In this document: one piece after another, positions 1-64,000 of the stretch
How positions within the stretch are numbered: position 1 is the stretch's first letter
Layout: each line of letters opens with the position of its first letter
Source: Ascidiella aspersa
Taxonomy: Eukaryota
Length of the DNA stretch: 64,000 nt
Direction: 5' to 3'
NCBI GenBank assembly: GCA_963924565.1
Contig: OZ004609.1
Coordinates: forward strand, 25,730,001 to 25,794,000
Made by a program: the position numbers and the translations under genes
Notes under the pieces: model-generated
What the model saw: the letters and a program-made list of their open reading frames with translations, nothing else
The model's database searches: none
Told to the model about the DNA's origin: nothing

Positions 1-268
1 ATCGCACAATACGCCATATTGTCCACGTCACAAAACATATAACTTGAAAGGGCATGTTGTTGACCCTTGGCAATCGAATTGTAAAAATATAAGTACTCTA
101 CGTACGAAAAAGGTTCGTTAACTTAACCTGCAGAAAACAATAAACCCTCTTACAAATATATACAGCGAAAATATACTTTTTTACAAGTAGTATAGATTAT
201 AGAACTACAGTATTTGAATTTCTATCGTCGGTACAACTAAAGTAGTAAGACAACAAGAACCACTAATG

Positions 269-644
269 CAGTGGTTCTCAAACTGGGGTCCGCGGTCCTT
301 TTGGGGTCCGCGAGACAATTTTCGGGGACCGCACCTAACAAAAAAATCAACACGACTCTCCTAAAGAAGGTAATTTTTTGTGCAGTAAAATTTTCAGGCA
401 ACGAACATTTTGGTTGACTAATCGCGACATGGGACAAAGTGCTAAAAATCAAGACTTTTCCGGCTAAAACGGGTCGTAGCCTACAGCATGCCTAATTAAA
501 AATCTTTGTTTCTTAGTTATGTTAGTGCGGCCCGCAGATGAATTAAGTTATCTCACGCGGCCGATAGTTAGACTTGATTTGACACCCTAAAACAGATCGA
601 GTCCAATCTGACTCGGGGTATTTTTAACCGACTCCGCAGCCCTG
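269..644. mobile_element. MITE remnants (unpaired ends)
   Basis: Left end CAGTGGTTCTCAAACTGGGGTCCGCGG near 269, similar to the 6828 element; a different right end ACCGACTCCGCAGCCCTG near 644; no TSD. Confidence 0.5.
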
Positions 645-1280
645 GTTTGTGAGTACAATTTTGTTTGTCGAACACGTCACACACGAAAAAGTGGGTTGGC
701 TCATGCAAATGTTTTTTCTTTAACAACCCAGTCCCAATTGCGCTTCTAGTGACGCATACTAAATACTTGGCTAAAAATAATGAATTCATCAAGATTATCT
801 TACCATTGCCCAAGCATAATTTTTAACTTACAAAATAGGTAAAAGATTAGCTACAAAAACTTGGTCGCCTATGCATAATCTTTCTTTTAGGGGAAGTGAG
901 AACCAAGCCTTTTTTTATTTTTTGTTACACATCCCTCGGTTTATGTGATTGCCATTGTGGTGCGTGCTTCGCCACTATCTCCCACTCGATTTGTTTTCCC
1001 TCATGCAAGTTATTAACCAAATTAAAACCACTCGGGGCAATGATGAGCTTAAACCAAAGGTAGGTTTTAGCAAATTGCTAGTCCCACCAACCCTGAAGTT
1101 ACTGAGCCCTCGAAAAAACTTTTTATGACTTTAGTGGACAAAAGTTGTTTTAAAGACAAAAAAATGCCATAACCTTTTGTTATAATTTTTACTTTGACAA
1201 ATAATAAACCCAGCCGATAATACTCTGTCTTTAATAAACCCAGCAGATAATAAAACAAAACAGCACTCAGCGACACATAC

Positions 1281-3329
1281 CCGTAGGAGAATATTCTCGC
1301 CATTAGATCGATCATGAAAACGCACGACAGCGTCATGGCAACGCTGTCAAACATCAGTTGCGAACTAGGGCTCTTTTCTGGGATGCTGAGGTCAATTATC
1401 ACCATGATAATGTCGAGAAGGATCAATATGATGCCAGCCACCCTGACACCCAGGTTCTCGACAAAGCTGCGAACTTTGAACTGGACTCGCCTTGGTTGAA
1501 CAAGTAAAACAGTACTAAACGAAAACAGCTGCTTAACAAAATTGCCTTTGAAACGGTTATATTTGTGTGGTGACAAAATCAAATTAAAATTTAATAGATA
1601 ACATCGGGTGAAACAATTGCCAATAAAATGTATGAAAACCTCTCTTCATATCGATTTCAATCGACAAGGCGACAAATAAAATTCGAAATAATAAAGACAG
1701 ATGGTTATTCTTATTAATTTTTTTTTTTTTCTTTTTTTCAAAATCGATATTTTTAAGGTGCAGTTCTTGTTTGTTCTCCGCATAGCGGTTTACAGTCTGA
1801 TCACATTACGATTAATATTTCGTTTTATATAATTGGCAAGAACCTTAATTTAAAATGTTACGTTGGAAACTAAAATGATGGAATATAAATGTATTAAATT
1901 ATTTACCCAAGTTTTTTTATTGAAAAAATGTTTTTCTTAAAACCATATGTGATCAGCCAGTGTTGTAAACAATTCATTTTAAATTGATTTAAGTCTTAAT
2001 CTGGTCATTTGCAAACTAACTAAAGTCCAAAATCAAGTCATTTTTAGGAAAGAGCAAGTCAAGTCCAGGACATTACGATAGTTGCCGAACTCAAAACCAG
2101 GTCATAGAAACGGCTTTAAAACAAATGCAGAGCTAACTGATGAACGCGTTGCATTCTAAGCGTTATACGCATCGGAAACCGCATAAAAAACAAAACAAAT
2201 AGCAAGTTAACATTTGTTACATTCAATATAATAATTGGCTTTCATACTTAAATTTTACTAAAACCTATTCAAATAAAATCACTTTAATTTAAGTCAAGTC
2301 ATAACAGTGACTTAAGAGCACTCAAGTCAGGCCATTTATGTCAATACGACATGAGATCTGATTTTAACAAAGTCGCTTAGAACAACAATAAAGGTAAAAC
2401 ACTTGAAACCTTATAAGGTTGAATCGAAATGAATCGGCTTAAAAAGATTTTTTGTGCAAGCTCAACCTCCCCTCCTCCTCTTCCCTCCCTCCCCAAAAAA
2501 TAAAAATAAATTGATGTGATCTTGGCCCTGCCTAGCTTGCTAGCACCAAACAATTTCGTAGTCGAACTGTTTGCTAAGCCAACTAAAGACGTTTCCACTT
2601 AAAATGTAGGATTTTCGTTGAGCGTTAATTTGCTCAGAATCGGTGAACCAATGGACAGTGTACCACTTATAAACAGGGAAGGCTTAACGAAAGTCTGATA
2701 TTACTGTTATTACAGCATTGTAAAAAAAAGTCCCAGTCAAGTCAACTACAAAATAACTTGAATTAAGTCCAAGCCATTTTCATAGCTTGTCAAGTCGGTG
2801 CATCAAAATATATTCTAAAATTATTAAAGTCGGCCAACTTATCCGATCCCGAAAAATATAATAAGGAAACAATACAATATGGCGAGCAAAGCCGAAATTG
2901 GGTAAAACTAAGCAAATTTACCAAGAAATTTTAATAAAACATCAAGTTTTTTAAAAAACAGTGACTATACGTGCACAAAGTTGCCTGTCATTGCCATTAC
3001 AACACTGGCTCTTACTCGAGGTCGTTGGCCGGTTCGCGGTGCACCTTTCCACTGTCCACTTCATCTTGGGGGAACCACAGGTTGGATATTTCCGGTATCG
3101 ATATAGCGGTATCCAAAGGCAAGGCGTGGCTTGATTTGCCGTTGACAGCTGCGGGCCCCGTTGTTACGTCGTCTTGCCAGCTGACTCGCTTACCAAGTCT
3201 GCCTTCATTCTTGCGGGATGCCCTGGGTGGTGCTTGAGGGGGAGCGGTCTGTAGCGCTCCGTTGCCAGGCAACTGGGCGTCGTCGTCCTCCACCGATTTG
3301 GCTTCAACCTCCGGTATGTCCTCCATCAT
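1281..3329 (-). CDS. VSP: Voltage-sensing phosphoinositide phosphatase (VSP/TPTE), 5' part only: N-terminal tail plus S0-S2 of the voltage sensor; gene continues beyond position 1
   Basis: Exons 3329-3016 and 1490-1281, GT-AG, phase-2 junction gives ...NDLE|RVQFKVRSFVENLGVRVAGIILILLDIIMVIIDLSIPEKSPSSQLMFDSVAMTLSCVFMIDLMARIFSYG. This matches the recalled Ci-VSP S0-S2 (RVQFRVR...IFLDII..IIDLS.P.KS.SSQ..D..A..LSC.FM.DL..RIF.YG), including the S1/S2 acidic countercharges and the S2 Phe. Probable 5'UTR intron 3588-3349. Confidence 0.93.
1958..2835. repeat. Dispersed (C)AAGTC motif cluster, probably a decayed MITE
   Basis: Many AAGTC/CAAGTCAAGTC copies in VSP intron 1, starting after CAGTGTTGTAAAC near 1958. 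Confidence 0.4.
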
Positions 3330-5577
3330 TGCGGAACGGTAAGTGCGACTGGCAAAAAGAATGCGCACCGGAGTTGGCTGGGGAGTCGGGGCAGGAGTTA
3401 ATGATCGACAGGTTACGGGGTAAATGCCAGTCTCGACCTCGCACTGCAAACCGAACTCGTGCGCACGCCGGCTGACGTGTGATGCACACCTTATTGCAGC
3501 CTGTAATGCATCTGACGCGGGCATTTAAAGGGCATCGGTCGTTGGTATTGCGGTATAGTACAATCACAAGCCAGGTTTACAAAGTTACCCTTAAATGTCG
3601 CGCGCGCACAGGTAAAACTTTACTGGTGGTATTGGGATCGGAACGCTTTTCTTGTAGATGGGAACTTTTTCTCTTACTAATTAACTATTTTCCAATGATT
3701 GTGCACCTTGAGGCACACATTTACGAATCTTTGATGATTTTAATTTGGCAATTTTCACCCTTTGTTTTGTTTAAACTGGAACTTTTTAATAAATTTTCGT
3801 ATCGACTTATTTTACGAGTCTAAAAGAACAACAACCGCCCTATTATATTTTTCTCTTTTTATTTAATATAAGGTTATCGTCATTTGTCATAAAATATATC
3901 AATTCTATGATAAGAGCATTGCCATCCAATTTTCGTAGCAATTTGTTGTTTAAACACTTTGCTGAAATTCGTTTTGAGAGTGTTATATCTCGTGCAAACA
4001 TACCGAATACTGCCACAGAACAAATGGACTTTGACGCTTTAAATCTATTTGCAAACGTGGCTGCCACCAAACAAACCACATTCGGGACATATTTGACCAA
4101 ATCGGCCGCTTTTCTAACTGTTTGACAAAACAAGAAAACGAGAAAGGTAAAATGTTTATTGGACAAAACTCACAAAAGCTGCTAAGTATAGCTGCAAAGT
4201 CGACGCTAGACAAGCTAGCAAATATAATCTCAATATCAGAAACCGAAGGGCAAAATCGCACGAAGTTTAAAGGCGATGGCATAAAGGCTCCGGGTTGATA
4301 CCTAAATTGATTTTTTCACACACATACAGACCCTCTCTGCGCCTCTGCGCCGTAACGGCTTGACACCAAAAAATTAACATTGGGGCTTGCTAGCATGTAG
4401 CGCAAAATTTATGCACATTGTATGATAATAGGTTCATTGGACAAGCTAGTCCAAGTCGAAACACGTTTGTCCAAATAAAATATGTTTTTGAAGCCACCAG
4501 CATAAAGCCTTTCGTGCGTTAACAAGTCAAGGTTAAATCTTTATTGGCCTTCCAGGAGTTTAACAGTTTTAATAATAGTTTTATGACCTCGCTGTTAAAC
4601 AGATGGGACTTACATTTAACAATGGACAAGACGTCGTTAGTATGGTGTTGCAATACGACCAGCCTCAGCATGAAGTGCCCCGAATTGGTCTGAATGAAAA
4701 CTGCATAGCTGCAAATGCTGGTACTGGAGGCGGTAAGCGCAAAGCAACAAAAACACATTTCAAAACAAACAAAAGACTGTAAATCCACTCGGCGGAGGAA
4801 TTTCAATTGAAATACGCGTACCATGTGTAGAAACAGTGGGAATAAAAGCCACCCTGCACAATGAGCAGTATTGTGGTGTATCCAGAGCCTATGATAGTTG
4901 AAAGGAAAATCAAAGAAGTACACTGTACCATTTTAGCGGAACTCCGTCAATTAAGAGAAGTGGGTTCACCGTAAAAAATCCAACCGAGTTTCTCTCAGAG
5001 GCCCTGGCGTGTAAAACGTGGGTACAGAAAACGTCGCTTTAACTGTGGAGAAAGGGATAAATTGCAACTGGGGGGAAACAAAAAAGCGACGAAAAAGCAA
5101 TCGCACAGGCAGACAAAAGTAAAAAATAAACGAAATACATTTACGTTTTCAGGTCGCGAAAACAAACAAATACATTCTTTCGGGTGAACAGTAAAAAGAA
5201 AGTCAGTACAGAAGAAGATACCGATCAGAAGTTTCCTTACGCCGTTATATGGTCGCTAAACGCTAGCAAACGCAGGCTAACAACGTTTCGGTATATTTCC
5301 TTTTCAGGCCAAACGGCAACTAGATGTCAGAAATAAAATGCGTACGTAGAAAAAAAATAATACGTCAGTGGGGTGGTTATACGCTCGGTATATCAAAAGA
5401 GTGTATAAATTGCCAATCTTAAAAAAGACTACGAGCATTAAAGGTCATAAAGTGCGCGGCGCGTGTGCTTCAGAAATCGTCAAAATAAGGGTATAAAAAT
5501 TACATATAGCTGCTTCCTTGTAGAATGTAGCCCTTGGATACCAAAACACCGAACGAAGCACACAAGGGCAAGTTAAT

Positions 5578-8500
5578 TCACACTTTGAGACAGGCCTGTT
5601 GCCCGCTAGACGTCGGTTGGTCGGCTTCGGAACTTGAGGAATGCGGATGTTCAACTTCCGGGAGCTGTTCTTGGTCGCCTCCAGTGGTAGAAGCTGTCCT
5701 GTCCTGCAGCCATAAGTGTTGCATTAGGAACTGGATTTATTGTTTTGCGTATTGGGTGCGAACGGAATTCAGAGCGATTTTACGACTAAGGCGAGTTAAG
5801 TGTTAAAATTAAAGTTGTTGGGACTTCGTTTTGAGTGTCAAGAACTTTTATGGTTGTACTTACTCCTATTTTAGATACTTTTTAAAATATATTTCAAATA
5901 AGACTTCTATTTAGTCATCTGTCAGGGACATATAATTTTTATTGCTTCTATTTTTTTGTTTGTTTTCAAGCGTTATATATATACAGCATTAGTATGGTAA
6001 GTAAGCATACTAAAAGTTTCTTAGACGGCCCAACTATTAATTTTTGCTTATATTACCACCTACAACTAAACATGTAAAACTGTAGAGGTTGCAAAAGGGA
6101 CTCCGTATTTTATGTTTCTCATGCTGATATTGAGGCTGCGTTGAAAAAAATCGTGACTGTTAAAGACACACGATTACCTTAATGATTACCTGCTTTACAA
6201 GAAATGTATGTACAAAAACACTTAAAAATACAAAAGCAAACATAAATTGTAAAGGTTTAATATATTTTATTGGTTTCAGAAATGGTAATATTCTCACGAC
6301 TAGAAGTGAGTGCGTTTATTCTCCCTATGTCTCCTAGTATGTTTTTCAGGTAGTGGGGACATAACTAATGCAGTTTGCAGTTGAACAGATGGAATCGACA
6401 TACGCGCGAACAGGCGGTGAATAGAACTATCGACCGACCGGCGGCTGCTCGCAATTAAGTGATAGTCCCACACATGACGGACAAACCACCACACACAATT
6501 CACACGATAATTAATTATATCGTAAAAAACAAAGTTTGTCACTTTCAATAAAATAGTAATTTTTGTTTATCGGCTAGTTTTTGGGACAGACAAGACCTTT
6601 TTTATTTAGTGTTAAAAAACAATTTTCAAACATTGGTGACGTTATAACATATGATGGTTTGACCCATTAACGCTCGGGTTATTCACTATTCATTGTTACA
6701 CATCCGGTTTTAAAATGACCTGGTTAAAACCTTAAGTCACACACGTTACCGATAGACGCTCAAAGAAATATCCGATCGACGCTCAAAGAGAAAGGTGGAT
6801 GAAAGTACAGCTCGGGTCAATTTAGACCAGGGGTTCTTAAACTGGGGTCCATGAAAACCCAATAAAAATATTAGTGTATATTTAAGAAGTAATAAATTTA
6901 TCAAAGAAAACAGTTTATTGAATGCATTAAGACCCCATTTTACTTTAACATTTTTGGACCGAAATCAGCAGATTTCTGAAGTCTATTTGTATTGTGACGT
7001 AAAATTATGACGTCATTCTTGAGTTTTTTGCCTACCGTAGTCCATGCGAGGCAAACAATTTTTTAGAGGTCTGCGGTAAAAAAAGTTTAAGAACCCCTGA
7101 TTTAGACCCAAATAAAAACGTTTAAGCGTTAAGCTCCCTTAAATCGGCGCACAATTCGCTGGCGTAAAAACTGCTTTCAATAATTAATCGACACCCTAAA
7201 CCTCCAAACTCCACTACGGCGAAATAGGCCGCCGCCGGCGTTTCGTTTTAATCGCACACCCGTCGATTGTCCCACTTAAGAGCTGCTGATTAGGATTGTT
7301 AATAACTGGGTCGAAGTGGGAAGCAGCGTGGTTTGGCTTGACCGAAAACAGCGCTCGTCAAAGGCCGCTTGCTTCTATCACCCAAACCTGAGCACTTTGT
7401 GTTTTTTTTTTTGGCAGCGGCGCCACAGGGTAATTTGCAATTAGCTCCTAATATGACGAGTTACTTCAATTTGTCAGCAAATTTTAGCGCAGAGCGTTTA
7501 CGCCCAATGAGAGCTGACACAAATTCCGAAAATCGCAAAAATAATGGCTTTGCCGGGATACGCACACCGAGACATATAGTTGGTTTCGACACATAGCACG
7601 GGGTATAACTTTTACAGCAGGGGTTCCCAACCTGCGGACCATGGCCCCCTAGAAGCCTTTTTCAAGGGGGCCATAAAATAAATTAAAAAATAATATTTTT
7701 TTTTATCTGTAAGTCTACTTCATTCCATCTACCGGTTACTGTATAAATCATTTTTTAATTAAAATGACGTTTCCTAATTAAAAAAAAAATAGGGCTATTG
7801 ATTTCTCAAAATTGTCAAAGGGGGGCCACCGTATAAAAAAGGTTGGGAACCCCTGCTTTACAGAGTCCAAATAAATTTTAAACTAGGTTTAACGCTTAGT
7901 TTTTGTTTGGGTCATTATTAAGGGCATGTGACTCTGATAACAACCGCGGAAAATGTCACTTAAAATTTGCATTAAAATTTTATTCAACATATCCGGACGA
8001 GCCGACATCTACCCTATACAGAAACGAATCAGATTTAATTTTCGTTTGCTGTGAACAGAAGCCTAAGAGAAATGCGGCAATTAACTGTTTCGCTTTGTCT
8101 TTTTGACAATAAATCGATTTCAAGGGGCGATACTGCCGTTCCAAATTTAAATACACAACTCAAAATAGATAGATGCTTTGTGGATACCAACTCGTGCAGA
8201 AATATTAGTTTAAGCCGGTTGCGGCCATTGAACTAAAAAGTCGATATTCTATATGTGATGTAAAAACAATAAGAACTATACTTTCGATAAAATCAATGCG
8301 CATCGAAAACGTTCGACTCAAAAACTACGTCAATAAGCCGATATATGAATATCGGATGGTCGGGAATAATCTAACCTGTTTAAAAGAACCCGACAGAACT
8401 CTACATAGAAGCAGCTTTTTTACAAATAACCAAATGTGATATTGTAATATTAATTGTAGCAACCACTATGATGTTATTCGATTTAAAGGGTAATGGTACA

Positions 8501-11500
8501 GTACATACAGTCTTAGCTTTTTAAATATCATACAAACATTTTACGAGACACGCGATCATAAAACGACATTCGTCAAGCATTTTTGGTGCGCGAAGCTACT
8601 TTTCACTTAGCGTTTCGCAGCAAACTACACTAATTACCGAACCAGTTGCTTAACATAATCGATTAACAACTCCCGCACATGTTACGCTCAATTTAAACAG
8701 GGCTGCTGCATTAAGCATCCCCCGATTATGTACCAAGGGAATCGGCTACGAAGGTAGGCCAATTAGGTGGGGGCTTGGACTTACGTTTCTATCGTGGTAA
8801 AAGCAATGCTAAACGTTTAGCTTAGAATGGATTACTTAGGCGAATTTCATTAAACTAATGAGAAAGATGCAGTTGTAAATTAAGTAGTGTACCTACCGAT
8901 AGCTCTATTTCCAGCTGGTTGGTGTACGAAGCATCGGATTCATTCGTTTGGCTGTTTTGTCCAGTGGCGTCATCCTGTTGCAATATAACAACTCGTGTCA
9001 ATACAACAGTCACGTTATACGTCAGGCGACTAAAGTCTATATGTAAAGTCACTTTGTACAGGTTATTGGACGCCGGATTGGGACGCAGGGCAGCATTAAG
9101 TCCGTTACACACAATACATGTAGACACCGAGTCCTATTCTGCTCCGTTGAACCGTGAACTTGGCCTAATCGCACGAACATTTCGAAGCGAATTGGTCGAC
9201 TACGCGGTTGGGCCAATAAGTACATAGCTCACAGAAGAGGGTACAGAAACAACACAACGGTGTGTCCCGTGTATCTGACTGCAGTTTGTCCTGGCGTGAT
9301 AAGGCACCTTTTGTGGTGGATAGCACATTTAATATCCGAACCATGATAAGAGGCCGATGGCATCGTATTGCGCTCCGCACAGTGAACAGGTTTCCGAGGG
9401 GATCTGCTTCGCTCATGAAGCCCGCATATAATTTCAGCGATCAATGAACGGCGTCTGTTGGCGGTAATCCGCAGATTTGAATGGAGGGTGATCCCGGGAC
9501 GATCGAGCCGTTTCGTGCAGCGAAAGCTCGGTTCGGCGCTATATCGGGCGACAGCCATCATTGCGTGACGCGTGTAAAACGGGCAAAGACTGGAAAAATT
9601 GCGTGGAGTCAGATCACGAGTGGAACGCGACCCAGACAATTTCCGGGTGGCAATTAAATCGAGAGTAGAGCGTCAAAGCCGGCCTTCTTTAACAAGGGCG
9701 AAAACGGAAATGCACCGGTGATTTTTCGGTGGGCGTGGCGTGCGAGTTTAAATGGGCGTGGCTCGTAGTTGTCACAGGCGCGAGCGAAAAATATATGAAC
9801 GCTATTTCGTAAAAGGGGAAATAATTGAGTGAGATTGTACCGGTCACATCAATACAAAATTACTCAGCTGCGGTGGCAAAAATGATTCTAATAACAAGGC
9901 AATTGCAAAATTACTTTTCGGATCATGGAAGTTCAAAAGTTGGTCAAGTTGGTTTAAATAGCGGGCTGGCAACATTTATGAAAGTGCAATTCTGTTGGTG
10001 CACACTTCGGTTTTGGGGAGACAATGTTGCGTTGCTTTTTCAATATTACCGAAACCCTTTTACTTTACTTGCGATATTTCCATTCTAATTATACATGTGA
10101 AACCACAATCAAGATTTGTTACTGGAAACAAATCGTTGTCGGTATAAAGATAATAAATTGAAAACATTTGATATAATTCGACCAATAAGTGAACATTACT
10201 TTTTATTCAAAAAGGGTAAGCGTCTTATTCAAATGCAAAAAAAGTTCAATGAAAACCTTTTGCCGAGTGCATATTTTCGTACATATGTATGTTAGCTTAG
10301 TCCTGTTTAATCAGGCATGCGCACTGAAATATAAGACGTACAGAAAAGTTGGTAAAAGGCGCATTTATTTACTTGTAAGTCCATAAATGTCGCCACCTCA
10401 AATGGGCTAAACAAGTACGTTCCCACTTCATCCAAGCTCACCTAATGGCCGCCCGCCGCCTCCTAGCATAAATAAACCGTAGGAGGAAACTGCATTTTGA
10501 CTCGCTTCAAATATAACGTCATCCGTGGGGACCGTTTATCATCAGTTTTAAACTCTTCATCGATCTCGAAACGCCGAAACAAACAAGGATGGCGCGAAAG
10601 ACAATGCACGACGCTCTTTGACAAAACGTAAACAATGAAAATTTTGTTTACGCAGCGCGGTTTGGGTTTCGGGGGGGATGTGACGCAACTATCCATCTTA
10701 AGCGCGCGAAATTGGGAGCTGGGTAGTTTGTTTGTTTGCTTGTTTTCGATCGGTGTGCAGTTTTGTGGCGCTTTCGGCGGCCGGGATTGCGCAATATCCC
10801 GATAAATGACGGCTGGCCGGCCGCACCTTTCCGCTCGTATCGGGGACAGGCGCCGAAATACATCCATATATCCGATTTACGGCAAGCCCGTTTGCTGGTC
10901 TAACTGTTTTGACGTTGCGTTTCGAATTGACGCCGCTGTCGGTGGGTAAAAGAACGGAACAACACCAGGCGTCCAAGCGTGTAAGTTTATAATGCAACTC
11001 AAATGGGAAGGTCTTTCGATTGCAAACATTAATGAGCCCCAGCATAGTCATGGACTCATGTTCGGCGATTGGTTCGCCACAAAAGTTAGATAACAACAAA
11101 AACAATCATGTTAATTAAATCTAATTGTAGGCAAGCGCGCCCCAAACAAAATTGTTACTATCAAACAGGCTAACAAGTGGGGAAAAGGCAAATAACGAGG
11201 TTCGCACAAAAGCTTGCACGTGAAAATACTTTTTTTATCAGAGGCGCGACAATGACAATCGCAGATGGTTTAAACAGCTAATCGATCGCCACCTGCATCC
11301 TGTGTTTACCCACAACAGCCCCGCGACACAAACAACCAGGGACAGGAAAGTACCGCGGTGACGAGGCAGGGAACGTTACGTTAACTTGCCCTGGGTAATT
11401 TCGAAAACTAGGCCGTGCAAAAACGTTTCCGTCACGGGCGTACGAGCAGCGCCTGTTACATAAGCATCGCAAACACGATTGGTAAATATTGGTCGTTTAA

Positions 11501-14500
11501 GGTTGTGAGCTTCTTCTGCAAATTTTGCAGCCTAACTATACCAAAGTTGTGCGAACACAAAACAAATAAACTGTAGCGTTTTATCTCTTTATAACCACAT
11601 AAACATCGCAAAACAACGACTCACCGCGCACAAGGTTTTGATTACGTTGATTTTGCACATGGGGCATGTTTGTCTGCTCTCCAGCCACGGGTCAATGCAC
11701 TTCTTGTGGTAGACGTGTCTGCAAAAACAAGAAAACACCGTTAAAAATGCCAATCGTATGACGAGCTATGACCAAATCGTATGAAGAGCTATGAAGGTAA
11801 CGGTAACTGGAAATTAGCAACGTATAGCTACACATTTTATACAAAATATAGAAGACATTCAAAGACATTTGCAAAGAAAATTGACAGCATTTCAAACACA
11901 TAAATTTGGATTGTGCGACGTTTTTTTAATACAGTACAGATGCAATGCTTAAAACAGTAACAAATAAATAAAAAAATTGGTTTTACAACGACACTTCTAT
12001 AAATAACGTAAGCTAGATATAAAAATTATCAGAGACTTTTGGAAAAATATAGGGTTATTTAATACTTTTCAATACACACAAAAAAACTGAATTAGGTATG
12101 TCGTCCATAACTAGCATTTCAAAGAGACAAACAAAATACCTGTGACGTGCTATTCAATATTTTTTATTTGTATTTATTTAAAAAAATGCTGTGCTGCCTA
12201 CTTAATTTATCTAACTTTACAAATTTATGGTTTATTTTATGCGCGGTTACGTGTGGTAAGTTGTGTAAAGAGAAGCTACAACAAACATATGACGCCCTGT
12301 TGTAAAACCGTTCCGATCCCTGGAAATTTTCACGAGCATTTTTATTGGTCTATGAAGGTTTATAGCTCAATAAAGTGCATTTGATTCGGGAGAAAAAATT
12401 CCGCGTAAATTCTGTTTATGCTCACAACATCCCAGAATGGCCCATACTCCTTCTGCAAATCTTTTTTTCTAACTGAAAAAAAAAAACAATTTCTCGCAGT
12501 ACTTAACATACAGCAAGACTGTTTTAAACCGCAAAACGAAACCAGGTATTGACTATAACTATATGCATCAAGCGAAAGGGTCAGCCCCTTTCAAACCTAA
12601 AACGAAAGACTAAAGGGGCAAACCAATGTGTGAGTCAGCATTACTCACCCGCAAGGCAGCTTTCGGACCGCCTCACCAACCCGGTAGCACTCGATGCAGA
12701 CCGCGCAGGTTTCCTCGTTGACTAGGACTTCGTCTCCTGACCGGACGGTGCGGGTGTCCAGCTTGGCGATCACCTTTCGCGTGAGGCTTTGGCGCTGTCT
12801 CTGCAAAAGGATTTTGGGCATTTACAACGCTGTTTGCTGTACGCGACCAGTCGAATATGTCGAGCGATAATTGTCGTTTTGATTTGCGTGTTGGTCGAAT
12901 TGCGGGGCCCATCTGTGCCGCTAAAATAGAAACCTCACGAACACGGAGAAAAACGGAAAAGGTGGGTAAGGGAAGTCGGAAAATAGCACGAAAACAGGGT
13001 GGTACTAGTGAGCTCGCCTCCTTTTGAATAGTGAAATAACGAACGTCATTACGGCAACCATATTTATGTTGGAACATAAGCACCTTTGAAGTGTTTTCGT
13101 TTTAGTAATGATTGGACACGTAAGATTCGAAAAACAATATCCTGGATTAAAAAAAGCAGGTATTAACAACATTTTCGTAAAGGCTCAAACCAAGTGCTTA
13201 TTAAAACTTTTCCGAAAATGTGGTTAAAACTTTTCCGAAATGTGGATTGGGGTTGTTTTAGCTCGGTTGTGGTCGTTTTTAACAAAATCACAAATGCATC
13301 TGGTTGGAGAACAAAGTAATGTACCAAAATATGTCATATGGGCCAGTCGAGTCAGTGTTCAATTTTATTTAGTTCGATTTCACTTGTGTGGGACTGGCAG
13401 TCATTTTGATTTCCCAACATCAGCGCCTCGCTTCGGCAAACTATTTAACACATTTGGCAGCTTATACGCAGATGATTGACAGCTATTCAGGTTGCGACTT
13501 CCGAGAAGTTGGTATGTAACTATGACGTGAAATGTAGGCTTGAGCGCTATTTCTGATAATCCGATATAAAAATAGAACAATTTGATGTTCAAGATAAATG
13601 TCCCTTCAGGCGGTTGAAAATCTAAACCAAAATAACAAACAGGCACACGACATTTTCTAGGCAAATAATTACGATTTTTTGTGGGGAAAATCCTTTTTTG
13701 GAATAGACTCTAATATAAAGTTAACTTTAACCAAGTACTTCGCGCTAGGATTTTCAACCAAACACTTTTTGGTATATAAACCAAAAACAGCTCTTCTGTT
13801 AGATCTACTTGTTTTGTAAATCAACTAGAATAAATTTCGTTTGTCACTGATATTTTAAATCGTGTTAAAGACTAACACGTGCACTCAGTGCCTGTTGTGG
13901 GAGGATTTTTAAGTTATTATCTACCACAGCACACAAAAACGTACTGTAAGGCACCTCAGGCCAATACACGCCTTCGCAAACACATTTTAATGTTAATTCC
14001 TACAAGCAAACGATAACAGTAATCCAGCTGACGTCTAACGATTACTAAAGCGGTGGCCGTTCACAACATTTCATTAGCTGATTGTTTCAGGAAGAAATGA
14101 TTTATTTTATGCATAAGTTCAAAAGGGCACATTTTCGTGAAGTCATTCAACCGATCCCGTGGCCAAACTAAACGGGGATATGACGCAAATCAATAACGCC
14201 TCAATTGATACAGCTCCACAGACCTCACGCAAGCAAGTGCCAATTATTTTGGACGATGTCTAGCTAGTCCCGTAATTTTTAAGGGCCTTATAGAACTATA
14301 CAGCACGGACCATATTTGCTACTCTATATCCGGACATAAATAACTTCAGAAATTCACGTTTCAAGCGTTAAAGTCAATCAGTTGTGACCAATAAGTCCTT
14401 TTATTAGTTCAAGGAATCAATATTGTTTGAAGGAATCAATATTGTGGTTTTATGGCAGAATGACTCATCAAACGTTCAACAAGAGGTCTTCTTAAGTTAA

Positions 14501-17163
14501 TTTACAATTTACAAAGTATTACCATTTAGGGTATTCGTCAACTTGTGTAGTACTAAAAATATAACATGGCCCTTTCATTTCAATGCGGAAATAGTAAAAA
14601 GTATACAAGAAGCACGTTTTAAATGTACGCCACTGCATTTAGGGAAAGTATCTACCTTACAGTACACAACAGGCGAATGTTTCACGATTAAAGCCACTGA
14701 CAGATTTCCACAAAATCTACTTTCCATGTAAGTTTGTGATCATTGGCAATTTCAAGCAACAATGACTTGACAAAAAGTTTGAATGGCAGACGAGCAAGCA
14801 GTGTTTCAATATTTATGGGAACACCAAACGAGGGTGTCAACTGTCAATCATTGGACACTTTTTGTGACTTTACACTGAACACCTATGTTTTGTACAAGTA
14901 ACCATACATCAGTGGCATTTTACACAAGGCATCAGGTGTGTGGCACTTCTAAATAGAATTACGTGGGGACAAAATGGAAGCTGTCATGTTATAAAGTTTA
15001 CCAAACTTACTTCTAGGCCTAAATGCAAATTGCTTTTTGACAAGTGGACCACCTTTCTCCCAAGGGTCATCATATTTTATGTATGCCATCATAATTTGTG
15101 TGTGTGTTTATTTATACAAAGGATTTATAATATATTAATTTTTGCCAAATGCATTACAAAGTGCACTTTAAATATAACCCGTTCATTTAAAGACTGTATA
15201 ATACTGAGCAGATCATAATTTCATGAAAACATACACACACATTAAAAATTTTTCTGTCATTAAACAAGTTATTGCCTTTTTAAAGTTTGGTTTAAAATGG
15301 CGACCAAACTTTCATGTATAAACTCGTTATATAATTCGGTGTTACTTGCTGATCTTATACCCTTACCTGGCCCCTGTTGTGTGCCTGAATAATTCGGAAT
15401 CTCTGAATGTAGTAGAAAACAAGCCAAGCAAGAGACACCAGCATCAAAATCATGAAGGAGACGGCAACAAATATTATTGTTGTCTTTTGTGGCTTGCCTC
15501 TGATGGAAAAAACAAGCTATTAGACAGATTATTTAAAATTTAGCCTTGGGAGAAAAAAAGATGGAACTTGCAATGTAGAGCTGGAAACATGTAATGTAGT
15601 GCATCTTTTAACATCAACCTCAAAATTTTTAATGTAATTCAAAGAAGTGCTTTAGGTCAGTTTATCGTTGTACCACAGTAGTACGATATTATGAAATATA
15701 TATGTGAGAAGTTGTTTAAGTTGAAAATAATCCGTTATTTTGGCAGTTACCAACCAGGAGCTTTACCATTGTAAAATGTAATAAACATACTTTTAGTTGT
15801 ACATAAATACCCTACATAGCAACATGTACTTCTAAAAACAAATATCAATTTTTATATATTTTAAGACATAGCTGCTGATTGCTAATATCGCAACTGTTTT
15901 CCCATTGTAATACAAATCAAATTTTTTGACATTTTAAATAAATAATTATGCATAATATTAATATGCATTTTGATGGCTTGTTATGTGTGATTTGTCCACC
16001 AGCGCTATTCAACATAAGTGAGCTTACCCTGGCTGTGGGTGTCTCTTTCCAGGATTTATATCAACAGTTACAATAACTCCATCGTTAACTTGAGCAGCAA
16101 TGGAAGAAGCAAGGCTGTGGTGTATTATGATCGACACAATATCTTGGGAACCTTAAAAGCAATAGAGGTGTCAGACAGTACAGGATTGGAGAATGTAATA
16201 TTTCAATGCTGTAGTTATACAACTTTTCTTACCTTCTGTAGCCATTTTTAAAAACAGTGTACTCCATTTATTTATTTATACAAATATATAAATAAAACCT
16301 TACTTTCATGGCTCATTATTGTATTTTCTTGTGAGTCCTTGTAATCATAAACAATAATTCCACTTGCATTTCCCCGTATTGCCTAAAAGTAAGGTAATTG
16401 AGTTTTTAAATAACAGGAATTCTCAAATTCCAAGTGGTATACCAATCAAGCAAATAACATTGCTAACTCACATTGTCAATCTTATCAGCAAATGAACAGT
16501 TTCCTCTTGAAACTAATGCTATCCATGGAAATGTCTTGGTAACGCGGTGGTAATCAAAATGACATCCATCAGTAATTCCTGTCTTGGTTATGAGCGAATG
16601 TACCACTTGCCCATGTGCATTTAGAATTGGTGAGTGAGCACCGTAACTACCAACCTCATCTGTGCCTGTTTCCGAACCCTTGGACAAAACAAGAAGATAA
16701 ACTAGTTGTTTGGCATGTACAATAGAAAAGGCACTTCTGTACAACTTAAATGCACAGGATTCAAAATCAGAATGTTGGTGTTCACATTTACACTAAATCA
16801 TTACAGTATTAAAAATTGGGCACTGGTCTAGAATCCTACCACATTATTAAATCAACGCGCACAATATTTGGTTTAGGGTTAGTATAATCATTATTTATTA
16901 ATAATACTTGACCCACCCTAACCCAAGCGCTAACCCCGCACCCTAACCCAAATAATGTGCGATGTGGTAGGATTCTAGACCGGCGCCAAAAATTGTGAAA
17001 GCCAACTTACAACTGAAAAATTCTGTTCATTCATAGTGTAGTTGAACACCACTACAGCACCATAATAGTAATCATTTGAGCTGTCTGTGGTTAGTCCAGC
17101 AGAAACAAATGAATCCAACAGGAAACTTGTTGTAACACAAAACAGCACTTTGTAGAGCATCAT
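5578..17163 (-). CDS. PA-TM-RING E3 ubiquitin ligase, Goliath/RNF130/RNF149/RNF150 family, about 381 aa
   Basis: Nine phase-consistent exons: 17163-17011, 16678-16472, 16382-16304, 16151-16028, 15499-15367, 12800-12649, 11718-11625, 8974-8897, 5703-5578. Signal peptide; PA domain ([16 protein letters not shown]); TM segment [26 protein letters not shown]; RING-H2 CAVCIE...[16 protein letters not shown]...CPMC. The last two (low-complexity) exons are less certain. Confidence 0.92.
6828..7099. mobile_element. hAT-type MITE (272 bp)
   Basis: TIR CAGGGGTTCTTAAACT / AGTTTAAGAACCCCTG; perfect 8-bp TSD ATTTAGAC at 6820-6827 and 7100-7107. Confidence 0.9.
7618..7855. mobile_element. hAT-type MITE (238 bp)
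   Basis: TIR CAGGGGTTCCCAACCT / AGGTTGGGAACCCCTG; TSD TTTTACAG/CTTTACAG (7 of 8). Confidence 0.88.
16819..16987. mobile_element. Merlin-like foldback MITE, family A
   Basis: About 26-bp TIR GGC(A/G)C(T/C)GGTCTAGAATCCTACCACAT; perfect 8-bp TSD AAAAATTG; internal GGGTTAG/CTAACCC arms. Confidence 0.85.
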
Positions 17164-17239
17164 TAGCTACTTTGTCTCTGTAATGAATAAAAACCCAAAT
17201 ATAACAATGAAAAGTTAAGATTAACTTAGGATAAAAATG

Positions 17240-17511
17240 GGCGCTCTTTCACTAGTGTACGTGAAAAGTTATGCAAAAAAAAATAATAATAATACTGCAT
17301 ACCACAACGCATATTGTTTGGGTTAGGGTGCGGGTGAGCGTTTGGGTGAGGGTGGGTCAAGTAATATTATGTTTATTATTAATACTAACTTGACCCACCC
17401 TCAACCAAACGCTAACCCGCACCCTAACCCAAACAATATGTGTTGTGGTATGCGGCATTTGAAGAAAAATTTTTTTTTAATAATTTTTACGTACAATAGT
17501 GAAAGAGCGCC
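17240..17511. mobile_element. Merlin-like foldback MITE, family B (almost entirely palindromic)
   Basis: TIR GGCGCTCTTTCACTA...TAGTGAAAGAGCGCC; perfect 8-bp TSD TAAAAATG; long internal inverted arms shared with family A. Confidence 0.88.
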
Positions 17512-19148
17512 TAAAAATGTTGCAAAATTATGGGGCATTATAAGAAGTTGTATGAAAATACCAATTACCAACCTTAATTCAACATAATGTATAAAATATA
17601 AAAAGCAAACTTTAAAACAAATTGATATTTAATTTTTGTTTAACACGGTATGTTTGTGCATCACAATTTATTTATTTATTTAGCAATAGATTAGCTTGCT
17701 TTTACAGTTATATATATATAACAAAAATATTATTATAACATGAAAGATTTTAAATGTTATAAATATGAATATAACAATATCGCATATATTTCAATGACTT
17801 TTGGGGGGCTTAAGGTAAGATAAAATGACATATTTTATCACTGTTGTTCTCTTTTTCTGATCTAAGCTTTTAGGGGTATATAAAATATAAAAATATTTAC
17901 TCAAGAAACAAAAACAGTTAGACTCAGCGGCCTACTTTTTATTCATTGTTTACGTAAAATCGGCTGTGATAACGCACAGAACCACTACTGAAAGCTGTCT
18001 ACTCATTTTTTCTCTGGATGTTGTGACGCTGCTTTGTTGCGATGTAAGTTGGTAAAGGGAAATGTTACTGCGTCACCTTGTGGTCATGAATAAATTAGTA
18101 AGTTAGTCCTTTGTAAATGGTTTTACGTTAGAATTAGATCAGTGAATAAAAAAAACTCAAAGAGGAATAATATTGGGCTTAACTGTTTGGTAAAACTCAT
18201 AGACCTAACAAAGACCTTTTTGTGGTGTTCACATGATTTTGTAATACGCTACTTTTGTTACCGAGCAGCCATAAACTTTTTTAATTTACTTATGAACAGC
18301 GACTAGCGGTATCTATTTTTTGCTGGTCATTATAGAAATCAGTAGTTAAAATAGTTAACAAGTCAAAAGTTTTGTTTCTTTGTACCTTTTTAGACGTAAT
18401 TCTGAATATTACATTAAATAGGCATGGTGGTAAACGAAAGAATACGAAATAAAATGTCTAAAACCACATAGATAGGGAACCGGTACATTGAGACCGGCCA
18501 TTTGTTCTAAAAAACTTTTTTAGTACGAATTACGTTAAGTATTAATTTAGGTGTGTCCCTGTCCATGTTTAAGTCCACAAAAAACGCAGTCCTCTGGCTG
18601 GTTTTCACATTTGATAAAAAAGACGGTTAGGAGACGGTAAGTCAAACAAAGTTTTATCGCACAAGCGACGTTTCATCTTGCTAAGCTTTTCCTGGTGATC
18701 ATGTTTCCGAGAAAGTTAGGACTTCCACACACAGCGTATTGATAAATATTTTTTTATTTCTAGCGTAACAAGCACACCATTGTTTTGTAATCAGCACAGC
18801 AGATAGCGCGTGAACTTTATAAATCTAGAGTTCGGGAACATGGACACGATAAACAATTCTTAAAACGAACGACGGAAGCGCCTTGGAGTGAGTGGAACAA
18901 AAATGATCATCACGAAAAACAAAGACACACAACGATTTACGTGTTGCTTTCCAGAATAAAATACGGCGTATATTTACATGCGACACTGCAAATAGTGTGT
19001 TATGTTTTTGTGTAGGTTGAAGGCACTTTTCCACACCAAAACCTATTTTAACTGAACTGAAAGTAAGTCATGATGTTTTTTGTTACCTTCGCCAGTCACC
19101 AATATATTCGCGCGAAAACTGATGCACGAATTTCGAACCAAAGCGAGA

Positions 19149-22100
19149 TTAGGTCGGGCGGGTCAGAAAGCCGTTCTTTTCGGGCTGGTAAAAGTCGTGG
19201 CACATAGCCTGCACCAGTTCGTTCAGTTCCTTCATCAGGTCTTCCCTGCAACTGAAATGAAACATAATAAGAATATCAAAGCCTATACAGAAGTAGGTAT
19301 CATTTTGAACGTTTCGAATAACTCTTTATTCATTTTCAACATCGCCTTATTACACCTCCATCCAATATGTCTGAAATGAAACAGTTTTGCAATTTATGCA
19401 ACAAATTTGCACTTAATAAAGGTAGACTAATGATAGCAATTTCTTTATATTGCACAGAGTTTTTAACTTGAAAAACTACCAAGAAAATTGAAACGAGAAG
19501 TATGACCTTAAGCACGTCGACCGAATTTTAGCTCAGGCTTTGTTTGTTATGTTTGACGCAGAAAGTTTATGTATAAATTTCTCAGTGTAAAATTGGTGCT
19601 TTGTTTTATTGCTGCAATTGTACTCTGGTTAAGTTTATTCGCAACCAAAAACCTCACCAAAACCAAATTCTCTCTTAGGAATTCGCAAAGGAAAAATCCT
19701 TATGACATATTATTTTAATTTCGTCAAAGTTTTTTATGCAAATCTACACAGAGTGTCCCATTTGCGTAGAATTGACTTACATTCCGACTTTTCCGCATAT
19801 TTCCGAGTAGTACTTAATCTTCGGCTCGGTGCCGCTGGTTCGAATCGTTAGCACCACTTGGTTGGAGAAATAGAAGGTGATCATATGACTTGATGCTGAA
19901 GACGGGAGAACCTAAAAGTAGCAGTTTTGAATGTTAATAAATGATAAGGGAATATGGTTACCGTTTGCTTCATTTAATTCTTGTGGTGAAAACGCTACAA
20001 ACCAAATAGAAAATATTGTAACTTAAAGGTTGTAAAAGGTTAGGATGAATAATATTACTCTTTAGGTTAAATGTAGATAGTGGGTGGAACATATCAACGG
20101 TGCGTCCCTCGCTGTACATTAGTCGTTTCATGTGTCATATAAGTTTTATTACGCCTTTCGGATTCGCAAGGTAAAGATAAAATAAAGTTTAAGTGTAATT
20201 GGATACCAAAAGTGAGTTGTGGCCGTGAAAGTGACGCATATTCAACCGTTTGAAGAAGGGCAGGAGTGTTACTTACCACAAACATCAGTTTGTTGTGTAC
20301 ACAAAAGCACTTTAGGCGTTCGTTAAAATGCTACGTGTATAACAGGTCAGGACGACGAAAACTGTCAAACATTAACTGAACGCGATGGAGAACTTTAAAG
20401 TGGAATATCTGACCAGCGCTTACCCATACAAAGATTTATGTTTTACGAAGACAGTGCTTTACATATATAAATTAGAGGTAAGGTACCAATGGAAACACTA
20501 TTAATTTGTTGTTAAAATACTCTATAATCTAAGATTTGCGAATTCTGTTCAACCGACTACACATTGCAAGATTATGTATGCATTTTTATTGACGAACATT
20601 TTCCCGTCTATCTATTATTTAATTTTCTCTTAATGACTGTTTCCGTGAATTTTTCTAAAAACGTTTTAACGATTTCGTATCACTAAAAAGTTTAAAAGGG
20701 TTGAATATACAGATAACAGTTTTTCGTTTGTACTATACGAAGTATCTATTTCGCCTAAAAGGCACTAACGGTTTCTGTAAAAAACTGTGAGGACGATCGT
20801 ATAAATAATTAAAATGAGCTACATGATCCTAAGGTCTAGACCAGGGTCTTTCACAGTAGTCTTCGGGGGTCACGACTGAACATGTATAATTTGAATTTTT
20901 CGCCAATAGAACTCAAGTTTTGTGTTTTTTAGGACTTTAGAGACCTCTCATGTAACGTTCCACGGCGTTTTTTTCTAATCCGTTGGTGGGGTGTGGTGGG
21001 CAAAAGCGCCAATGGATGAAAGAGGGTCCCTACACATAAAAGCCAGTACACAAATTGCCACGCACCGCCACTTTGTTTGCCTCGCGGCTGTCAAAACCGG
21101 TTGTCAGGTCTCGAACGTGGCTGATCGTGAAGCGGGCTAGCTTGCCCGGGTACCGGTGCCCTCTTGACTCGTCAACGATGTCGTCACCTGCGCTGGCGTC
21201 ATAGTGACGTAGTCGGTGGAACATGGCGTCGATTTTGTCGCGATCGTGTCCGATGTAGTAGGAGTTGCTGCTTACGTGATCGCCGTACCTAATTATCGCG
21301 TGATAGCGGCAAAGTGAAAGCTGTGTTTTTAGCCAGAGAACTTATGCCAATAGATGAAATATTTAAGATGTTTTAATTAATTTATTTAAATTTCCTCATA
21401 AGACAAGAAAATGGCGAAGCCATTGTTAACGGTGATATAAATGCGTAATCAAATTAGGCACGGAATAACTGTTGTTCGCCAAAGGTCGGTAACATCTGGA
21501 GAAAAGTTAATAGTACCCCTCGATGTATAAAGCATCAAATTATTTTTTTTAAAAGGCGACAAGGATTCCGTATCAGTTTAGTCTGAAAATCATCTTGCCT
21601 TTATCCGAAGTTTACATTTACTTAGTGATCTTGTATTTAAGACTATAAGTAAAAGGAACGCATATTTGATGTGTAAGGTCAATTATAAATCACATGATAG
21701 GTCGTTAAAAAAATAAAAAAGCCAGGTTACTTTTCGTAAATATTTTGAAGTTGCTGCGCTAGCGTGGTGCCTTTGGTTGCTAGGTAACAAGCGCACTCCG
21801 CCATAACCGACAAGCCACTGATTCCATCTTTATCGAGGACGTTGCTTCCGTACATGAACCCTGCAAAGCAAAACAGAAACGAAATACAGTTAATCTAAGT
21901 TTCTTTATTGTTTAAAACAGCGCTTCGTAACCTATGGCTGTTTACGCCCTAAGGCAGCGGCTCACGAAGTATGCGTCACGACCTAACTTGGGTTGTAAAG
22001 GGTAATCAAACGGGACGGTGAAATATGCCAATCGTTGACTGAATGATTCCTTTAATCAATGCTCGTTCTATGCCAACATAAACTAAATTATTGCATCTAA

Positions 22101-25100
22101 CGCATGTATTTGGCTTTATTGCGTTGAACTTATTATTGAATCATAAGCAGTTTTGGCGGTATTGAAGTCATTTCTTTGATAAATCACGTATGAGTTCACA
22201 AATTAAGTTTAGTTGATTACAGAATTATATTGGAGCTGAAAAGTTTATAGGTCAGTGGGCAGGAGCGGATCCAGTGGGGGGCAGGTCAATCCTATATGTT
22301 TTGACAGCTTTTACTACGTAAACACTTTTTTTGAAAACCACTGACCCAAAGGATAATTTGAAAACTTATTTAGGGTTGGGTTGAAATGAGATGCTCACTA
22401 AGAGTCCTAAATGACTGAATGTAGTTTGACGACATTTTGTGATAAATATTTGGGTCCTTCAGTTGCATTTTTTTTAATTCAATGCAGGGCATAACATTTT
22501 TTTTAATTGAAATCATTCAATTCTTCTCGTGGGTGACGATACCTAAATTTCAAATAAAGAAAGGGAACAAAATAAAACTGAGACAACAACCTAAATATTA
22601 AACAATTTTTTTCTTTTCTATCTCCCTCACAAATGTTTCGGAATTTAAGTGGCTCATGCATTATGGTTCCTCGTAAAGATGTCTTTTAAATTAGGCTGTT
22701 TGACATTAAAACAAAAATCAGGGCCTTTTGTCAGGCAAGGCGGCGAATACTTTGAAATGCTGTTTATTTACAATTGATGGCTTACCGATTGCTTCCTCGA
22801 ATGCATATAGGACCGTTTTGCCAGCTTTCATCAGTTGGTCGGCTCGGTTTCCCATCCATTTGAAACCCGTCAATGTGTCCTAAAACGTTTGTCGGTTCAC
22901 AGCAAGTCAGTTTACACGCGATACAAACGCCACTCTTCGCGGTGTTTTTGTAGTTTATCAAATCACAGATATACGTTGTGTATATAAATTTTTTAGGTGT
23001 TTGTTATTTACGTAGGAAATGCATTTATGTAATCACACTCGCACAGTGAAAACATTCAGTAAGGTAAGCGTCACGTATCTTCTCGTTTAAACGTCAGGTC
23101 TTATGCATGACACAAATCGCGACTTTAATAGAATAGCACTAGCTCCTACATCAAGACGCACCAAGGAAGTACGTTCAATCCATCATACGAAATTCACGAT
23201 TGCTCAAAAGTACATCGGTGGTAAAGGCAAGCGTGACAACTTTGCAAACTAACTGTAGGAATCATGCTTGCTTGGACGCGAAACACTTTGGATTATATTT
23301 GTTTATGACATGTACAGCAAACTTTTTTTTCTTTACTTGAAAACACATTACAGATTCACCTCATAGACTGATTATAATAAGACACAACAATTTATGATTG
23401 ACTTTTCAGGCCTGCTAAAAATTGGGATGTTTAAAGCTACACCTTAACTCAGGAGCGTTATTAAACTCACAGTTAAAAATATAATTAACACAGTGAACAA
23501 AAGATTATAGTACTGTAAAGCACCACTAGGCCAATTTCATAGGAAATAAAAAGGATCTAAAGGGCAGCCTCACCTCGAAAGAAAACCCCTCAACGCTTGC
23601 GATTGACCTCAAGATTACAGAAGATACGGTGCTACTGAGCATGTAAACGTCCTTGTTGGCACTTCTGTCCGGGTGATTCGTCTTAAACACGTGCCACGCC
23701 CAAAATCCAAACAACGCCCCTAAAATTTTACTGAGGTTATGGGAATACCAAGCTAGCTGCTAGTAAAACTGGAATAAGTGTTGATGATTTATCTAGCATA
23801 TAAATATAACAAATATAACACAGACATTAACGTCAGCGTTCTACTTAACTCGCAAGTTTTGGAAAATCTAAAAAAACGTAACAGAGCAGTGATTGCATAG
23901 CGAAAATCAAGCTAAAAATTAACTGGACGAGACAGTAAGCCAAACATTTTTTCAGATCTTTTTTAAAGGCATACTTTTATGTATTTTTGGTATAAAAATT
24001 GTCAGCAAACCATATCTTCACGTCCACATACCAAGTTCGTTTCCAGTGAAAACCCTCCACGTCCCGTCTTCTTTCTTCTCAGCAACTGCAAGTCTGTCAG
24101 CGTCAGGGTCATTTGCTAATATTATAGAACTTCCCGTTTCATCTGCAGTCCTCATAGCAAGCAACTGTTCAACAAGACAGCAATTACAAAGAGGCATACT
24201 GTACACTGTATAGCTTTAGCAACAGATTTCATGAATATATTTGCACACATTTCAGTGAATTAAATTATACAGGAAATTAAAACAATTGTAATATGTTAGG
24301 CAAGGCTTCAAAAAGTATTCTCAAGTTGGGTATGAAAGATGAAAAAAAAGTAAATTAATGAAAATATTGAACAATAAAATGCTCAAAATACATATTATTT
24401 ACCAAAACTCCCTTTCCCTCTTCCGGATTTGGATATTTTACAGTTGAAAATTCTGGGTCGGGGTTCATTTGCTCAGGAACGTCAGCAAACTTTGGAAGAC
24501 CAAACGTTTCAAAAGACTTTTTTGCATAATCAGAACCAACACCGTGAACAGGAGTATAGGTGAAACGCAGCAAAGTAGATTGATTTAAAGATCTGCATTT
24601 CAAAAATGTTGTTAAATTCACAATGTGTAACATATAGTTATTTATACTTAAGTTTTCTGCAACTAATTAAGAACAAATGCCATGTAAGTGAGTTTAAAAT
24701 TAAACCTACTTGTAATTGCTGTACTTTGAAAGATCTAAATAGTAGGAATCCATGACTTCACTTAACGGATCAATTATATTTGAAGAATTTAGACGGAATT
24801 TTTCATCCCATACCTCATTGCAAGAAGGGGTAAGATTTTCCATTATTGATGAGGCAATTCCTAAACAAGTGAGAAAGTATATGATTTTATAAAATATTAA
24901 AATCGAACATAAAAAGCAGAGTAGATTTTTACCTGAATCGTGAGGTGGAATGATTTGGGCACCATTATCCCAATACACCTTGTAGCCATTGTCCTGTTTT
25001 GGATTATGTGAAGCCGTCACCATAATGCCAGCACATGTTTTGTACTTCAAAACACCATAAGGCTACAAAACACCAATAAAACATTTTAATAACTCTTATG

Positions 25101-26968
25101 TGATTATTATTATTATTGGTGAGTACAACTTATCGACACCATGCTACTACTTACTACAAAAGGAGTTGGCACAATTTTTGAATACAAATAAACTTTTACA
25201 TCAGACAGTAGAAACACATTTGCTGCCAGACTAGCAAACCTAAAAAAATAAATCACAATTTTTAATTTCTGTAAACTACCAAAAAACATGTACCAACAAA
25301 CCTTGAACTATTATGGCGTGAATCATAACCAATAACAACACCCCTGTCTTTAAGATCACCTCCAAACTTCTTTAACAAATATTGGCAAAAACCCTAAATT
25401 AAAAAACATTAATGCTTAAATTCAACACAAGTTAAAATAATTTTTATAAATGCAATAAATCCTTACCTGAGTTGTTTGAATTATTGTTAAATCATTCATT
25501 CGGGAATTGCCAGTGCCCATCTCAGCTCTTAGTCCTACATAAATTAAAGCAATGTTACAGAAATACACAGTGCCTTTATATGGAGTGTCATGTCAGCATG
25601 CAACTTATGAGCAAGAATTCACAACGCCATTTAACACAACTTGTTTTATACTTTGTAATGCATGGTATGCCAATAAATGATTGGTCGAAATTAAAATCAC
25701 AGATAAACACAAAATGCTGGGGGTGAGCTAAAAAGAATAAGGGAATTGATTTTTTTTAAATGAAGAAAATGTGTCATACTTTTCACAGCTAATTAGGAGT
25801 ACCAACATTTATTGAATGACGTAAACAAAAGAATGTATATATTCAGACTAAAATATCTCTATAGTGCTCTACCTGCTGTTCCAAACTCCATACGATTCAG
25901 TAAATACTTTTTAAGCAAGTCTATTTTTTTCTCTTTGCAAAGAGTTAGAATTTCATTTCTTGATGTCTCATTCTGTAATAATATTTTAGATAAATTAGTA
26001 ATCAGCAAAGCCTATACAGGACTTGGTAAAATGATTTATTTTATGTTAATAATTTTTTATGTTAATATTTTGTAATGGAAATATATATTGCTTAAAGAAT
26101 ACTTAAAAAACGCTGCCATTACTTAGTCTACACATTATGCCAATATGTTAGGTGTGCAGCACCGGATTCTCAGGTGTTCACTGTGCAGGTGTGCAATATT
26201 GCTGACTCGGTTTGGAATTCCTACCACAGTACAACTCAAATTTAGATGTGTAATTTACTAATACAGATGTGTAAATATAATCCTTAAAAAAATGTTGGTA
26301 GTATATATACCTGCCACAGAAAGCAGGTTGGTTATGTGGTAGGTACGAACTCAGGATAGTTCAAAAACAATTGGTGTGCACAACTGGATTAGTCAATTGC
26401 ATTCTAATTTAGGAAAAGGTTGAGTTACAGTATGATTACAAACCCAATTGTGCACAAAAACCTTGATTGCACGCCTGGATACCAGTCTGCATTTCACGGC
26501 ACTTGATCTAGGGTGGGCATCACCAGATTTTGAGGTGTGCAATCAAGTGTTTTGGACACCTTAGGTTGGAAATTCTACATCAATTTACCTTTTTTTCGAA
26601 GTATAAGTGCGCAATATACCAATTTACATGTGCACACAAATTGCTTCACAAAAACTATGGGGTGTGATCCTGCCACAAAATGCAGACTGGCCTGCATACC
26701 TGTTAACCAGTGTACATATCATTGAACTTCATGCCGAGATTTAGGGTGAGCAGCGCTCAATTCAAGGTGGGAAGGTATGCAACCGAGGTTTATGCACACC
26801 TTTCTTTTTTGGGAATTTAGATGTGCAAGTTGCTAATTCACGTGTGAACATAAATTGCTTCCAAAAATATCTGGATTTCACGCGTGACGAACATACCTTG
26901 TCAAGATGAAGCCAATCTTCTATTGCCTTGTCCAATTTGACATCAGAAGTTTTTTCGAACGATTCCAT
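19149..26968 (-). CDS. PGM2: Phosphoglucomutase-2 / phosphopentomutase (PGM2/PGM2L1 family), about 613 aa
   Basis: 15 phase-consistent exons: 26968-26897, 25972-25873, 25534-25467, 25393-25302, 25239-25155, 25062-24933, 24860-24710, 24592-24403, 24164-24032, 23719-23574, 22879-22786, 21860-21731, 21288-21066, 19911-19781, 19245-19149. Motifs: FGTAGLR, catalytic TASHNP, metal loop [28 protein letters not shown]. Confidence 0.97.
26149..26870. repeat. Three degenerate related units in PGM2 intron 1
   Basis: Units start TAGG(G)TGNGCA(G/T)C at about 26149, 26509 and 26742 and share GGTGTGCAA, TTTAGATGTG and AAATTGCTTC(A)CAAAAA motifs. Confidence 0.45.
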
Positions 26969-29020
26969 CTTGTATTAGCTCTACTTGACTGTAGCGGTTT
27001 GGTGAAACGTTTGCAACTCTTAACCGTTATAAGGCCGGTGAGCTGAGCTGTTACTACGGTTGCTGTTCGATTTGTTTACCTATTATCCAGGAAAAGAGAA
27101 ACGTATTTTCACGAAACAAGACTCTATTTCGGTGTTTTGACGGTTTAATATTACAAGTGAAACAACCAAAATTCATAAAAAAATAATAAAAAGTCATTAA
27201 AGTTTTCTAGCAGTAATAATGTTACTTAATATTTAAACTATATTTATTCTTTTAAACATAAAAACTTTGTCGTATCCATTATACGCGTGTCGCTTTTTGC
27301 GTTTCCAAAATTTGTAGTTCCACTACACGTAATATACTGTACTGTAAGAACAACTTCATTTGAAACCTGGGGGCGGGGCAAGTGATGATGCAAGGTGCGA
27401 GAAACTAATGAGTCGTATTACATAACCTGTCTTTTGATGAAACTCGGTTCCCAGAAAACATTTAAAACTTTAAACTTGTAATTGAGCAGTTTGCACTAAC
27501 ACTAACGGTATGTAGGCTACACGCGACAGCAGCGATTTCTTTGAAATGTATACATATTAGGTGTATCATAGCGTTGTATTTCAAGCAATGTTCCCACTAT
27601 AAATCAAAACAACATACAGTACACCGAAAACTAGTAGGGGTCAAATTCTAGTCTGAATGCGATCAGCTCCAACCAAAGGTTCCCGACGTTCTGTTCATAT
27701 ATCTGCCGTTATCATTATAGACGGGAACACACAATATGACCTACATTCACAACAATACCGATATTTAAAGCAGGCTAATCTACAATACCATAGTATTAAG
27801 TCTTACGACATAATAAAGCCAAATACACAGTAGTATTCACGACAGAATAAGATCTAAATCTTCTGAATAACAACTAAACCTGTCGACGGAATAGGCATAG
27901 GTCCTAATTTCGTTTGAATAAGGCCTAAAAGGGGGTATGGGACGATATGGGCCATCGCTCTGACTTCGGCAGTTTTGGTGTCAACGTTCGGGCGCTGCTG
28001 TTTTAGCACCGGAATGTTTGCCACTGTTTGGGAATAGAGTTGGGTAAGGGTGTGGTTAGAAATAGGTCAGACACAAGTGGGCAAGATTCAGAACACCTTT
28101 TCGTCAATAAATTAGGTAGCAAGATCCGAATGTTTCTCAAATAGAAAAATTTGCAGTGACTTAAGCAATTCAAACACTTTGTTCCACGATTTTCCTCGTG
28201 AGAGCCACCTTACTTCTGAGTACAAAAGCCGGGTTTTATATGAAGCCTACATGTGCGTCGATGAGCTTGATTATTCCAACTATATTATTGAATACACTAT
28301 GAAGCTCAAATAATAATTTTCTGCCAATCAACATTTATTCGTGGATAACATAACGATCGACTTTAAACTCTAGTGCGATCTCCTTTATCCGAAATGTTTA
28401 ACTGCAGCCGCATCCATTCATGCACCGACATAAAAAGGTGTGCGTCTAAATCATATTTTCAATATGGTACTCCGGCAGTCGCCGACCACTGCTCTAAAAC
28501 ACATTTTTTTCTCCCACTGATTTTTGGAAAATAAAACCTGCCAAAAATATTCTTTTACCATAGTCACCGTTCAATAAACAAATGCTGGTCATCGCAATTT
28601 TTCGTTTTCGAAAAAAGTCCGCTTCCCACTAAATTAAACACGCATAAATGCCTATAAATTCAGCAATAACTACAGCAATGGATCCGTAATCAATTTATTT
28701 TCGAAACAGGTTGATCGACCCTGGAGCAGCGCAAGCTGCTCCAACCCTAGCTGTGCGACAAAAAGACCAAGTGCTGGACATTGCAAATGATGCATAGGTG
28801 TAGCCAAATGGGGCGCCTGAGGGGCAATACCCCCCTCCCAAATTTATAAATATTTGACTTTATAAATATATTAAATAGTTTATTTTTTAGCATTTGTGAG
28901 CAGTAGCCTAACACAACAGTCGATCACAGGCATGCCACACCTTCAATTGTCATGTACTGTTACGTCACAAACAATGTAGTTGCCGACCCATGATGTAAGC
29001 TGATTAAGGATATATTTTAA

Positions 29021-29479
29021 CATAGTTGCCATTCTAGATTATATGTTTTGGTTTGAATCTAGATGTAGGATTATACAATCTAGATGTTAGATGTTTTTTT
29101 AGATTATTATAAAAAAATATTGTATAATCTAAATTAGTGACAGATTCGCTATTGACGATAAATATTTCAGTAATTCAAAAAGTTTTTTTTTGCAAATTGA
29201 AAAAAAAAATGATGAGATATAGAATCGAAATTTCAGTAAATCGTCATGTTCAGTAAAATGTTTATAAAGCAGAAATCTTAAATCTAAAGCATCAAGTCCC
29301 TTTATGCAGCTTTATACAACATTAAGCTTTTAATGTTGATTTTTTGACCAAAAGTATTGAATATTTTCAAAAATCATTTTTAGATTATTTTTTAGATTTT
29401 TCCATAAAAATCTAGAAGTTTTTAAGTTATTTTTTTGGTAAATCTAGATGATTACTGTGAGAAAAAAATGGCAACTATG
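29021..29479. mobile_element. MITE (459 bp) with CATAGTTGCCATT TIRs
   Basis: 13-bp TIR CATAGTTGCCATT/AATGGCAACTATG; perfect 8-bp TSD TATTTTAA; subterminal TCTAGAT/TTAGAT motifs. Confidence 0.88.
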
Positions 29480-29598
29480 TATTTTAAGTCACAACTGAAA
29501 TATACATATATACCGGTACACAATGTGTTTTCTGTGACAATTCCTTTCTGAAGTAGTACTGGCCAAAGATAACGGCACCATAAGGTCAGAAAACAACT

Positions 29599-29672
29599 AG
29601 CCTGTGGTGAGATTTGAACTCACGACCTCCGGTAAACCGGGATCGTCGCTCTACCAACTGAGCTAGCAGGCT
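29599..29672 (-). pseudogene. Degenerate tRNA-like element (tRNA pseudogene or SINE head)
   Basis: Minus strand AGCCTGCTAGCTCAGTTGGTAGAGCG...GTGAGTTCAAATCTCACCACAGGCT. Intact A box, D-stem (GCTC/GAGC), T-arm (GTGAG/CTCAC) and B box. Acceptor stem is out of register and the anticodon stem does not pair. Confidence 0.7.
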
Positions 29673-31075
29673 CATAGGGGAGCACGCCTGTAATATAGAG
29701 CTTTTCTTGCGGATGGATTCATGACTTCCACTAATGGTGATTTTGAAAGGCCGCAAACTCTAAATGTTCCTATTTTTGATTACGTAAAAAACAGGTCTGT
29801 AGAGTCGGCGATGGACACGGACTTTGACCGATTAAGCAATTGCGAAGTCGGACTAGACTAGACTTTATTATGTAGGCTGTGGTTGAACTACAGTTGTTTA
29901 AACCGACTCGGCAGCTCTGCCTCAAACGAAGGATTGGTAAATTACTTTTGTATGCTACTGTCCTATAATTTTTTTGGCAATAACTGTTTTCAATTGCGCC
30001 GAAATGTTACAAGCTTATTGCAAATGAAAGTATTTCGACGCCGATGTTATTGGGCATTAATAAAGTTGTAACCAGTGACTTCCAACCGGCGGGCTGCGAA
30101 TATGTATAATATTTGGGTCATACACTTACATAGGGAAATACAATCTATTGATTAAACATGAGTAGTTTTGTGTATATGTATTAATTTATTTACCTCAAAG
30201 AACCCTGCATATAAACTCATGTTATTGTTAAAGATATCATGGGTTCACTATGGAATTCAACTATATTTATGATTCGCGTTATTTGTTTTACCGTCACAAC
30301 TCTTTGGATATCTAATAGTGGGCAACTACGTAAAACAACTAGGTAAAAATAAGCTAAAACGTTAAACGGGTTTGTTAAAGTAAAACGCAGCTAACATAAA
30401 AGATTGACATACAAAGCCAAAAAATTGTTGTTTTCTAAGGTAGGCTGAAATAGTTGTTTTTTTCTTAAAAACTGAATTACCTGAAGTTATGAACACATTT
30501 ATTGACAAGAATAAAACGACCACCATGTCATGTAAGGTACCATTAATTTGCCTCAGTTTCGGTTAAATGTAAATTAAATGCACAATTTTGAAGACAGTTT
30601 ATCCAGAAGGCTAATTGAAAAAAGAGACCAAAATCAGACAGACAAGATTTAATCGCACATGAACTACAATCGCATATAGCATTTTATCTACAAAACGAAA
30701 ACCACAGAAAGAGGTGATTGCACATTTTTAAACTTATAAGGGTATTTCACCCCATCTTATGTGTAAATAGTTACATTCTAGCTTTTGTAAACTGATCAGG
30801 AAATATCCTGTAGTGGTACTTTAAAATGCAGTAACAATAAAGACTATGTTAAATGCAATAAATAACAAATTTTTATCTTAAAAAAAACTCATCGAAGTTC
30901 AATGAAGAAACCACCTAAAAGACATTAAATAGACAACTGCAATAAAAGTCACACAATTGGATTTGGTCAAGGTTATTTTAAAATGATTTCAAGGTCAACC
31001 GTGTCCTGAATGAAAAAGGTTTGCTAGAGGTTTTTTTCTGGTTTCTCTGTGGCTGCCTTGTATTTGGCATGGCAC

Positions 31076-32084
31076 TCAAGGTCCCTTGACGATAAGAACA
31101 AGCGCAGTGATCAGACCGTAAAGACCCAAGACTTCGGCGAAAATAAGGATCAAGATCATTCCTGCAAAGAAGGTTTCGTTAAAGGTTTGTATTTGTACAA
31201 CATAACCTGAAATGCACCATATGATGACTACACTTACCGACAAACAGTTTGGGTTGTTGTGCTGTTCCTCTTACACCAGCGTCACCAACAATTCCAATAG
31301 CAAAACCGGCAGCGAGTCCGGAAAGTCCTACGCTCAACCCAGCACCAAGGTGAAGGAAGGCACTAAACAAAAATAACAGACAAAATAATCTCCATGGTGA
31401 ATCAATTGCAATTTAGGTTTCAGGTTCATTGTAACTTACGCAAACAAACTCATGTTCCACGCCATCTTTTGTGAAATAAGGACAGCGATGACAACACCAT
31501 AAATGGCGATAATACCAGCCATGACAACTGGTACAACGGATTTCATGATGAGCTCAGGCTTCATTATACTCATTGCGGCGATACCAGTTCCAGATTTGGC
31601 GGTTCCATAAGCGGCACCAAGTGCTATTAACAAACAAAAGTTTTATTTAAAAGTATCCAACTATACTTCAGACATCAGTTTGGTAATTTAAATTTAAGGT
31701 CTATACAAACCAGGTTACTAACAAAAAACACAATAGATTTAAATAACCTGAACCAAAAGTCAAGAAAACTAAATGTTTCATAACAATTAAACTATAGTAA
31801 AACAAAGGTAAAACAAAGGTAGAACAAACTGTTCATTAATCTGTTAGAGCCATCACATATTTTCCTAAAATATATATGAATAATAAATATGCTCATCGAA
31901 TTATTGCGTTTTTTTTTTTTTATAAATCATAAATATAATTGTTTTGCTGCTAAAGTAAGATGAAAAATACCCAAACAACCGTAAAAGCAAACTTACCACT
32001 GAAAACCATGGCCGAAGCCGCTCCCATTGAGCTAAAGAAGCAGGCATATGGTGGCCCGGTGGTTAAGGATGGAGTTGTCGACAT
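31076..32084 (-). CDS. ATP6V0C: V-type proton ATPase 16 kDa proteolipid subunit c, about 160 aa
   Basis: Exons 32084-31997, 31623-31440, 31362-31238, 31161-31076. Sequences [58 protein letters not shown] with the proton-carrying Glu. Confidence 0.98.
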
Positions 32085-32192
32085 TCTTGCAAATAATTTG
32101 GATATCTAACTTACACAAGCAAAATTTAAACAACGCAAAACAGTCTATTCCTTGCCAACTGATTCAACTGCGAACTGGAAATGAACAAAATG

Positions 32193-32247
32193 GTCACGGA
32201 TCACATGATAGTAGTCTCTAGCGCAGTCGCGAGCGTTATCATGTGAT
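32193..32247. promoter_or_regulatory. ATP6V0C proximal promoter with inverted M-box/CLEAR-like pair
   Basis: TCACATGA at 32201-32208 and TCATGTGA at 32239-32246, embedded in a perfect 11-bp inverted repeat, about 120-160 bp upstream of the ATG. Confidence 0.65.
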
Positions 32248-33064
32248 GGTGTTTTCGCGTCGCTTAACTTTTCTAACTTAAATGGGGTTATAATAATTTT
32301 ATATAGGTTTCTCCTGGCAAAAATATTTGAATCTTTGTTAACAACAATTGACTATAGTGTAAATATTAAAAAATGGGCTTAGCTTGTTCATTTAATTTGG
32401 ATATTGAAGCAAGAAGCTTTTTCAAACTGAAAATCAATTCTGATATAACCTTAATTTATTTTGCATATTAGTTTATCAAAGAATGTTTTGGGGGCGTCTT
32501 GGTTTTAATTGCAATTGTAAATTTTTCTATCATGCACCACCAAAGACATATTTTTTTTTTTAATTCTTCACATTTATCACAAATACTTATGTATAACAAT
32601 GGTTGCTAAATCGATTTTATGGGCAATTTTGTTCTCTCATCCAACTTATGTTATGAATTACAGTACTCGCAATTTGTTTTGTTTTATTATAATATACACA
32701 TTTTATTTAAATTATCTGGTAAGAACAACATTTATAAGAACTTACTTATTCTCATGGACTTGCATGTAACAATATTATGTAGTAAAATATATTCTAAGAC
32801 CAATTTGTGTCACGTTCAAACTCTATTTCTTTATAGCAGGGGTCGGGAACCTTTTTAGCCAAATGAGCCATAAAAGCCAAATATTTTTGGCTGTATTTCC
32901 ACGAAAGCCATATACCACTTTTTAACATCTAGTTATAGGTTGGCAAAAAATAATAATTTGAGCAGGGGAGTTTATTTTGTTCTCATTTAAAGGACAGAAC
33001 ATGCTATGCACCAAAAATGAATTAGCTAAATTTGCACAACTTTGACTACTGAGTTCCGTTAAAG

Positions 33065-33809
33065 CAGGGGTTCCCAACCTGTGGTACGCGTACCACTAGT
33101 GGTACGCGAAGGTTTTTCAGGTGGTACGCGAGTAGCTTTTATTTTTTTCACAAAAACCTGGATTCACAACTTTATGTTTTGTTCATCTGGTTTTGTTTAC
33201 AAAAAAAAATCCGAAGCCCATTCATTGTTACGTAAACATCCCTGTTGTTTAGTACCATTACGATTTAGTACCATTACGAAGCTCTTGATAGATAGCATCT
33301 ACTGTTTTATGGCTTAATCTACAAATAGCGTTGAATAATGCTAGTTGTAAGCAGGGCTGGGGAGCCACCGCAAAATAGCATTAGCTCCGGCTCCAGCTCC
33401 GGAGTCGTAAAACATAATCCTTTGGCTCCGGCTCCGGTGTCACCAGTCACTTATTCAATGGCAAGTTTTACAAATTGCTTTTGGCTAACTAACATTGGAG
33501 ATGAACAAAATAAAATATTTATATTAAAAAATATATTAAAAATTTCTTAGCTTTAGCACCACAAATTGAAAAATGGCTCCAGCTCCACAAAAATAATAAC
33601 AATGGCTCCGGCTCCGGCTCTGGCTCCAGAGAAAATGCTTAGCTCCGAGCTACGGGCTCCAGCTCCGGCTCCGGCTCCCCAGCCCTGGTTGTAAGCTAAA
33701 AATACAATAAAATATGCTTGGTACAAATTAGTTTTCTGCAAGAAGTGGTACACGTGGCAGTACAGAGCGTTCAAGTGGTACGAGAACGTAAAAAGGTTGG
33801 GAACCCCTG
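33065..33809. mobile_element. Middle hAT-type MITE of the triple nest
   Basis: TIR CAGGGGTTCCCAACCT / AGGTTGGGAACCCCTG; perfect TSD CGTTAAAG; GTGGTAC subterminal repeats. Confidence 0.9.
33352..33687. mobile_element. Inner hAT-type MITE of the triple nest
   Basis: TIR CAGGGCTGGGGAGCC / GGCTCCCCAGCCCTG; perfect TSD GTTGTAAG; GGCTCC hexamer arrays. Confidence 0.9.
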
Positions 33810-34908
33810 CGTTAAAGCGATAGGGCATTTTGGATATTAAGAAATAAAGATTTCCCAAACAGGATAACACATAACAGTCTCAAAAACAAATAGGATTCGC
33901 GCAAAAAGCCGAAAATTTGCTACTATTTGTAATGAAAATGGAAATACAAAGTTAGGAAAGCGGTCATGGCCGCTTGCAGTTTTATTTATATCATGCTAAG
34001 AAATCATAGCTTAGATTTATCTGCAAGCAAGATTCTTTCATCAAAAGAGCCATACGGCTTCACAAAAAGAGCCATATATGGCTCGCGAGCCATTGGTTCC
34101 CGACGCCTGCTTTATATAGGAACCATTTAGCCTACCCATCTATTTTACACCATGCACTCGAATTAAAGAGGCGTTTTTGTATTCTTACACAAATATTCAC
34201 AATTACACTTCATAGAAAGATAACAAAAAAGAAAAGACAATTTTATAGCTTGAAGCTTGATCTAAATTTATATTGCAAAAACTGCAAAACTTTGTTGCAT
34301 TTCTGTAAAGGGCACCTTGTCTTGGCTGCACAACTCCACGATGAGAGGTCCTACATGCCACTAAGTGTCCAATTTGGATACTGTTTTTTCCGTTACATTT
34401 TGGAGTTTATGCAATCAAAAAATATTTGCCCTGTTAAATTCAACTCTTCTTGATATTTGTGTCAATTGTGGTGTTGCTAAGTATAAAACAGTTGAGTTTT
34501 GTCATCGACATTGCAACACAGGGATACTTAAAATGTTTTAAGAATAATTGTTACCGCGAACCTTTAAAAAAGTTCTGCAAATCGGGTCGCGTCGCATTTT
34601 TTTGGTAAAAAAGGCACACAGAGACGTCAGATAAATAAGCAGTATGAGTAGAAAAGAGAGGGTGCTTTACAACAGGAAAACAAAAAGGGTGCAGTTGGCG
34701 CTCGATCGTAAACGCGCCCGGCTGTATTGTTCGCAAGACTGCGCGAATGTCGCACGCGGCGCCGAGCATAAGGCGGCGATGTGCTGTGTGCTCGACAAAC
34801 GGAAAAGGATGGAAATTCTTAAAAAACACAACGACAACAGCGACAACGACCGCCCGTCCGTCAAGCAACCAAAAATAATGGCCGCCGCCGTTTTCACACA
34901 ACAAAAAT

Positions 34909-37900
34909 TCACAGCGAGCGGCGCTTGCAAGTCTTCCGCCCGCGCTTGGCCATCCGCCGCCATTTCTTGCGCCATTTGAGGATATGCAGCAGCCGGAACT
35001 TGCCGCTGCTGGTCTTCACGCCGGCCACCATGTAGTGAGCCTTGTTGTTGCTCAGCACGTCACAGGTGCAGTGGAAGCCGTCGCTCATCCATATCTGCAG
35101 GTGCTTGGCCTTGACACCGGCGTTGCTCGGCCAGCGGAACTTCTTCAGGCCCTTGCCACGCACAGGGATCTGGGTCTCGCCTCCAGTGTACGTCAGCCGC
35201 TTGACGCGCACCTTCAGAACTGCAACAAGCAAAACGTGGCGGTGGTCAAAGTGGTTATATAGAGTCAAAGTGGTTATATAGAGTCAAAGTTGTTAGCAAG
35301 TTTAAGGAAAAATTGGAGAAATCTACCGTGCGCTGTTTTGTCTATTGCAGGGGTGTCCAACATGAGTCACCGACTCACCGGTACCAAATGTGGCAAAAAA
35401 GCTGAATTTGTTATATAGCCAATTGTCATTGTTTATTCACAATACAAAACAATCCCAGCAATTACGACGTCAAACAATTACTTCTGATAATATAACACTA
35501 TACTGATTTTATTTTTTGTATAAAAGCGCTTTAAATATAAGAAAAAAAATAGTTGCTAAACCTTGGCACGGGAAGAAGTTATAAGATAAAAAATGGCACG
35601 TCGGCATGTTGGAGTTGGACACCCCTGGTCTATTGTATCATCGCAACGCCATTTTATTGACAGAACATTCGCGAACTTAAATTCTAGACCCGATTTATCA
35701 CGGTTTAACTTTTCTCAATTTATCTCGAATAAAACGCTTGAGTCAAGTAAAGTGTAGCAATATTTGCCGGAATGAATAGTCGCGAAAAATGTATCGCTCC
35801 AAAAACTACCAGTAGAACATTAATGATTTAGCAAGTGCACAAACAGAGCAATGATACAATAGGTTTTAAGGAATCGCAAAAAAAGTATCCAATTATTTGA
35901 CATTTATCACTACATCCGTTGCTCTGCGTATCACCTTTTTTAGAGCTATGTCTAACGGATGGCAAGCACTAAAACCGGCTTTTACAACGTAAAATGCTTC
36001 AAGGAGGAAACTTAACCGAACAACTATTTTTGGGCGCCGCATATTAACGTTGTTGTAACAACTGACGTAAAAACAGTTGTGTAATGTCGAAAATAAGATA
36101 TCGCTGAGTTAAGAAAAAATCTACCAATTGCCTTGTTAAGGTTACATTGGAAGAAACACATTACCAAATATCTTACTGTTGAGATAATACGCAAACAAGT
36201 CAACACTTATTCCAAATTTAATAAATAAATCTAAAATGTAATTCCGTCGTTAACCGCATTAGAATAACGCGCGGACCGTATATTTAAATCACGTATAGCA
36301 ATTTAAACAGACATTTTGGGTCGAGTATCCAGAAAAAATTAAGATTGACCTTCATAAATAAACAATTGTCGATAGATTTGAACTGTGCAACGGGTGACAG
36401 GCGAACTACCGATATCTATTTGTCGTGCAAACATTGTTTGGTGGAAAACAAATCGCCATACAGGAACCAGGAGTCCCATGTATTTTAACTGGAATAATGG
36501 GAGTATTTGTATAGTCAGGACCAAATCTACCATCGGTGCCGTGTTATCGTTATTTGAACAGGCGTAAAACAACAAGCAACGTGCCGACAATGGAGTCATA
36601 AGTGCTTCTCTGTCGTTCGGCCCTCGATGCGAATCTAGGGGATTGCTCAAGGCGCTTCCTGGAAAAACAACAGGAAGCGACGAATTTAATTAAATTCATC
36701 CACCTTGGCTAAATCCGCGCACAACAAGGGCGTTTTGTTGCAAGTCACAGGGGGCGGCGGTTACGCTGACATTTAAGTTTCGCCAACGCCTCTGCGATAG
36801 AAGGGCAATATTATGCGTCACGGCTTGCGCGCAAATGCGCCAAATCGGCTTCGGTCCAGGACCTCACCGTTAGGCGTTCACGTTCCCGCCTCGATTTCGG
36901 GCAAGAATTCACATAATGTTGCGCAGGGACAAAGCCCGGTCGAGAATCGACGCTTCGCCCACAGGGTGCGGTAAGAACGCCACCTACAACGCTGAGCGTG
37001 AATAAAGGGCGCGTGCGTGCTGCGATCCCAGTATGGGGAGAAGGGGGCCACATACCGAAATCGAACGTGCAGAATCTTTTCCGCAGTGATGAGATGGCTT
37101 TCTTCTGGCGGCACGGCGGGCAGATCTTTCGGTCTGTAGACAAAAAGCACATAAAACAGCCGGTCGGTTATGGAGAGCTGGATAGTCGCACTTGTGATGT
37201 TCGCCGTCATGCTCAGTTCAGGCCCAGCCGAGCGCGCAAGGGCGGATGAGGAGACACGCGGGCCTCGGTTTCCGCGCGACACTCTTTCCAACCCCTTATC
37301 GCCGGCCGAAATCGCGCGTGGTGTCGGGACAAACGAAAACTTTACAAGTTTACTGACGGTTTCCAATTTGGGGCGTGGATTCGTCAACGGCGACATTACA
37401 CGACCCCGGTCAACACGCAACCGGTGGGGGTAGGGGGGATGGGGGGCGTCGGGCTGGAATGCGCGATTTCACTTTTCATTCGCCAAACCCGGGGTGGTCC
37501 TCACAGGCGCACCGTGGCGCGAAGCGGTGATCGCGAAAATCTGACAACTCGATTCCGCCTTGCGCGTCAAGGGGCCGCGGCGCAGCGCCCTTGAAGTCGC
37601 AAATCGCCCTGAAAGGTCGCACGCGAGCGCGGCGAGGCTTTTCGCGCGTCAGGCGCGCCCTTGGCGGAAATCCGCCAATGAAAACAAGCGCCGGAGATTA
37701 ATAACGACCGTAGCCTCATAGTTTGCGCCCTCGCGGTTAATCTACGCGTCAAGCCGCGGCGAAATGCGTGCGGGCCGCAAAACAGTATTGCGTGCGTATT
37801 GGCCTATTTCGCGTGATGGCTGGGTGCGTTCATCATGCCCTAAACAACAGGTGCCGGGACACAGCGATTTATATACGCGATTAATAGGTGCCCGCTGGGG

Positions 37901-40900
37901 TGGCGCGCGAGTTTGGGCGGGTGCAATTTAAAAATTCCGACTTGCTGAGTCACTTGGTTGTGCGCGCGAGAGTTGTTTGACAGCCAGAGAAGCGATCGCG
38001 ACACAAAGGTGCGCGTGACAAATGCGAAAAGCTCCATTTCCTTTCCTATTACGTTTTTATCGCGCCCGTTTCGTGTTGAGCTGCTATATGCTCAAGCCAT
38101 AGCGGCGGAAAAGAGATCGTTATTATGTAGCAACGGACAGTTGGAAGAAAACGACGAATCAAGCTTTACCCGGATTTAGTTTGGACACTTTTACGAGACT
38201 CGTGCGTGGATGACAGTCAAAATACTAAAACGAACTCCTCGTAATCCACCTTTGATAGATTGACGGATCGCGGGGTTTATCCGTTAATGTACGTTCTCAT
38301 ATTAAATGGTTACGGCGTACAATTCTTTGAAGGGTATGCGATGAATAACGTTACGTCAATTGGGGAAAGGTGTGGTACGCACATTAAGTTTTTTTGTAAA
38401 TCGATGCTGTATTCGACGGACCAACCATATAGATAATGGAAATTTTCTAATTAGCATGAAAATTGTTTTGATATTTGAACCACGAGTAGATGCATTTAAA
38501 TGTATGCAAAGGGAAAAAGTATAATCGTTTTATCGTTAACCTGAACAAATATAAAATCAAAACTGTCACCGCAGGTTGCTGTTAGTATAGGATATGGGCT
38601 ATCGCCTAAAAACAGCATTTAAAACAAAAACCAAATATCGAAATTTAAAACTAAGAAACTTTGTTCTGCAGTTACCCATTTTGTTTTACCAAGATTTTAA
38701 AGATTTTTAGAAAGATATTCGACAATAGTTATTTTCAGTTTTTATTAGGATCTGGAACATTTTGTTTGTCAAAACATATCTGAGTCAAATAACAATCTTG
38801 CGTTTCAATTCATAATTCAGTTGGGTAAACGAGCAGTGGTTTGTTCAACTATACTGCAAGTGGATATAAATAACTTGCGCACGACGTCAATTTGATTTAT
38901 AAAAAACATTTTTAAGACATTAATAGAGCTAGAAATCAAATAAACAAAGCAAAAATCATTACACTATGACGACAGAATAAACGCGAATAATATACATAAA
39001 AACACTGATAACAGCAGAAATAAAGTATGAATTAAAAGGCAAACCAACAAACCTTTACCGTTCGGTGGGTTCGACGGCCGCAGCTTGGTCTCCTCGATGC
39101 AGACCGGCTCGTCGGAGAAAAGAGGAAAACGCGAACAGTTGAGCATTCCGGGCCAGCTGAAGTCGAACTTGGCCATCTGGGCAAGGCAGCCGTCGCGCAC
39201 AGACTCACACAGTGACCTGCACGGCGGCACCGGCTTCTCGTAGCCTGAAAGTTAGCTTGTTTGTTTCAATGTTTTTTTTTATCAATTTATTGATTCAACG
39301 ACAATCAGGTGGCAGTTTTACGTCTTACAGTCTTACGACTTGTTTCAATGTTTATTTTCCGAATCTGGCATGCTATTTTTTTTGCAATCAGTCGCTGTGT
39401 TGTGATGGTATTAGAAGTCATTGTTTTTCTTTAACAGAGTTCGGCTTACGATTTGTAGCAAAATTACAACACTGTACTTAAATCCAATATGTGTGTCCTC
39501 GTTAGGTACACTTATCTGGAAAATTGGCTTCTTGTTCGCGTACACATTTGCTGTATGTTTCGTTTTGTATAATTGTGCGAACATTGTTCTAAATCTCAAA
39601 GTTCAATAATTACAATGTGCGGTGGTCAGCAAAACTAAGTGCTACGCGTAGATCACCAAGAGTACATTTTGACTGGATATAGTTCTCTAAATTGGTTCAA
39701 GATTATTATATTATGGGCATTCTTTCTCGCTGTAATACAGTTGAAGCACTTAATGAAAATTGCAATAATAAACCTAATGAGTATTAAAATAAAATCCAAC
39801 CAAGCATGTATGTACCTAAACCCAGTACCCAACAGATCACTGTAAATCTAATATTGTATTGGTTTGTTTATGTCGTTATGTTTTATACCAAAACAGAACG
39901 TGAAGATGTATTTTTGATCTCAAACAGATTCTATTTAGGGCATCATTTTTTTACAGTTTTAGAACTACTTTCCACGATTCAGTGTAAATTTAGAACCGTA
40001 ACAATATCAACGCGTGTTAGATGTAGGTTGGGACATATGGACCGTTCAGGTTTTCCCCTACCTAAATAGCTCATTCGAAAAAAACCCTGTCTACTCGACA
40101 AGCCCATATTTTTCGAATTGACCCAGCGTTTAACCAGTTTTAACTATGCGATCTAAAACTGGTATATCTTCGGAAGCAAAAGTCAATCAAAAGGTGGTGG
40201 TATCACCGTCACTAGGGAACTCGTGCCAATAAAACACGGATTTCCTGGGACCCAGAGGAATTCTACACAATCGGAGAGGCTCTTGTATAACGTATTACGC
40301 ACGCATCCCCGATCCTTGACAAATCGAGCAGAAAATGCGTAATATCGGAGTCGTGACGGGCCCGTGAACGGGAAAGGGCAGGGCCAGGTGCTCTCCGCTC
40401 GCGCACGTGCGCCTCTTAAAGGTAATTGGCGAGCACGCAGCGCAGCGGCGAAATACTTCTGTTGCTTCGATGTATTGAAGCCGTCCGCTGTCCTGCTTGC
40501 CGCAACCGGCAATTTTCGGGCCTGCATTCAGTCGTTGGCACAAAGCTTCGGCCTCGCACCGCCCAGTAGGCTTTTGTTCCGAAACGGAAAGCGCGAAAAT
40601 ACCCGAAAAGGCTCATCTGGTTGTTTGATACGAGCGCGAGTTGATACGGGGTCGGGAAAATTTTCGCTACTACGTTGATCAAATAGAGTGCTCAGCGCAT
40701 GTCGTTGATCGTGGAAGGTAAACTGTCACAAGCAGTAAGTTAAATTTCGCCTTCAAGGTAAAGTTTAATATTTTTTCGAAGACACATCGGAAGATCATTA
40801 AAGCTTAATAATTCTATATCGGTTAGAAATGAATTGCACAGACAACACACACGGGGTCTGTATGCGTTTTAAATGTAACGAATCCTAATAAACACACGTG

Positions 40901-43900
40901 TGGTTGTTTCTAACTGGGATATTCTACATTAGAAGTCGTTCTTATATATCTACCTCTAGTTTATATAAAAAAAACAATTACTAAAACTCGCTTTTGATTG
41001 TGAATCGACTGTTATTTAAATGGCTAACTTTAATGGCTGTTTACAAATACAACGAATAGCGTTCCCTGAAAAACAACTAAACATGTTTTCTAGTCCACCA
41101 TACAGGTTTAGAGCCGGGGCTTCGAGCTATTAATCTGTGGCCGTGAGCATGTCTTTCTGGCTCAAAATGGCAACATGTGCTAAGGATTAATGTGTCGCTT
41201 ACCTTGGGCTATCATATGCCCTTGCAAAATGTCTATTGAAAAAGAAACACCTAATTTTCATAACGTAAATCTGGTAAATAAATTTGCCTTTCCTGTCTTT
41301 TTGCAGTTACTTTTCTTGAATATGTGGATAATTATCCAAAACCGGGTTGTAAGTTCTTGAATAGTAAAACTTTATTTGTATTGTAGGTTTTGTCCTCATT
41401 TCGGACAAAATTGTCAAAATATGGTAAGCCGCTTACCAAGCATGCAAACGGGAGCAAAGAGCGTGCAGAGGAACTTGCGAGTTTCCGAGTGGCAGTTGGC
41501 GCCCACCAGTGGCGGCCAGGGCAGTGCTTGGTGCAGGACTTCTCTCATGGTTTCGTGTCCGAGCAGGTTGGGTAGGCGCATTCTGAAACAACAGACATAT
41601 GCCATGCGGAACATTGCGGTGATGTCTGATTGCAACAGTATCGATTTTATATTTGTAATAGTGCGGACATTGCAAAAAATGGAAATACAATGTAGTCTAA
41701 ACGTAAGTATTTTATGTCGGGCACAATTTTGACATCCTTTCAATAATAGTAGGTTTCTTCTTTTTAAAGTTTATGTTAAAGGAAAAAATAAGTAAATTTT
41801 AACTTGTTCTGTCTAATTTTTTCATTTTGTTGACTTTTCAGTGTATAACCGTTAATTTTAAACTAAGAAACCTAAAAGTAAAAATTCCACACTCATTCAC
41901 CGAACAAAGTTTTTACAACACGGACTTATGCAAAACAGCTTCCGCTTTTTCAGTCAAATAAACCACAAAGCAACTTTTGCCGTGTTCCAAGAGTCGCGAT
42001 CACGGGCAGCTGCCTGCGTAATCCGCCGCTCGTGGGCCTATGACGTCAACAAGCAGTCCCCCCAACTTTGTATTTTGCAGGCTGTGGATGGGCGCTCGTA
42101 TTACGGGTTTGCCACATGCGGCCCCTGGCAATTTCGCCGCCGCTGACAGATCCACGTGAGGGGGATTGATGGTGGACTCGCATTTGTCCGACCCGTAATA
42201 TCTGAGCCGCAGCACAACGGCGGATCGATTGTACGGCTTCTGTTATATTTGATCTTGGAAGCACAAAGAGGCTCGAGCGAGCGACGGATAAACGAAAAGA
42301 ACAACAGTTGTCGTCGCCCCTGCCACTCGGCGTATAGAAGGCTTCACGACTTTCGACAGGTGCGCGATGCGTCGTTACACAACATAACCAGATGCTAGTT
42401 ATTTATCCTCTTTGTCTATATAGCGATTCGTTTTAAACGTAAAAAGTGAGATACCTATCTTTGTGTTTGTTGTTTTATGACAGATTGACGGCGAATCTGT
42501 TTGGAAATATTATAATAACGTATTATTCATCACTTGTAATATTTACTCCAAAAAACATCATTTTTCAAGAATATTAATTCGAGGTATTTTTGAAAAAAAA
42601 ATGCCTGATCAGGATTGCATAATAATGCCATAAACGAAAAAACAAGTTTTAGACGAGTGACATAAACAGGCAAAAGGCCGAAACGCCAAACCAAAATACG
42701 GCAGCTATTCGTCACCTGACATAATAACCCAGTTCAAAAAAACACATACTTCTAGTCATCCATTTAACTTGATGCGCACACAAGACTGAACCTTCCGTAC
42801 CGAGCACGTGGCGATTTGTCATTAGTGGCCTCTTCATCAAACCGCAGCGGCAAAATGCACTTCAGAACTTTAGAGATAAACGGATTGCTTCGAACTTTGT
42901 CGGCGAGATTAGCGATCTCCGAAAATAAGACTTGTAATGCCCAAGTGTGGTTCATGCTCCGGAACTGCCAAGCACTTCAATTCACGTGACAGCTGGACCA
43001 TTTACCAATAGGATAAATTACTTTACTCTTTAGTCCTATCTCATAATACAATTTAGTTTTGTTTGTGCAATGCGAGACAGGTTTAATATTTATTCAAGAC
43101 TGGGTTTGTTGTAATTTTCGCATTCGTATTTTAAAGAAAAAACAACAACAATCGACATTGCAAGATGTAATTTCATTTCAAGTTTTGCTTTTGAAAAAAA
43201 AACAAGCGGCAGTTTGTAAACATGGTATCGAACCAAAACCAAAACAAATAAAACTGGTATATTAGCGTTTTGTCGGTACACCAATCCAATTATTGAGATT
43301 CATCGCAAAAAGCACTGATTTTTTCTCTTGCAAAGATGTTTCTCATTAAAAGCGTTATAGGTAACGTTTTGTAGCGCCACAAAAAACATATTACTTCCTT
43401 TGGGATGTTTATTCGGGAAACGATGCCTTATAACTGGTATACATTTCGGACGGACATCAAACACTTTAGTGGCCTCAAACATGTTTACCAGCAACAGCTA
43501 AAATATGTTATGTAACGGAATAAACAGGTATATTAACAGTTTCATATAATTTATTAAAATCACTAATTAGAATATGATTAGTGTTCAAGGCATTAGGTAT
43601 TTTCCCTAAAGGGAAACTTTGGAATTTTGACGGAGATAATAACACAGGCTATTCTAAACAGCTGGCTGCAAAACACAAGGTTTTATTTCATTTTTTGATT
43701 TCAATGTACATTTAATGGCCACTTAATAGTTCAATTTATTTGTTAATTGTACTTTAATACAACTTTTAACAGTAAGTTTTTCGCACGGGTAAACACACTA
43801 AAACAGCTAAAAGTCACTGGTTTGGAGTAAATTGCCGAAATAGTAGTTTTGATACCGGAATATAAATTTGTTTAACATTGCCGCACTTCGCCACTATCGG

Positions 43901-46183
43901 CGTAATTTGGTCGAAATAATGGCAGAACTCCCTTGGCCGCCTAGCGATAACGCAACGTTGGTCCTGACTCTAATCGTTGATCTTATTGCAATTGTACAAA
44001 GAGTCCCGCATCCGGCGGCGGCATGACCGAACGTGGTCAGATCGATGTCGTCTCGATTTCGACTGGGCGGCGGAGGGTTTCCTTGAAAGGGACGAGCCTG
44101 ATCTGCCCCGCGATGGAATAGCCCGCCGAGACCGATACTTTTGATCGGCCGACGCAGATATCTTCGGAGCGGGCGAGCTCGTGTCAGTGGACGGCGGAAA
44201 ATAAACGGACGAAACGAAAAATCCGATTTTGTTTACGCGGAGACGCCGGGCCGGTTTACACGGCCACTTTGGAATGGCGCCATGCTTTTTGGTCTCTTAT
44301 TCGCGCTTTTTTTACCCCCAACCAACCCGTGGCCGGTTTCCGTGGCTTACGAGTTTTTACCAGGCAAAACTGACACTGAAACTGTTCAATAAAGGATAAC
44401 AGACTGTTTTTGAGTGAGCTAAGTTGAGCGGGCATTACAGAAGTCGCGCTTTTGACTGCGATCGGGCAAACATGGCCCTCGCAACCGGCAATCAAAACAA
44501 AATGATAAGTTCACATCCTGGCCGCAATCGGAGGGAAAGCATTCCGCGACGACGGCCGAGTTGCACACACACCCGTGCGCGCGCATCAGGCTTGTGTAGT
44601 CCTATCCAATAGGATTTTTACCGCCCTTTAGATTGTGTTCTACACGGCAGCTGACAGGGACGGCCAAGGGCCGCGACGGCCAACCCGAAAGGTTTGGATT
44701 TCAGGGGGTTAGGCGTCGGTCAGGCGCGGAAGCGAATTAAAAGAAACCGAATCGCCTTGAAATACAATTAATCAGACAAGGCGCGATTGCCATCAACGCG
44801 TGTCAGGCTCGCCACTTCCATATAAGGTAAACTGCTTTGGGCCGCCCGTGTGTCAAAATGGGAACCCATTCAGCGTTTTGAACATAATTTCGAGATTCAA
44901 TCCCGTTCATGTGCTCACTAGACTACAAAGCCACTTGGAAAACTTGTCCACCATTGGGTGGAGATTATCGCCACTGAATTAGGCCCTGGTTCGCCATTAC
45001 AACTCGTTTAGGCGTGACATTAACCGAAAAGTGTCCCATCCTAAAAGCATTCGCGGATTTATTGCCACCGAGCTTCTGGCGACATACGCGCGCGGCAACG
45101 TCAAAGGAATCGACCGCGGCGCGAAGACTGATTTCTCTCGGCGTTTCGCGGCAGGCTACAATGCGAGACAATGCAGCGGCGAAACGGCTATCTGTCAAAT
45201 CGGATTACGGGAGAGAGTGGCGGCAAAATAAGAGAGTGCCCGGTGATTAAGTGTGAGCTCGCGTTTTTATCGCCGGCCGAATGAACAAGAAAAACATGTT
45301 TGCGTCCTTTGCAATGTTTGCGCATCCATCCGCCGCTGCCCACAGTCGCGATTTCGTTTTAGGGCGGAATGCATTAAAAGCGAAAGCGACGGAAGGCTTT
45401 AGTTAGTCGAAAGGCAGTGGCGGGGTTCAGACAGCGGCGGCGACTGCGAAAACAAAACTTTGCGCGCTTCGCGGCGGCGTCGGCCGTTCACCGCTGCAAA
45501 TTCGACGCGATTATGCTCGTGTAACAACAAAACGGCTTACACTTCCGCCGTCGGGCCGGTTGCCGAAAGGCCTCGCGGCCAACTTACAAAAACACGGGAT
45601 AATCTTGTTGCCACAGCGCGACTGGGCACCCTCGCTCTCGCGGACCTCTCTGCCAGCATTTTGGGCGTCGGCGAACGCGCTTTGATGTGAGCCCTGAGCG
45701 AACGTTGGCATGCCGCGCTCGTCTCTGGGGAGGCCCGGGTAGCAGCGAACTCGCCGCGCCGGCCAACAACAGAGGCCCGACCGACATGTTTCGCTTAACC
45801 GCTTTACCGTCGTAAACCGCGAGCGCGCGCGCGTATAGATAGATAGATGTTACCCACTCGCCTTCGCTGCTTTTGCTGTTGTTGCTGGGTAAATACACAC
45901 TCTGCGCAGCTCACCTTTTGTACTCCATGCCGTAGCAAAGCTCGAAGCTAGGCGGGATCGTTCGGCACTCGGTCGCCTGGTCGGGAAAGTGCGGGCCCAG
46001 GACGCTGTCCTGATCCGGCCAGGAGGAAAAGCGCGTCAGGGAGCTGCCGGTGGAGCGGGTGGCGCCCGGTCGTCGCTTGAAAGTCCTGCCGACGTAACGT
46101 TGTCTCTTCGCCATCACGGTGCAGTAAGGTCCAGCTGCGAGGGCTACGACGAACAGCAGCCAGGTCCAGCAGCGAACGTTCAT
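34909..46183 (-). CDS. SFRP1/5: Secreted frizzled-related protein, sFRP1/2/5 type (signal peptide, Frizzled CRD, NTR domain), about 329 aa
   Basis: Exons 46183-45915, 41582-41437, 39244-39059, 37133-37056, 35219-34909, all phase-consistent. Ten-Cys CRD (LCYGMEYKRMRLPNLLGHET...FLCTLFAPVC...PCRSLCESVRDGC...WPGMLNCSRFP) and six-Cys basic NTR domain (CPPC...FC...CTC...C). No TM segments. Confidence 0.93.
35348..35627. mobile_element. hAT-type MITE (280 bp) in the last sFRP intron
   Basis: TIR CAGGGGTGTCCAAC / GTTGGACACCCCTG; perfect TSD GTCTATTG. Confidence 0.9.
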
Positions 46184-49100
46184 CTTTACGCTGCCTAGCT
46201 TTCTTGAGTTCACCAGTCGACGGAAACGATCCCTTTCGTAAAATTTTAATCAGCAAAATGTGACTGTCAAGTTTTAAGCAAACTCAGCAAAAGGTGACAG
46301 CTTTCTAGTCTCTCAAGCGTGTGCGATTCGAGGCCTGAAACACATTAAAACGATCATGGCGCGTTGCTTTTCGGCGCGTAAAATTACAGGCCTCTCAGCC
46401 AAAAGGCCCGTTCGCTTTCACGGAACCTGTCGCTGTCGCGGGCGCGCAGATGTTATCGCCAACAATTATTTCGCCGCAACCGTCTCACGCGCGAAATGAG
46501 CTCTGGCGTGCACTCGCGACGCCCTCTGTCACTGGCTCCCGGCGTAACTGTCGCCTGCGGAACGTAACGACTGCAATCGCTGCTTTCTCTGCGCGCTACA
46601 GTCCCCAAAACGCAACGCTCCCTGCGCTCGACTGGATTGTCAATCGCATCGCGGCCCGCCTCTGACGTATATACGAGCGATCGCGTTCGCGAAGAAAGCC
46701 CGAACCGAACTGGGGGCAGCGGCAGCCATTCCGACTGCGCTGAACGCACAGCGGCGGCCTCGACTAAGAAGCGAAAAAGAAACATCAAAAGCGTGATGTG
46801 ATGTTGCGGTGTGCGCGCGCAAGCCAGCAGCAGCGACCCGAGAATATTTCCTTTCTGGTCGTGGTGTTATTCGACAAGCACTTTCGGTTCTTCTTTGACG
46901 CGTGACCGCGATTTCATGTCGACAGGAAGTTACGTGTCCGCGAAGGTGCGTCACCGTCTCCGCTTTTCCATTCTTGCTTCCTTTCTGATTTCGCGAGCGC
47001 GAAGCAAAAACCGCGAGCGTGGACGGAGTTAGATGATTTGCGGCACAACAGAATAGACGCCATGCGAACCGATATGCTGGGGCTTTTCTCACCGGGAATT
47101 AGTCGAATGCCAGACACGTTCCTAATGAATATGTTTCTGTCACAGAAAAACAAAAATGTAAGTAACGCACAATCATCGCCAAGCTATGAATAGAATTATA
47201 CGTTTGCCTGCTCGGTCACATTCCATAATCTTCACATTTTATACGGATACATATAAGCGGTAGCGGCGAATCAATGAAAAATAGGTTTTGTCAACGGACG
47301 ACAACAATGCTGTTTTGCTTAATTCGACTACAAGCCGACGTCGAACTTCGGGGGTATAGGTAAAGTATTTTGCGGTTGTCTTGTGTAAACTTTGCGTCGC
47401 GCTGGGTTCGGGGTCACGACGCCAGGGGTTTGGTTTAAAAGCATTCTGGCCGGGCGCGCGGCGGCAACCCGACCCGGCAAGAGTTTGCACAAGCCTTGTT
47501 GTTTGTAAATAAATGGGTTTTCGGTCCGACCGCTCGCTCGGCGGCCCGCGAGCACGCTTAACCTGTCATTGGCAATTTCCAAACAAAACCCATAATCCAG
47601 CCGCCGCGCTTGCTCTATCATCTGCCGCTTCGACAAGGCGGCCATTGTTTCGCGCCAAGGTTATGGTTCAGATGCGCGCCACGCTCAGGCAAATCTCTAA
47701 AGTTTCAGTTTCATCAGTTTAAACATGTTTTCCTTCGTCGAATTGAGTTCGAAAGCACGCGCGTGTCGTCGGTTTACGGCATTTGACGTTTGCCCTATGG
47801 CTTGTGATTTAACAAAAAACAGCCCAAACAAGCCCTTAACAATAATCGGGTATACGATTTGTGATCTGTACTGATGTTGTTGTTGTCGTTGCTGTCATGC
47901 GCGCCGCACCTGGAAATGTGTTGATGCGTGCATCTCAGTCCCTGCTTTAAACGTACCTGTAGAAATAGAATGCTATTAACTTCAGCAGTTTTAAACTTTT
48001 TTTTCATCAATAGCAGATTCCCAGAAATGATGCGTTAAAAATTGCAAACAGTTTGTAGATGCAAAACGGTGTAGACTTTCTTCTTGACAAGAAAGTTTAT
48101 ACTGTTTTGCAACCATTCGAAGTCATTGTCGTCATTAACGTGTATTAGGGCGAGGAGATATCTTCATTTTTACATATTAAGTTTGCAGTTTGTAAATGTC
48201 GCGAGTTTTTTCGTTAAATTAGGTCGACGAGTGCAACGCTGTAAGTTTTTTTCGCGTCTGTTTAAACATGTTTTTATTGGCGCACCGCCTTACGAGCTTC
48301 ACTCAACTGTTCGGCAAAATTGGTCAGCGCAGCAGTCGCTTAAAAGTCACCGAGGCGCGGTGAAGATATCAAGTTAAACAAACGGTGTTTACAAAAAACA
48401 CGTTTTTCACTTCAGTGCCTGGTATACTTGCACGACGTTATTTGTGAAATACGCCGTGAAATGTATATAAAAAAAAACAAAAAAAAAACGGCCTTGTATA
48501 TAGTAAAAAAAATACGGGATTTAAAGGCGCTGGGAGAATAGTTCGCTTTTTTGATGAAACCAAGTGAACTGTCCAACAAGTGCAATTCGCGCACCCGTAC
48601 CAGGTAAGTTTCAATAACGAGCCGAAAGCCGCCAAACCAGAGCGTCTATCAAATAAAGCGCTTATAATTGTTGGTGGCAATAACGCGCCACGCGAGCGGA
48701 CTGTTTGCTCCCGGTGCTTGGGATTAGATTTTGTTTACGAACCTGCTGCCGTGTTGTATTATGCCTCTCCTGTTTACGCAGGCGTCCCTGCCCCTTTGTG
48801 CCGGCCGAAACGCGATGAACCTGCACCCGACCCGCTCGCCACCAAAGCGGAATTGGACAATGACCAAGCAAAAAAAATTGAAAATCGAAAAACTACTTTG
48901 AAGACATGCATAAACTGGCAGGGAAAGTGTATTACAGATTGGAACCTTGTATTTTTTAATTAGGAATTTAATTCAAACGCTAATGGGGAGAAAAGTTTAC
49001 CAATTAATATTTGGGGTTTATGCGTTTATATTACTGTTGCTATTGTTGTTATGTATAGCAATGCTGAACAAATATTATATTGGATTGTCATTGCGTAACA

Positions 49101-50019
49101 CTGTCTTTTTCAAACCTTTGAACCACTTGAAGCTAAAATAATAGAGTAAAATGTGAACGCGTATACACGCACAAGTCAAAATATATACATAGGGATTGTC
49201 TTCAGAGGAGATTAATCAAAACGAAAAGATTGATCGGGTATAGGTAAATGTTTGAGACAGAAGGTACGCGTTTCTTGACTCGCATTAGGTATTCAGCACT
49301 GGGCGAAATACCTCTAACACTAAACAAACAAACTGTCTAATTATAGTATATTGACTGATGGCGGTCTGGTTTTATTCAAAGCGCATTACGAAACATGTTT
49401 GCCTTTGCTGACTGTTTGCGCTTTGCGGTTGACACGCTGCTTCCTACTGAAGACGAGACGCTAATTGCCCCCACCACCGCGAGAACACGACCCCACTTCA
49501 AAGATTGTGTGCAAAACACGTTTTACATCGCCCCATCTCACCCATGACAAGAGCCCGCCAAGGCCGTACGGGTATGACGCCACGGGCCCGTTTTGGGGTT
49601 CTATAACGATGGCTGTAATCCCAGCCACACGAGCAAATGTTGAATAGTAGGTTTGTTCGAAACGCTGACAATGGCATGCTACTATCGTTGTAAGGATTTT
49701 CAAACGCAACCTTGAAGAAAATTAGATTGAAAGTCGCGTGTGGCAAGGCTTTACAATACAAACAAGGCAAATTAGTGTTGAACAGCCAGTATATAAAGCT
49801 ACACTTGAAAGGAGAATTGGTAAAACGAGATTGCAAGCATTTTTGCTGAAAAGGCAAATAATCGTGCCAAAATTTGTGGCAAATTTAACGTAAATCAGAT
49901 TATTTTGTCGTAAATGCCTATTCCCAGTGCTACAATCGGTTAAATTGTTCCATGTCGACACTGGCCGTCTTCAGTTTCGCTTAAACAGCTGTCAGCTCCT
50001 ATAGAGTAATGAGGGTAAC

Positions 50020-50201
50020 AGATCCGCACCTGACTTAAGGTATTTGCTGCCGCGAAGATGAAAGTGCGCTGAAAGTAAAACCTTAGACGTAGAAGAAGTG
50101 GCCTGATGGCTCGAGCACTTCACCTGACTTCCGGTTCCTGTTCTGCGGATTCGCACTATTAAACGCAAACTGTAATTGCTAACTTCAAGCGGCCCGGCTC
50201 G
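50020..50201 (+). promoter_or_regulatory. Putative RagC/D promoter and non-coding first exon
   Basis: CpG-containing stretch with ACTTCCGG (ETS-type) and two CACCTGAC boxes, ending at donor-like TCG|GTACAT, after which CpG density drops. Confidence 0.45.
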
Positions 50202-50856
50202 GTACATTTGTCTGTTAAAAGTGTTGGTTATAAGCTGAGCAGATGTCTGTCAACATTCTACAGTAAAGTGCATTCTAGCAGATTTATTTTAGATGATTGA
50301 TGTTGATTTATTTTTTCTGCCATATAAGATCCTTTTTTAAATCAGTTTTATCTGCTTACTTCCATCTCAATTTTATTGCTTTGTTAACTTTGTTAGAAAC
50401 ACTTTTGTGAAACAAAGCATTATTTATTTCGGCAACTTTTGTACTAATTCAGAGTTTTTTTTAATGTTTCGCAAGAGCACGTTTAGTGACTGTAATATTT
50501 ATTTCTTTACACCGCTAGATGGAGCGTTCAAGGACTTATCCATCATATGACTTGTGACATCACTTAAAACGCACTGCTTGCAAGTTCAGTAAATCTGTCT
50601 ATTGTGAATAGCAAGCGAATGCTTCTAAGCAGAATAAGAAGTCTGCAAACGTGATTGGTGTTCTTAAACTGAAACGAATGTTTAAAAACAGTGAAAGTAA
50701 CACAGCATCTTCACAAAGAATAAGTAATCGTTGGAGCAATACACTGACTCAAACTGTCAAGTACTACAAAAATTGCAACTTATAATGGGAAGGTATTTCG
50801 ATGAGTCATTTTGGTTTATTGTATTTCTTTTTTATTGTCAGGTTGTTTAAAATTTG

Positions 50857-51246
50857 GGCGCTGGTCTAGAATCCTACCACAGTTCTAAAATCAACGCATA
50901 AAATTTGAGTTAGGGTGCGGGTTATTATATTCTTTGTTTAATAATACTACTTGACCCACCTTAACCAAAACGCTAACCCGCACCCTAACCCAAATGATGT
51001 TTCGTTGTGGTAGGATTCAAAATAATACCGCATACCACAACGCCTATTGTTTGAGTTAGAGTGCGGGTTAGCTTTCGGGTGAGGGTGGGTCAAGTAATAT
51101 TATGTTTATTATTAATAATACCGCTTCACCCACCCTCACCCAAACGCTAACCCGCATTCTAAGCCAAATAATTTGCGTTGTGGTAAGCGGTATTTGAAGA
51201 AAAATTTTTTTTTATTAATTTTCACGTACATAAGTGAAAGAGCGCC
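50857..51246. mobile_element. Fused family A + family B Merlin-like MITEs
   Basis: Left end GGCGCTGGTCTAGAATCCTACCAC (family A, ends ...GTGGTAGGATTC near 51018) joined to a left-truncated family B copy ending GTGAAAGAGCGCC; flanks do not form a TSD. Confidence 0.8.
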
Positions 51247-51531
51247 AACGTTTTATATTGTATTGGAGATTAGCAATCCTTTTTGGACAAAATTAGCCTC
51301 TTGTTTTATAAATGATATTAAAGAAATATAGCGTAATCTTGTAATCTAACATATTTACTTAAAACTTGCCATTTTCTTTGGTTCAAATATAAGTATTTAA
51401 GTAATTGTGTTATTTACTGGGTTTATTTGGCAGCTTCATTACAAGAAATCGGAGAGTAACTGACGAAATATTAAACAATTAACAAAATACAAAATCAAAT
51501 AAAAACCTTTATTAAATATTTTTATTCCAGC

Positions 51532-54500
51532 ATGGACCCACATGAAGGATTTAGTGTTGGATCATACAACAAACCATTCTACCAGGGTGTAGATGATGAC
51601 ACAATTGTTGCTGCAGCCTCTGGTGATGCAAAACCAAGAATTCTTATAATGGGACTGAGGAGAAGTGGAAAATCTTCTATTCAGAAAGTTAGTTGTGCTT
51701 TTTAATGTAACATAAATGTAGGTAAAGCATAAACGTTGTAGGTTTTCTTTCTTTTCTATTGAACTAACATAATTGGATTGCAATATAGTGAACATCAGGA
51801 CTGCATTCTATAACTTGTTGCCGCCAAAGATTCCTGCAAAAAATGTTTGCCACCATTTTTTGATATATACACCGGAAATGCTATTATTTGTTGCAACACA
51901 GGCTAAATATTGTCACCGGTATGGTTTAGGCAGCATTACATTCTAAACTCTTTGGCGGAAAGGCACTTGAATATTAACGGGGTGAATAAAAGTAGTTTTA
52001 CCATCTGGATCAGGATTTTCAGTTCTGCTGAACTTTCGTTAAAATCACATTTTAAATGGGTCCTGCAAGCTTGTTCTTTGGTTCAAAGTTCAACTGATAA
52101 TTTGAAATATGCCGAGTTGGCATTTTGTTGGTTTAAAGAAAGCATCTATCTTAATGCAGTTTCTCATATTTTCCTAATTGTTCTGATTTCTGTAACAGAA
52201 TTAAATAAATAAATAAAATATGTATTTTTCTCTACTTCTGTTTCAAGGTTGTTTTCCACAAGATGTCGCCAAATGAGACCCTCTTTCTAGAAAGCACTGC
52301 AAAAATTTGCAAAGACGACGTTTCAAACAATTCTTTCATAAACTTTCAAATCTGGGACATTCCAGGGCAAATTGATCTTTTTGAGCCGACATTTGACCTT
52401 GCCATGATATTCCATGGCACAGGGGCATTGGTTTTTGTTGTAGATGCTCAGGTGATTTATAGGGGAAAAATAGTCATGAATTATGCCAGAAAGCGAATCC
52501 TACTGTGTTTTAAAAGTAATTCACGAGTGTTTTGTGAAGCTAAACCAATGTAAAACAACAGGGTTATTATACTTAGATGTTGAAATTTATATACTAGATT
52601 TCAATTTCTCAATGTTTGCCAAAAATATTGATCACTAGTTCTAAAACTGTTTTCTTGTGTTTTTTTTCATCAAAATTATATTCTTAACAAGGCATCTATA
52701 CATAAATATGCCACAAACATAATTTATAGTATTAGAGAATTTTTTTATTTTTCCTCAAACATATTCTTTTAATTTGCTTAATAATTTTCCTTTGTTCAGG
52801 ATGATTACATGGATGCCTTAACTTGCTTGCACCGAATTGTAGCAAAAGCATACACAGTGAGTATTATCCTCTAATTTTGATCTTTTAAACTTTAACAATA
52901 AAATTCCTGATCAGTGGATGCAGCAAGGTGTAATTCTTTGCACTAAAAGGGAGTAATGCATTTTGCTTGTCATCCCACTTGACAGATGTCATAGATTGTT
53001 AATGTCATGGCACATAGAATTTATTAACAGACATTGAAATAATATGAAAAGTCATGTAATTGATTGAATTTTGTTAAGGTTAACCCGAATATTCGGTTTG
53101 AAATTTTCATCCACAAAGTTGATGGTCTGTCAGACGATCATAAAATCGAGACTCAAAGAGACATTTCGCAAAGAGCAAATGAGGAACTACATGAAGCCGG
53201 ACTCAATGATTTACATCTGAGGTTTACAATAAAATATAAACAATCTTTTCTCATTCTGTTTTTTTGCCCACCCAAACATGAAACATAAAGAGAAATATAT
53301 AAAGTGGTTGAAACTAGAAATAAATCGGCCCATGTTACTTTATCATTTAACAATTAATTTAAATATTGATTATCCCGATTTTGTAAACTTGATTGCTTTG
53401 TAATTGTGTGAAGTGGTTATTCACATTTAAAACTTGCCATACTTTTACAGCTTTTACCTGACTTCCATTTACGATCATTCCATATTCGAGGCATTCAGCA
53501 AAGTAGTACAAAAACTGATCCCTCAACTATCCACCTTAGAAAACCTCCTCAGTATTTTCGTACAAGTGAGTGTTGTCGCCCTAAATGACTTTTTTAAGAA
53601 ATTTAATTTTCTACAACCTATTGCTTTTTGGTTTTATAAGAGTCCGTTGCTAAAGTGGTCAGTTCGGTCATTTTTATTGCAACTTGTATCTTGCAAACGT
53701 ATAATTAAAGTAGTTAGGTTAGCAACGTGCATACTGGGATACGGTTCATTTACAATCTATAGAAATAACAGATTTTGATATCTGAGATTATCTGCGTTAG
53801 TTTTAACCTGTATTTTACCTGAAACAGCAAACTAATACTATTATTTAAAAAATAGTTGTGCTCTTATTACGCAACGATCACTCCCGAAGAACCAATACAA
53901 TGTTTAAAGAAGCCAATAATAGCGTTGACAATAGAGATTAAATTACGATATTGGCAATGGTAGTAAAAAAACAATACCTAGGCTAGCAGCAAATTCGACA
54001 CCTAATTGCATGGAACCTTGAACTTCGAATCCCGCTGTTCATCGCACTTCAACGCAATTTTGTCACCTCGGTAGAACTCGGGCGTCGAGAAGACGTTTCT
54101 CTTCGATGTTACGAGCAAGATCTACGTGGCAACCGACGGCTCTCCGGTCGACATGCAATCCTACGAACTATGCTGCGAAATGATTGACGTCATGATCGAC
54201 ATGACCTGCATTTACGGGTACGACCGAGAGAAGATTCGTGCCTCGAGAGTGTAGCATTCGAAACGATCGAATAAACTTGCGGTTCACCACCGTATCTTAA
54301 AAATAATAATACTTTGTACATGAAACAACGATTTGTTTTGAGGTCAATATTTTCGTTGAAGTGGATGCTAATTATGAAAAAAAAAATTTTTATCAAAACC
54401 TTATAAATTGTAAATTATTTTTTAAACATAGAATTCTGTTGAATTAAAAACCGATTTCGGTTTCGAGCATTGTTTTAGGTCGATTGCAAAAATGTGATGT

Positions 54501-55377
54501 TTGACATTATAGCGGCCCCAAGACAAGACTTTGCGTGATACTCGATATGTAACCGAGTCAAATATCTGAAAATATTTCCCAACCAAATCACGATTAAATC
54601 AATGCATTTGCATTATCACATGAACTTTTCTCCTGTTACAGTGACGAGTCGGAATGCGCGTGTAAACAGGATTCCACTTGCATTATCAAGCTGAACAACT
54701 CGAGTATTTTGTACTTGAGGGAAATAACTCGCTTTCTCGTGCTCGTCTGCATTCTGCGGGACGAGTCGTTCACAAAGCGAGGTTAGTAATTTCATTTGAA
54801 GTCAATCTGCTTTAGGGTATTCCACGCCACCACTCCCTTAACTGAAGCTTTTATCAAGATGAAAGTTCTCTTAGTAACAGATTGTTTTTGTTGAATCGCA
54901 TTAGTTTGAATGAAGATTTACCTGCCGAAAAACAGTTTTTCAGCAGATATTTTATGAAAAACTTTGCAGTCCCGTATTTTATTAAATGTTAGGTTTGGAA
55001 CAGACAGATGTTCGTTGAAATTATTTTTAACGTTGTTTACTTACAGTTTTAATATGGATTTTCTATTGGATTTGGCTTACTTTCTAAATTGTAGTACAAC
55101 AGTATGTTAGCTTATAGCTTGCAACAAGTATACACAACGTCAATACAAAAATATCATATAAAGTTTGTGGAGGGCACTTCTTGTGCGAATTCCACTGTAA
55201 GGAATGCGTAATTAACACTTTTTTTTTGGTCCAGGCATCATCAACTACAACATACTATGCCTGCAGAACGCCATTCACAGCGTGTTCGACGTGCGCAAGC
55301 CCAGCAAGCTAAACGGCAAACTGCCGCTGGAAGGCCTGAATAACGTTCAGCAGATGTCGAACTCGGCAAACGCCTAA
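51532..55377 (+). CDS. RRAGC/D: Ras-related GTP-binding protein C/D (RagC/RagD, Gtr2 orthologue), about 366 aa
   Basis: Exons 51532-51687, 52248-52451, 52800-52856, 53079-53221, 53451-53565, 54075-54217, 54642-54781, 55235-55377. P-loop [67 protein letters not shown], and C-terminal roadblock domain. Confidence 0.97.
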
Positions 55378-57039
55378 ACAAACGACCTCTCTATCATCAT
55401 AAGCGTTACATGCTAGTCACTGACCGGCGCTAACGGCGGCGCATTGCACTTAACGTACAGCCATCGCGCCGCTATGAAAGCTTGTAAAAATCGGTGGAAA
55501 GGTGTCGAGATGCGCCTGTAAGTCATTTTACTCCAGAGTGACACGGTGCCCTTTGGGTACGAGATTTTCATCACAACTTACTGATTATATAACCTGCGTC
55601 CAAATCCATTTGTTCACAGTTTGGAACGCCCTAATTTTTTCACAGAAAAAGTGAAATTATAGCGTCGAAATAAGATCCACGCTCGCAGTATTTAGCAATT
55701 CGTCGCGCGCATTCGTACTGATTATTACTCACGCACATCATTAAACGTTACTTGCGCGGCCAACGAGCCTGCTGTTTTGGCATTTTCGTTATATATTTTA
55801 AAACGTGTTGTATGCTTGCTGTCGTTAGGAACACGTGTTTAACAAAGGCTGGAAGGGCTACCATGGTCAGCTGTTGATCCTTCCAGGTGACGGCCATTTC
55901 TTAAATTCCCTATTTTAACTGTTTACTGCATACTTGCGCAAAAACTAAAACGCTGTCCTTTTTTGAACAGCTTTTTAAGCAGATCGCAAGACATGTGCTT
56001 TCTTATATCGTTGTAAGTGTGACACTGTAACTTATTGAAAGAAATTGGGCGAAAACACAAATTAGGTGTTCACAATTTCTTTGTTTTCGATGCGCCAGGT
56101 AGTACTTCGAGTTCATATTTAAATCAATAAATTTTCCTACTGATACAGGACTCTATAATCTTGGCCGCAATATATTATGGGTTTTGTAGAAAATGATATT
56201 GAATAATAGATTCAATTTCACAACAAACAAATCCGCCAGAATTAGAAACCTTGTTTGTTACTTAGTTTTTAATTGCCCTTTTAAATTAAAAAAAGGTATA
56301 AATTGTGATGCAATAACGTTCGGTCTTGCCCACAAGGCTGCTATTAGGGATTATGAATAGGAACCGATGCTCATTTTCCCAATGGTGCCGGATCCTGAAA
56401 TCTTGTTTACAACATGTTAACTTACCAAAATGACATTATGGTTAACAACATGTTTTAGGGAGCAAATAATTTTGAAGGCTACGACAGCAAAAGTCCTTAT
56501 GAACTGAAAACCTTCAAAATTTGTGTATTTATTTTAAACTTAACAAAATACAAACAGGTCCACATTTATCATTAGCTTCTTGTTGTTTTTGTGCTTCTCC
56601 AATGTTTTTCACTTTATTCAGATTTATTGCAGACCCTCGTTAAATGTGGACTCTGCAATTGCGCAAAAACGCAAATTTTATTGCTCCTATGCCTCGTACT
56701 GCTGTACAATGCATGTTAGAGGAAACACTGGGGTTGGCTAAATTGACCCCTTGCAACATCCGTTATCGATTCTCAAAATAATACCGGTTAGAAGCCGGGG
56801 TATATGCATAATAGGGCTGTCGCTTTTTTCACTCGTCTACTACTGCATTGTTGACGAAATTCAGAATTTGGGGATATCATGTTTAAATTTTTTTTCACAT
56901 AAAAGTTTAAGTTGGCAAAAAATATAGTTCTACAGGCTCCCAGTACCACGTTTGGCACGTGGGCCTTTCCAAAGCTGAACCAATTTAAAAATTCCATGCC
57001 ACATCAACTTTTAAAATTAAGTGCAATGAATAGGCCTAC

Positions 57040-57141
57040 GACTATCACGCGGCCCACAACTACATCATAACACCAAGCTATTCAAAAGTAACTCGCGGCC
57101 CAATAAAAATGGCTCTGCGGCCCACAGTTTGCCGACCACTG
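57040..57141. mobile_element. hAT MITE right-end remnant
   Basis: Three GCGGCCC motifs ending TTTGCCGACCACTG; similar orphan ends near 28490 and 58708. Confidence 0.5.
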
Positions 57142-58222
57142 ACCTAAATTCATAAATGTTGACCCAATATTTCTTCATCTTTTTAACTAATTACAAATAC
57201 TGAAAACAAGTCCATGTGTTCTTAACAATATCTTTAAACTGGATGGAAAATGGTATTATAGGCTTTACTTGCACACCATTTAGGCTTAATTCAAAACTAC
57301 ATCAGGTGGTAGAAAAAACTAAACTGCTCAGTTCGTGAGCACTAAGATTGTTGACAAATTAGTAAGACAGTTTTGAAGTGTCGAACCATACCACAATACT
57401 AGCAATACGTTAAATTTGTTAACGTTTGACAAAATTGCAGACACGGCGCACGCAGAAGCTAAAAAAGAAACAAAATCAATCTTGTTCAACGTTAGTAAAC
57501 ATTTAATAGACGAATTTGGTTTGGCTGGATCAAAAAGCCAAAAGTAAAAAATAACCAGAATGCTGATAACGCAGTAATTCTAAAGCACGATGCATCGTTT
57601 TATGAGAAGCAGAACATTCGGTGCGGCAGTCAGACAAAGCCTAAAAACAACAAATAACCGGAAAGCGTCTTCTGACGGGAAATAGTTTGTTTTGTTTAGA
57701 GTTAGACTGCAAGAAGTTTCAAAAAGGCGAGGTAGACAATGGCGGTAACTTAACATCAAACAAGAAATCACACTAACAAAAGCACTAAAAATGATTCAAA
57801 CGATGAGCAGCATTAGTCGACGCGATGCTGTGTACTGTGTCACTACACAATTGGGGCAACAATTAATACCAGTAAATGGCGGATTAAACACAGTTATGTT
57901 TACACTTGGCGATTGTGATTAAAATATTACCTTACTCCAATCTAGATATACACTGCATAATTTAAAAAACAAATCTGTTTGGTATGCTGTTGCAATAACC
58001 TAAGAGTGAAAATTCCTAATATTACGATAAAAAACACGAAAAATGTACGTCCAAACTTCGATTTTAAAGCAATCATAAGTAGATAATAGAAAGTTCATTT
58101 TTAGTGATGAACGAAAAAAACAGCACCGAACGTTTTATAAGAATTCCATTAAACCTGCATCGATAAAAAGTCGCAGTTTGGCGAAAGCATAGCAGTTTGC
58201 TAGTGCGATTAAATCGCGGCGT

Positions 58223-61200
58223 TCAGAGCTTGGGAGATTTGAGTGGACTCTGGAAGAGCATCTCGCCGGTTCGTTTGTAGGAGAACTTCTGCTTGCGGCG
58301 GCCTTCCTGTGAAGGGGACGGAAGCGGCGCGTTAGGCGACGTGGCGTTGTTTTGCTGCAAAAAAGTGATATCATTAACAAGCATAAAGCTATAGACAAGA
58401 ATCCGGACCACGTAGCAATTTATTACAGCCCGCGGCTTATTTTTTAAAAAACTTTTTTAATAAAAATTCCCCTTTTTTCGCAATTTTGAAATATTTTATT
58501 GAATAAATTAGACATGCGAGACATCCTCACTTATTCCTTACTCTTAAAAGCTTGTCAAAACTAAAATATTTGTAGCTATCTTTAGTTCTTTACAAAGGAA
58601 TAATACTTCATGGTAGGTGTATTTTTAAGTCCCTTAGACGTGATCCGGCCCGCCAAGACATTTTTGTCTTTCGTGCGGCCCCTTGTCAAAAATAATTGCT
58701 CACCCCTGCTATAGACGATACTCTTGTTGATTTGCAATCAGTTGTAGTACATAGGCTTGTAAGAGAAACCATTTCGTGGCCCGTCGTAAAATACTTACGA
58801 AGAGCAACATAGCCTTCCAGTAAAAATATTACATCCTAGCACTTTTATATTTCAAGGGTATTAACAACGTTTTTGGACTGTTTTTGGGCTTTGCTGTTAT
58901 TTTTGTTTACTAAGACGATAATGTTAAGTTCCTCTTGAAAAACCTCTTCGGGCGCTTTTTTCCAAAGAGACAGTACATGGCACTAACAAACTAGAAAAGC
59001 CGCAACACAATTACATTATACTGTTAAACAGCAAATTAGCTTTGCATTACCATATATAGTACATGTTATAAAACGTGCACTACCTTCATGTGAGTGCTTC
59101 TTTTTAAAATATTCACTCTTGAATAGATGTTTTTATGATCTTCCTCCGTCTTGCTGCTGCTGGGCTGGTTTTCGATGTTGGATAAATTTACCCTAAAATA
59201 AATGAGTATAGTGGTCGTATAAGCTTAAGGAAGTAAATGACGCTAGTTTCGGTAATTACACTAGGTAAAATGACAAAACAATTTGCTTTAGATTTATACA
59301 CTTAAATATTACCTCTTCTCGTCATCTTGAAAGGAGCTTCCAACCATGTGTAGTGGGGAAATGCTACAAAAATCACAGCAATAAATTCTATTTTATTAAA
59401 ATTGTACCCAGGGTACTACATATAAAAAAACTACCCAGGGTACTTCATATCTCAAGGCTTGTACGAACCATTTGACTGGTTGAAAGTCGCTCAGGGGTGA
59501 TTTGGCACAAGGTGGATCTAAGGGTCTCAGGGCGGAAAATCTGGAACCACTTAGAAGAAACGTGCGACTTGGGGCAGAACTTGGCCTCACAAAACTGTCC
59601 CGTTCTTCTGCACTCAGTTGCGACATTGTTATTCGGGCACCACCAGCATTGATTGTGGTTTTCATTCCTGAAAAAAAATGATTTTGTTAAGAACTGATCT
59701 TTTGATTGTGGGTTTATCTTAGTTTTTTTATACTTTGAAAGGCAATCTTGGCTTTGAGTCACTGACACAATCTTTAAAGAAATTAACACATTTTAACTAA
59801 CCAAACTTTAATAAGAATTATAAGTTTACACTTTACTAGTGACTGGAAAAGTAAACAAAATTCTTTGCAACACACTTCATACTTTATCAAAATTATTCGC
59901 TACTAATAGTAAACATCCCAGGTTTTACAGTTATTATATAAATACAAAAGAGATACTTCCTACCAGTAGATGGACTTGCGTCCACATTGGGTATATTTTG
60001 TGAAAAAGGGCTGTTGTTCATCATGTTTAGAGTGGTTTCAGATAACATGCTAAACTGACTGGATTCATCCACAATGTCTTGTTGTATTTCCGAACCGGCA
60101 TTCTGCATGGTGAGATCAAGACCAAATTCATCTGCAACAGATTTACTCAGATGAGTCAAGCGTCAAAATCTCAAAAGAGACACTTCCACTAAAACCTTTA
60201 ACTGTGATATACACACAACTCTTAATAAAAAATCTAAATTTTTGCTTTAGCATTGGGCCTGTATTTAACTTTCAACATGGGTATTTATTTTATTTTAACT
60301 TACTTTCAAACTCAAATGAGCTCATTGTATTATCTTCCTTGGAAATGTTTTCATCAAACTGAAGCCTCCTGCTAAAGGAACTCTTTGATTCCACTTCATT
60401 TTTTAAGGGAGAGGGAACAGGTACGGTGAAACCATCAACTGTGTAATCATAACTTTCAAAATGATCTCCCGATGCCATCAAAGAGTCACTGTCCACATTT
60501 AATGTTGTTATGGATTGTCTACTGTCATCAGTATCTTGTGTGATGGAACTGGGGGTGTTTATGGTTAGTTGATTAAATTTACTTGAAGGTGTTGTGTTAG
60601 GCAAAGAGGTCTGAAAGGCTTGTTTAATTAGGTCAGTGCCAGTTTCACTTGTACTTAATATGGACTTGAGGATAGGATTTTCATTGCATAGTGTAGTTGG
60701 TATAGTTGATTTTTCTACATTGGTAGCGAGTTCATATTTTCCTTTTAAGGCAGTGAGTTCATTTTCAAGTTCCTCTGTATATCGATCATTCTTCTGTAAT
60801 GCTTTCTGGAGCTGAGTGACTTGTTTTTCGGCTGCCTCAAGACGTGACTGTAAGGTAGCAACAGTCAGTCGCCCAAATCTAAAGAGTATAATATGTTATC
60901 TGTTTGTCTATATAAATCTTAAAAACAAAAAAGTCAATTAAAAAAATACTTCATTGGTGATCTTGTTGAGATTTCTTCTTTTATTCGCCGATTTTCTATA
61001 GTTAAATCATGATTTTCCTTTGCTATAACAGTATTAATCTAAAATAAAATCAGATGTTAAATTTTTAAGCAGAACCACTGTTCATTTTAAAGTTATGTAA
61101 TATCAAGAAAGGTTGTTAAATAGTTTTTATTTACTCCTCTAAAATATATAAATTACCTTTTTAACATCAGAAAGCTCTTTTTTCGTCTTTCCGAATGTCT

Positions 61201-62969
61201 TTGTAGCATCTTGCAACTTTTTGGTGAGATTTAGCATCAGATCGACATCTTTTTTGCTGCTACACTGACTACACTTTTCACACTGATTTATCACATCAGG
61301 TGAAGTTGAGGTGGTAGGTGTGACAGCAATTTGAACTTTCAATGCATTTATTTCTCTTTTATGCATTTCAACAGAATTCTCCAAACCAAAGATGACATCC
61401 TAAAAAAACAAATCTAGTGTTACAATAGATTAAAAATCTTAAGAAAAATACTGAAATGCAAAGAAAAAAAAACGATTTTTGAACAACACAAAAGGAAACA
61501 GACGATTGTTCAGTTGTAAAATACTACATTACACTGAACATCAAAAACATATAATTTATTACCTCATACTCCTTTCGTATCAAATCGTATCTTGTTCTTC
61601 TTAACTCCCTTGCAATTGTGCTACTGACAGCAGTTTCAGCTGTGTTGGGTAGATTTCCACCTAGCAGAAATGCAACATGATTAAAAGTTAATAAATTAAT
61701 TATTTTGTATGTTACTTGGTCATAGCGGCTGATTCAAAGGGAGGGGGGAGCACATGGCCATGGCCGCCAAACTGTGTTTTTTCTATGTTAACTACGCAAA
61801 TTAGTTTTCATGCTTCGAGCGAATCTAAATTATATTTATAGAATATCTTAGCCCATTTTAATTAAATTGTTTTTGCCCAAAGGCGCCATGTGTCTCATTG
61901 CACCTTCAAAAAAGAAAGATTTGGTAATTTAAACAATAGGTGTTCATTCGCTTTGCCAAAGCCGATAGCATACTTATGTTGCTTTTCTATTGAAATTTAA
62001 CGTAGCATCAGAATTGAAAGTTACACCTATCCAATCTAAAACTAATAAATCAAGTAAACTTTGTTGTGTTCTTCAGGTTACTTTTTATAACATTATGTTT
62101 AGACATTACTTTGTGGCGTCACATTTTAACAGAACTTTGTAACTTCACATTGTGATGTCATCTCTGAAAAAAAATCTTTTCCCCTCCCACCAAACGAAAA
62201 TCCTAGATCTGTGGCTACTTGGTCGTACCAATGATTGCTCTCAAGGGGCTCTGTGATGTTATTTCTACACGGCAAGTTGGGCATTGGTTGTTCCTGTCAA
62301 GCCAAGCATTCATGCACACACTGCAGAAGACATGGTGGTTGCTGCAGGTGACAGGCTCCTTTACCTACAACATGAACAAAGTATTAGCAACAAACAAATA
62401 TTTACTTCTGGTGTTTATGCTGTGCAATGAAACGTTGAAAAAAAAAAAAAAAGTTTGAGGGGGAGGCCAAGAATTCCTGATAGGCTTTGCAAAAGGCAGA
62501 AATTAAGTTAATGTAGTGAGCTATTTTGCTGAACCAAAACACTAGATTGCCTGGGGATTTATTTATAAAACGATAATGTAAGTCGAATAAGTTGTAAAAT
62601 GCGAAAATTATGACATGGATAACGCTGAAAAAACAACGTGGGGGTTCATGTTTCCCGCGTAAAGCAATTTTTTTGCTGACGGCAACGTTTTAAGGGCTTC
62701 ACTGTAACATGCAAGCAAAACGAGATTTAACGAATTGCAACTTAAACACGATATAAACACTATACACGGAAAATTAGGAATCATTATACGCGTGTTATGA
62801 GTAAACAAAAAAATATTTTTTTACGTAAAAAAATATTTTGTGTCATAAATGACTCGAAACATTTTTTTTAAACAAAATTTTAATAAAAAATTACCTTGCC
62901 AAGGCAAATTTGACAAGAAATAGGCAAAGTAAAGGACACAGAAGAACGCAGCTCCTTCCCGCCAGACAT
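58223..62969 (-). CDS. OBI1: ORC ubiquitin ligase 1 (OBI1/RNF219): RING, coiled coil and Ser-rich tail, about 624 aa
   Basis: Eleven phase-consistent exons: 62969-62895, 62364-62229, 61660-61563, 61399-61157, 61038-60950, 60878-60304, 60131-59964, 59667-59469, 59363-59313, 59192-59084, 58354-58223. N-terminal TLPISCQICLGKVKEPVTCSNHHVFCSVCM..WL....QCPTCR and RSPMKFGRLTVATLQS are diagnostic. The 3' exons are less certain. Confidence 0.9.
61721..62215. mobile_element. Degenerate TIR-type element filling most of OBI1 intron 2
   Basis: G-rich left end (CATAGCGGCTGATTCAAAGGGAGGGGGG), C-rich right end, flanked by direct repeat TACTTGGT at 61713-61720 and 62216-62223; TIR pairing is poor. Confidence 0.4.
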
Positions 62970-63240
62970 CTCAAAACTAGCGTACTATGATCTGTTACGT
63001 CACAATGAAGTGAAACGCTTCATCGCGCATCGCACGAGACTATTGTTTACTTTTTATCCTTTCTAAACTTTTTATTGGAAAAATTCTAAATTTTACGTTA
63101 AACGTGCATCACTAAAAATGGTATTTATTTTAGAGCATAAACCCCGATTAATCGTAACGATATCTTCCTGTGAGTTTGTTTACATTCGATGTAGTATGAC
63201 GTCATAAATGCTTGGCATTGCAACGTGGATCAGCTGTAGT
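62970..63240. promoter_or_regulatory. Putative bidirectional promoter (OBI1 and divergent gene)
   Basis: Short CpG-rich interval between the OBI1 ATG and an oppositely oriented donor; full CRE TGACGTCA near 63198 and TTACGTCA near 62995. Confidence 0.5.
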
Positions 63241-63335
63241 GCTAGTTTCTCTAACAACCAGCTGAAAGGTGAATGCGTCTGTCGATGAGCCGAAGATTGA
63301 GCCACCTGTGGATTAGAATTTTATAGCAAAACAAT
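63240..63335 (+). other. Probable first exon of an unidentified gene transcribed divergently from OBI1
   Basis: Strong donor AAT|GTAAGT at 63336 just after a CpG-rich promoter-like stretch; CpG-poor intron-like DNA follows; acceptor-like ttcttcttaaacag near 63989. Exon start is approximate. Confidence 0.45.
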
Positions 63336-63441
63336 GTAAGTGTGTTTTAGCATTACCACAATAAAGTTAAATAGAAAAGCGGCATCTGCGAAAATTTTGC
63401 ATTGTTAGATGTTCATTTTAATACTGTATAATTTAATTTTT

Positions 63442-63632
63442 GGCACTGGTCTTGAATCCTACCACATTTTAGTCAGGGAGTTTATATTGCTAACATTATT
63501 TTGGTTATGTTTGGTTCCGACTTTCGGGTTAGTCAAGTAATATTATTATATTTATTTTTACATATTTTTTTTTCAATTTTGACCACTCGTTTTGTGACTT
63601 TAAAAAAAGTTGTAGGATTTAAAGCCTGCGCC
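63442..63632. mobile_element. Degenerate family A Merlin-like MITE
   Basis: GGCACTGGTCTTGAATCCTACCAC ... TGTAGGATTTAAAGCCTGCGCC; imperfect TSD TAATTTTT/TATTTTTG. Confidence 0.65.
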
Positions 63633-64000
63633 TATTTTTGTGATTTGGTAAAAGTATAGGTATGTTCTACACATGTGTGTCTATTGTGTATATGTGATAG
63701 TACAAATTATTTATTAGAATAAAATCTTTTTTTTTCTGTTCAAAAAATTGCTTTGTAGAAGATTTTTATTTGTAGAAAAAAGTTTTTAGAAGTGTTTTTA
63801 AAGTGGAATTAGGCTTTTTTATGACACAAAGATATTGTAAAATAATTGTTTTCTTGCCCGATTAATTTATCATTTGTAAAACTTTCCAAAAAGTGGTAGG
63901 AAGCATGGGAAGTGCCTGGCAGCCACTTCCACCATGTTCTGAATTCATTGTGAGATCAATAAGCATATTATTGCCTTCTTCTTAAACAGAGGGTTTGCAT

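What the first reader, a model, noticed from the sequence alone, without database searches (positions are those of the whole stretch)
3177..3191. Candidate PP1-docking motif (KRVSW) in the N-terminal tail of the voltage-sensing phosphatase
Seen: GRLGKRVSWQDD in a predicted disordered tail. Established: it fits the PP1 RVxF/W consensus [RK]-x(0,1)-[VI]-x-[FW] with basic residues before and acidic after, and phosphorylation of the x-position Ser blocks PP1 binding; here that Ser sits in a basophilic KRxS kinase context. From memory, Ci-VSP has KKVHWND at the equivalent position in an otherwise poorly conserved tail, which would mean the motif is under selection. Inference: ascidian VSPs may recruit PP1, linking membrane voltage, phosphoinositide dephosphorylation and protein dephosphorylation, e.g. 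in sperm flagella. I know of no description of this.
Basis: partly seen in the sequence, partly recalled or inferred. Interest (0 to 1): 0.75.

Follow-up and report, generated by a model that had tools for sequence, protein, structure and literature searches.

The report
Conserved PP1-type motif in sea-squirt VSP
A five-residue K-x-V-x-W motif in the floppy inner tail of the sea-squirt voltage-sensing phosphatase is real and is kept in almost all tunicate relatives, which makes it a credible but untested docking site for protein phosphatase 1.

Summary
KRVSW is encoded on the minus strand at 3191-3177, in exon 1 of a complete voltage-sensing phosphatase (VSP) gene. Exon 2 matches the Ci-VSP voltage sensor at E 2e-21, and nine more exons lie just before the window.

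A motif K/L-x-V-x-W/F sits at the matching place in 8 of 9 tunicate-clade VSP tails, this one included. K, V and W/F stay fixed, and the two variable positions stay within RVxF-allowed residues. None of 112 non-tunicate VSP tails has a stringent RVxF match. AlphaFold2 puts Ci-VSP residues 1-88 below pLDDT 50, so the tail is predicted disordered.

- PP1 binding could not be tested.
- The "switch" serine is not conserved.
- No auxiliary PP1 motifs are present.
- The tail has other conserved islands, and IPEISxLW is stronger than the motif.
- Both islands are lost together in one lineage.
- The only published function of the Ci-VSP tail is plasma-membrane targeting.

No paper linking VSP to RVxF or PP1 docking turned up. 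My verdict is a real, selected, tunicate-specific short linear motif. PP1 docking is the best single reading, at about 0.35.

The parts
3177..3191 (-). KRVSW, the RVxF-type candidate PP1-docking motif (tail residues 47-51)
   Evidence: Read directly. Matches the loose, Hendrickx-type and Meiselbach-type patterns. The orthologous motif is present in 8 of 9 tunicate-clade tails.
3016..3329 (-). Coding part of exon 1: the cytoplasmic N-terminal tail, MMEDI...PANDL plus two bases of the next codon. Start is ATG 3329 or 3326; donor is CGA|GTAAGA.
   Evidence: ORF, sequence. tblastn of the Clavelina tail covers 3296-3015 at E 6e-6. About two RNA reads cover 3026-3132.
3075..3098 (-). IPEISNLW, a second tunicate-specific conserved island of the tail with unknown role
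   Evidence: In the MAFFT alignment of 9 tails, I-P-E-I-S..L-W columns are identical in 6-9 of 9 rows. It is degenerate in P0028, which also lacks the K-x-V-x-W motif.
3045..3059 (-). VDSGK, the counterpart of the [VIL]DDG[KR] island found in VSPs generally
   Evidence: The consensus of 73 VSPs shows IDDGK, with one nearly invariant tail column (D86 of P0021).
1281..1490 (-). Exon 2: pre-S1 helix, S1 and S2 of the voltage sensor. The acceptor ccaag|G at 1490 is favoured by homology; an alternative in-frame acceptor tttag|T lies at 1514.
   Evidence: Sequence. Matches 4g7v at E 2.1e-21. The junction ...ANDL-E-RVQFKV parallels Styela ...TDLERAQLKV. No RNA joint was seen.
1478..1489 (-). RVQF, a second loose RVxF-like string at the start of the pre-S1 helix; judged not to be a docking site
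   Evidence: Ci-VSP has GRVQF, which lies in helix 95-107 in blocks of pLDDT about 87. Clavelina, Styela and P0026 have KAQHK, RAQLK and RAQIW there.

Best explanation
KRVSW is one instance of a tunicate-specific short linear motif, K/L-x-V-x-W/F. It sits in the disordered cytoplasmic N-terminal tail of the voltage-sensing phosphatase, about 45-70 residues before S1.

The most likely single mechanism is RVxF-type docking. The motif lies extended in the conserved hydrophobic RVxF groove of the PP1 catalytic subunit, with Val and Trp (or Phe) buried and the basic residues contacting the acidic rim. The membrane-anchored VSP would then hold a PP1 molecule next to the membrane. PP1 could act on VSP itself or on neighbouring membrane proteins. 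In species with Ser at the x position, this one included, phosphorylation of that Ser would release PP1.

Shown here: the motif, its reading frame, its conservation pattern, its absence outside tunicates, and the predicted disorder of the orthologous tail.

Inferred: cytosolic exposure (from VSP topology), PP1 binding, and any downstream effect.
For: 1. The motif is in frame in exon 1 of a complete VSP gene.

2. 8 of 9 tunicate-clade tails carry it at the aligned place:
- window: KRVSW
- C. intestinalis: KKVHW
- C. savignyi: KKVSW
- Clavelina: KKVHW
- Styela: KTVRW
- P0026 and P0027: KQVSW
- P0029: LNVSF, plus KNVNF 21 residues later
. These sequences span a clade with SH-aLRT 98 that is sister to vertebrates.

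3. The variation is what RVxF allows. The basic or Leu position, Val and the aromatic stay fixed. Position 2 is K/R/T/Q/N and the x position is H/S/R/N. All of these lie inside the published stringent sets, and S and H are the residues most enriched at x in validated partners (passages of PMC4794898). The one aromatic change is W to F, the only two residues in the consensus.

4. Control: 0 of 112 non-tunicate full-length VSP tails (5,936 residues) match either stringent pattern, and 4 of 112 match the loose one.

5. AlphaFold2 of Ci-VSP with a 73-sequence alignment gives pLDDT below 50 for residues 1-88, with blocks of 31-43, and no packing of the motif onto the folded domains.

6. Basic residues precede the motif and acidic ones follow it. 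In 5 of 8 tails, at least 2 of the next 6 residues are D or E.

7. The genome has PP1-type catalytic subunit genes: 3 matches to PF16891 above the cut-off.
Against:
- Loose RVxF-like strings occur in about 25% of proteins (PMC4794898 passage). Conservation proves constraint, not the partner.
- The six-residue extended pattern [KR][KR]xVx[FW] is met only by P0026 and P0027 (read by eye).
- No SILK or MyPhoNE motif occurs in any of the 9 tails. A PhiPhi pair at +5 to +10 occurs in 1 of 9.
- P0028 lacks the motif and has also lost the IPEISxLW island. This hints that the two act as one module, and IPEISxLW matches no PP1 motif I know.
- The only published role of the Ci-VSP tail (M1-G103) is better plasma-membrane targeting (PMC7201886 passages).
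- Trp is the rarer aromatic in known motifs (F60 versus W5 in the PMC4794898 compilation), yet it is kept in 7 of 8 here.
Confidence: 0.35

Rival explanations
1. The motif is part of a forward-trafficking or plasma-membrane-targeting signal of the tail. It would be read by a sorting or anchoring partner other than PP1.
For: Fusing Ci-VSP M1-G103 to zebrafish VSP raised surface expression and sensing charge. The tail is described as known to mediate plasma-membrane targeting (PMC7201886 passages, citing Tsutsui 2013). N-terminal swaps rescue surface expression of other VSPs, and 'N-terminal trafficking motifs' are invoked (PMC12652588 passages). The motif lies inside M1-G103 at residues 50-54.
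Against: No paper I could read maps the targeting activity to particular residues. Tsutsui 2013 is not held. K-x-V-x-W fits no sorting motif that I checked or know of. Vertebrate tails that also traffic well, such as the human one, have no such motif (0 of 112).
Confidence: 0.25
2. K-x-V-x-W and IPEISxLW are two halves of one tunicate-specific module. The module would bind an unknown partner, sit at the membrane interface through its basic and Trp residues, or fold back on the enzyme to regulate it.
For: Both islands are tunicate-specific and both are degenerate in the same sequence, P0028 (NHLYP and IPNIKLSS). IPEISxLW is conserved more strongly than the RVxF-like motif. Trp-rich and basic segments often sit at membrane interfaces (general knowledge).
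Against: The spacing between the two islands varies from 22 to 47 residues, which is unlike a fixed bipartite string. AlphaFold2 shows no confident contact of either island with the folded domains; residues 1-88 are below pLDDT 50. Co-loss rests on a single sequence.
Confidence: 0.2
3. The primary function is a basophilic kinase site (KRxS, of PKA, Aurora or AGC type), not docking.
For: KRVS and KKVS fit [RK][RK]x[ST] in this species and in C. savignyi. Arg at p-2 is the Aurora determinant for RV[S/T]F sites (PMC8786283 passage).
Against: Ser is absent in C. intestinalis and Clavelina (His) and in Styela (Arg), while K, V and W are kept. Selection therefore acts on the anchor residues, not on the phospho-acceptor.
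Confidence: 0.05
4. The match is a chance similarity with no function, retained by descent.
For: The motif is short. Loose RVxF-like matches occur by chance in 5-18% of shuffled tunicate tails.
Against: The flanks have diverged beyond alignment, yet three anchor positions are kept in 8 of 9 sequences across the whole tunicate clade. Stringent matches are 0 of 112 in other VSP tails.
Confidence: 0.07

Closest known systems
RVxF-type PP1-interacting proteins (for example spinophilin or PNUTS-type regulators)
   Same: A short basic-x-Val-x-Phe/Trp string in a disordered cytosolic region, with basic residues before it and acidic residues after. It fits the consensus forms quoted in PMC4794898 and the description in PMC8786283.
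   Different: No binding data exist. No SILK, MyPhoNE or consistent PhiPhi companion motif is present. Most tails fail the six-residue extended pattern. The carrier is itself a membrane lipid phosphatase.
The Ci-VSP N-terminal region (M1-G103) as a plasma-membrane-targeting module, used in eVSP
   Same: It is the same tail. The motif (residues 50-54) and IPEISGLW lie inside the transplanted segment.
   Different: The published work assigns the effect to the whole segment, not to a motif, and does not mention PP1 (passages read). The original report (Tsutsui 2013) could not be read.
Membrane proteins that dock PP1 through a cytosolic tail (BRI2; NBCe1-B)
   Same: The idea of a membrane protein holding PP1c at the membrane. 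BRI2 is listed as a PP1 interactor and NBCe1-B as binding PP1c (abstracts seen in the listings).
   Different: NBCe1-B uses an FxxR/KxR/K site, not RVxF (abstract). Neither protein is voltage-controlled or a phosphoinositide phosphatase.
RV[S/T]F phospho-switches (Aurora B against PP1)
   Same: This species has Ser at x with Arg at p-2 (KRVSW), the arrangement described for phosphorylation that blocks PP1 binding (PMC8786283 passage).
   Different: The Ser is not conserved among tunicate VSPs. No kinase or phosphorylation data exist.

Membership tests
Voltage-sensing phosphatase (VSP/TPTE family) | S1-S4 voltage-sensor domain homologous to Ci-VSP | tested here: met
   Exon 2 matches 4g7v at E 2.1e-21. 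S3 and S4 exons with the RLLRIVRFVRIF arginine ladder lie in L005.
Voltage-sensing phosphatase (VSP/TPTE family) | PTEN-like catalytic domain with an HCxxGxxR loop, followed by a C2 domain | tested here: met
   HCKGGKGRTGT and the C2-region exons are found in L005. There are 11 ordered tblastn pieces at 57-59% identity to the Ciona, Clavelina and Styela VSPs.
RVxF-type PP1-interacting protein | Sequence fits the RVxF consensus | tested here: met
   KRVSW fits [RK]x0-1[VI]{P}[FW] and both five-residue stringent patterns. It fails the six-residue [KR][KR]xVx[FW] form because Gly precedes KR (read).
RVxF-type PP1-interacting protein | Motif lies in an accessible, disordered, cytosolic segment | tested here: met
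   AlphaFold2 of the Ciona orthologue gives pLDDT below 50 for residues 1-88. The cytosolic side is inferred from VSP topology.
RVxF-type PP1-interacting protein | Anchor residues conserved among orthologues | tested here: met
   8 of 9 tunicate-clade tails, with P0028 as the miss.
RVxF-type PP1-interacting protein | Auxiliary PP1 motifs (SILK, MyPhoNE, PhiPhi); helpful but not obligatory | tested here: not met
   SILK in 0 of 9, MyPhoNE in 0 of 9, and PhiPhi at +5 to +10 in 1 of 9.
RVxF-type PP1-interacting protein | Direct binding to the PP1 catalytic subunit that is lost on V/F(W)-to-A mutation | not testable with these tools
   No multimer prediction or bench assay is available. Structure prediction takes one chain only.
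RVxF-type PP1-interacting protein | PP1 catalytic subunit present in the organism | tested here: met
   3 matches to PF16891 above the cut-off in G000. This is expected for any eukaryote.

The most novel reading that the evidence does not exclude
Tunicate VSPs are membrane-anchored PP1-targeting subunits. One polypeptide would couple membrane voltage to phosphoinositide dephosphorylation while holding a Ser/Thr phosphatase at the same spot. The K-x-V-x-W site would work together with the IPEISxLW island and, in some species, would be switched off by phosphorylation of the x-position Ser. The PP1 groove is conserved across eukaryotes. The widely used Ci-VSP-derived tools that keep the tail (eVSP, and LOTUS-V-type voltage indicators) would therefore also drag host PP1 to the membrane.
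Probability: 0.2. Interest if true: 0.75.

Novelty: new member of a known kind. Interest (0 to 1): 0.5.

Why it matters
Ci-VSP is the reference voltage-sensing phosphatase. It is also a standard tool for depleting PI(4,5)P2 and for building voltage indicators. What its N-terminal tail does in native cells is unknown.

This work defines a conserved, tunicate-specific motif that points to one concrete partner, PP1, and gives clear mutants to test: V and W to A, plus the IPEISxLW island.

If PP1 does dock there, two things follow. VSP would link electrical signals to protein dephosphorylation as well as to lipid dephosphorylation. Experiments that use tail-bearing Ci-VSP constructs in oocytes or mammalian cells would also carry a hidden PP1-recruiting element. 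The tail segment M1-G103 is in eVSP (PMC7201886), and KKVHW is present in the LOTUS-V construct P0002.

If PP1 does not dock there, the same mutants should still locate the tail's membrane-targeting determinant.

Tried and rejected
Searches that led nowhere:
- The search for homologous proteins with the exon-1 peptide gave 5 word-sharing candidates, none at E <= 10.
- The PDB search with the tail gave only tau at E 0.34, a low-complexity match.
- Pfam on the tail found 0 families at E <= 10.
- The ESM Atlas gave no usable hit.
- The search of protein representatives with exon 2 gave only 20 hits, mostly exon-sized fragments (P0001, P0003, P0004 and others) that lack tails.
- The metagenome scan kept 80 loci. 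Only L006 and L007, the contigs of P0026 and P0028, were tunicate VSP transcripts with tails. L060-L063 are ascidian-like genomic pieces whose 3 kb of upstream flank holds no voltage-sensor or tail exon.
- RNA reads were too few to show the exon 1-exon 2 joint.
- Earlier notes of this scan hold nothing on this gene.

Readings considered and rejected:
- An internal donor-like TTG|GTAAGC overlaps the Gly-Lys codons. It would be out of frame with both exon-2 acceptors. The frame downstream of it is conserved with other tunicates.
- RVQF at the S1 edge as a docking site. It is helical and is not conserved beyond Ciona.
- Alternative motif classes. By regex on the 9 tails, calcineurin PxIxIT-like and LxVP gave no hit, and B56 LxxIxE hit inconsistently, at IPEIS in only 3 tails. 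An LIR reading of W-x-x-[ILV] was checked by eye only; it fits C. intestinalis alone.
- A conserved PKA-type switch. The Ser is not conserved.
- From memory, the PP1 regulator Inhibitor-3 carries a similar K-K-V-x-W string followed by acidic residues. A PDB sequence search with the Clavelina motif segment returned no PP1 regulator. This stays a recollection and carries no weight.

Steps not taken or not possible:
All searches were exon by exon, and the structure prediction used the Ciona orthologue P0021.
- Supplementary files were not asked for. PP1-interactome tables in supplements might list VSP/TPTE and could bear on the claim that the link is not in print.

Rows left out:
- P0002 (synthetic construct) and P0024 (fragment without a tail) were excluded from the counts.
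- The Styela tail was cut to residues 191-292 for the alignment.
- The tree used 23 of the 140 proteins held and the quick method. P0029 has a long branch, so its place is unsure.
Full report
**What is in the sequence.**
On the minus strand, codons AAG CGA GTC AGC TGG at 3191-3177 spell KRVSW in the context GRLGKRVSWQDD. They lie in the open frame 3012..3524.

The coding part of the exon most likely starts at ATG 3329 or 3326 (MMEDIPEV...). Other tunicate VSPs begin MEGF or MDDF. The exon ends at the donor CGA|GTAAGA, so its last base is 3016.

**The gene.**
Exon 2 ends at 1281 (GG|GTATGT) and encodes the pre-S1 helix, S1 and S2. It matches the Ci-VSP voltage-sensor chains 4g7v and 4g80 at E 2.1e-21 and 3.2e-20.

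The window is G000:C3:25730001-25794000. The 10 kb before it (L005) carries the S3 and S4 exons, the PTEN-like exons with HCKGGKGRTGT, and the C2 exons.

tblastn with tunicate VSPs gives 11 ordered pieces at 57-59% identity to Ciona, Clavelina and Styela. This is a complete VSP gene of an ascidian lineage that is not close to any of those three.

Two in-frame acceptors are possible for exon 2, at 1514 and at 1490. Homology favours 1490, because ...ANDL-E-RVQFKV parallels Styela ...TDLERAQLKV.

Every search was exon by exon.

**RNA and DNA reads.**
One RNA run of the same species label (X4) gave only 36 laid reads from about 6% of the run. Depth was 2.0 in bin 3026-3132, 0.21 in the bins on either side and 0 in 3240-3346. 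All of these reads had the first mate on the + strand, and no joints were seen. The 3' half of exon 1 is therefore weakly seen as RNA, and the splice pattern rests on homology.

DNA runs X1 and X2 cover the stretch and list no difference within 3177-3191. A T>C at 3083 in X2 and X3 changes Asn to Asp inside IPEISNLW.

**Is the motif more than chance?**
In 20,000 shuffles of this 104-residue tail, a loose RVxF match arises in 5.1%, the Hendrickx-type pattern in 1.9% and the Meiselbach-type pattern in 0.44%. A single hit is weak evidence, so the test is conservation.

**Conservation.**
The synthetic construct LOTUS-V (P0002) and the C. intestinalis protein P0021 both read ...RKSESVKKVHWNDVDQGP....

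Full-length relatives returned by the searches give these motifs:

| Sequence | Motif |
|---|---|
| C. savignyi | KKVSW |
| Clavelina lepadiformis | KKVHW |
| Styela clava | KTVRW |
| Unnamed transcripts P0026 and P0027 (89% identical to each other) | KQVSW |
| P0029 | LNVSF at the aligned place, and KNVNF 21 residues on |
| P0028 | none |

In a quick maximum-likelihood tree of 23 VSPs, these eight sequences form one clade (SH-aLRT 98) that is sister to vertebrates. P0029 branches deepest, on a long branch, and Styela branches next.

Counting the window, 8 of 9 tunicate-clade tails have the motif. As lineages, that is six with the motif and one without.

The fixed positions are K (or L), V and W (or F). 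The two variable positions use K/R/T/Q/N and H/S/R/N. All of these are allowed by the stringent RVxF sets. S and H are the residues most enriched at x among validated partners (passages of PMC4794898).

As a control I cut the tails of 112 non-tunicate full-length VSPs (5,936 residues in all) at the column of Ci-VSP residue 97. None matches either stringent pattern, and 4 match the loose one.

**The rest of the tail.**
The tail is not otherwise unconserved. A MAFFT alignment of the nine tails shows further islands: a weak VN[DE], a strong IPEISxLW (window 3098-3075), [VIL]DDG[KR] and PxxD[LIV] just before S1.

The DDGK island is shared by VSPs in general (consensus of 73 sequences). K-x-V-x-W and IPEISxLW are tunicate-specific.

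P0028 has lost both, reading NHLYP and IPNIKLSS. This is one observation hinting that the two belong together.

**Structure.**
AlphaFold2 on Ci-VSP (P0021) with the 73-row alignment gives mean pLDDT 80.3. Residues 1-88 are all below 50, with ten-residue blocks of 31-43. Only a four-residue low-confidence helix appears, at 72-75. The first confident helix is 95-107.

The motif therefore sits in a predicted disordered segment and is not predicted to dock on the enzyme's own domains. Low confidence is not proof of disorder.

The RVQF string at the exon-2 start (1489-1478) falls in that confident helix. In Clavelina, Styela and P0026 it is KAQHK, RAQLK and RAQIW. I reject it as a docking site.

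**Other motif classes.**
SILK and MyPhoNE are absent from all 9 tails. A PhiPhi pair 5-10 residues after the motif occurs in 1 of 9. [RK][RK]x[ST] fits only this species and C. savignyi. LxxIxE and PxIxIT-like patterns do not track the islands.

Basic residues precede the motif in most tails. In 5 of 8 tails at least two of the six residues after it are acidic.

**Literature.**
- Ci-VSP together with RVxF: 0 papers.
- Voltage-sensing phosphatase together with PP1-binding: 0 papers.
- Ci-VSP together with protein phosphatase 1: 3 papers. By title and abstract, all are about Kv7 channels, with Ci-VSP mentioned 1-19 times in the text.
- The broader search listed nothing on the subject.

What is published on the tail:
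- Passages of PMC7201886 say that Ci-VSP M1-G103, fused to zebrafish VSP, improves selective plasma-membrane localisation and sensing charge. They credit Tsutsui et al. 2013 for the targeting role. That paper and its companion are not held.
- Passages of PMC12652588 report N-terminal swaps that rescue trafficking, and they speculate about N-terminal trafficking motifs.
- PMC4654489 mentions fluorescent-protein insertions at residues 42 and 53 of the tail but gives no outcome for them in the passages I saw.
- PMC8786283 (passages) states that RVxF is the commonest PP1 docking motif, that it binds a hydrophobic groove, and that RV[S/T]F phosphorylation driven by Arg at p-2 blocks binding.

**Reading.**
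The motif is real, coding, selected and tunicate-specific. Among known motif classes, only RVxF fits all orthologous instances, including the W-to-F change in the deepest branch.

I therefore commit to PP1 docking as the single most likely mechanism, at about 0.35. Ahead of the other rivals stand a trafficking determinant (0.25) and a two-island module for another partner or the membrane (0.2). A kinase-site reading (0.05) and no function (0.07) trail.

The genome encodes PP1-type catalytic subunits, which is expected. The step from motif to binding is inference throughout.

**Novelty and score.**
If the reading is true, this is a new member of a known kind: one more RVxF-bearing PP1 partner. 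The point of interest is that the carrier is a voltage-controlled lipid phosphatase and a much-used laboratory tool. Interest is 0.5.

Noticed in passing
window 3075-3098 (minus strand): IPEISNLW is the best-conserved tunicate-specific island of the VSP tail (IPEISxLW in 7 of 9 tails). It has no known role and is degenerate in P0028, the one sequence that also lacks K-x-V-x-W.
   Followed up: partly
window 1478-1489 (minus strand): RVQF at the start of the pre-S1 helix is a second loose RVxF-like string. It is shared with Ciona (GRVQF, GRIQF) but not with Clavelina, Styela or P0026. It is helical in the Ci-VSP model, so it is probably not a docking site.
   Followed up: yes
window 3189-3194 (minus strand): The Gly-Lys codons just before and inside the motif read TTG|GTAAGC, a good splice-donor look-alike. 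Using it would be out of frame with both exon-2 acceptors. No reads bear on it.
   Followed up: partly
window 3083: T>C in DNA runs X2 and X3 changes Asn to Asp inside IPEISNLW (Clavelina has Asp there). Another difference lies at 3372, upstream of the start codon.
   Followed up: no
window about 260-411 and 1956-2062: These are short interspersed repeats. The first has at least 40 copies at 86-93% identity across the genome. The second draws very high depth and many loose ends in all runs.
   Followed up: no
L038 446-1015: A metagenome contig encodes a divergent VSP-like gene. Its N-terminal tail looks by eye like an SH3 domain (ALFDFE...-type core) followed by a VVDDGG island. No domain search was run. 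It would be a different, domain-based elaboration of the VSP tail.
   Followed up: no
P0002 and P0021, tail residues 64-70: Two C. intestinalis tail forms differ by six residues (PETRQE) between the K-x-V-x-W and IPEIS islands. This could be an alternative splice site or an allele.
   Followed up: no
G000:C2:31868447-31868590: A PP1-type N-terminal domain match lies in an uninterrupted 350-residue open frame. The two other matches sit in frames of about 66 residues, which look like exons. It is possibly an intronless PP1 copy.
   Followed up: no

What the first reader, a model, noticed from the sequence alone, without database searches (positions are those of the whole stretch)
11600..63000. 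Four housekeeping genes switch from CpG-poor/low GC3 to CpG-rich/high GC3 about 3.5 kb after their promoters: a length-limited 5' gene-body methylation footprint?
Seen in sequence (hand counts of codons ending G/C): RNF exon 16382-16304 has 6/26 vs RING exon 12800-12649 38/50; PGM2 exon 2 9/33 vs last exon 24/31; RagC/D exon 1 13/52 (no CpG in 156 bp) vs last exon 37/46; OBI1 last exon 31/43 while its middle exons are AT3-rich (about 7 CpG in 60241-60900). By eye the transition lies near 14500 (RNF), 23700 (PGM2), 53600-54000 (Rag) and 59600 (OBI1), each about 3.4-3.9 kb from the inferred TSS, on either strand. The very short introns also concentrate in the 5' zone. Established: Ciona has mosaic methylation of housekeeping gene bodies, and germline 5mC deamination depletes CpG; 5'-biased methylation is typical of some insects. 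Inference: here methylation stops at a near-fixed distance from the TSS, implying a promoter-anchored ruler rather than whole-gene-body methylation. The developmental gene sFRP lacks the depleted zone.
Basis: partly seen in the sequence, partly recalled or inferred. Interest (0 to 1): 0.8.

Follow-up and report, generated by a model that had tools for sequence, protein, structure and literature searches.

The report
CpG-poor gene starts, CpG-rich ends
In this sea squirt, many everyday genes have lost CpG letters only in roughly their first 3-4 kb, as if egg- and sperm-line DNA methylation starts at the gene's beginning and then stops; this gives a testable handle on how gene methylation is aimed.

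Summary
The window holds five sharp CpG-depleted blocks (CpG o/e about 0.5, TpG and CpA both raised) of 2.3-4.2 kb. They lie over the 5' parts of the RNF13-like, PGM2 and RagC/D genes, over all of OBI1, and over the ATP6V0C region.

RNA reads put the Rag TSS near 50.6 kb. One spliced transcript crosses the switch, which lies 2.95-3.4 kb from that TSS.

In 281 kb fetched from other chromosomes:
- All 9 long housekeeping genes tested are more CpG-depleted at 0.5-2.5 kb than beyond 4.5 kb (p=0.004).
- A switch is found 2.5-5.1 kb from the first coding exon in 7 of them.
- None of 10 HECT-ligase 3' ends lies in a depleted domain.

Surely non-coding DNA keeps the same GC (0.28 vs 0.30) while its CpG o/e goes from 0.36 to 1.04. 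This points to methylation rather than base composition.

The "ruler" is approximate: two long genes stay depleted for 7 kb or more. The GC3 jump is exon-specific, persists outside CpG contexts, and is unexplained. No methylation data could be examined.

Three first-reader notes on other windows of this genome report the same pattern.

Verdict: a probable new variant of gene-body methylation in a chordate.

The parts
14375..17925 (-). CpG-depleted block (3.55 kb) over the 5' part of the RNF13-like PA-TM-RING gene. Signal-peptide, PA and TM exons have GC3 0.28-0.53.
   Evidence: HMM CpG o/e 0.49; Pfam PA domain; GC3 per exon.
11592..14374 (-). Undepleted 3' part of the same RNF gene. RING-H2 exons at 12648-12800 and 11628-11723 have GC3 0.75-0.76.
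   Evidence: switch 2796 bp (support 2460-2965) from the ATG exon.
23284..26879 (-). CpG-depleted block (3.6 kb) over the 5' eight or so exons of PGM2 (GC3 0.18-0.42). GC3 already jumps between the exon cores 24027-24173 and 23571-23720.
19152..23283 (-). Undepleted 3' half of PGM2. Five further exon cores, from 22784-22879 down to the last exon 19152-19247, have GC3 0.53-0.78.
   Evidence: ORFs; GC3; CpG o/e 1.17 beyond 4.5 kb.
30388..34554 (.). Weaker CpG-depleted block (4.2 kb, o/e 0.74) holding the V-ATPase proteolipid (ATP6V0C-like) exons at 31079-31642. The rest of the block was not annotated.
50612..53565 (+). RagC/D exons 1-6, CpG-poor zone. Exons: 50612-50790 (5'UTR), 51529-51687 (ATG at 51532), 52248-52447, 52796-52856, 53079-53219, 53449-53565. 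GC3 0.25-0.46. Introns 2-5 have CpG o/e 0-0.54.
   Evidence: RNA joints and contigs; per-exon statistics; Pfam Gtr1_RagA.
53566..54074 (+). Rag intron 6 (509 bp), which contains the low-to-high CpG switch.
   Evidence: Joint 53565>54075 supported by 7 reads and an RNA contig; 200-bp profile.
54075..55800 (+). RagC/D exons 7-9, CpG-rich zone. Exons: 54075-54216, 54641-54779, 55233 onward (stop at 55375, 3'UTR beyond 55800). GC3 0.67-0.78, exon CpG o/e 1.5-1.75.
58955..62551 (-). CpG-depleted block (3.6 kb) covering all recognisable OBI1/RNF219-like coding exons (RING exon at 62227-62364). No switch within the coding sequence.
34555..51249 (.). 16.7-kb undepleted segment (CpG o/e 1.34). It holds the sFRP-like gene (exons near 38967-39251 and 41417-41770, minus strand) and a GC-rich stretch at 44-47.5 kb.

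Best explanation
The CpG-poor blocks are the evolutionary footprint of germ-line CpG methylation.

In this ascidian, methylation of broadly expressed genes begins at or just after the transcription start. It usually covers about 3-4 kb (range about 2-5 kb) and then ends sharply, whether or not the gene continues. The 3' parts of long genes therefore stay unmethylated.

Deamination of 5mC on both strands has turned CpG into TpG/CpA inside the blocks. Outside them CpG stays at or above expectation.

What is shown: the composition pattern, its polarity, its recurrence on other chromosomes, one transcript crossing the switch, and a DNMT1 gene.

What is inferred: that the cause is methylation, that it is anchored at the promoter, and what limits its length. 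My guess for the limit is a promoter-proximal chromatin state, such as an H3K4me1/H3K36me2-type zone read by the de novo enzyme, rather than H3K36me3, which would favour 3' ends.

The exon-specific GC3 rise in the unmethylated part needs a second, unidentified cause.
For: 1. Window blocks have CpG o/e 0.47-0.74 against 1.04-1.34 elsewhere, with TpG/CpA o/e 1.2-1.4.
2. TpG (1.22) and CpA (1.26) excess is symmetric in the 5' zones, against 1.08 and 1.01 in the 3' zones. Strand skews are small.
3. In surely non-coding bases GC is 0.282 vs 0.297, but CpG o/e is 0.36 vs 1.04. Rag introns 2-5 have o/e 0-0.54; introns 6-7 have 1.17-1.71.
4. Stranded RNA reads join Rag exon 6 (poor) to exon 7 (rich). 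No antisense reads were seen there.
5. Nine long genes (RNF, PGM2, six CCT paralogues, one adaptin) were compared. CpG o/e is 0.39-0.77 at 0.5-2.5 kb and 0.82-1.17 beyond 4.5 kb. All 9 rise; Wilcoxon p=0.004. Switches lie at 2.8, 3.7, 3.0, 2.5, 3.75, 5.1 and 4.3 kb.
6. In CCT exons GC3 and CpG density rise with distance (rho 0.52 and 0.56, p below 1e-4).
7. Across 10 of 10 HECT 3' ends CpG o/e is 0.86-1.23 over the HECT exon span (2.5-7 kb) and the 10-kb pieces are almost wholly in the undepleted state. 41 of 43 HECT exon hits lie in undepleted DNA.
8. Nine depleted domains that each cover one recognisable gene average 3.53 kb, SD 0.55. This set was chosen after the fact.
9. DNMT1 RFD and catalytic domains lie at C2:20068776-20081753.
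10. Weak hint: 3 of 51 CpGs in the Rag poor zone carry CpG>TpG variants, against 1 of 120 in the rich zone.
Against: - No 5mC measurement was available. CpG depletion reports past, not necessarily present, methylation.
- CCT_H stays depleted for at least 7.1 kb. Adaptin AP_h stays depleted for at least 8 kb, with a 1.3-kb island inside. CCT_F changes gradually.
- Complete depleted domains range from 1.6 to 9 kb.
- TSSs are known for one gene only.
- The genome sample is small (345 kb), aimed at housekeeping genes, and cut into 10-18.5-kb pieces that cannot hold long domains.
- The 5' ends of the HECT genes were not seen, so it is assumed rather than shown that those genes are methylated at all.
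- 1-kb windows are not clearly bimodal in CpG o/e.
- A DNMT3 catalytic domain was not found next to the ADD hits.
- GC3 differs also at non-CpG third positions, which methylation does not explain.
Confidence: 0.6

Rival explanations
1. This is ordinary Ciona-type mosaic methylation with no ruler. Methylated domains sit over transcription units and are merely eroded at both ends. Their 3' borders are set by local features, for example CpG-dense exons that recruit CXXC-type protectors and so keep themselves unmethylated. The similar lengths would reflect similar gene sizes and a small sample.
For: - In Ciona sperm the methylated domain lies centrally over the gene, is depleted at the gene ends, and has borders unrelated to the ATG or the stop codon (PMC3827831).
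- Lengths here vary from 1.6 to 9 kb, and two long genes are depleted throughout.
- The first exons after the switch are very CpG-dense, for example Rag exon 7 at o/e 1.75 and a CCT_D exon with 26 CpG in 210 bp.
Against: - The undepleted 3' part is not a short end effect. It is 4.1 kb of 7.8 kb in PGM2.
- The HECT-gene 3' pieces stay undepleted over most or all of 10 kb.
- The 5' depleted length does not track coding span among genes of 2-8 kb.
- Polarity is the same in 9 of 9 genes.
Confidence: 0.25
2. Methylation is not involved. Either a transcription-linked mutation gradient near gene starts lowers GC and CpG, or GC-biased gene conversion or selection near gene ends raises GC3 and CpG.
For: - GC3 differs even at third positions outside CpG contexts: 0.48 vs 0.61-0.68; Rag about 0.44 vs 0.70.
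- Small positive T-over-A and G-over-C skews are seen in the 5' zones.
Against: - Non-coding GC is the same in both zones while CpG o/e differs threefold.
- TpG and CpA are raised equally. Single-strand deamination would raise one of them.
- Borders are sharp, within a few hundred bases.
- Gene conversion would also raise intron GC, which it does not.
Confidence: 0.1
3. This is a coincidence among four genes in one window.
For: OBI1 is not a true case of a switch inside a gene. The TSSs were partly guessed.
Against: The pattern was replicated on seven other loci on four chromosomes and at ten HECT 3' ends.
Confidence: 0.03

Closest known systems
Mosaic gene-body methylation of Ciona intestinalis (Suzuki et al. 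2007; Suzuki et al. 2013, PMC3827831)
   Same: - An ascidian.
- Sharp methylated and unmethylated domains.
- Broadly expressed genes are the targets.
- Promoters and developmental genes are spared.
- CpG depletion serves as the footprint.
   Different: - In Ciona the domain is described as centred on the gene and depleted only at its ends.
- Here depletion is confined to the first 2-5 kb in most long genes tested, leaving many kb of 3' gene body untouched.
5'-biased gene-body methylation of holometabolous insects (Camponotus, Apis and others; Glastad et al. 2015, PMC4419788)
   Same: Methylation is aimed at the 5' region immediately downstream of the TSS of active housekeeping genes, next to promoter-proximal active chromatin.
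   Different: - The insect pattern is, from my own knowledge, mostly on exons and fades within about 1-2 kb.
- Here introns are depleted as much as exons, the block is 3-4 kb, and it ends sharply.
- The phylum is different, so the origin is probably independent.
H3K36me3-guided DNMT3B gene-body methylation of mammals (reviewed in PMC9246332)
   Same: Methylation of transcribed gene bodies.
   Different: H3K36me3 rises toward 3' ends, so that mechanism predicts the opposite polarity to the one seen here.

Membership tests
Ciona-type mosaic gene-body methylation | Domains of CpG depletion with matching TpG/CpA excess | tested here: met
   CpG o/e 0.47-0.74 in the blocks. TpG o/e 1.22 and CpA o/e 1.26.
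Ciona-type mosaic gene-body methylation | Sharp domain borders | tested here: met
   The 2-log-likelihood support intervals are about 0.1-0.9 kb for the clear cases. The Rag switch lies within one 509-bp intron.
Ciona-type mosaic gene-body methylation | Broadly expressed genes are targeted; developmental genes are spared | tested here: met
   Most RNF, PGM2, Rag, OBI1, ATP6V0C and CCT genes carry blocks. The sFRP region is undepleted. Breadth of expression was assumed from gene identity, not measured.
Ciona-type mosaic gene-body methylation | The domain spans the transcription unit, missing only the gene ends | tested here: not met
   In 7 of 9 long genes the depletion stops 2.5-5.1 kb from the first coding exon. 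All 10 HECT 3' ends are undepleted.
Ciona-type mosaic gene-body methylation | 5-methylcytosine actually present in germ-line DNA of the domains | not testable with these tools
Insect-type 5'-biased gene-body methylation | The signal starts immediately downstream of the TSS | tested here: met
   Mean CpG o/e falls from 0.90 in the 500 bp before the first coding exon to 0.59 in the 500 bp after it. In Rag, depletion begins about 0.8 kb after the RNA-defined TSS, past the repeat-bearing first intron.
Insect-type 5'-biased gene-body methylation | The signal is concentrated on exons and fades within about 1-2 kb | tested here: not met
   Introns are depleted too. Blocks are typically 3-4 kb with abrupt ends.
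Animal CpG methylation toolkit | DNMT1 (RFD plus C5-methylase domain) | tested here: met
   C2:20068776-20069227 (RFD) and C2:20080392-20081753 (catalytic, 177 bits).
Animal CpG methylation toolkit | DNMT3 (ADD plus C5-methylase domain) | tested here: inconclusive
   ADD_DNMT3 hits lie at C5:16192312 and C1:7620720, with no methylase hit beside them. The second methylase locus, on C8, has no ADD hit.

The most novel reading that the evidence does not exclude
A chordate in which germ-line gene-body methylation is measured out from the promoter for about 3.5 kb and then switched off. Single genes are thus split into a methylated, AT3-rich, short-intron 5' part and an unmethylated 3' part. In the 3' part the exons, but not the introns, are kept GC3- and CpG-rich. 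These would be two different ways of marking exons within one transcript.
Probability: 0.3. Interest if true: 0.8.

Novelty: new variant of a known kind. Interest (0 to 1): 0.6.

Why it matters
How gene-body methylation is aimed at genes is a long-standing open question.

In Ciona, promoter identity did not decide it (PMC3827831). The mammalian H3K36me3 route predicts a 3' bias.

An ascidian whose genes are long enough to show methylation stopping a few kb after the start would point to a promoter-proximal cue. It would also allow a clean test in one species: 5mC maps, H3K36me2/me3, H3K4me1 and H2A.Z profiles, all against gene length.

The pattern also shows that methylation state can split the codon usage of a single gene. 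This matters for codon-bias and substitution-rate studies in tunicates.

Tried and rejected
I stopped asking and did not seek those letters by another tool. The 5' ends of the HECT genes, two more adaptin genes and unbiased 200-kb tiles were therefore not examined.
- Direct methylation evidence: no run labelled as a methylation assay was listed. Reads were laid on RNA.

ANALYSES THAT DID NOT HELP
- The first HMM, without correction for local G content, confounded GC with CpG. It was replaced.
- Pfam and PDB searches on the short PGM2 3' exons found nothing. Those exons were assigned by order, frame and my recollection of PGM2 motifs, so they are leads only.
- A shared border motif: TGACGTCA lies in the first CpG-rich Rag exon (54185) but not at the RNF or PGM2 borders. 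Rejected.
- Transcription-coupled single-strand deamination: rejected because TpG and CpA rise equally.
- Regional GC shift or gene conversion: rejected because non-coding GC is unchanged.

LITERATURE
- Suzuki 2007 and Nanty 2011 are not held in the library.
- Seven searches found no description of a 5'-limited domain in a tunicate.

LEFT OUT ON PURPOSE
Exons were searched one by one. Codons were walked across Rag exons only inside a script, to count GC3, and nothing joined was printed.
Full report
WHAT THE WINDOW IS

The window is G000:C3:25730001-25794000 of a 308.6-Mb sea-squirt assembly. Its TCP1-alpha protein is 90% identical to that of Clavelina, 88% to Ciona and 79% to Styela. The window contains no N.

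On the minus strand it holds an RNF13-like PA-TM-RING gene (about 17.2 to 11.6 kb), PGM2 (26968 to 19152), an ATP6V0C-like gene (about 31-32 kb), an sFRP-like gene (about 39-42 kb) and an OBI1/RNF219-like gene (about 62.4 to 59.4 kb). On the plus strand it holds RagC/D (50.6 to beyond 55.8 kb).

CHECK OF THE OBSERVATION

Per-kb counts show CpG o/e of 0.34-0.6, with TpG/CpA o/e of 1.2-1.4, at about 15-18, 24-27, 52-53 and 59-62 kb. Most of the rest of the window reads 1.0-1.5.

A two-state model that corrects for local G content gave states with CpG ratios of 0.59 and 1.20. It places depleted blocks at 14375-17925 (3551 bp), 23284-26879 (3596 bp), 30388-34554 (4167 bp, weak), 51274-53550 (2277 bp) and 58955-62551 (3597 bp).

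- RNF: 6/26 vs 38/50.
- PGM2: 9/34 vs 25/32.
- Rag: 13/52 vs 38/49.

For OBI1 I could not reproduce "31/43". Every OBI1 exon I can recognise has GC3 0.32-0.57 and lies inside the block. OBI1 shows the block but no switch within the coding sequence.

The sFRP region lies in one 16.7-kb undepleted segment.

RNA EVIDENCE

A stranded RNA run and RNA contigs of the same species define nine Rag exons. Exon 1 (50612-50790) is a 5'UTR exon. Intron 1 (738 bp) carries a high-copy hairpin repeat, which explains why CpG looks less depleted at 50.8-51.3 kb. The ATG is at 51532 and the stop at 55375.

Reads join exon 6 (53449-53565) to exon 7 (54075-54216), so one transcript runs from the CpG-poor zone into the CpG-rich zone. 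No antisense reads were seen beyond the repeat.

With the TSS near 50.6 kb, the switch in intron 6 lies 2.95-3.4 kb downstream. Exons 2-6 have GC3 0.25-0.46 and exons 7-9 have 0.67-0.78. Introns 2-5 have CpG o/e 0-0.54 and introns 6-7 have 1.17-1.71.

IS IT GENOME-WIDE?

Pfam searches of the whole genome give oriented exon hits. I fetched the chaperonin (CCT) genes, ten HECT-ligase 3' ends and one adaptin gene.

CCT genes. Those with coding spans over 5 kb repeat the pattern. One example is CCT_D:
- Its first five exon hits have GC3 0.20-0.49 and 1-5 CpG each.
- The next three have GC3 0.71-0.89 and 9-29 CpG each.
- The switch is at 2536 bp, with support 2453-2555.
Over 51 CCT exon hits, GC3 and CpG density rise with distance from the gene start (rho 0.52 and 0.56; p=8e-5 and 2e-5).

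Long genes together. For nine long genes (two in the window, seven elsewhere), CpG o/e is 0.39-0.77 at 0.5-2.5 kb and 0.82-1.17 beyond 4.5 kb. All nine rise (Wilcoxon p=0.004). Maximum-likelihood switches lie at 2.8, 3.7, 3.0, 2.5, 3.75, 5.1 and 4.3 kb from the first coding exon. CCT_H and the adaptin gene show no switch within 7-8 kb.

HECT 3' ends. All ten HECT 3' ends have CpG o/e 0.86-1.23 over the HECT exon span, and their 10-kb pieces lie almost wholly in the undepleted state apart from two short islands and some piece edges. 41 of 43 HECT exon hits fall in undepleted DNA.

Short genes. CCT_A, CCT_I and RagA are depleted throughout and somewhat beyond their coding ends.

Domain lengths. 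Complete depleted domains in the 345-kb sample measure 1.6-9.05 kb, median 3.35 kb. The nine that each cover one recognisable gene average 3.53 kb (SD 0.55), but that set was chosen after the fact.

WHAT KIND OF PROCESS?

Three results point to 5mC deamination rather than a compositional trend:
- TpG and CpA are raised equally in the 5' zones (1.22 and 1.26, against 1.08 and 1.01). Strand skews are only 0.03-0.04, which argues against one-strand, transcription-linked deamination.
- In bases outside any open frame of 30 codons or more, GC is 0.282 vs 0.297 while CpG o/e is 0.36 vs 1.04.
- The genome encodes DNMT1. DNMT3 is uncertain.

One further hint is too weak to count. Between individuals, 3 of 51 CpGs in the Rag poor zone carry a CpG>TpG variant, against 1 of 120 in the rich zone.

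WHAT METHYLATION DOES NOT EXPLAIN

The GC3 jump remains at third positions that can never be part of a CpG:
- CCT exons: 0.48 vs 0.61, p=0.0035.
- HECT exons: 0.68.
- Rag: about 0.44 vs 0.70.

Non-coding GC does not move, so this is an exon-specific effect in unmethylated DNA. It could be selection for GC- or CpG-rich exons where methylation is absent, or some exon-limited bias. I could not decide between these.

Introns are also shorter in the depleted zones: approximate median 372 vs 618 bp, p=0.02.

COMPARISON WITH WHAT IS KNOWN

In Ciona sperm the methylated domains have sharp borders and lie centrally over genes. They are depleted at the gene ends, and the borders are unrelated to the ATG or the stop codon. 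Promoters stay unmethylated from about -0.8 to +1 kb (PMC3827831).

In the ant Camponotus and other holometabolous insects, methylation is aimed at the 5' region just downstream of the TSS (PMC4419788).

The present pattern shares its domain character with Ciona and its polarity with insects. It differs from both in being a 3-4-kb block, covering introns as well as exons, that stops inside long genes.

In seven searches of the held library I found no description of this in a tunicate. Suzuki 2007 and Nanty 2011 were not available.

Other first readers of this scan noted similar switches in three other windows of this genome (s1-788857, s1-788902, s1-802429). One noted a long depleted YAP gene body (s1-802473). 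None of these was checked by me.

VERDICT

The compositional switch is real, polar and recurrent. Its best reading is a 5'-anchored, length-limited germ-line methylation domain. The "near-fixed ruler" is only an approximate tendency, with clear exceptions, and methylation itself is still to be shown.

LIMITS OF THIS WORK
- The sample of other loci is small and targeted.
- A TSS is known for one gene only.

Noticed in passing
window 16880-17511 and 50892-51194: Copies of one hairpin (MITE-like) repeat family sit in the 5' region of RNF and in the first intron of Rag. DNA-contig depth there reaches about 365,000 against about 100 nearby, so the family has thousands of copies. RNA reads hit it on both strands. 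It keeps its CpGs although it lies at the edge of depleted blocks.
   Followed up: partly
window 7008, 42041, 54185, 63197; all fetched loci: The palindrome TGACGTCA occurs 4 times in the window against 0.89 expected. Across 345 kb it is 10.9-fold over base-composition expectation in undepleted DNA and 4.2-fold in depleted DNA. This agrees with earlier notes on this genome.
   Followed up: partly
window 44000-47500: A GC-rich stretch (GC 0.53-0.57, CpG o/e 1.3-1.5) with long open frames in all six frames, upstream of Rag. It has no Rfam match and its nature was not determined.
   Followed up: no
L022 4110-5783 (G000:C2:30784110-30785783, minus strand): TCP1-alpha (CCT1) is a single 557-codon open frame without introns, while the other CCT paralogues found as exon series have up to eight or more coding exons. 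Its depleted domain (2.2 kb) ends inside the coding sequence.
   Followed up: partly
window 29599-29671, minus strand: A tRNA gene (Rfam RF00005, 32 bits) lies between PGM2 and the ATP6V0C-like gene.
   Followed up: no
L029 3390-6101 and L031 1866-3689: Short CpG-depleted islands (2.7 and 1.8 kb) lie inside the otherwise undepleted HECT-domain regions of two ligase genes. They may mark internal or overlapping transcription starts.
   Followed up: no
L035 (G000:C1:397501-407500): An adaptin gene is depleted for 1.7 kb, then undepleted for 1.3 kb, then depleted again for at least 5.3 kb. This exception to the short-block rule could reflect an internal promoter.
   Followed up: no
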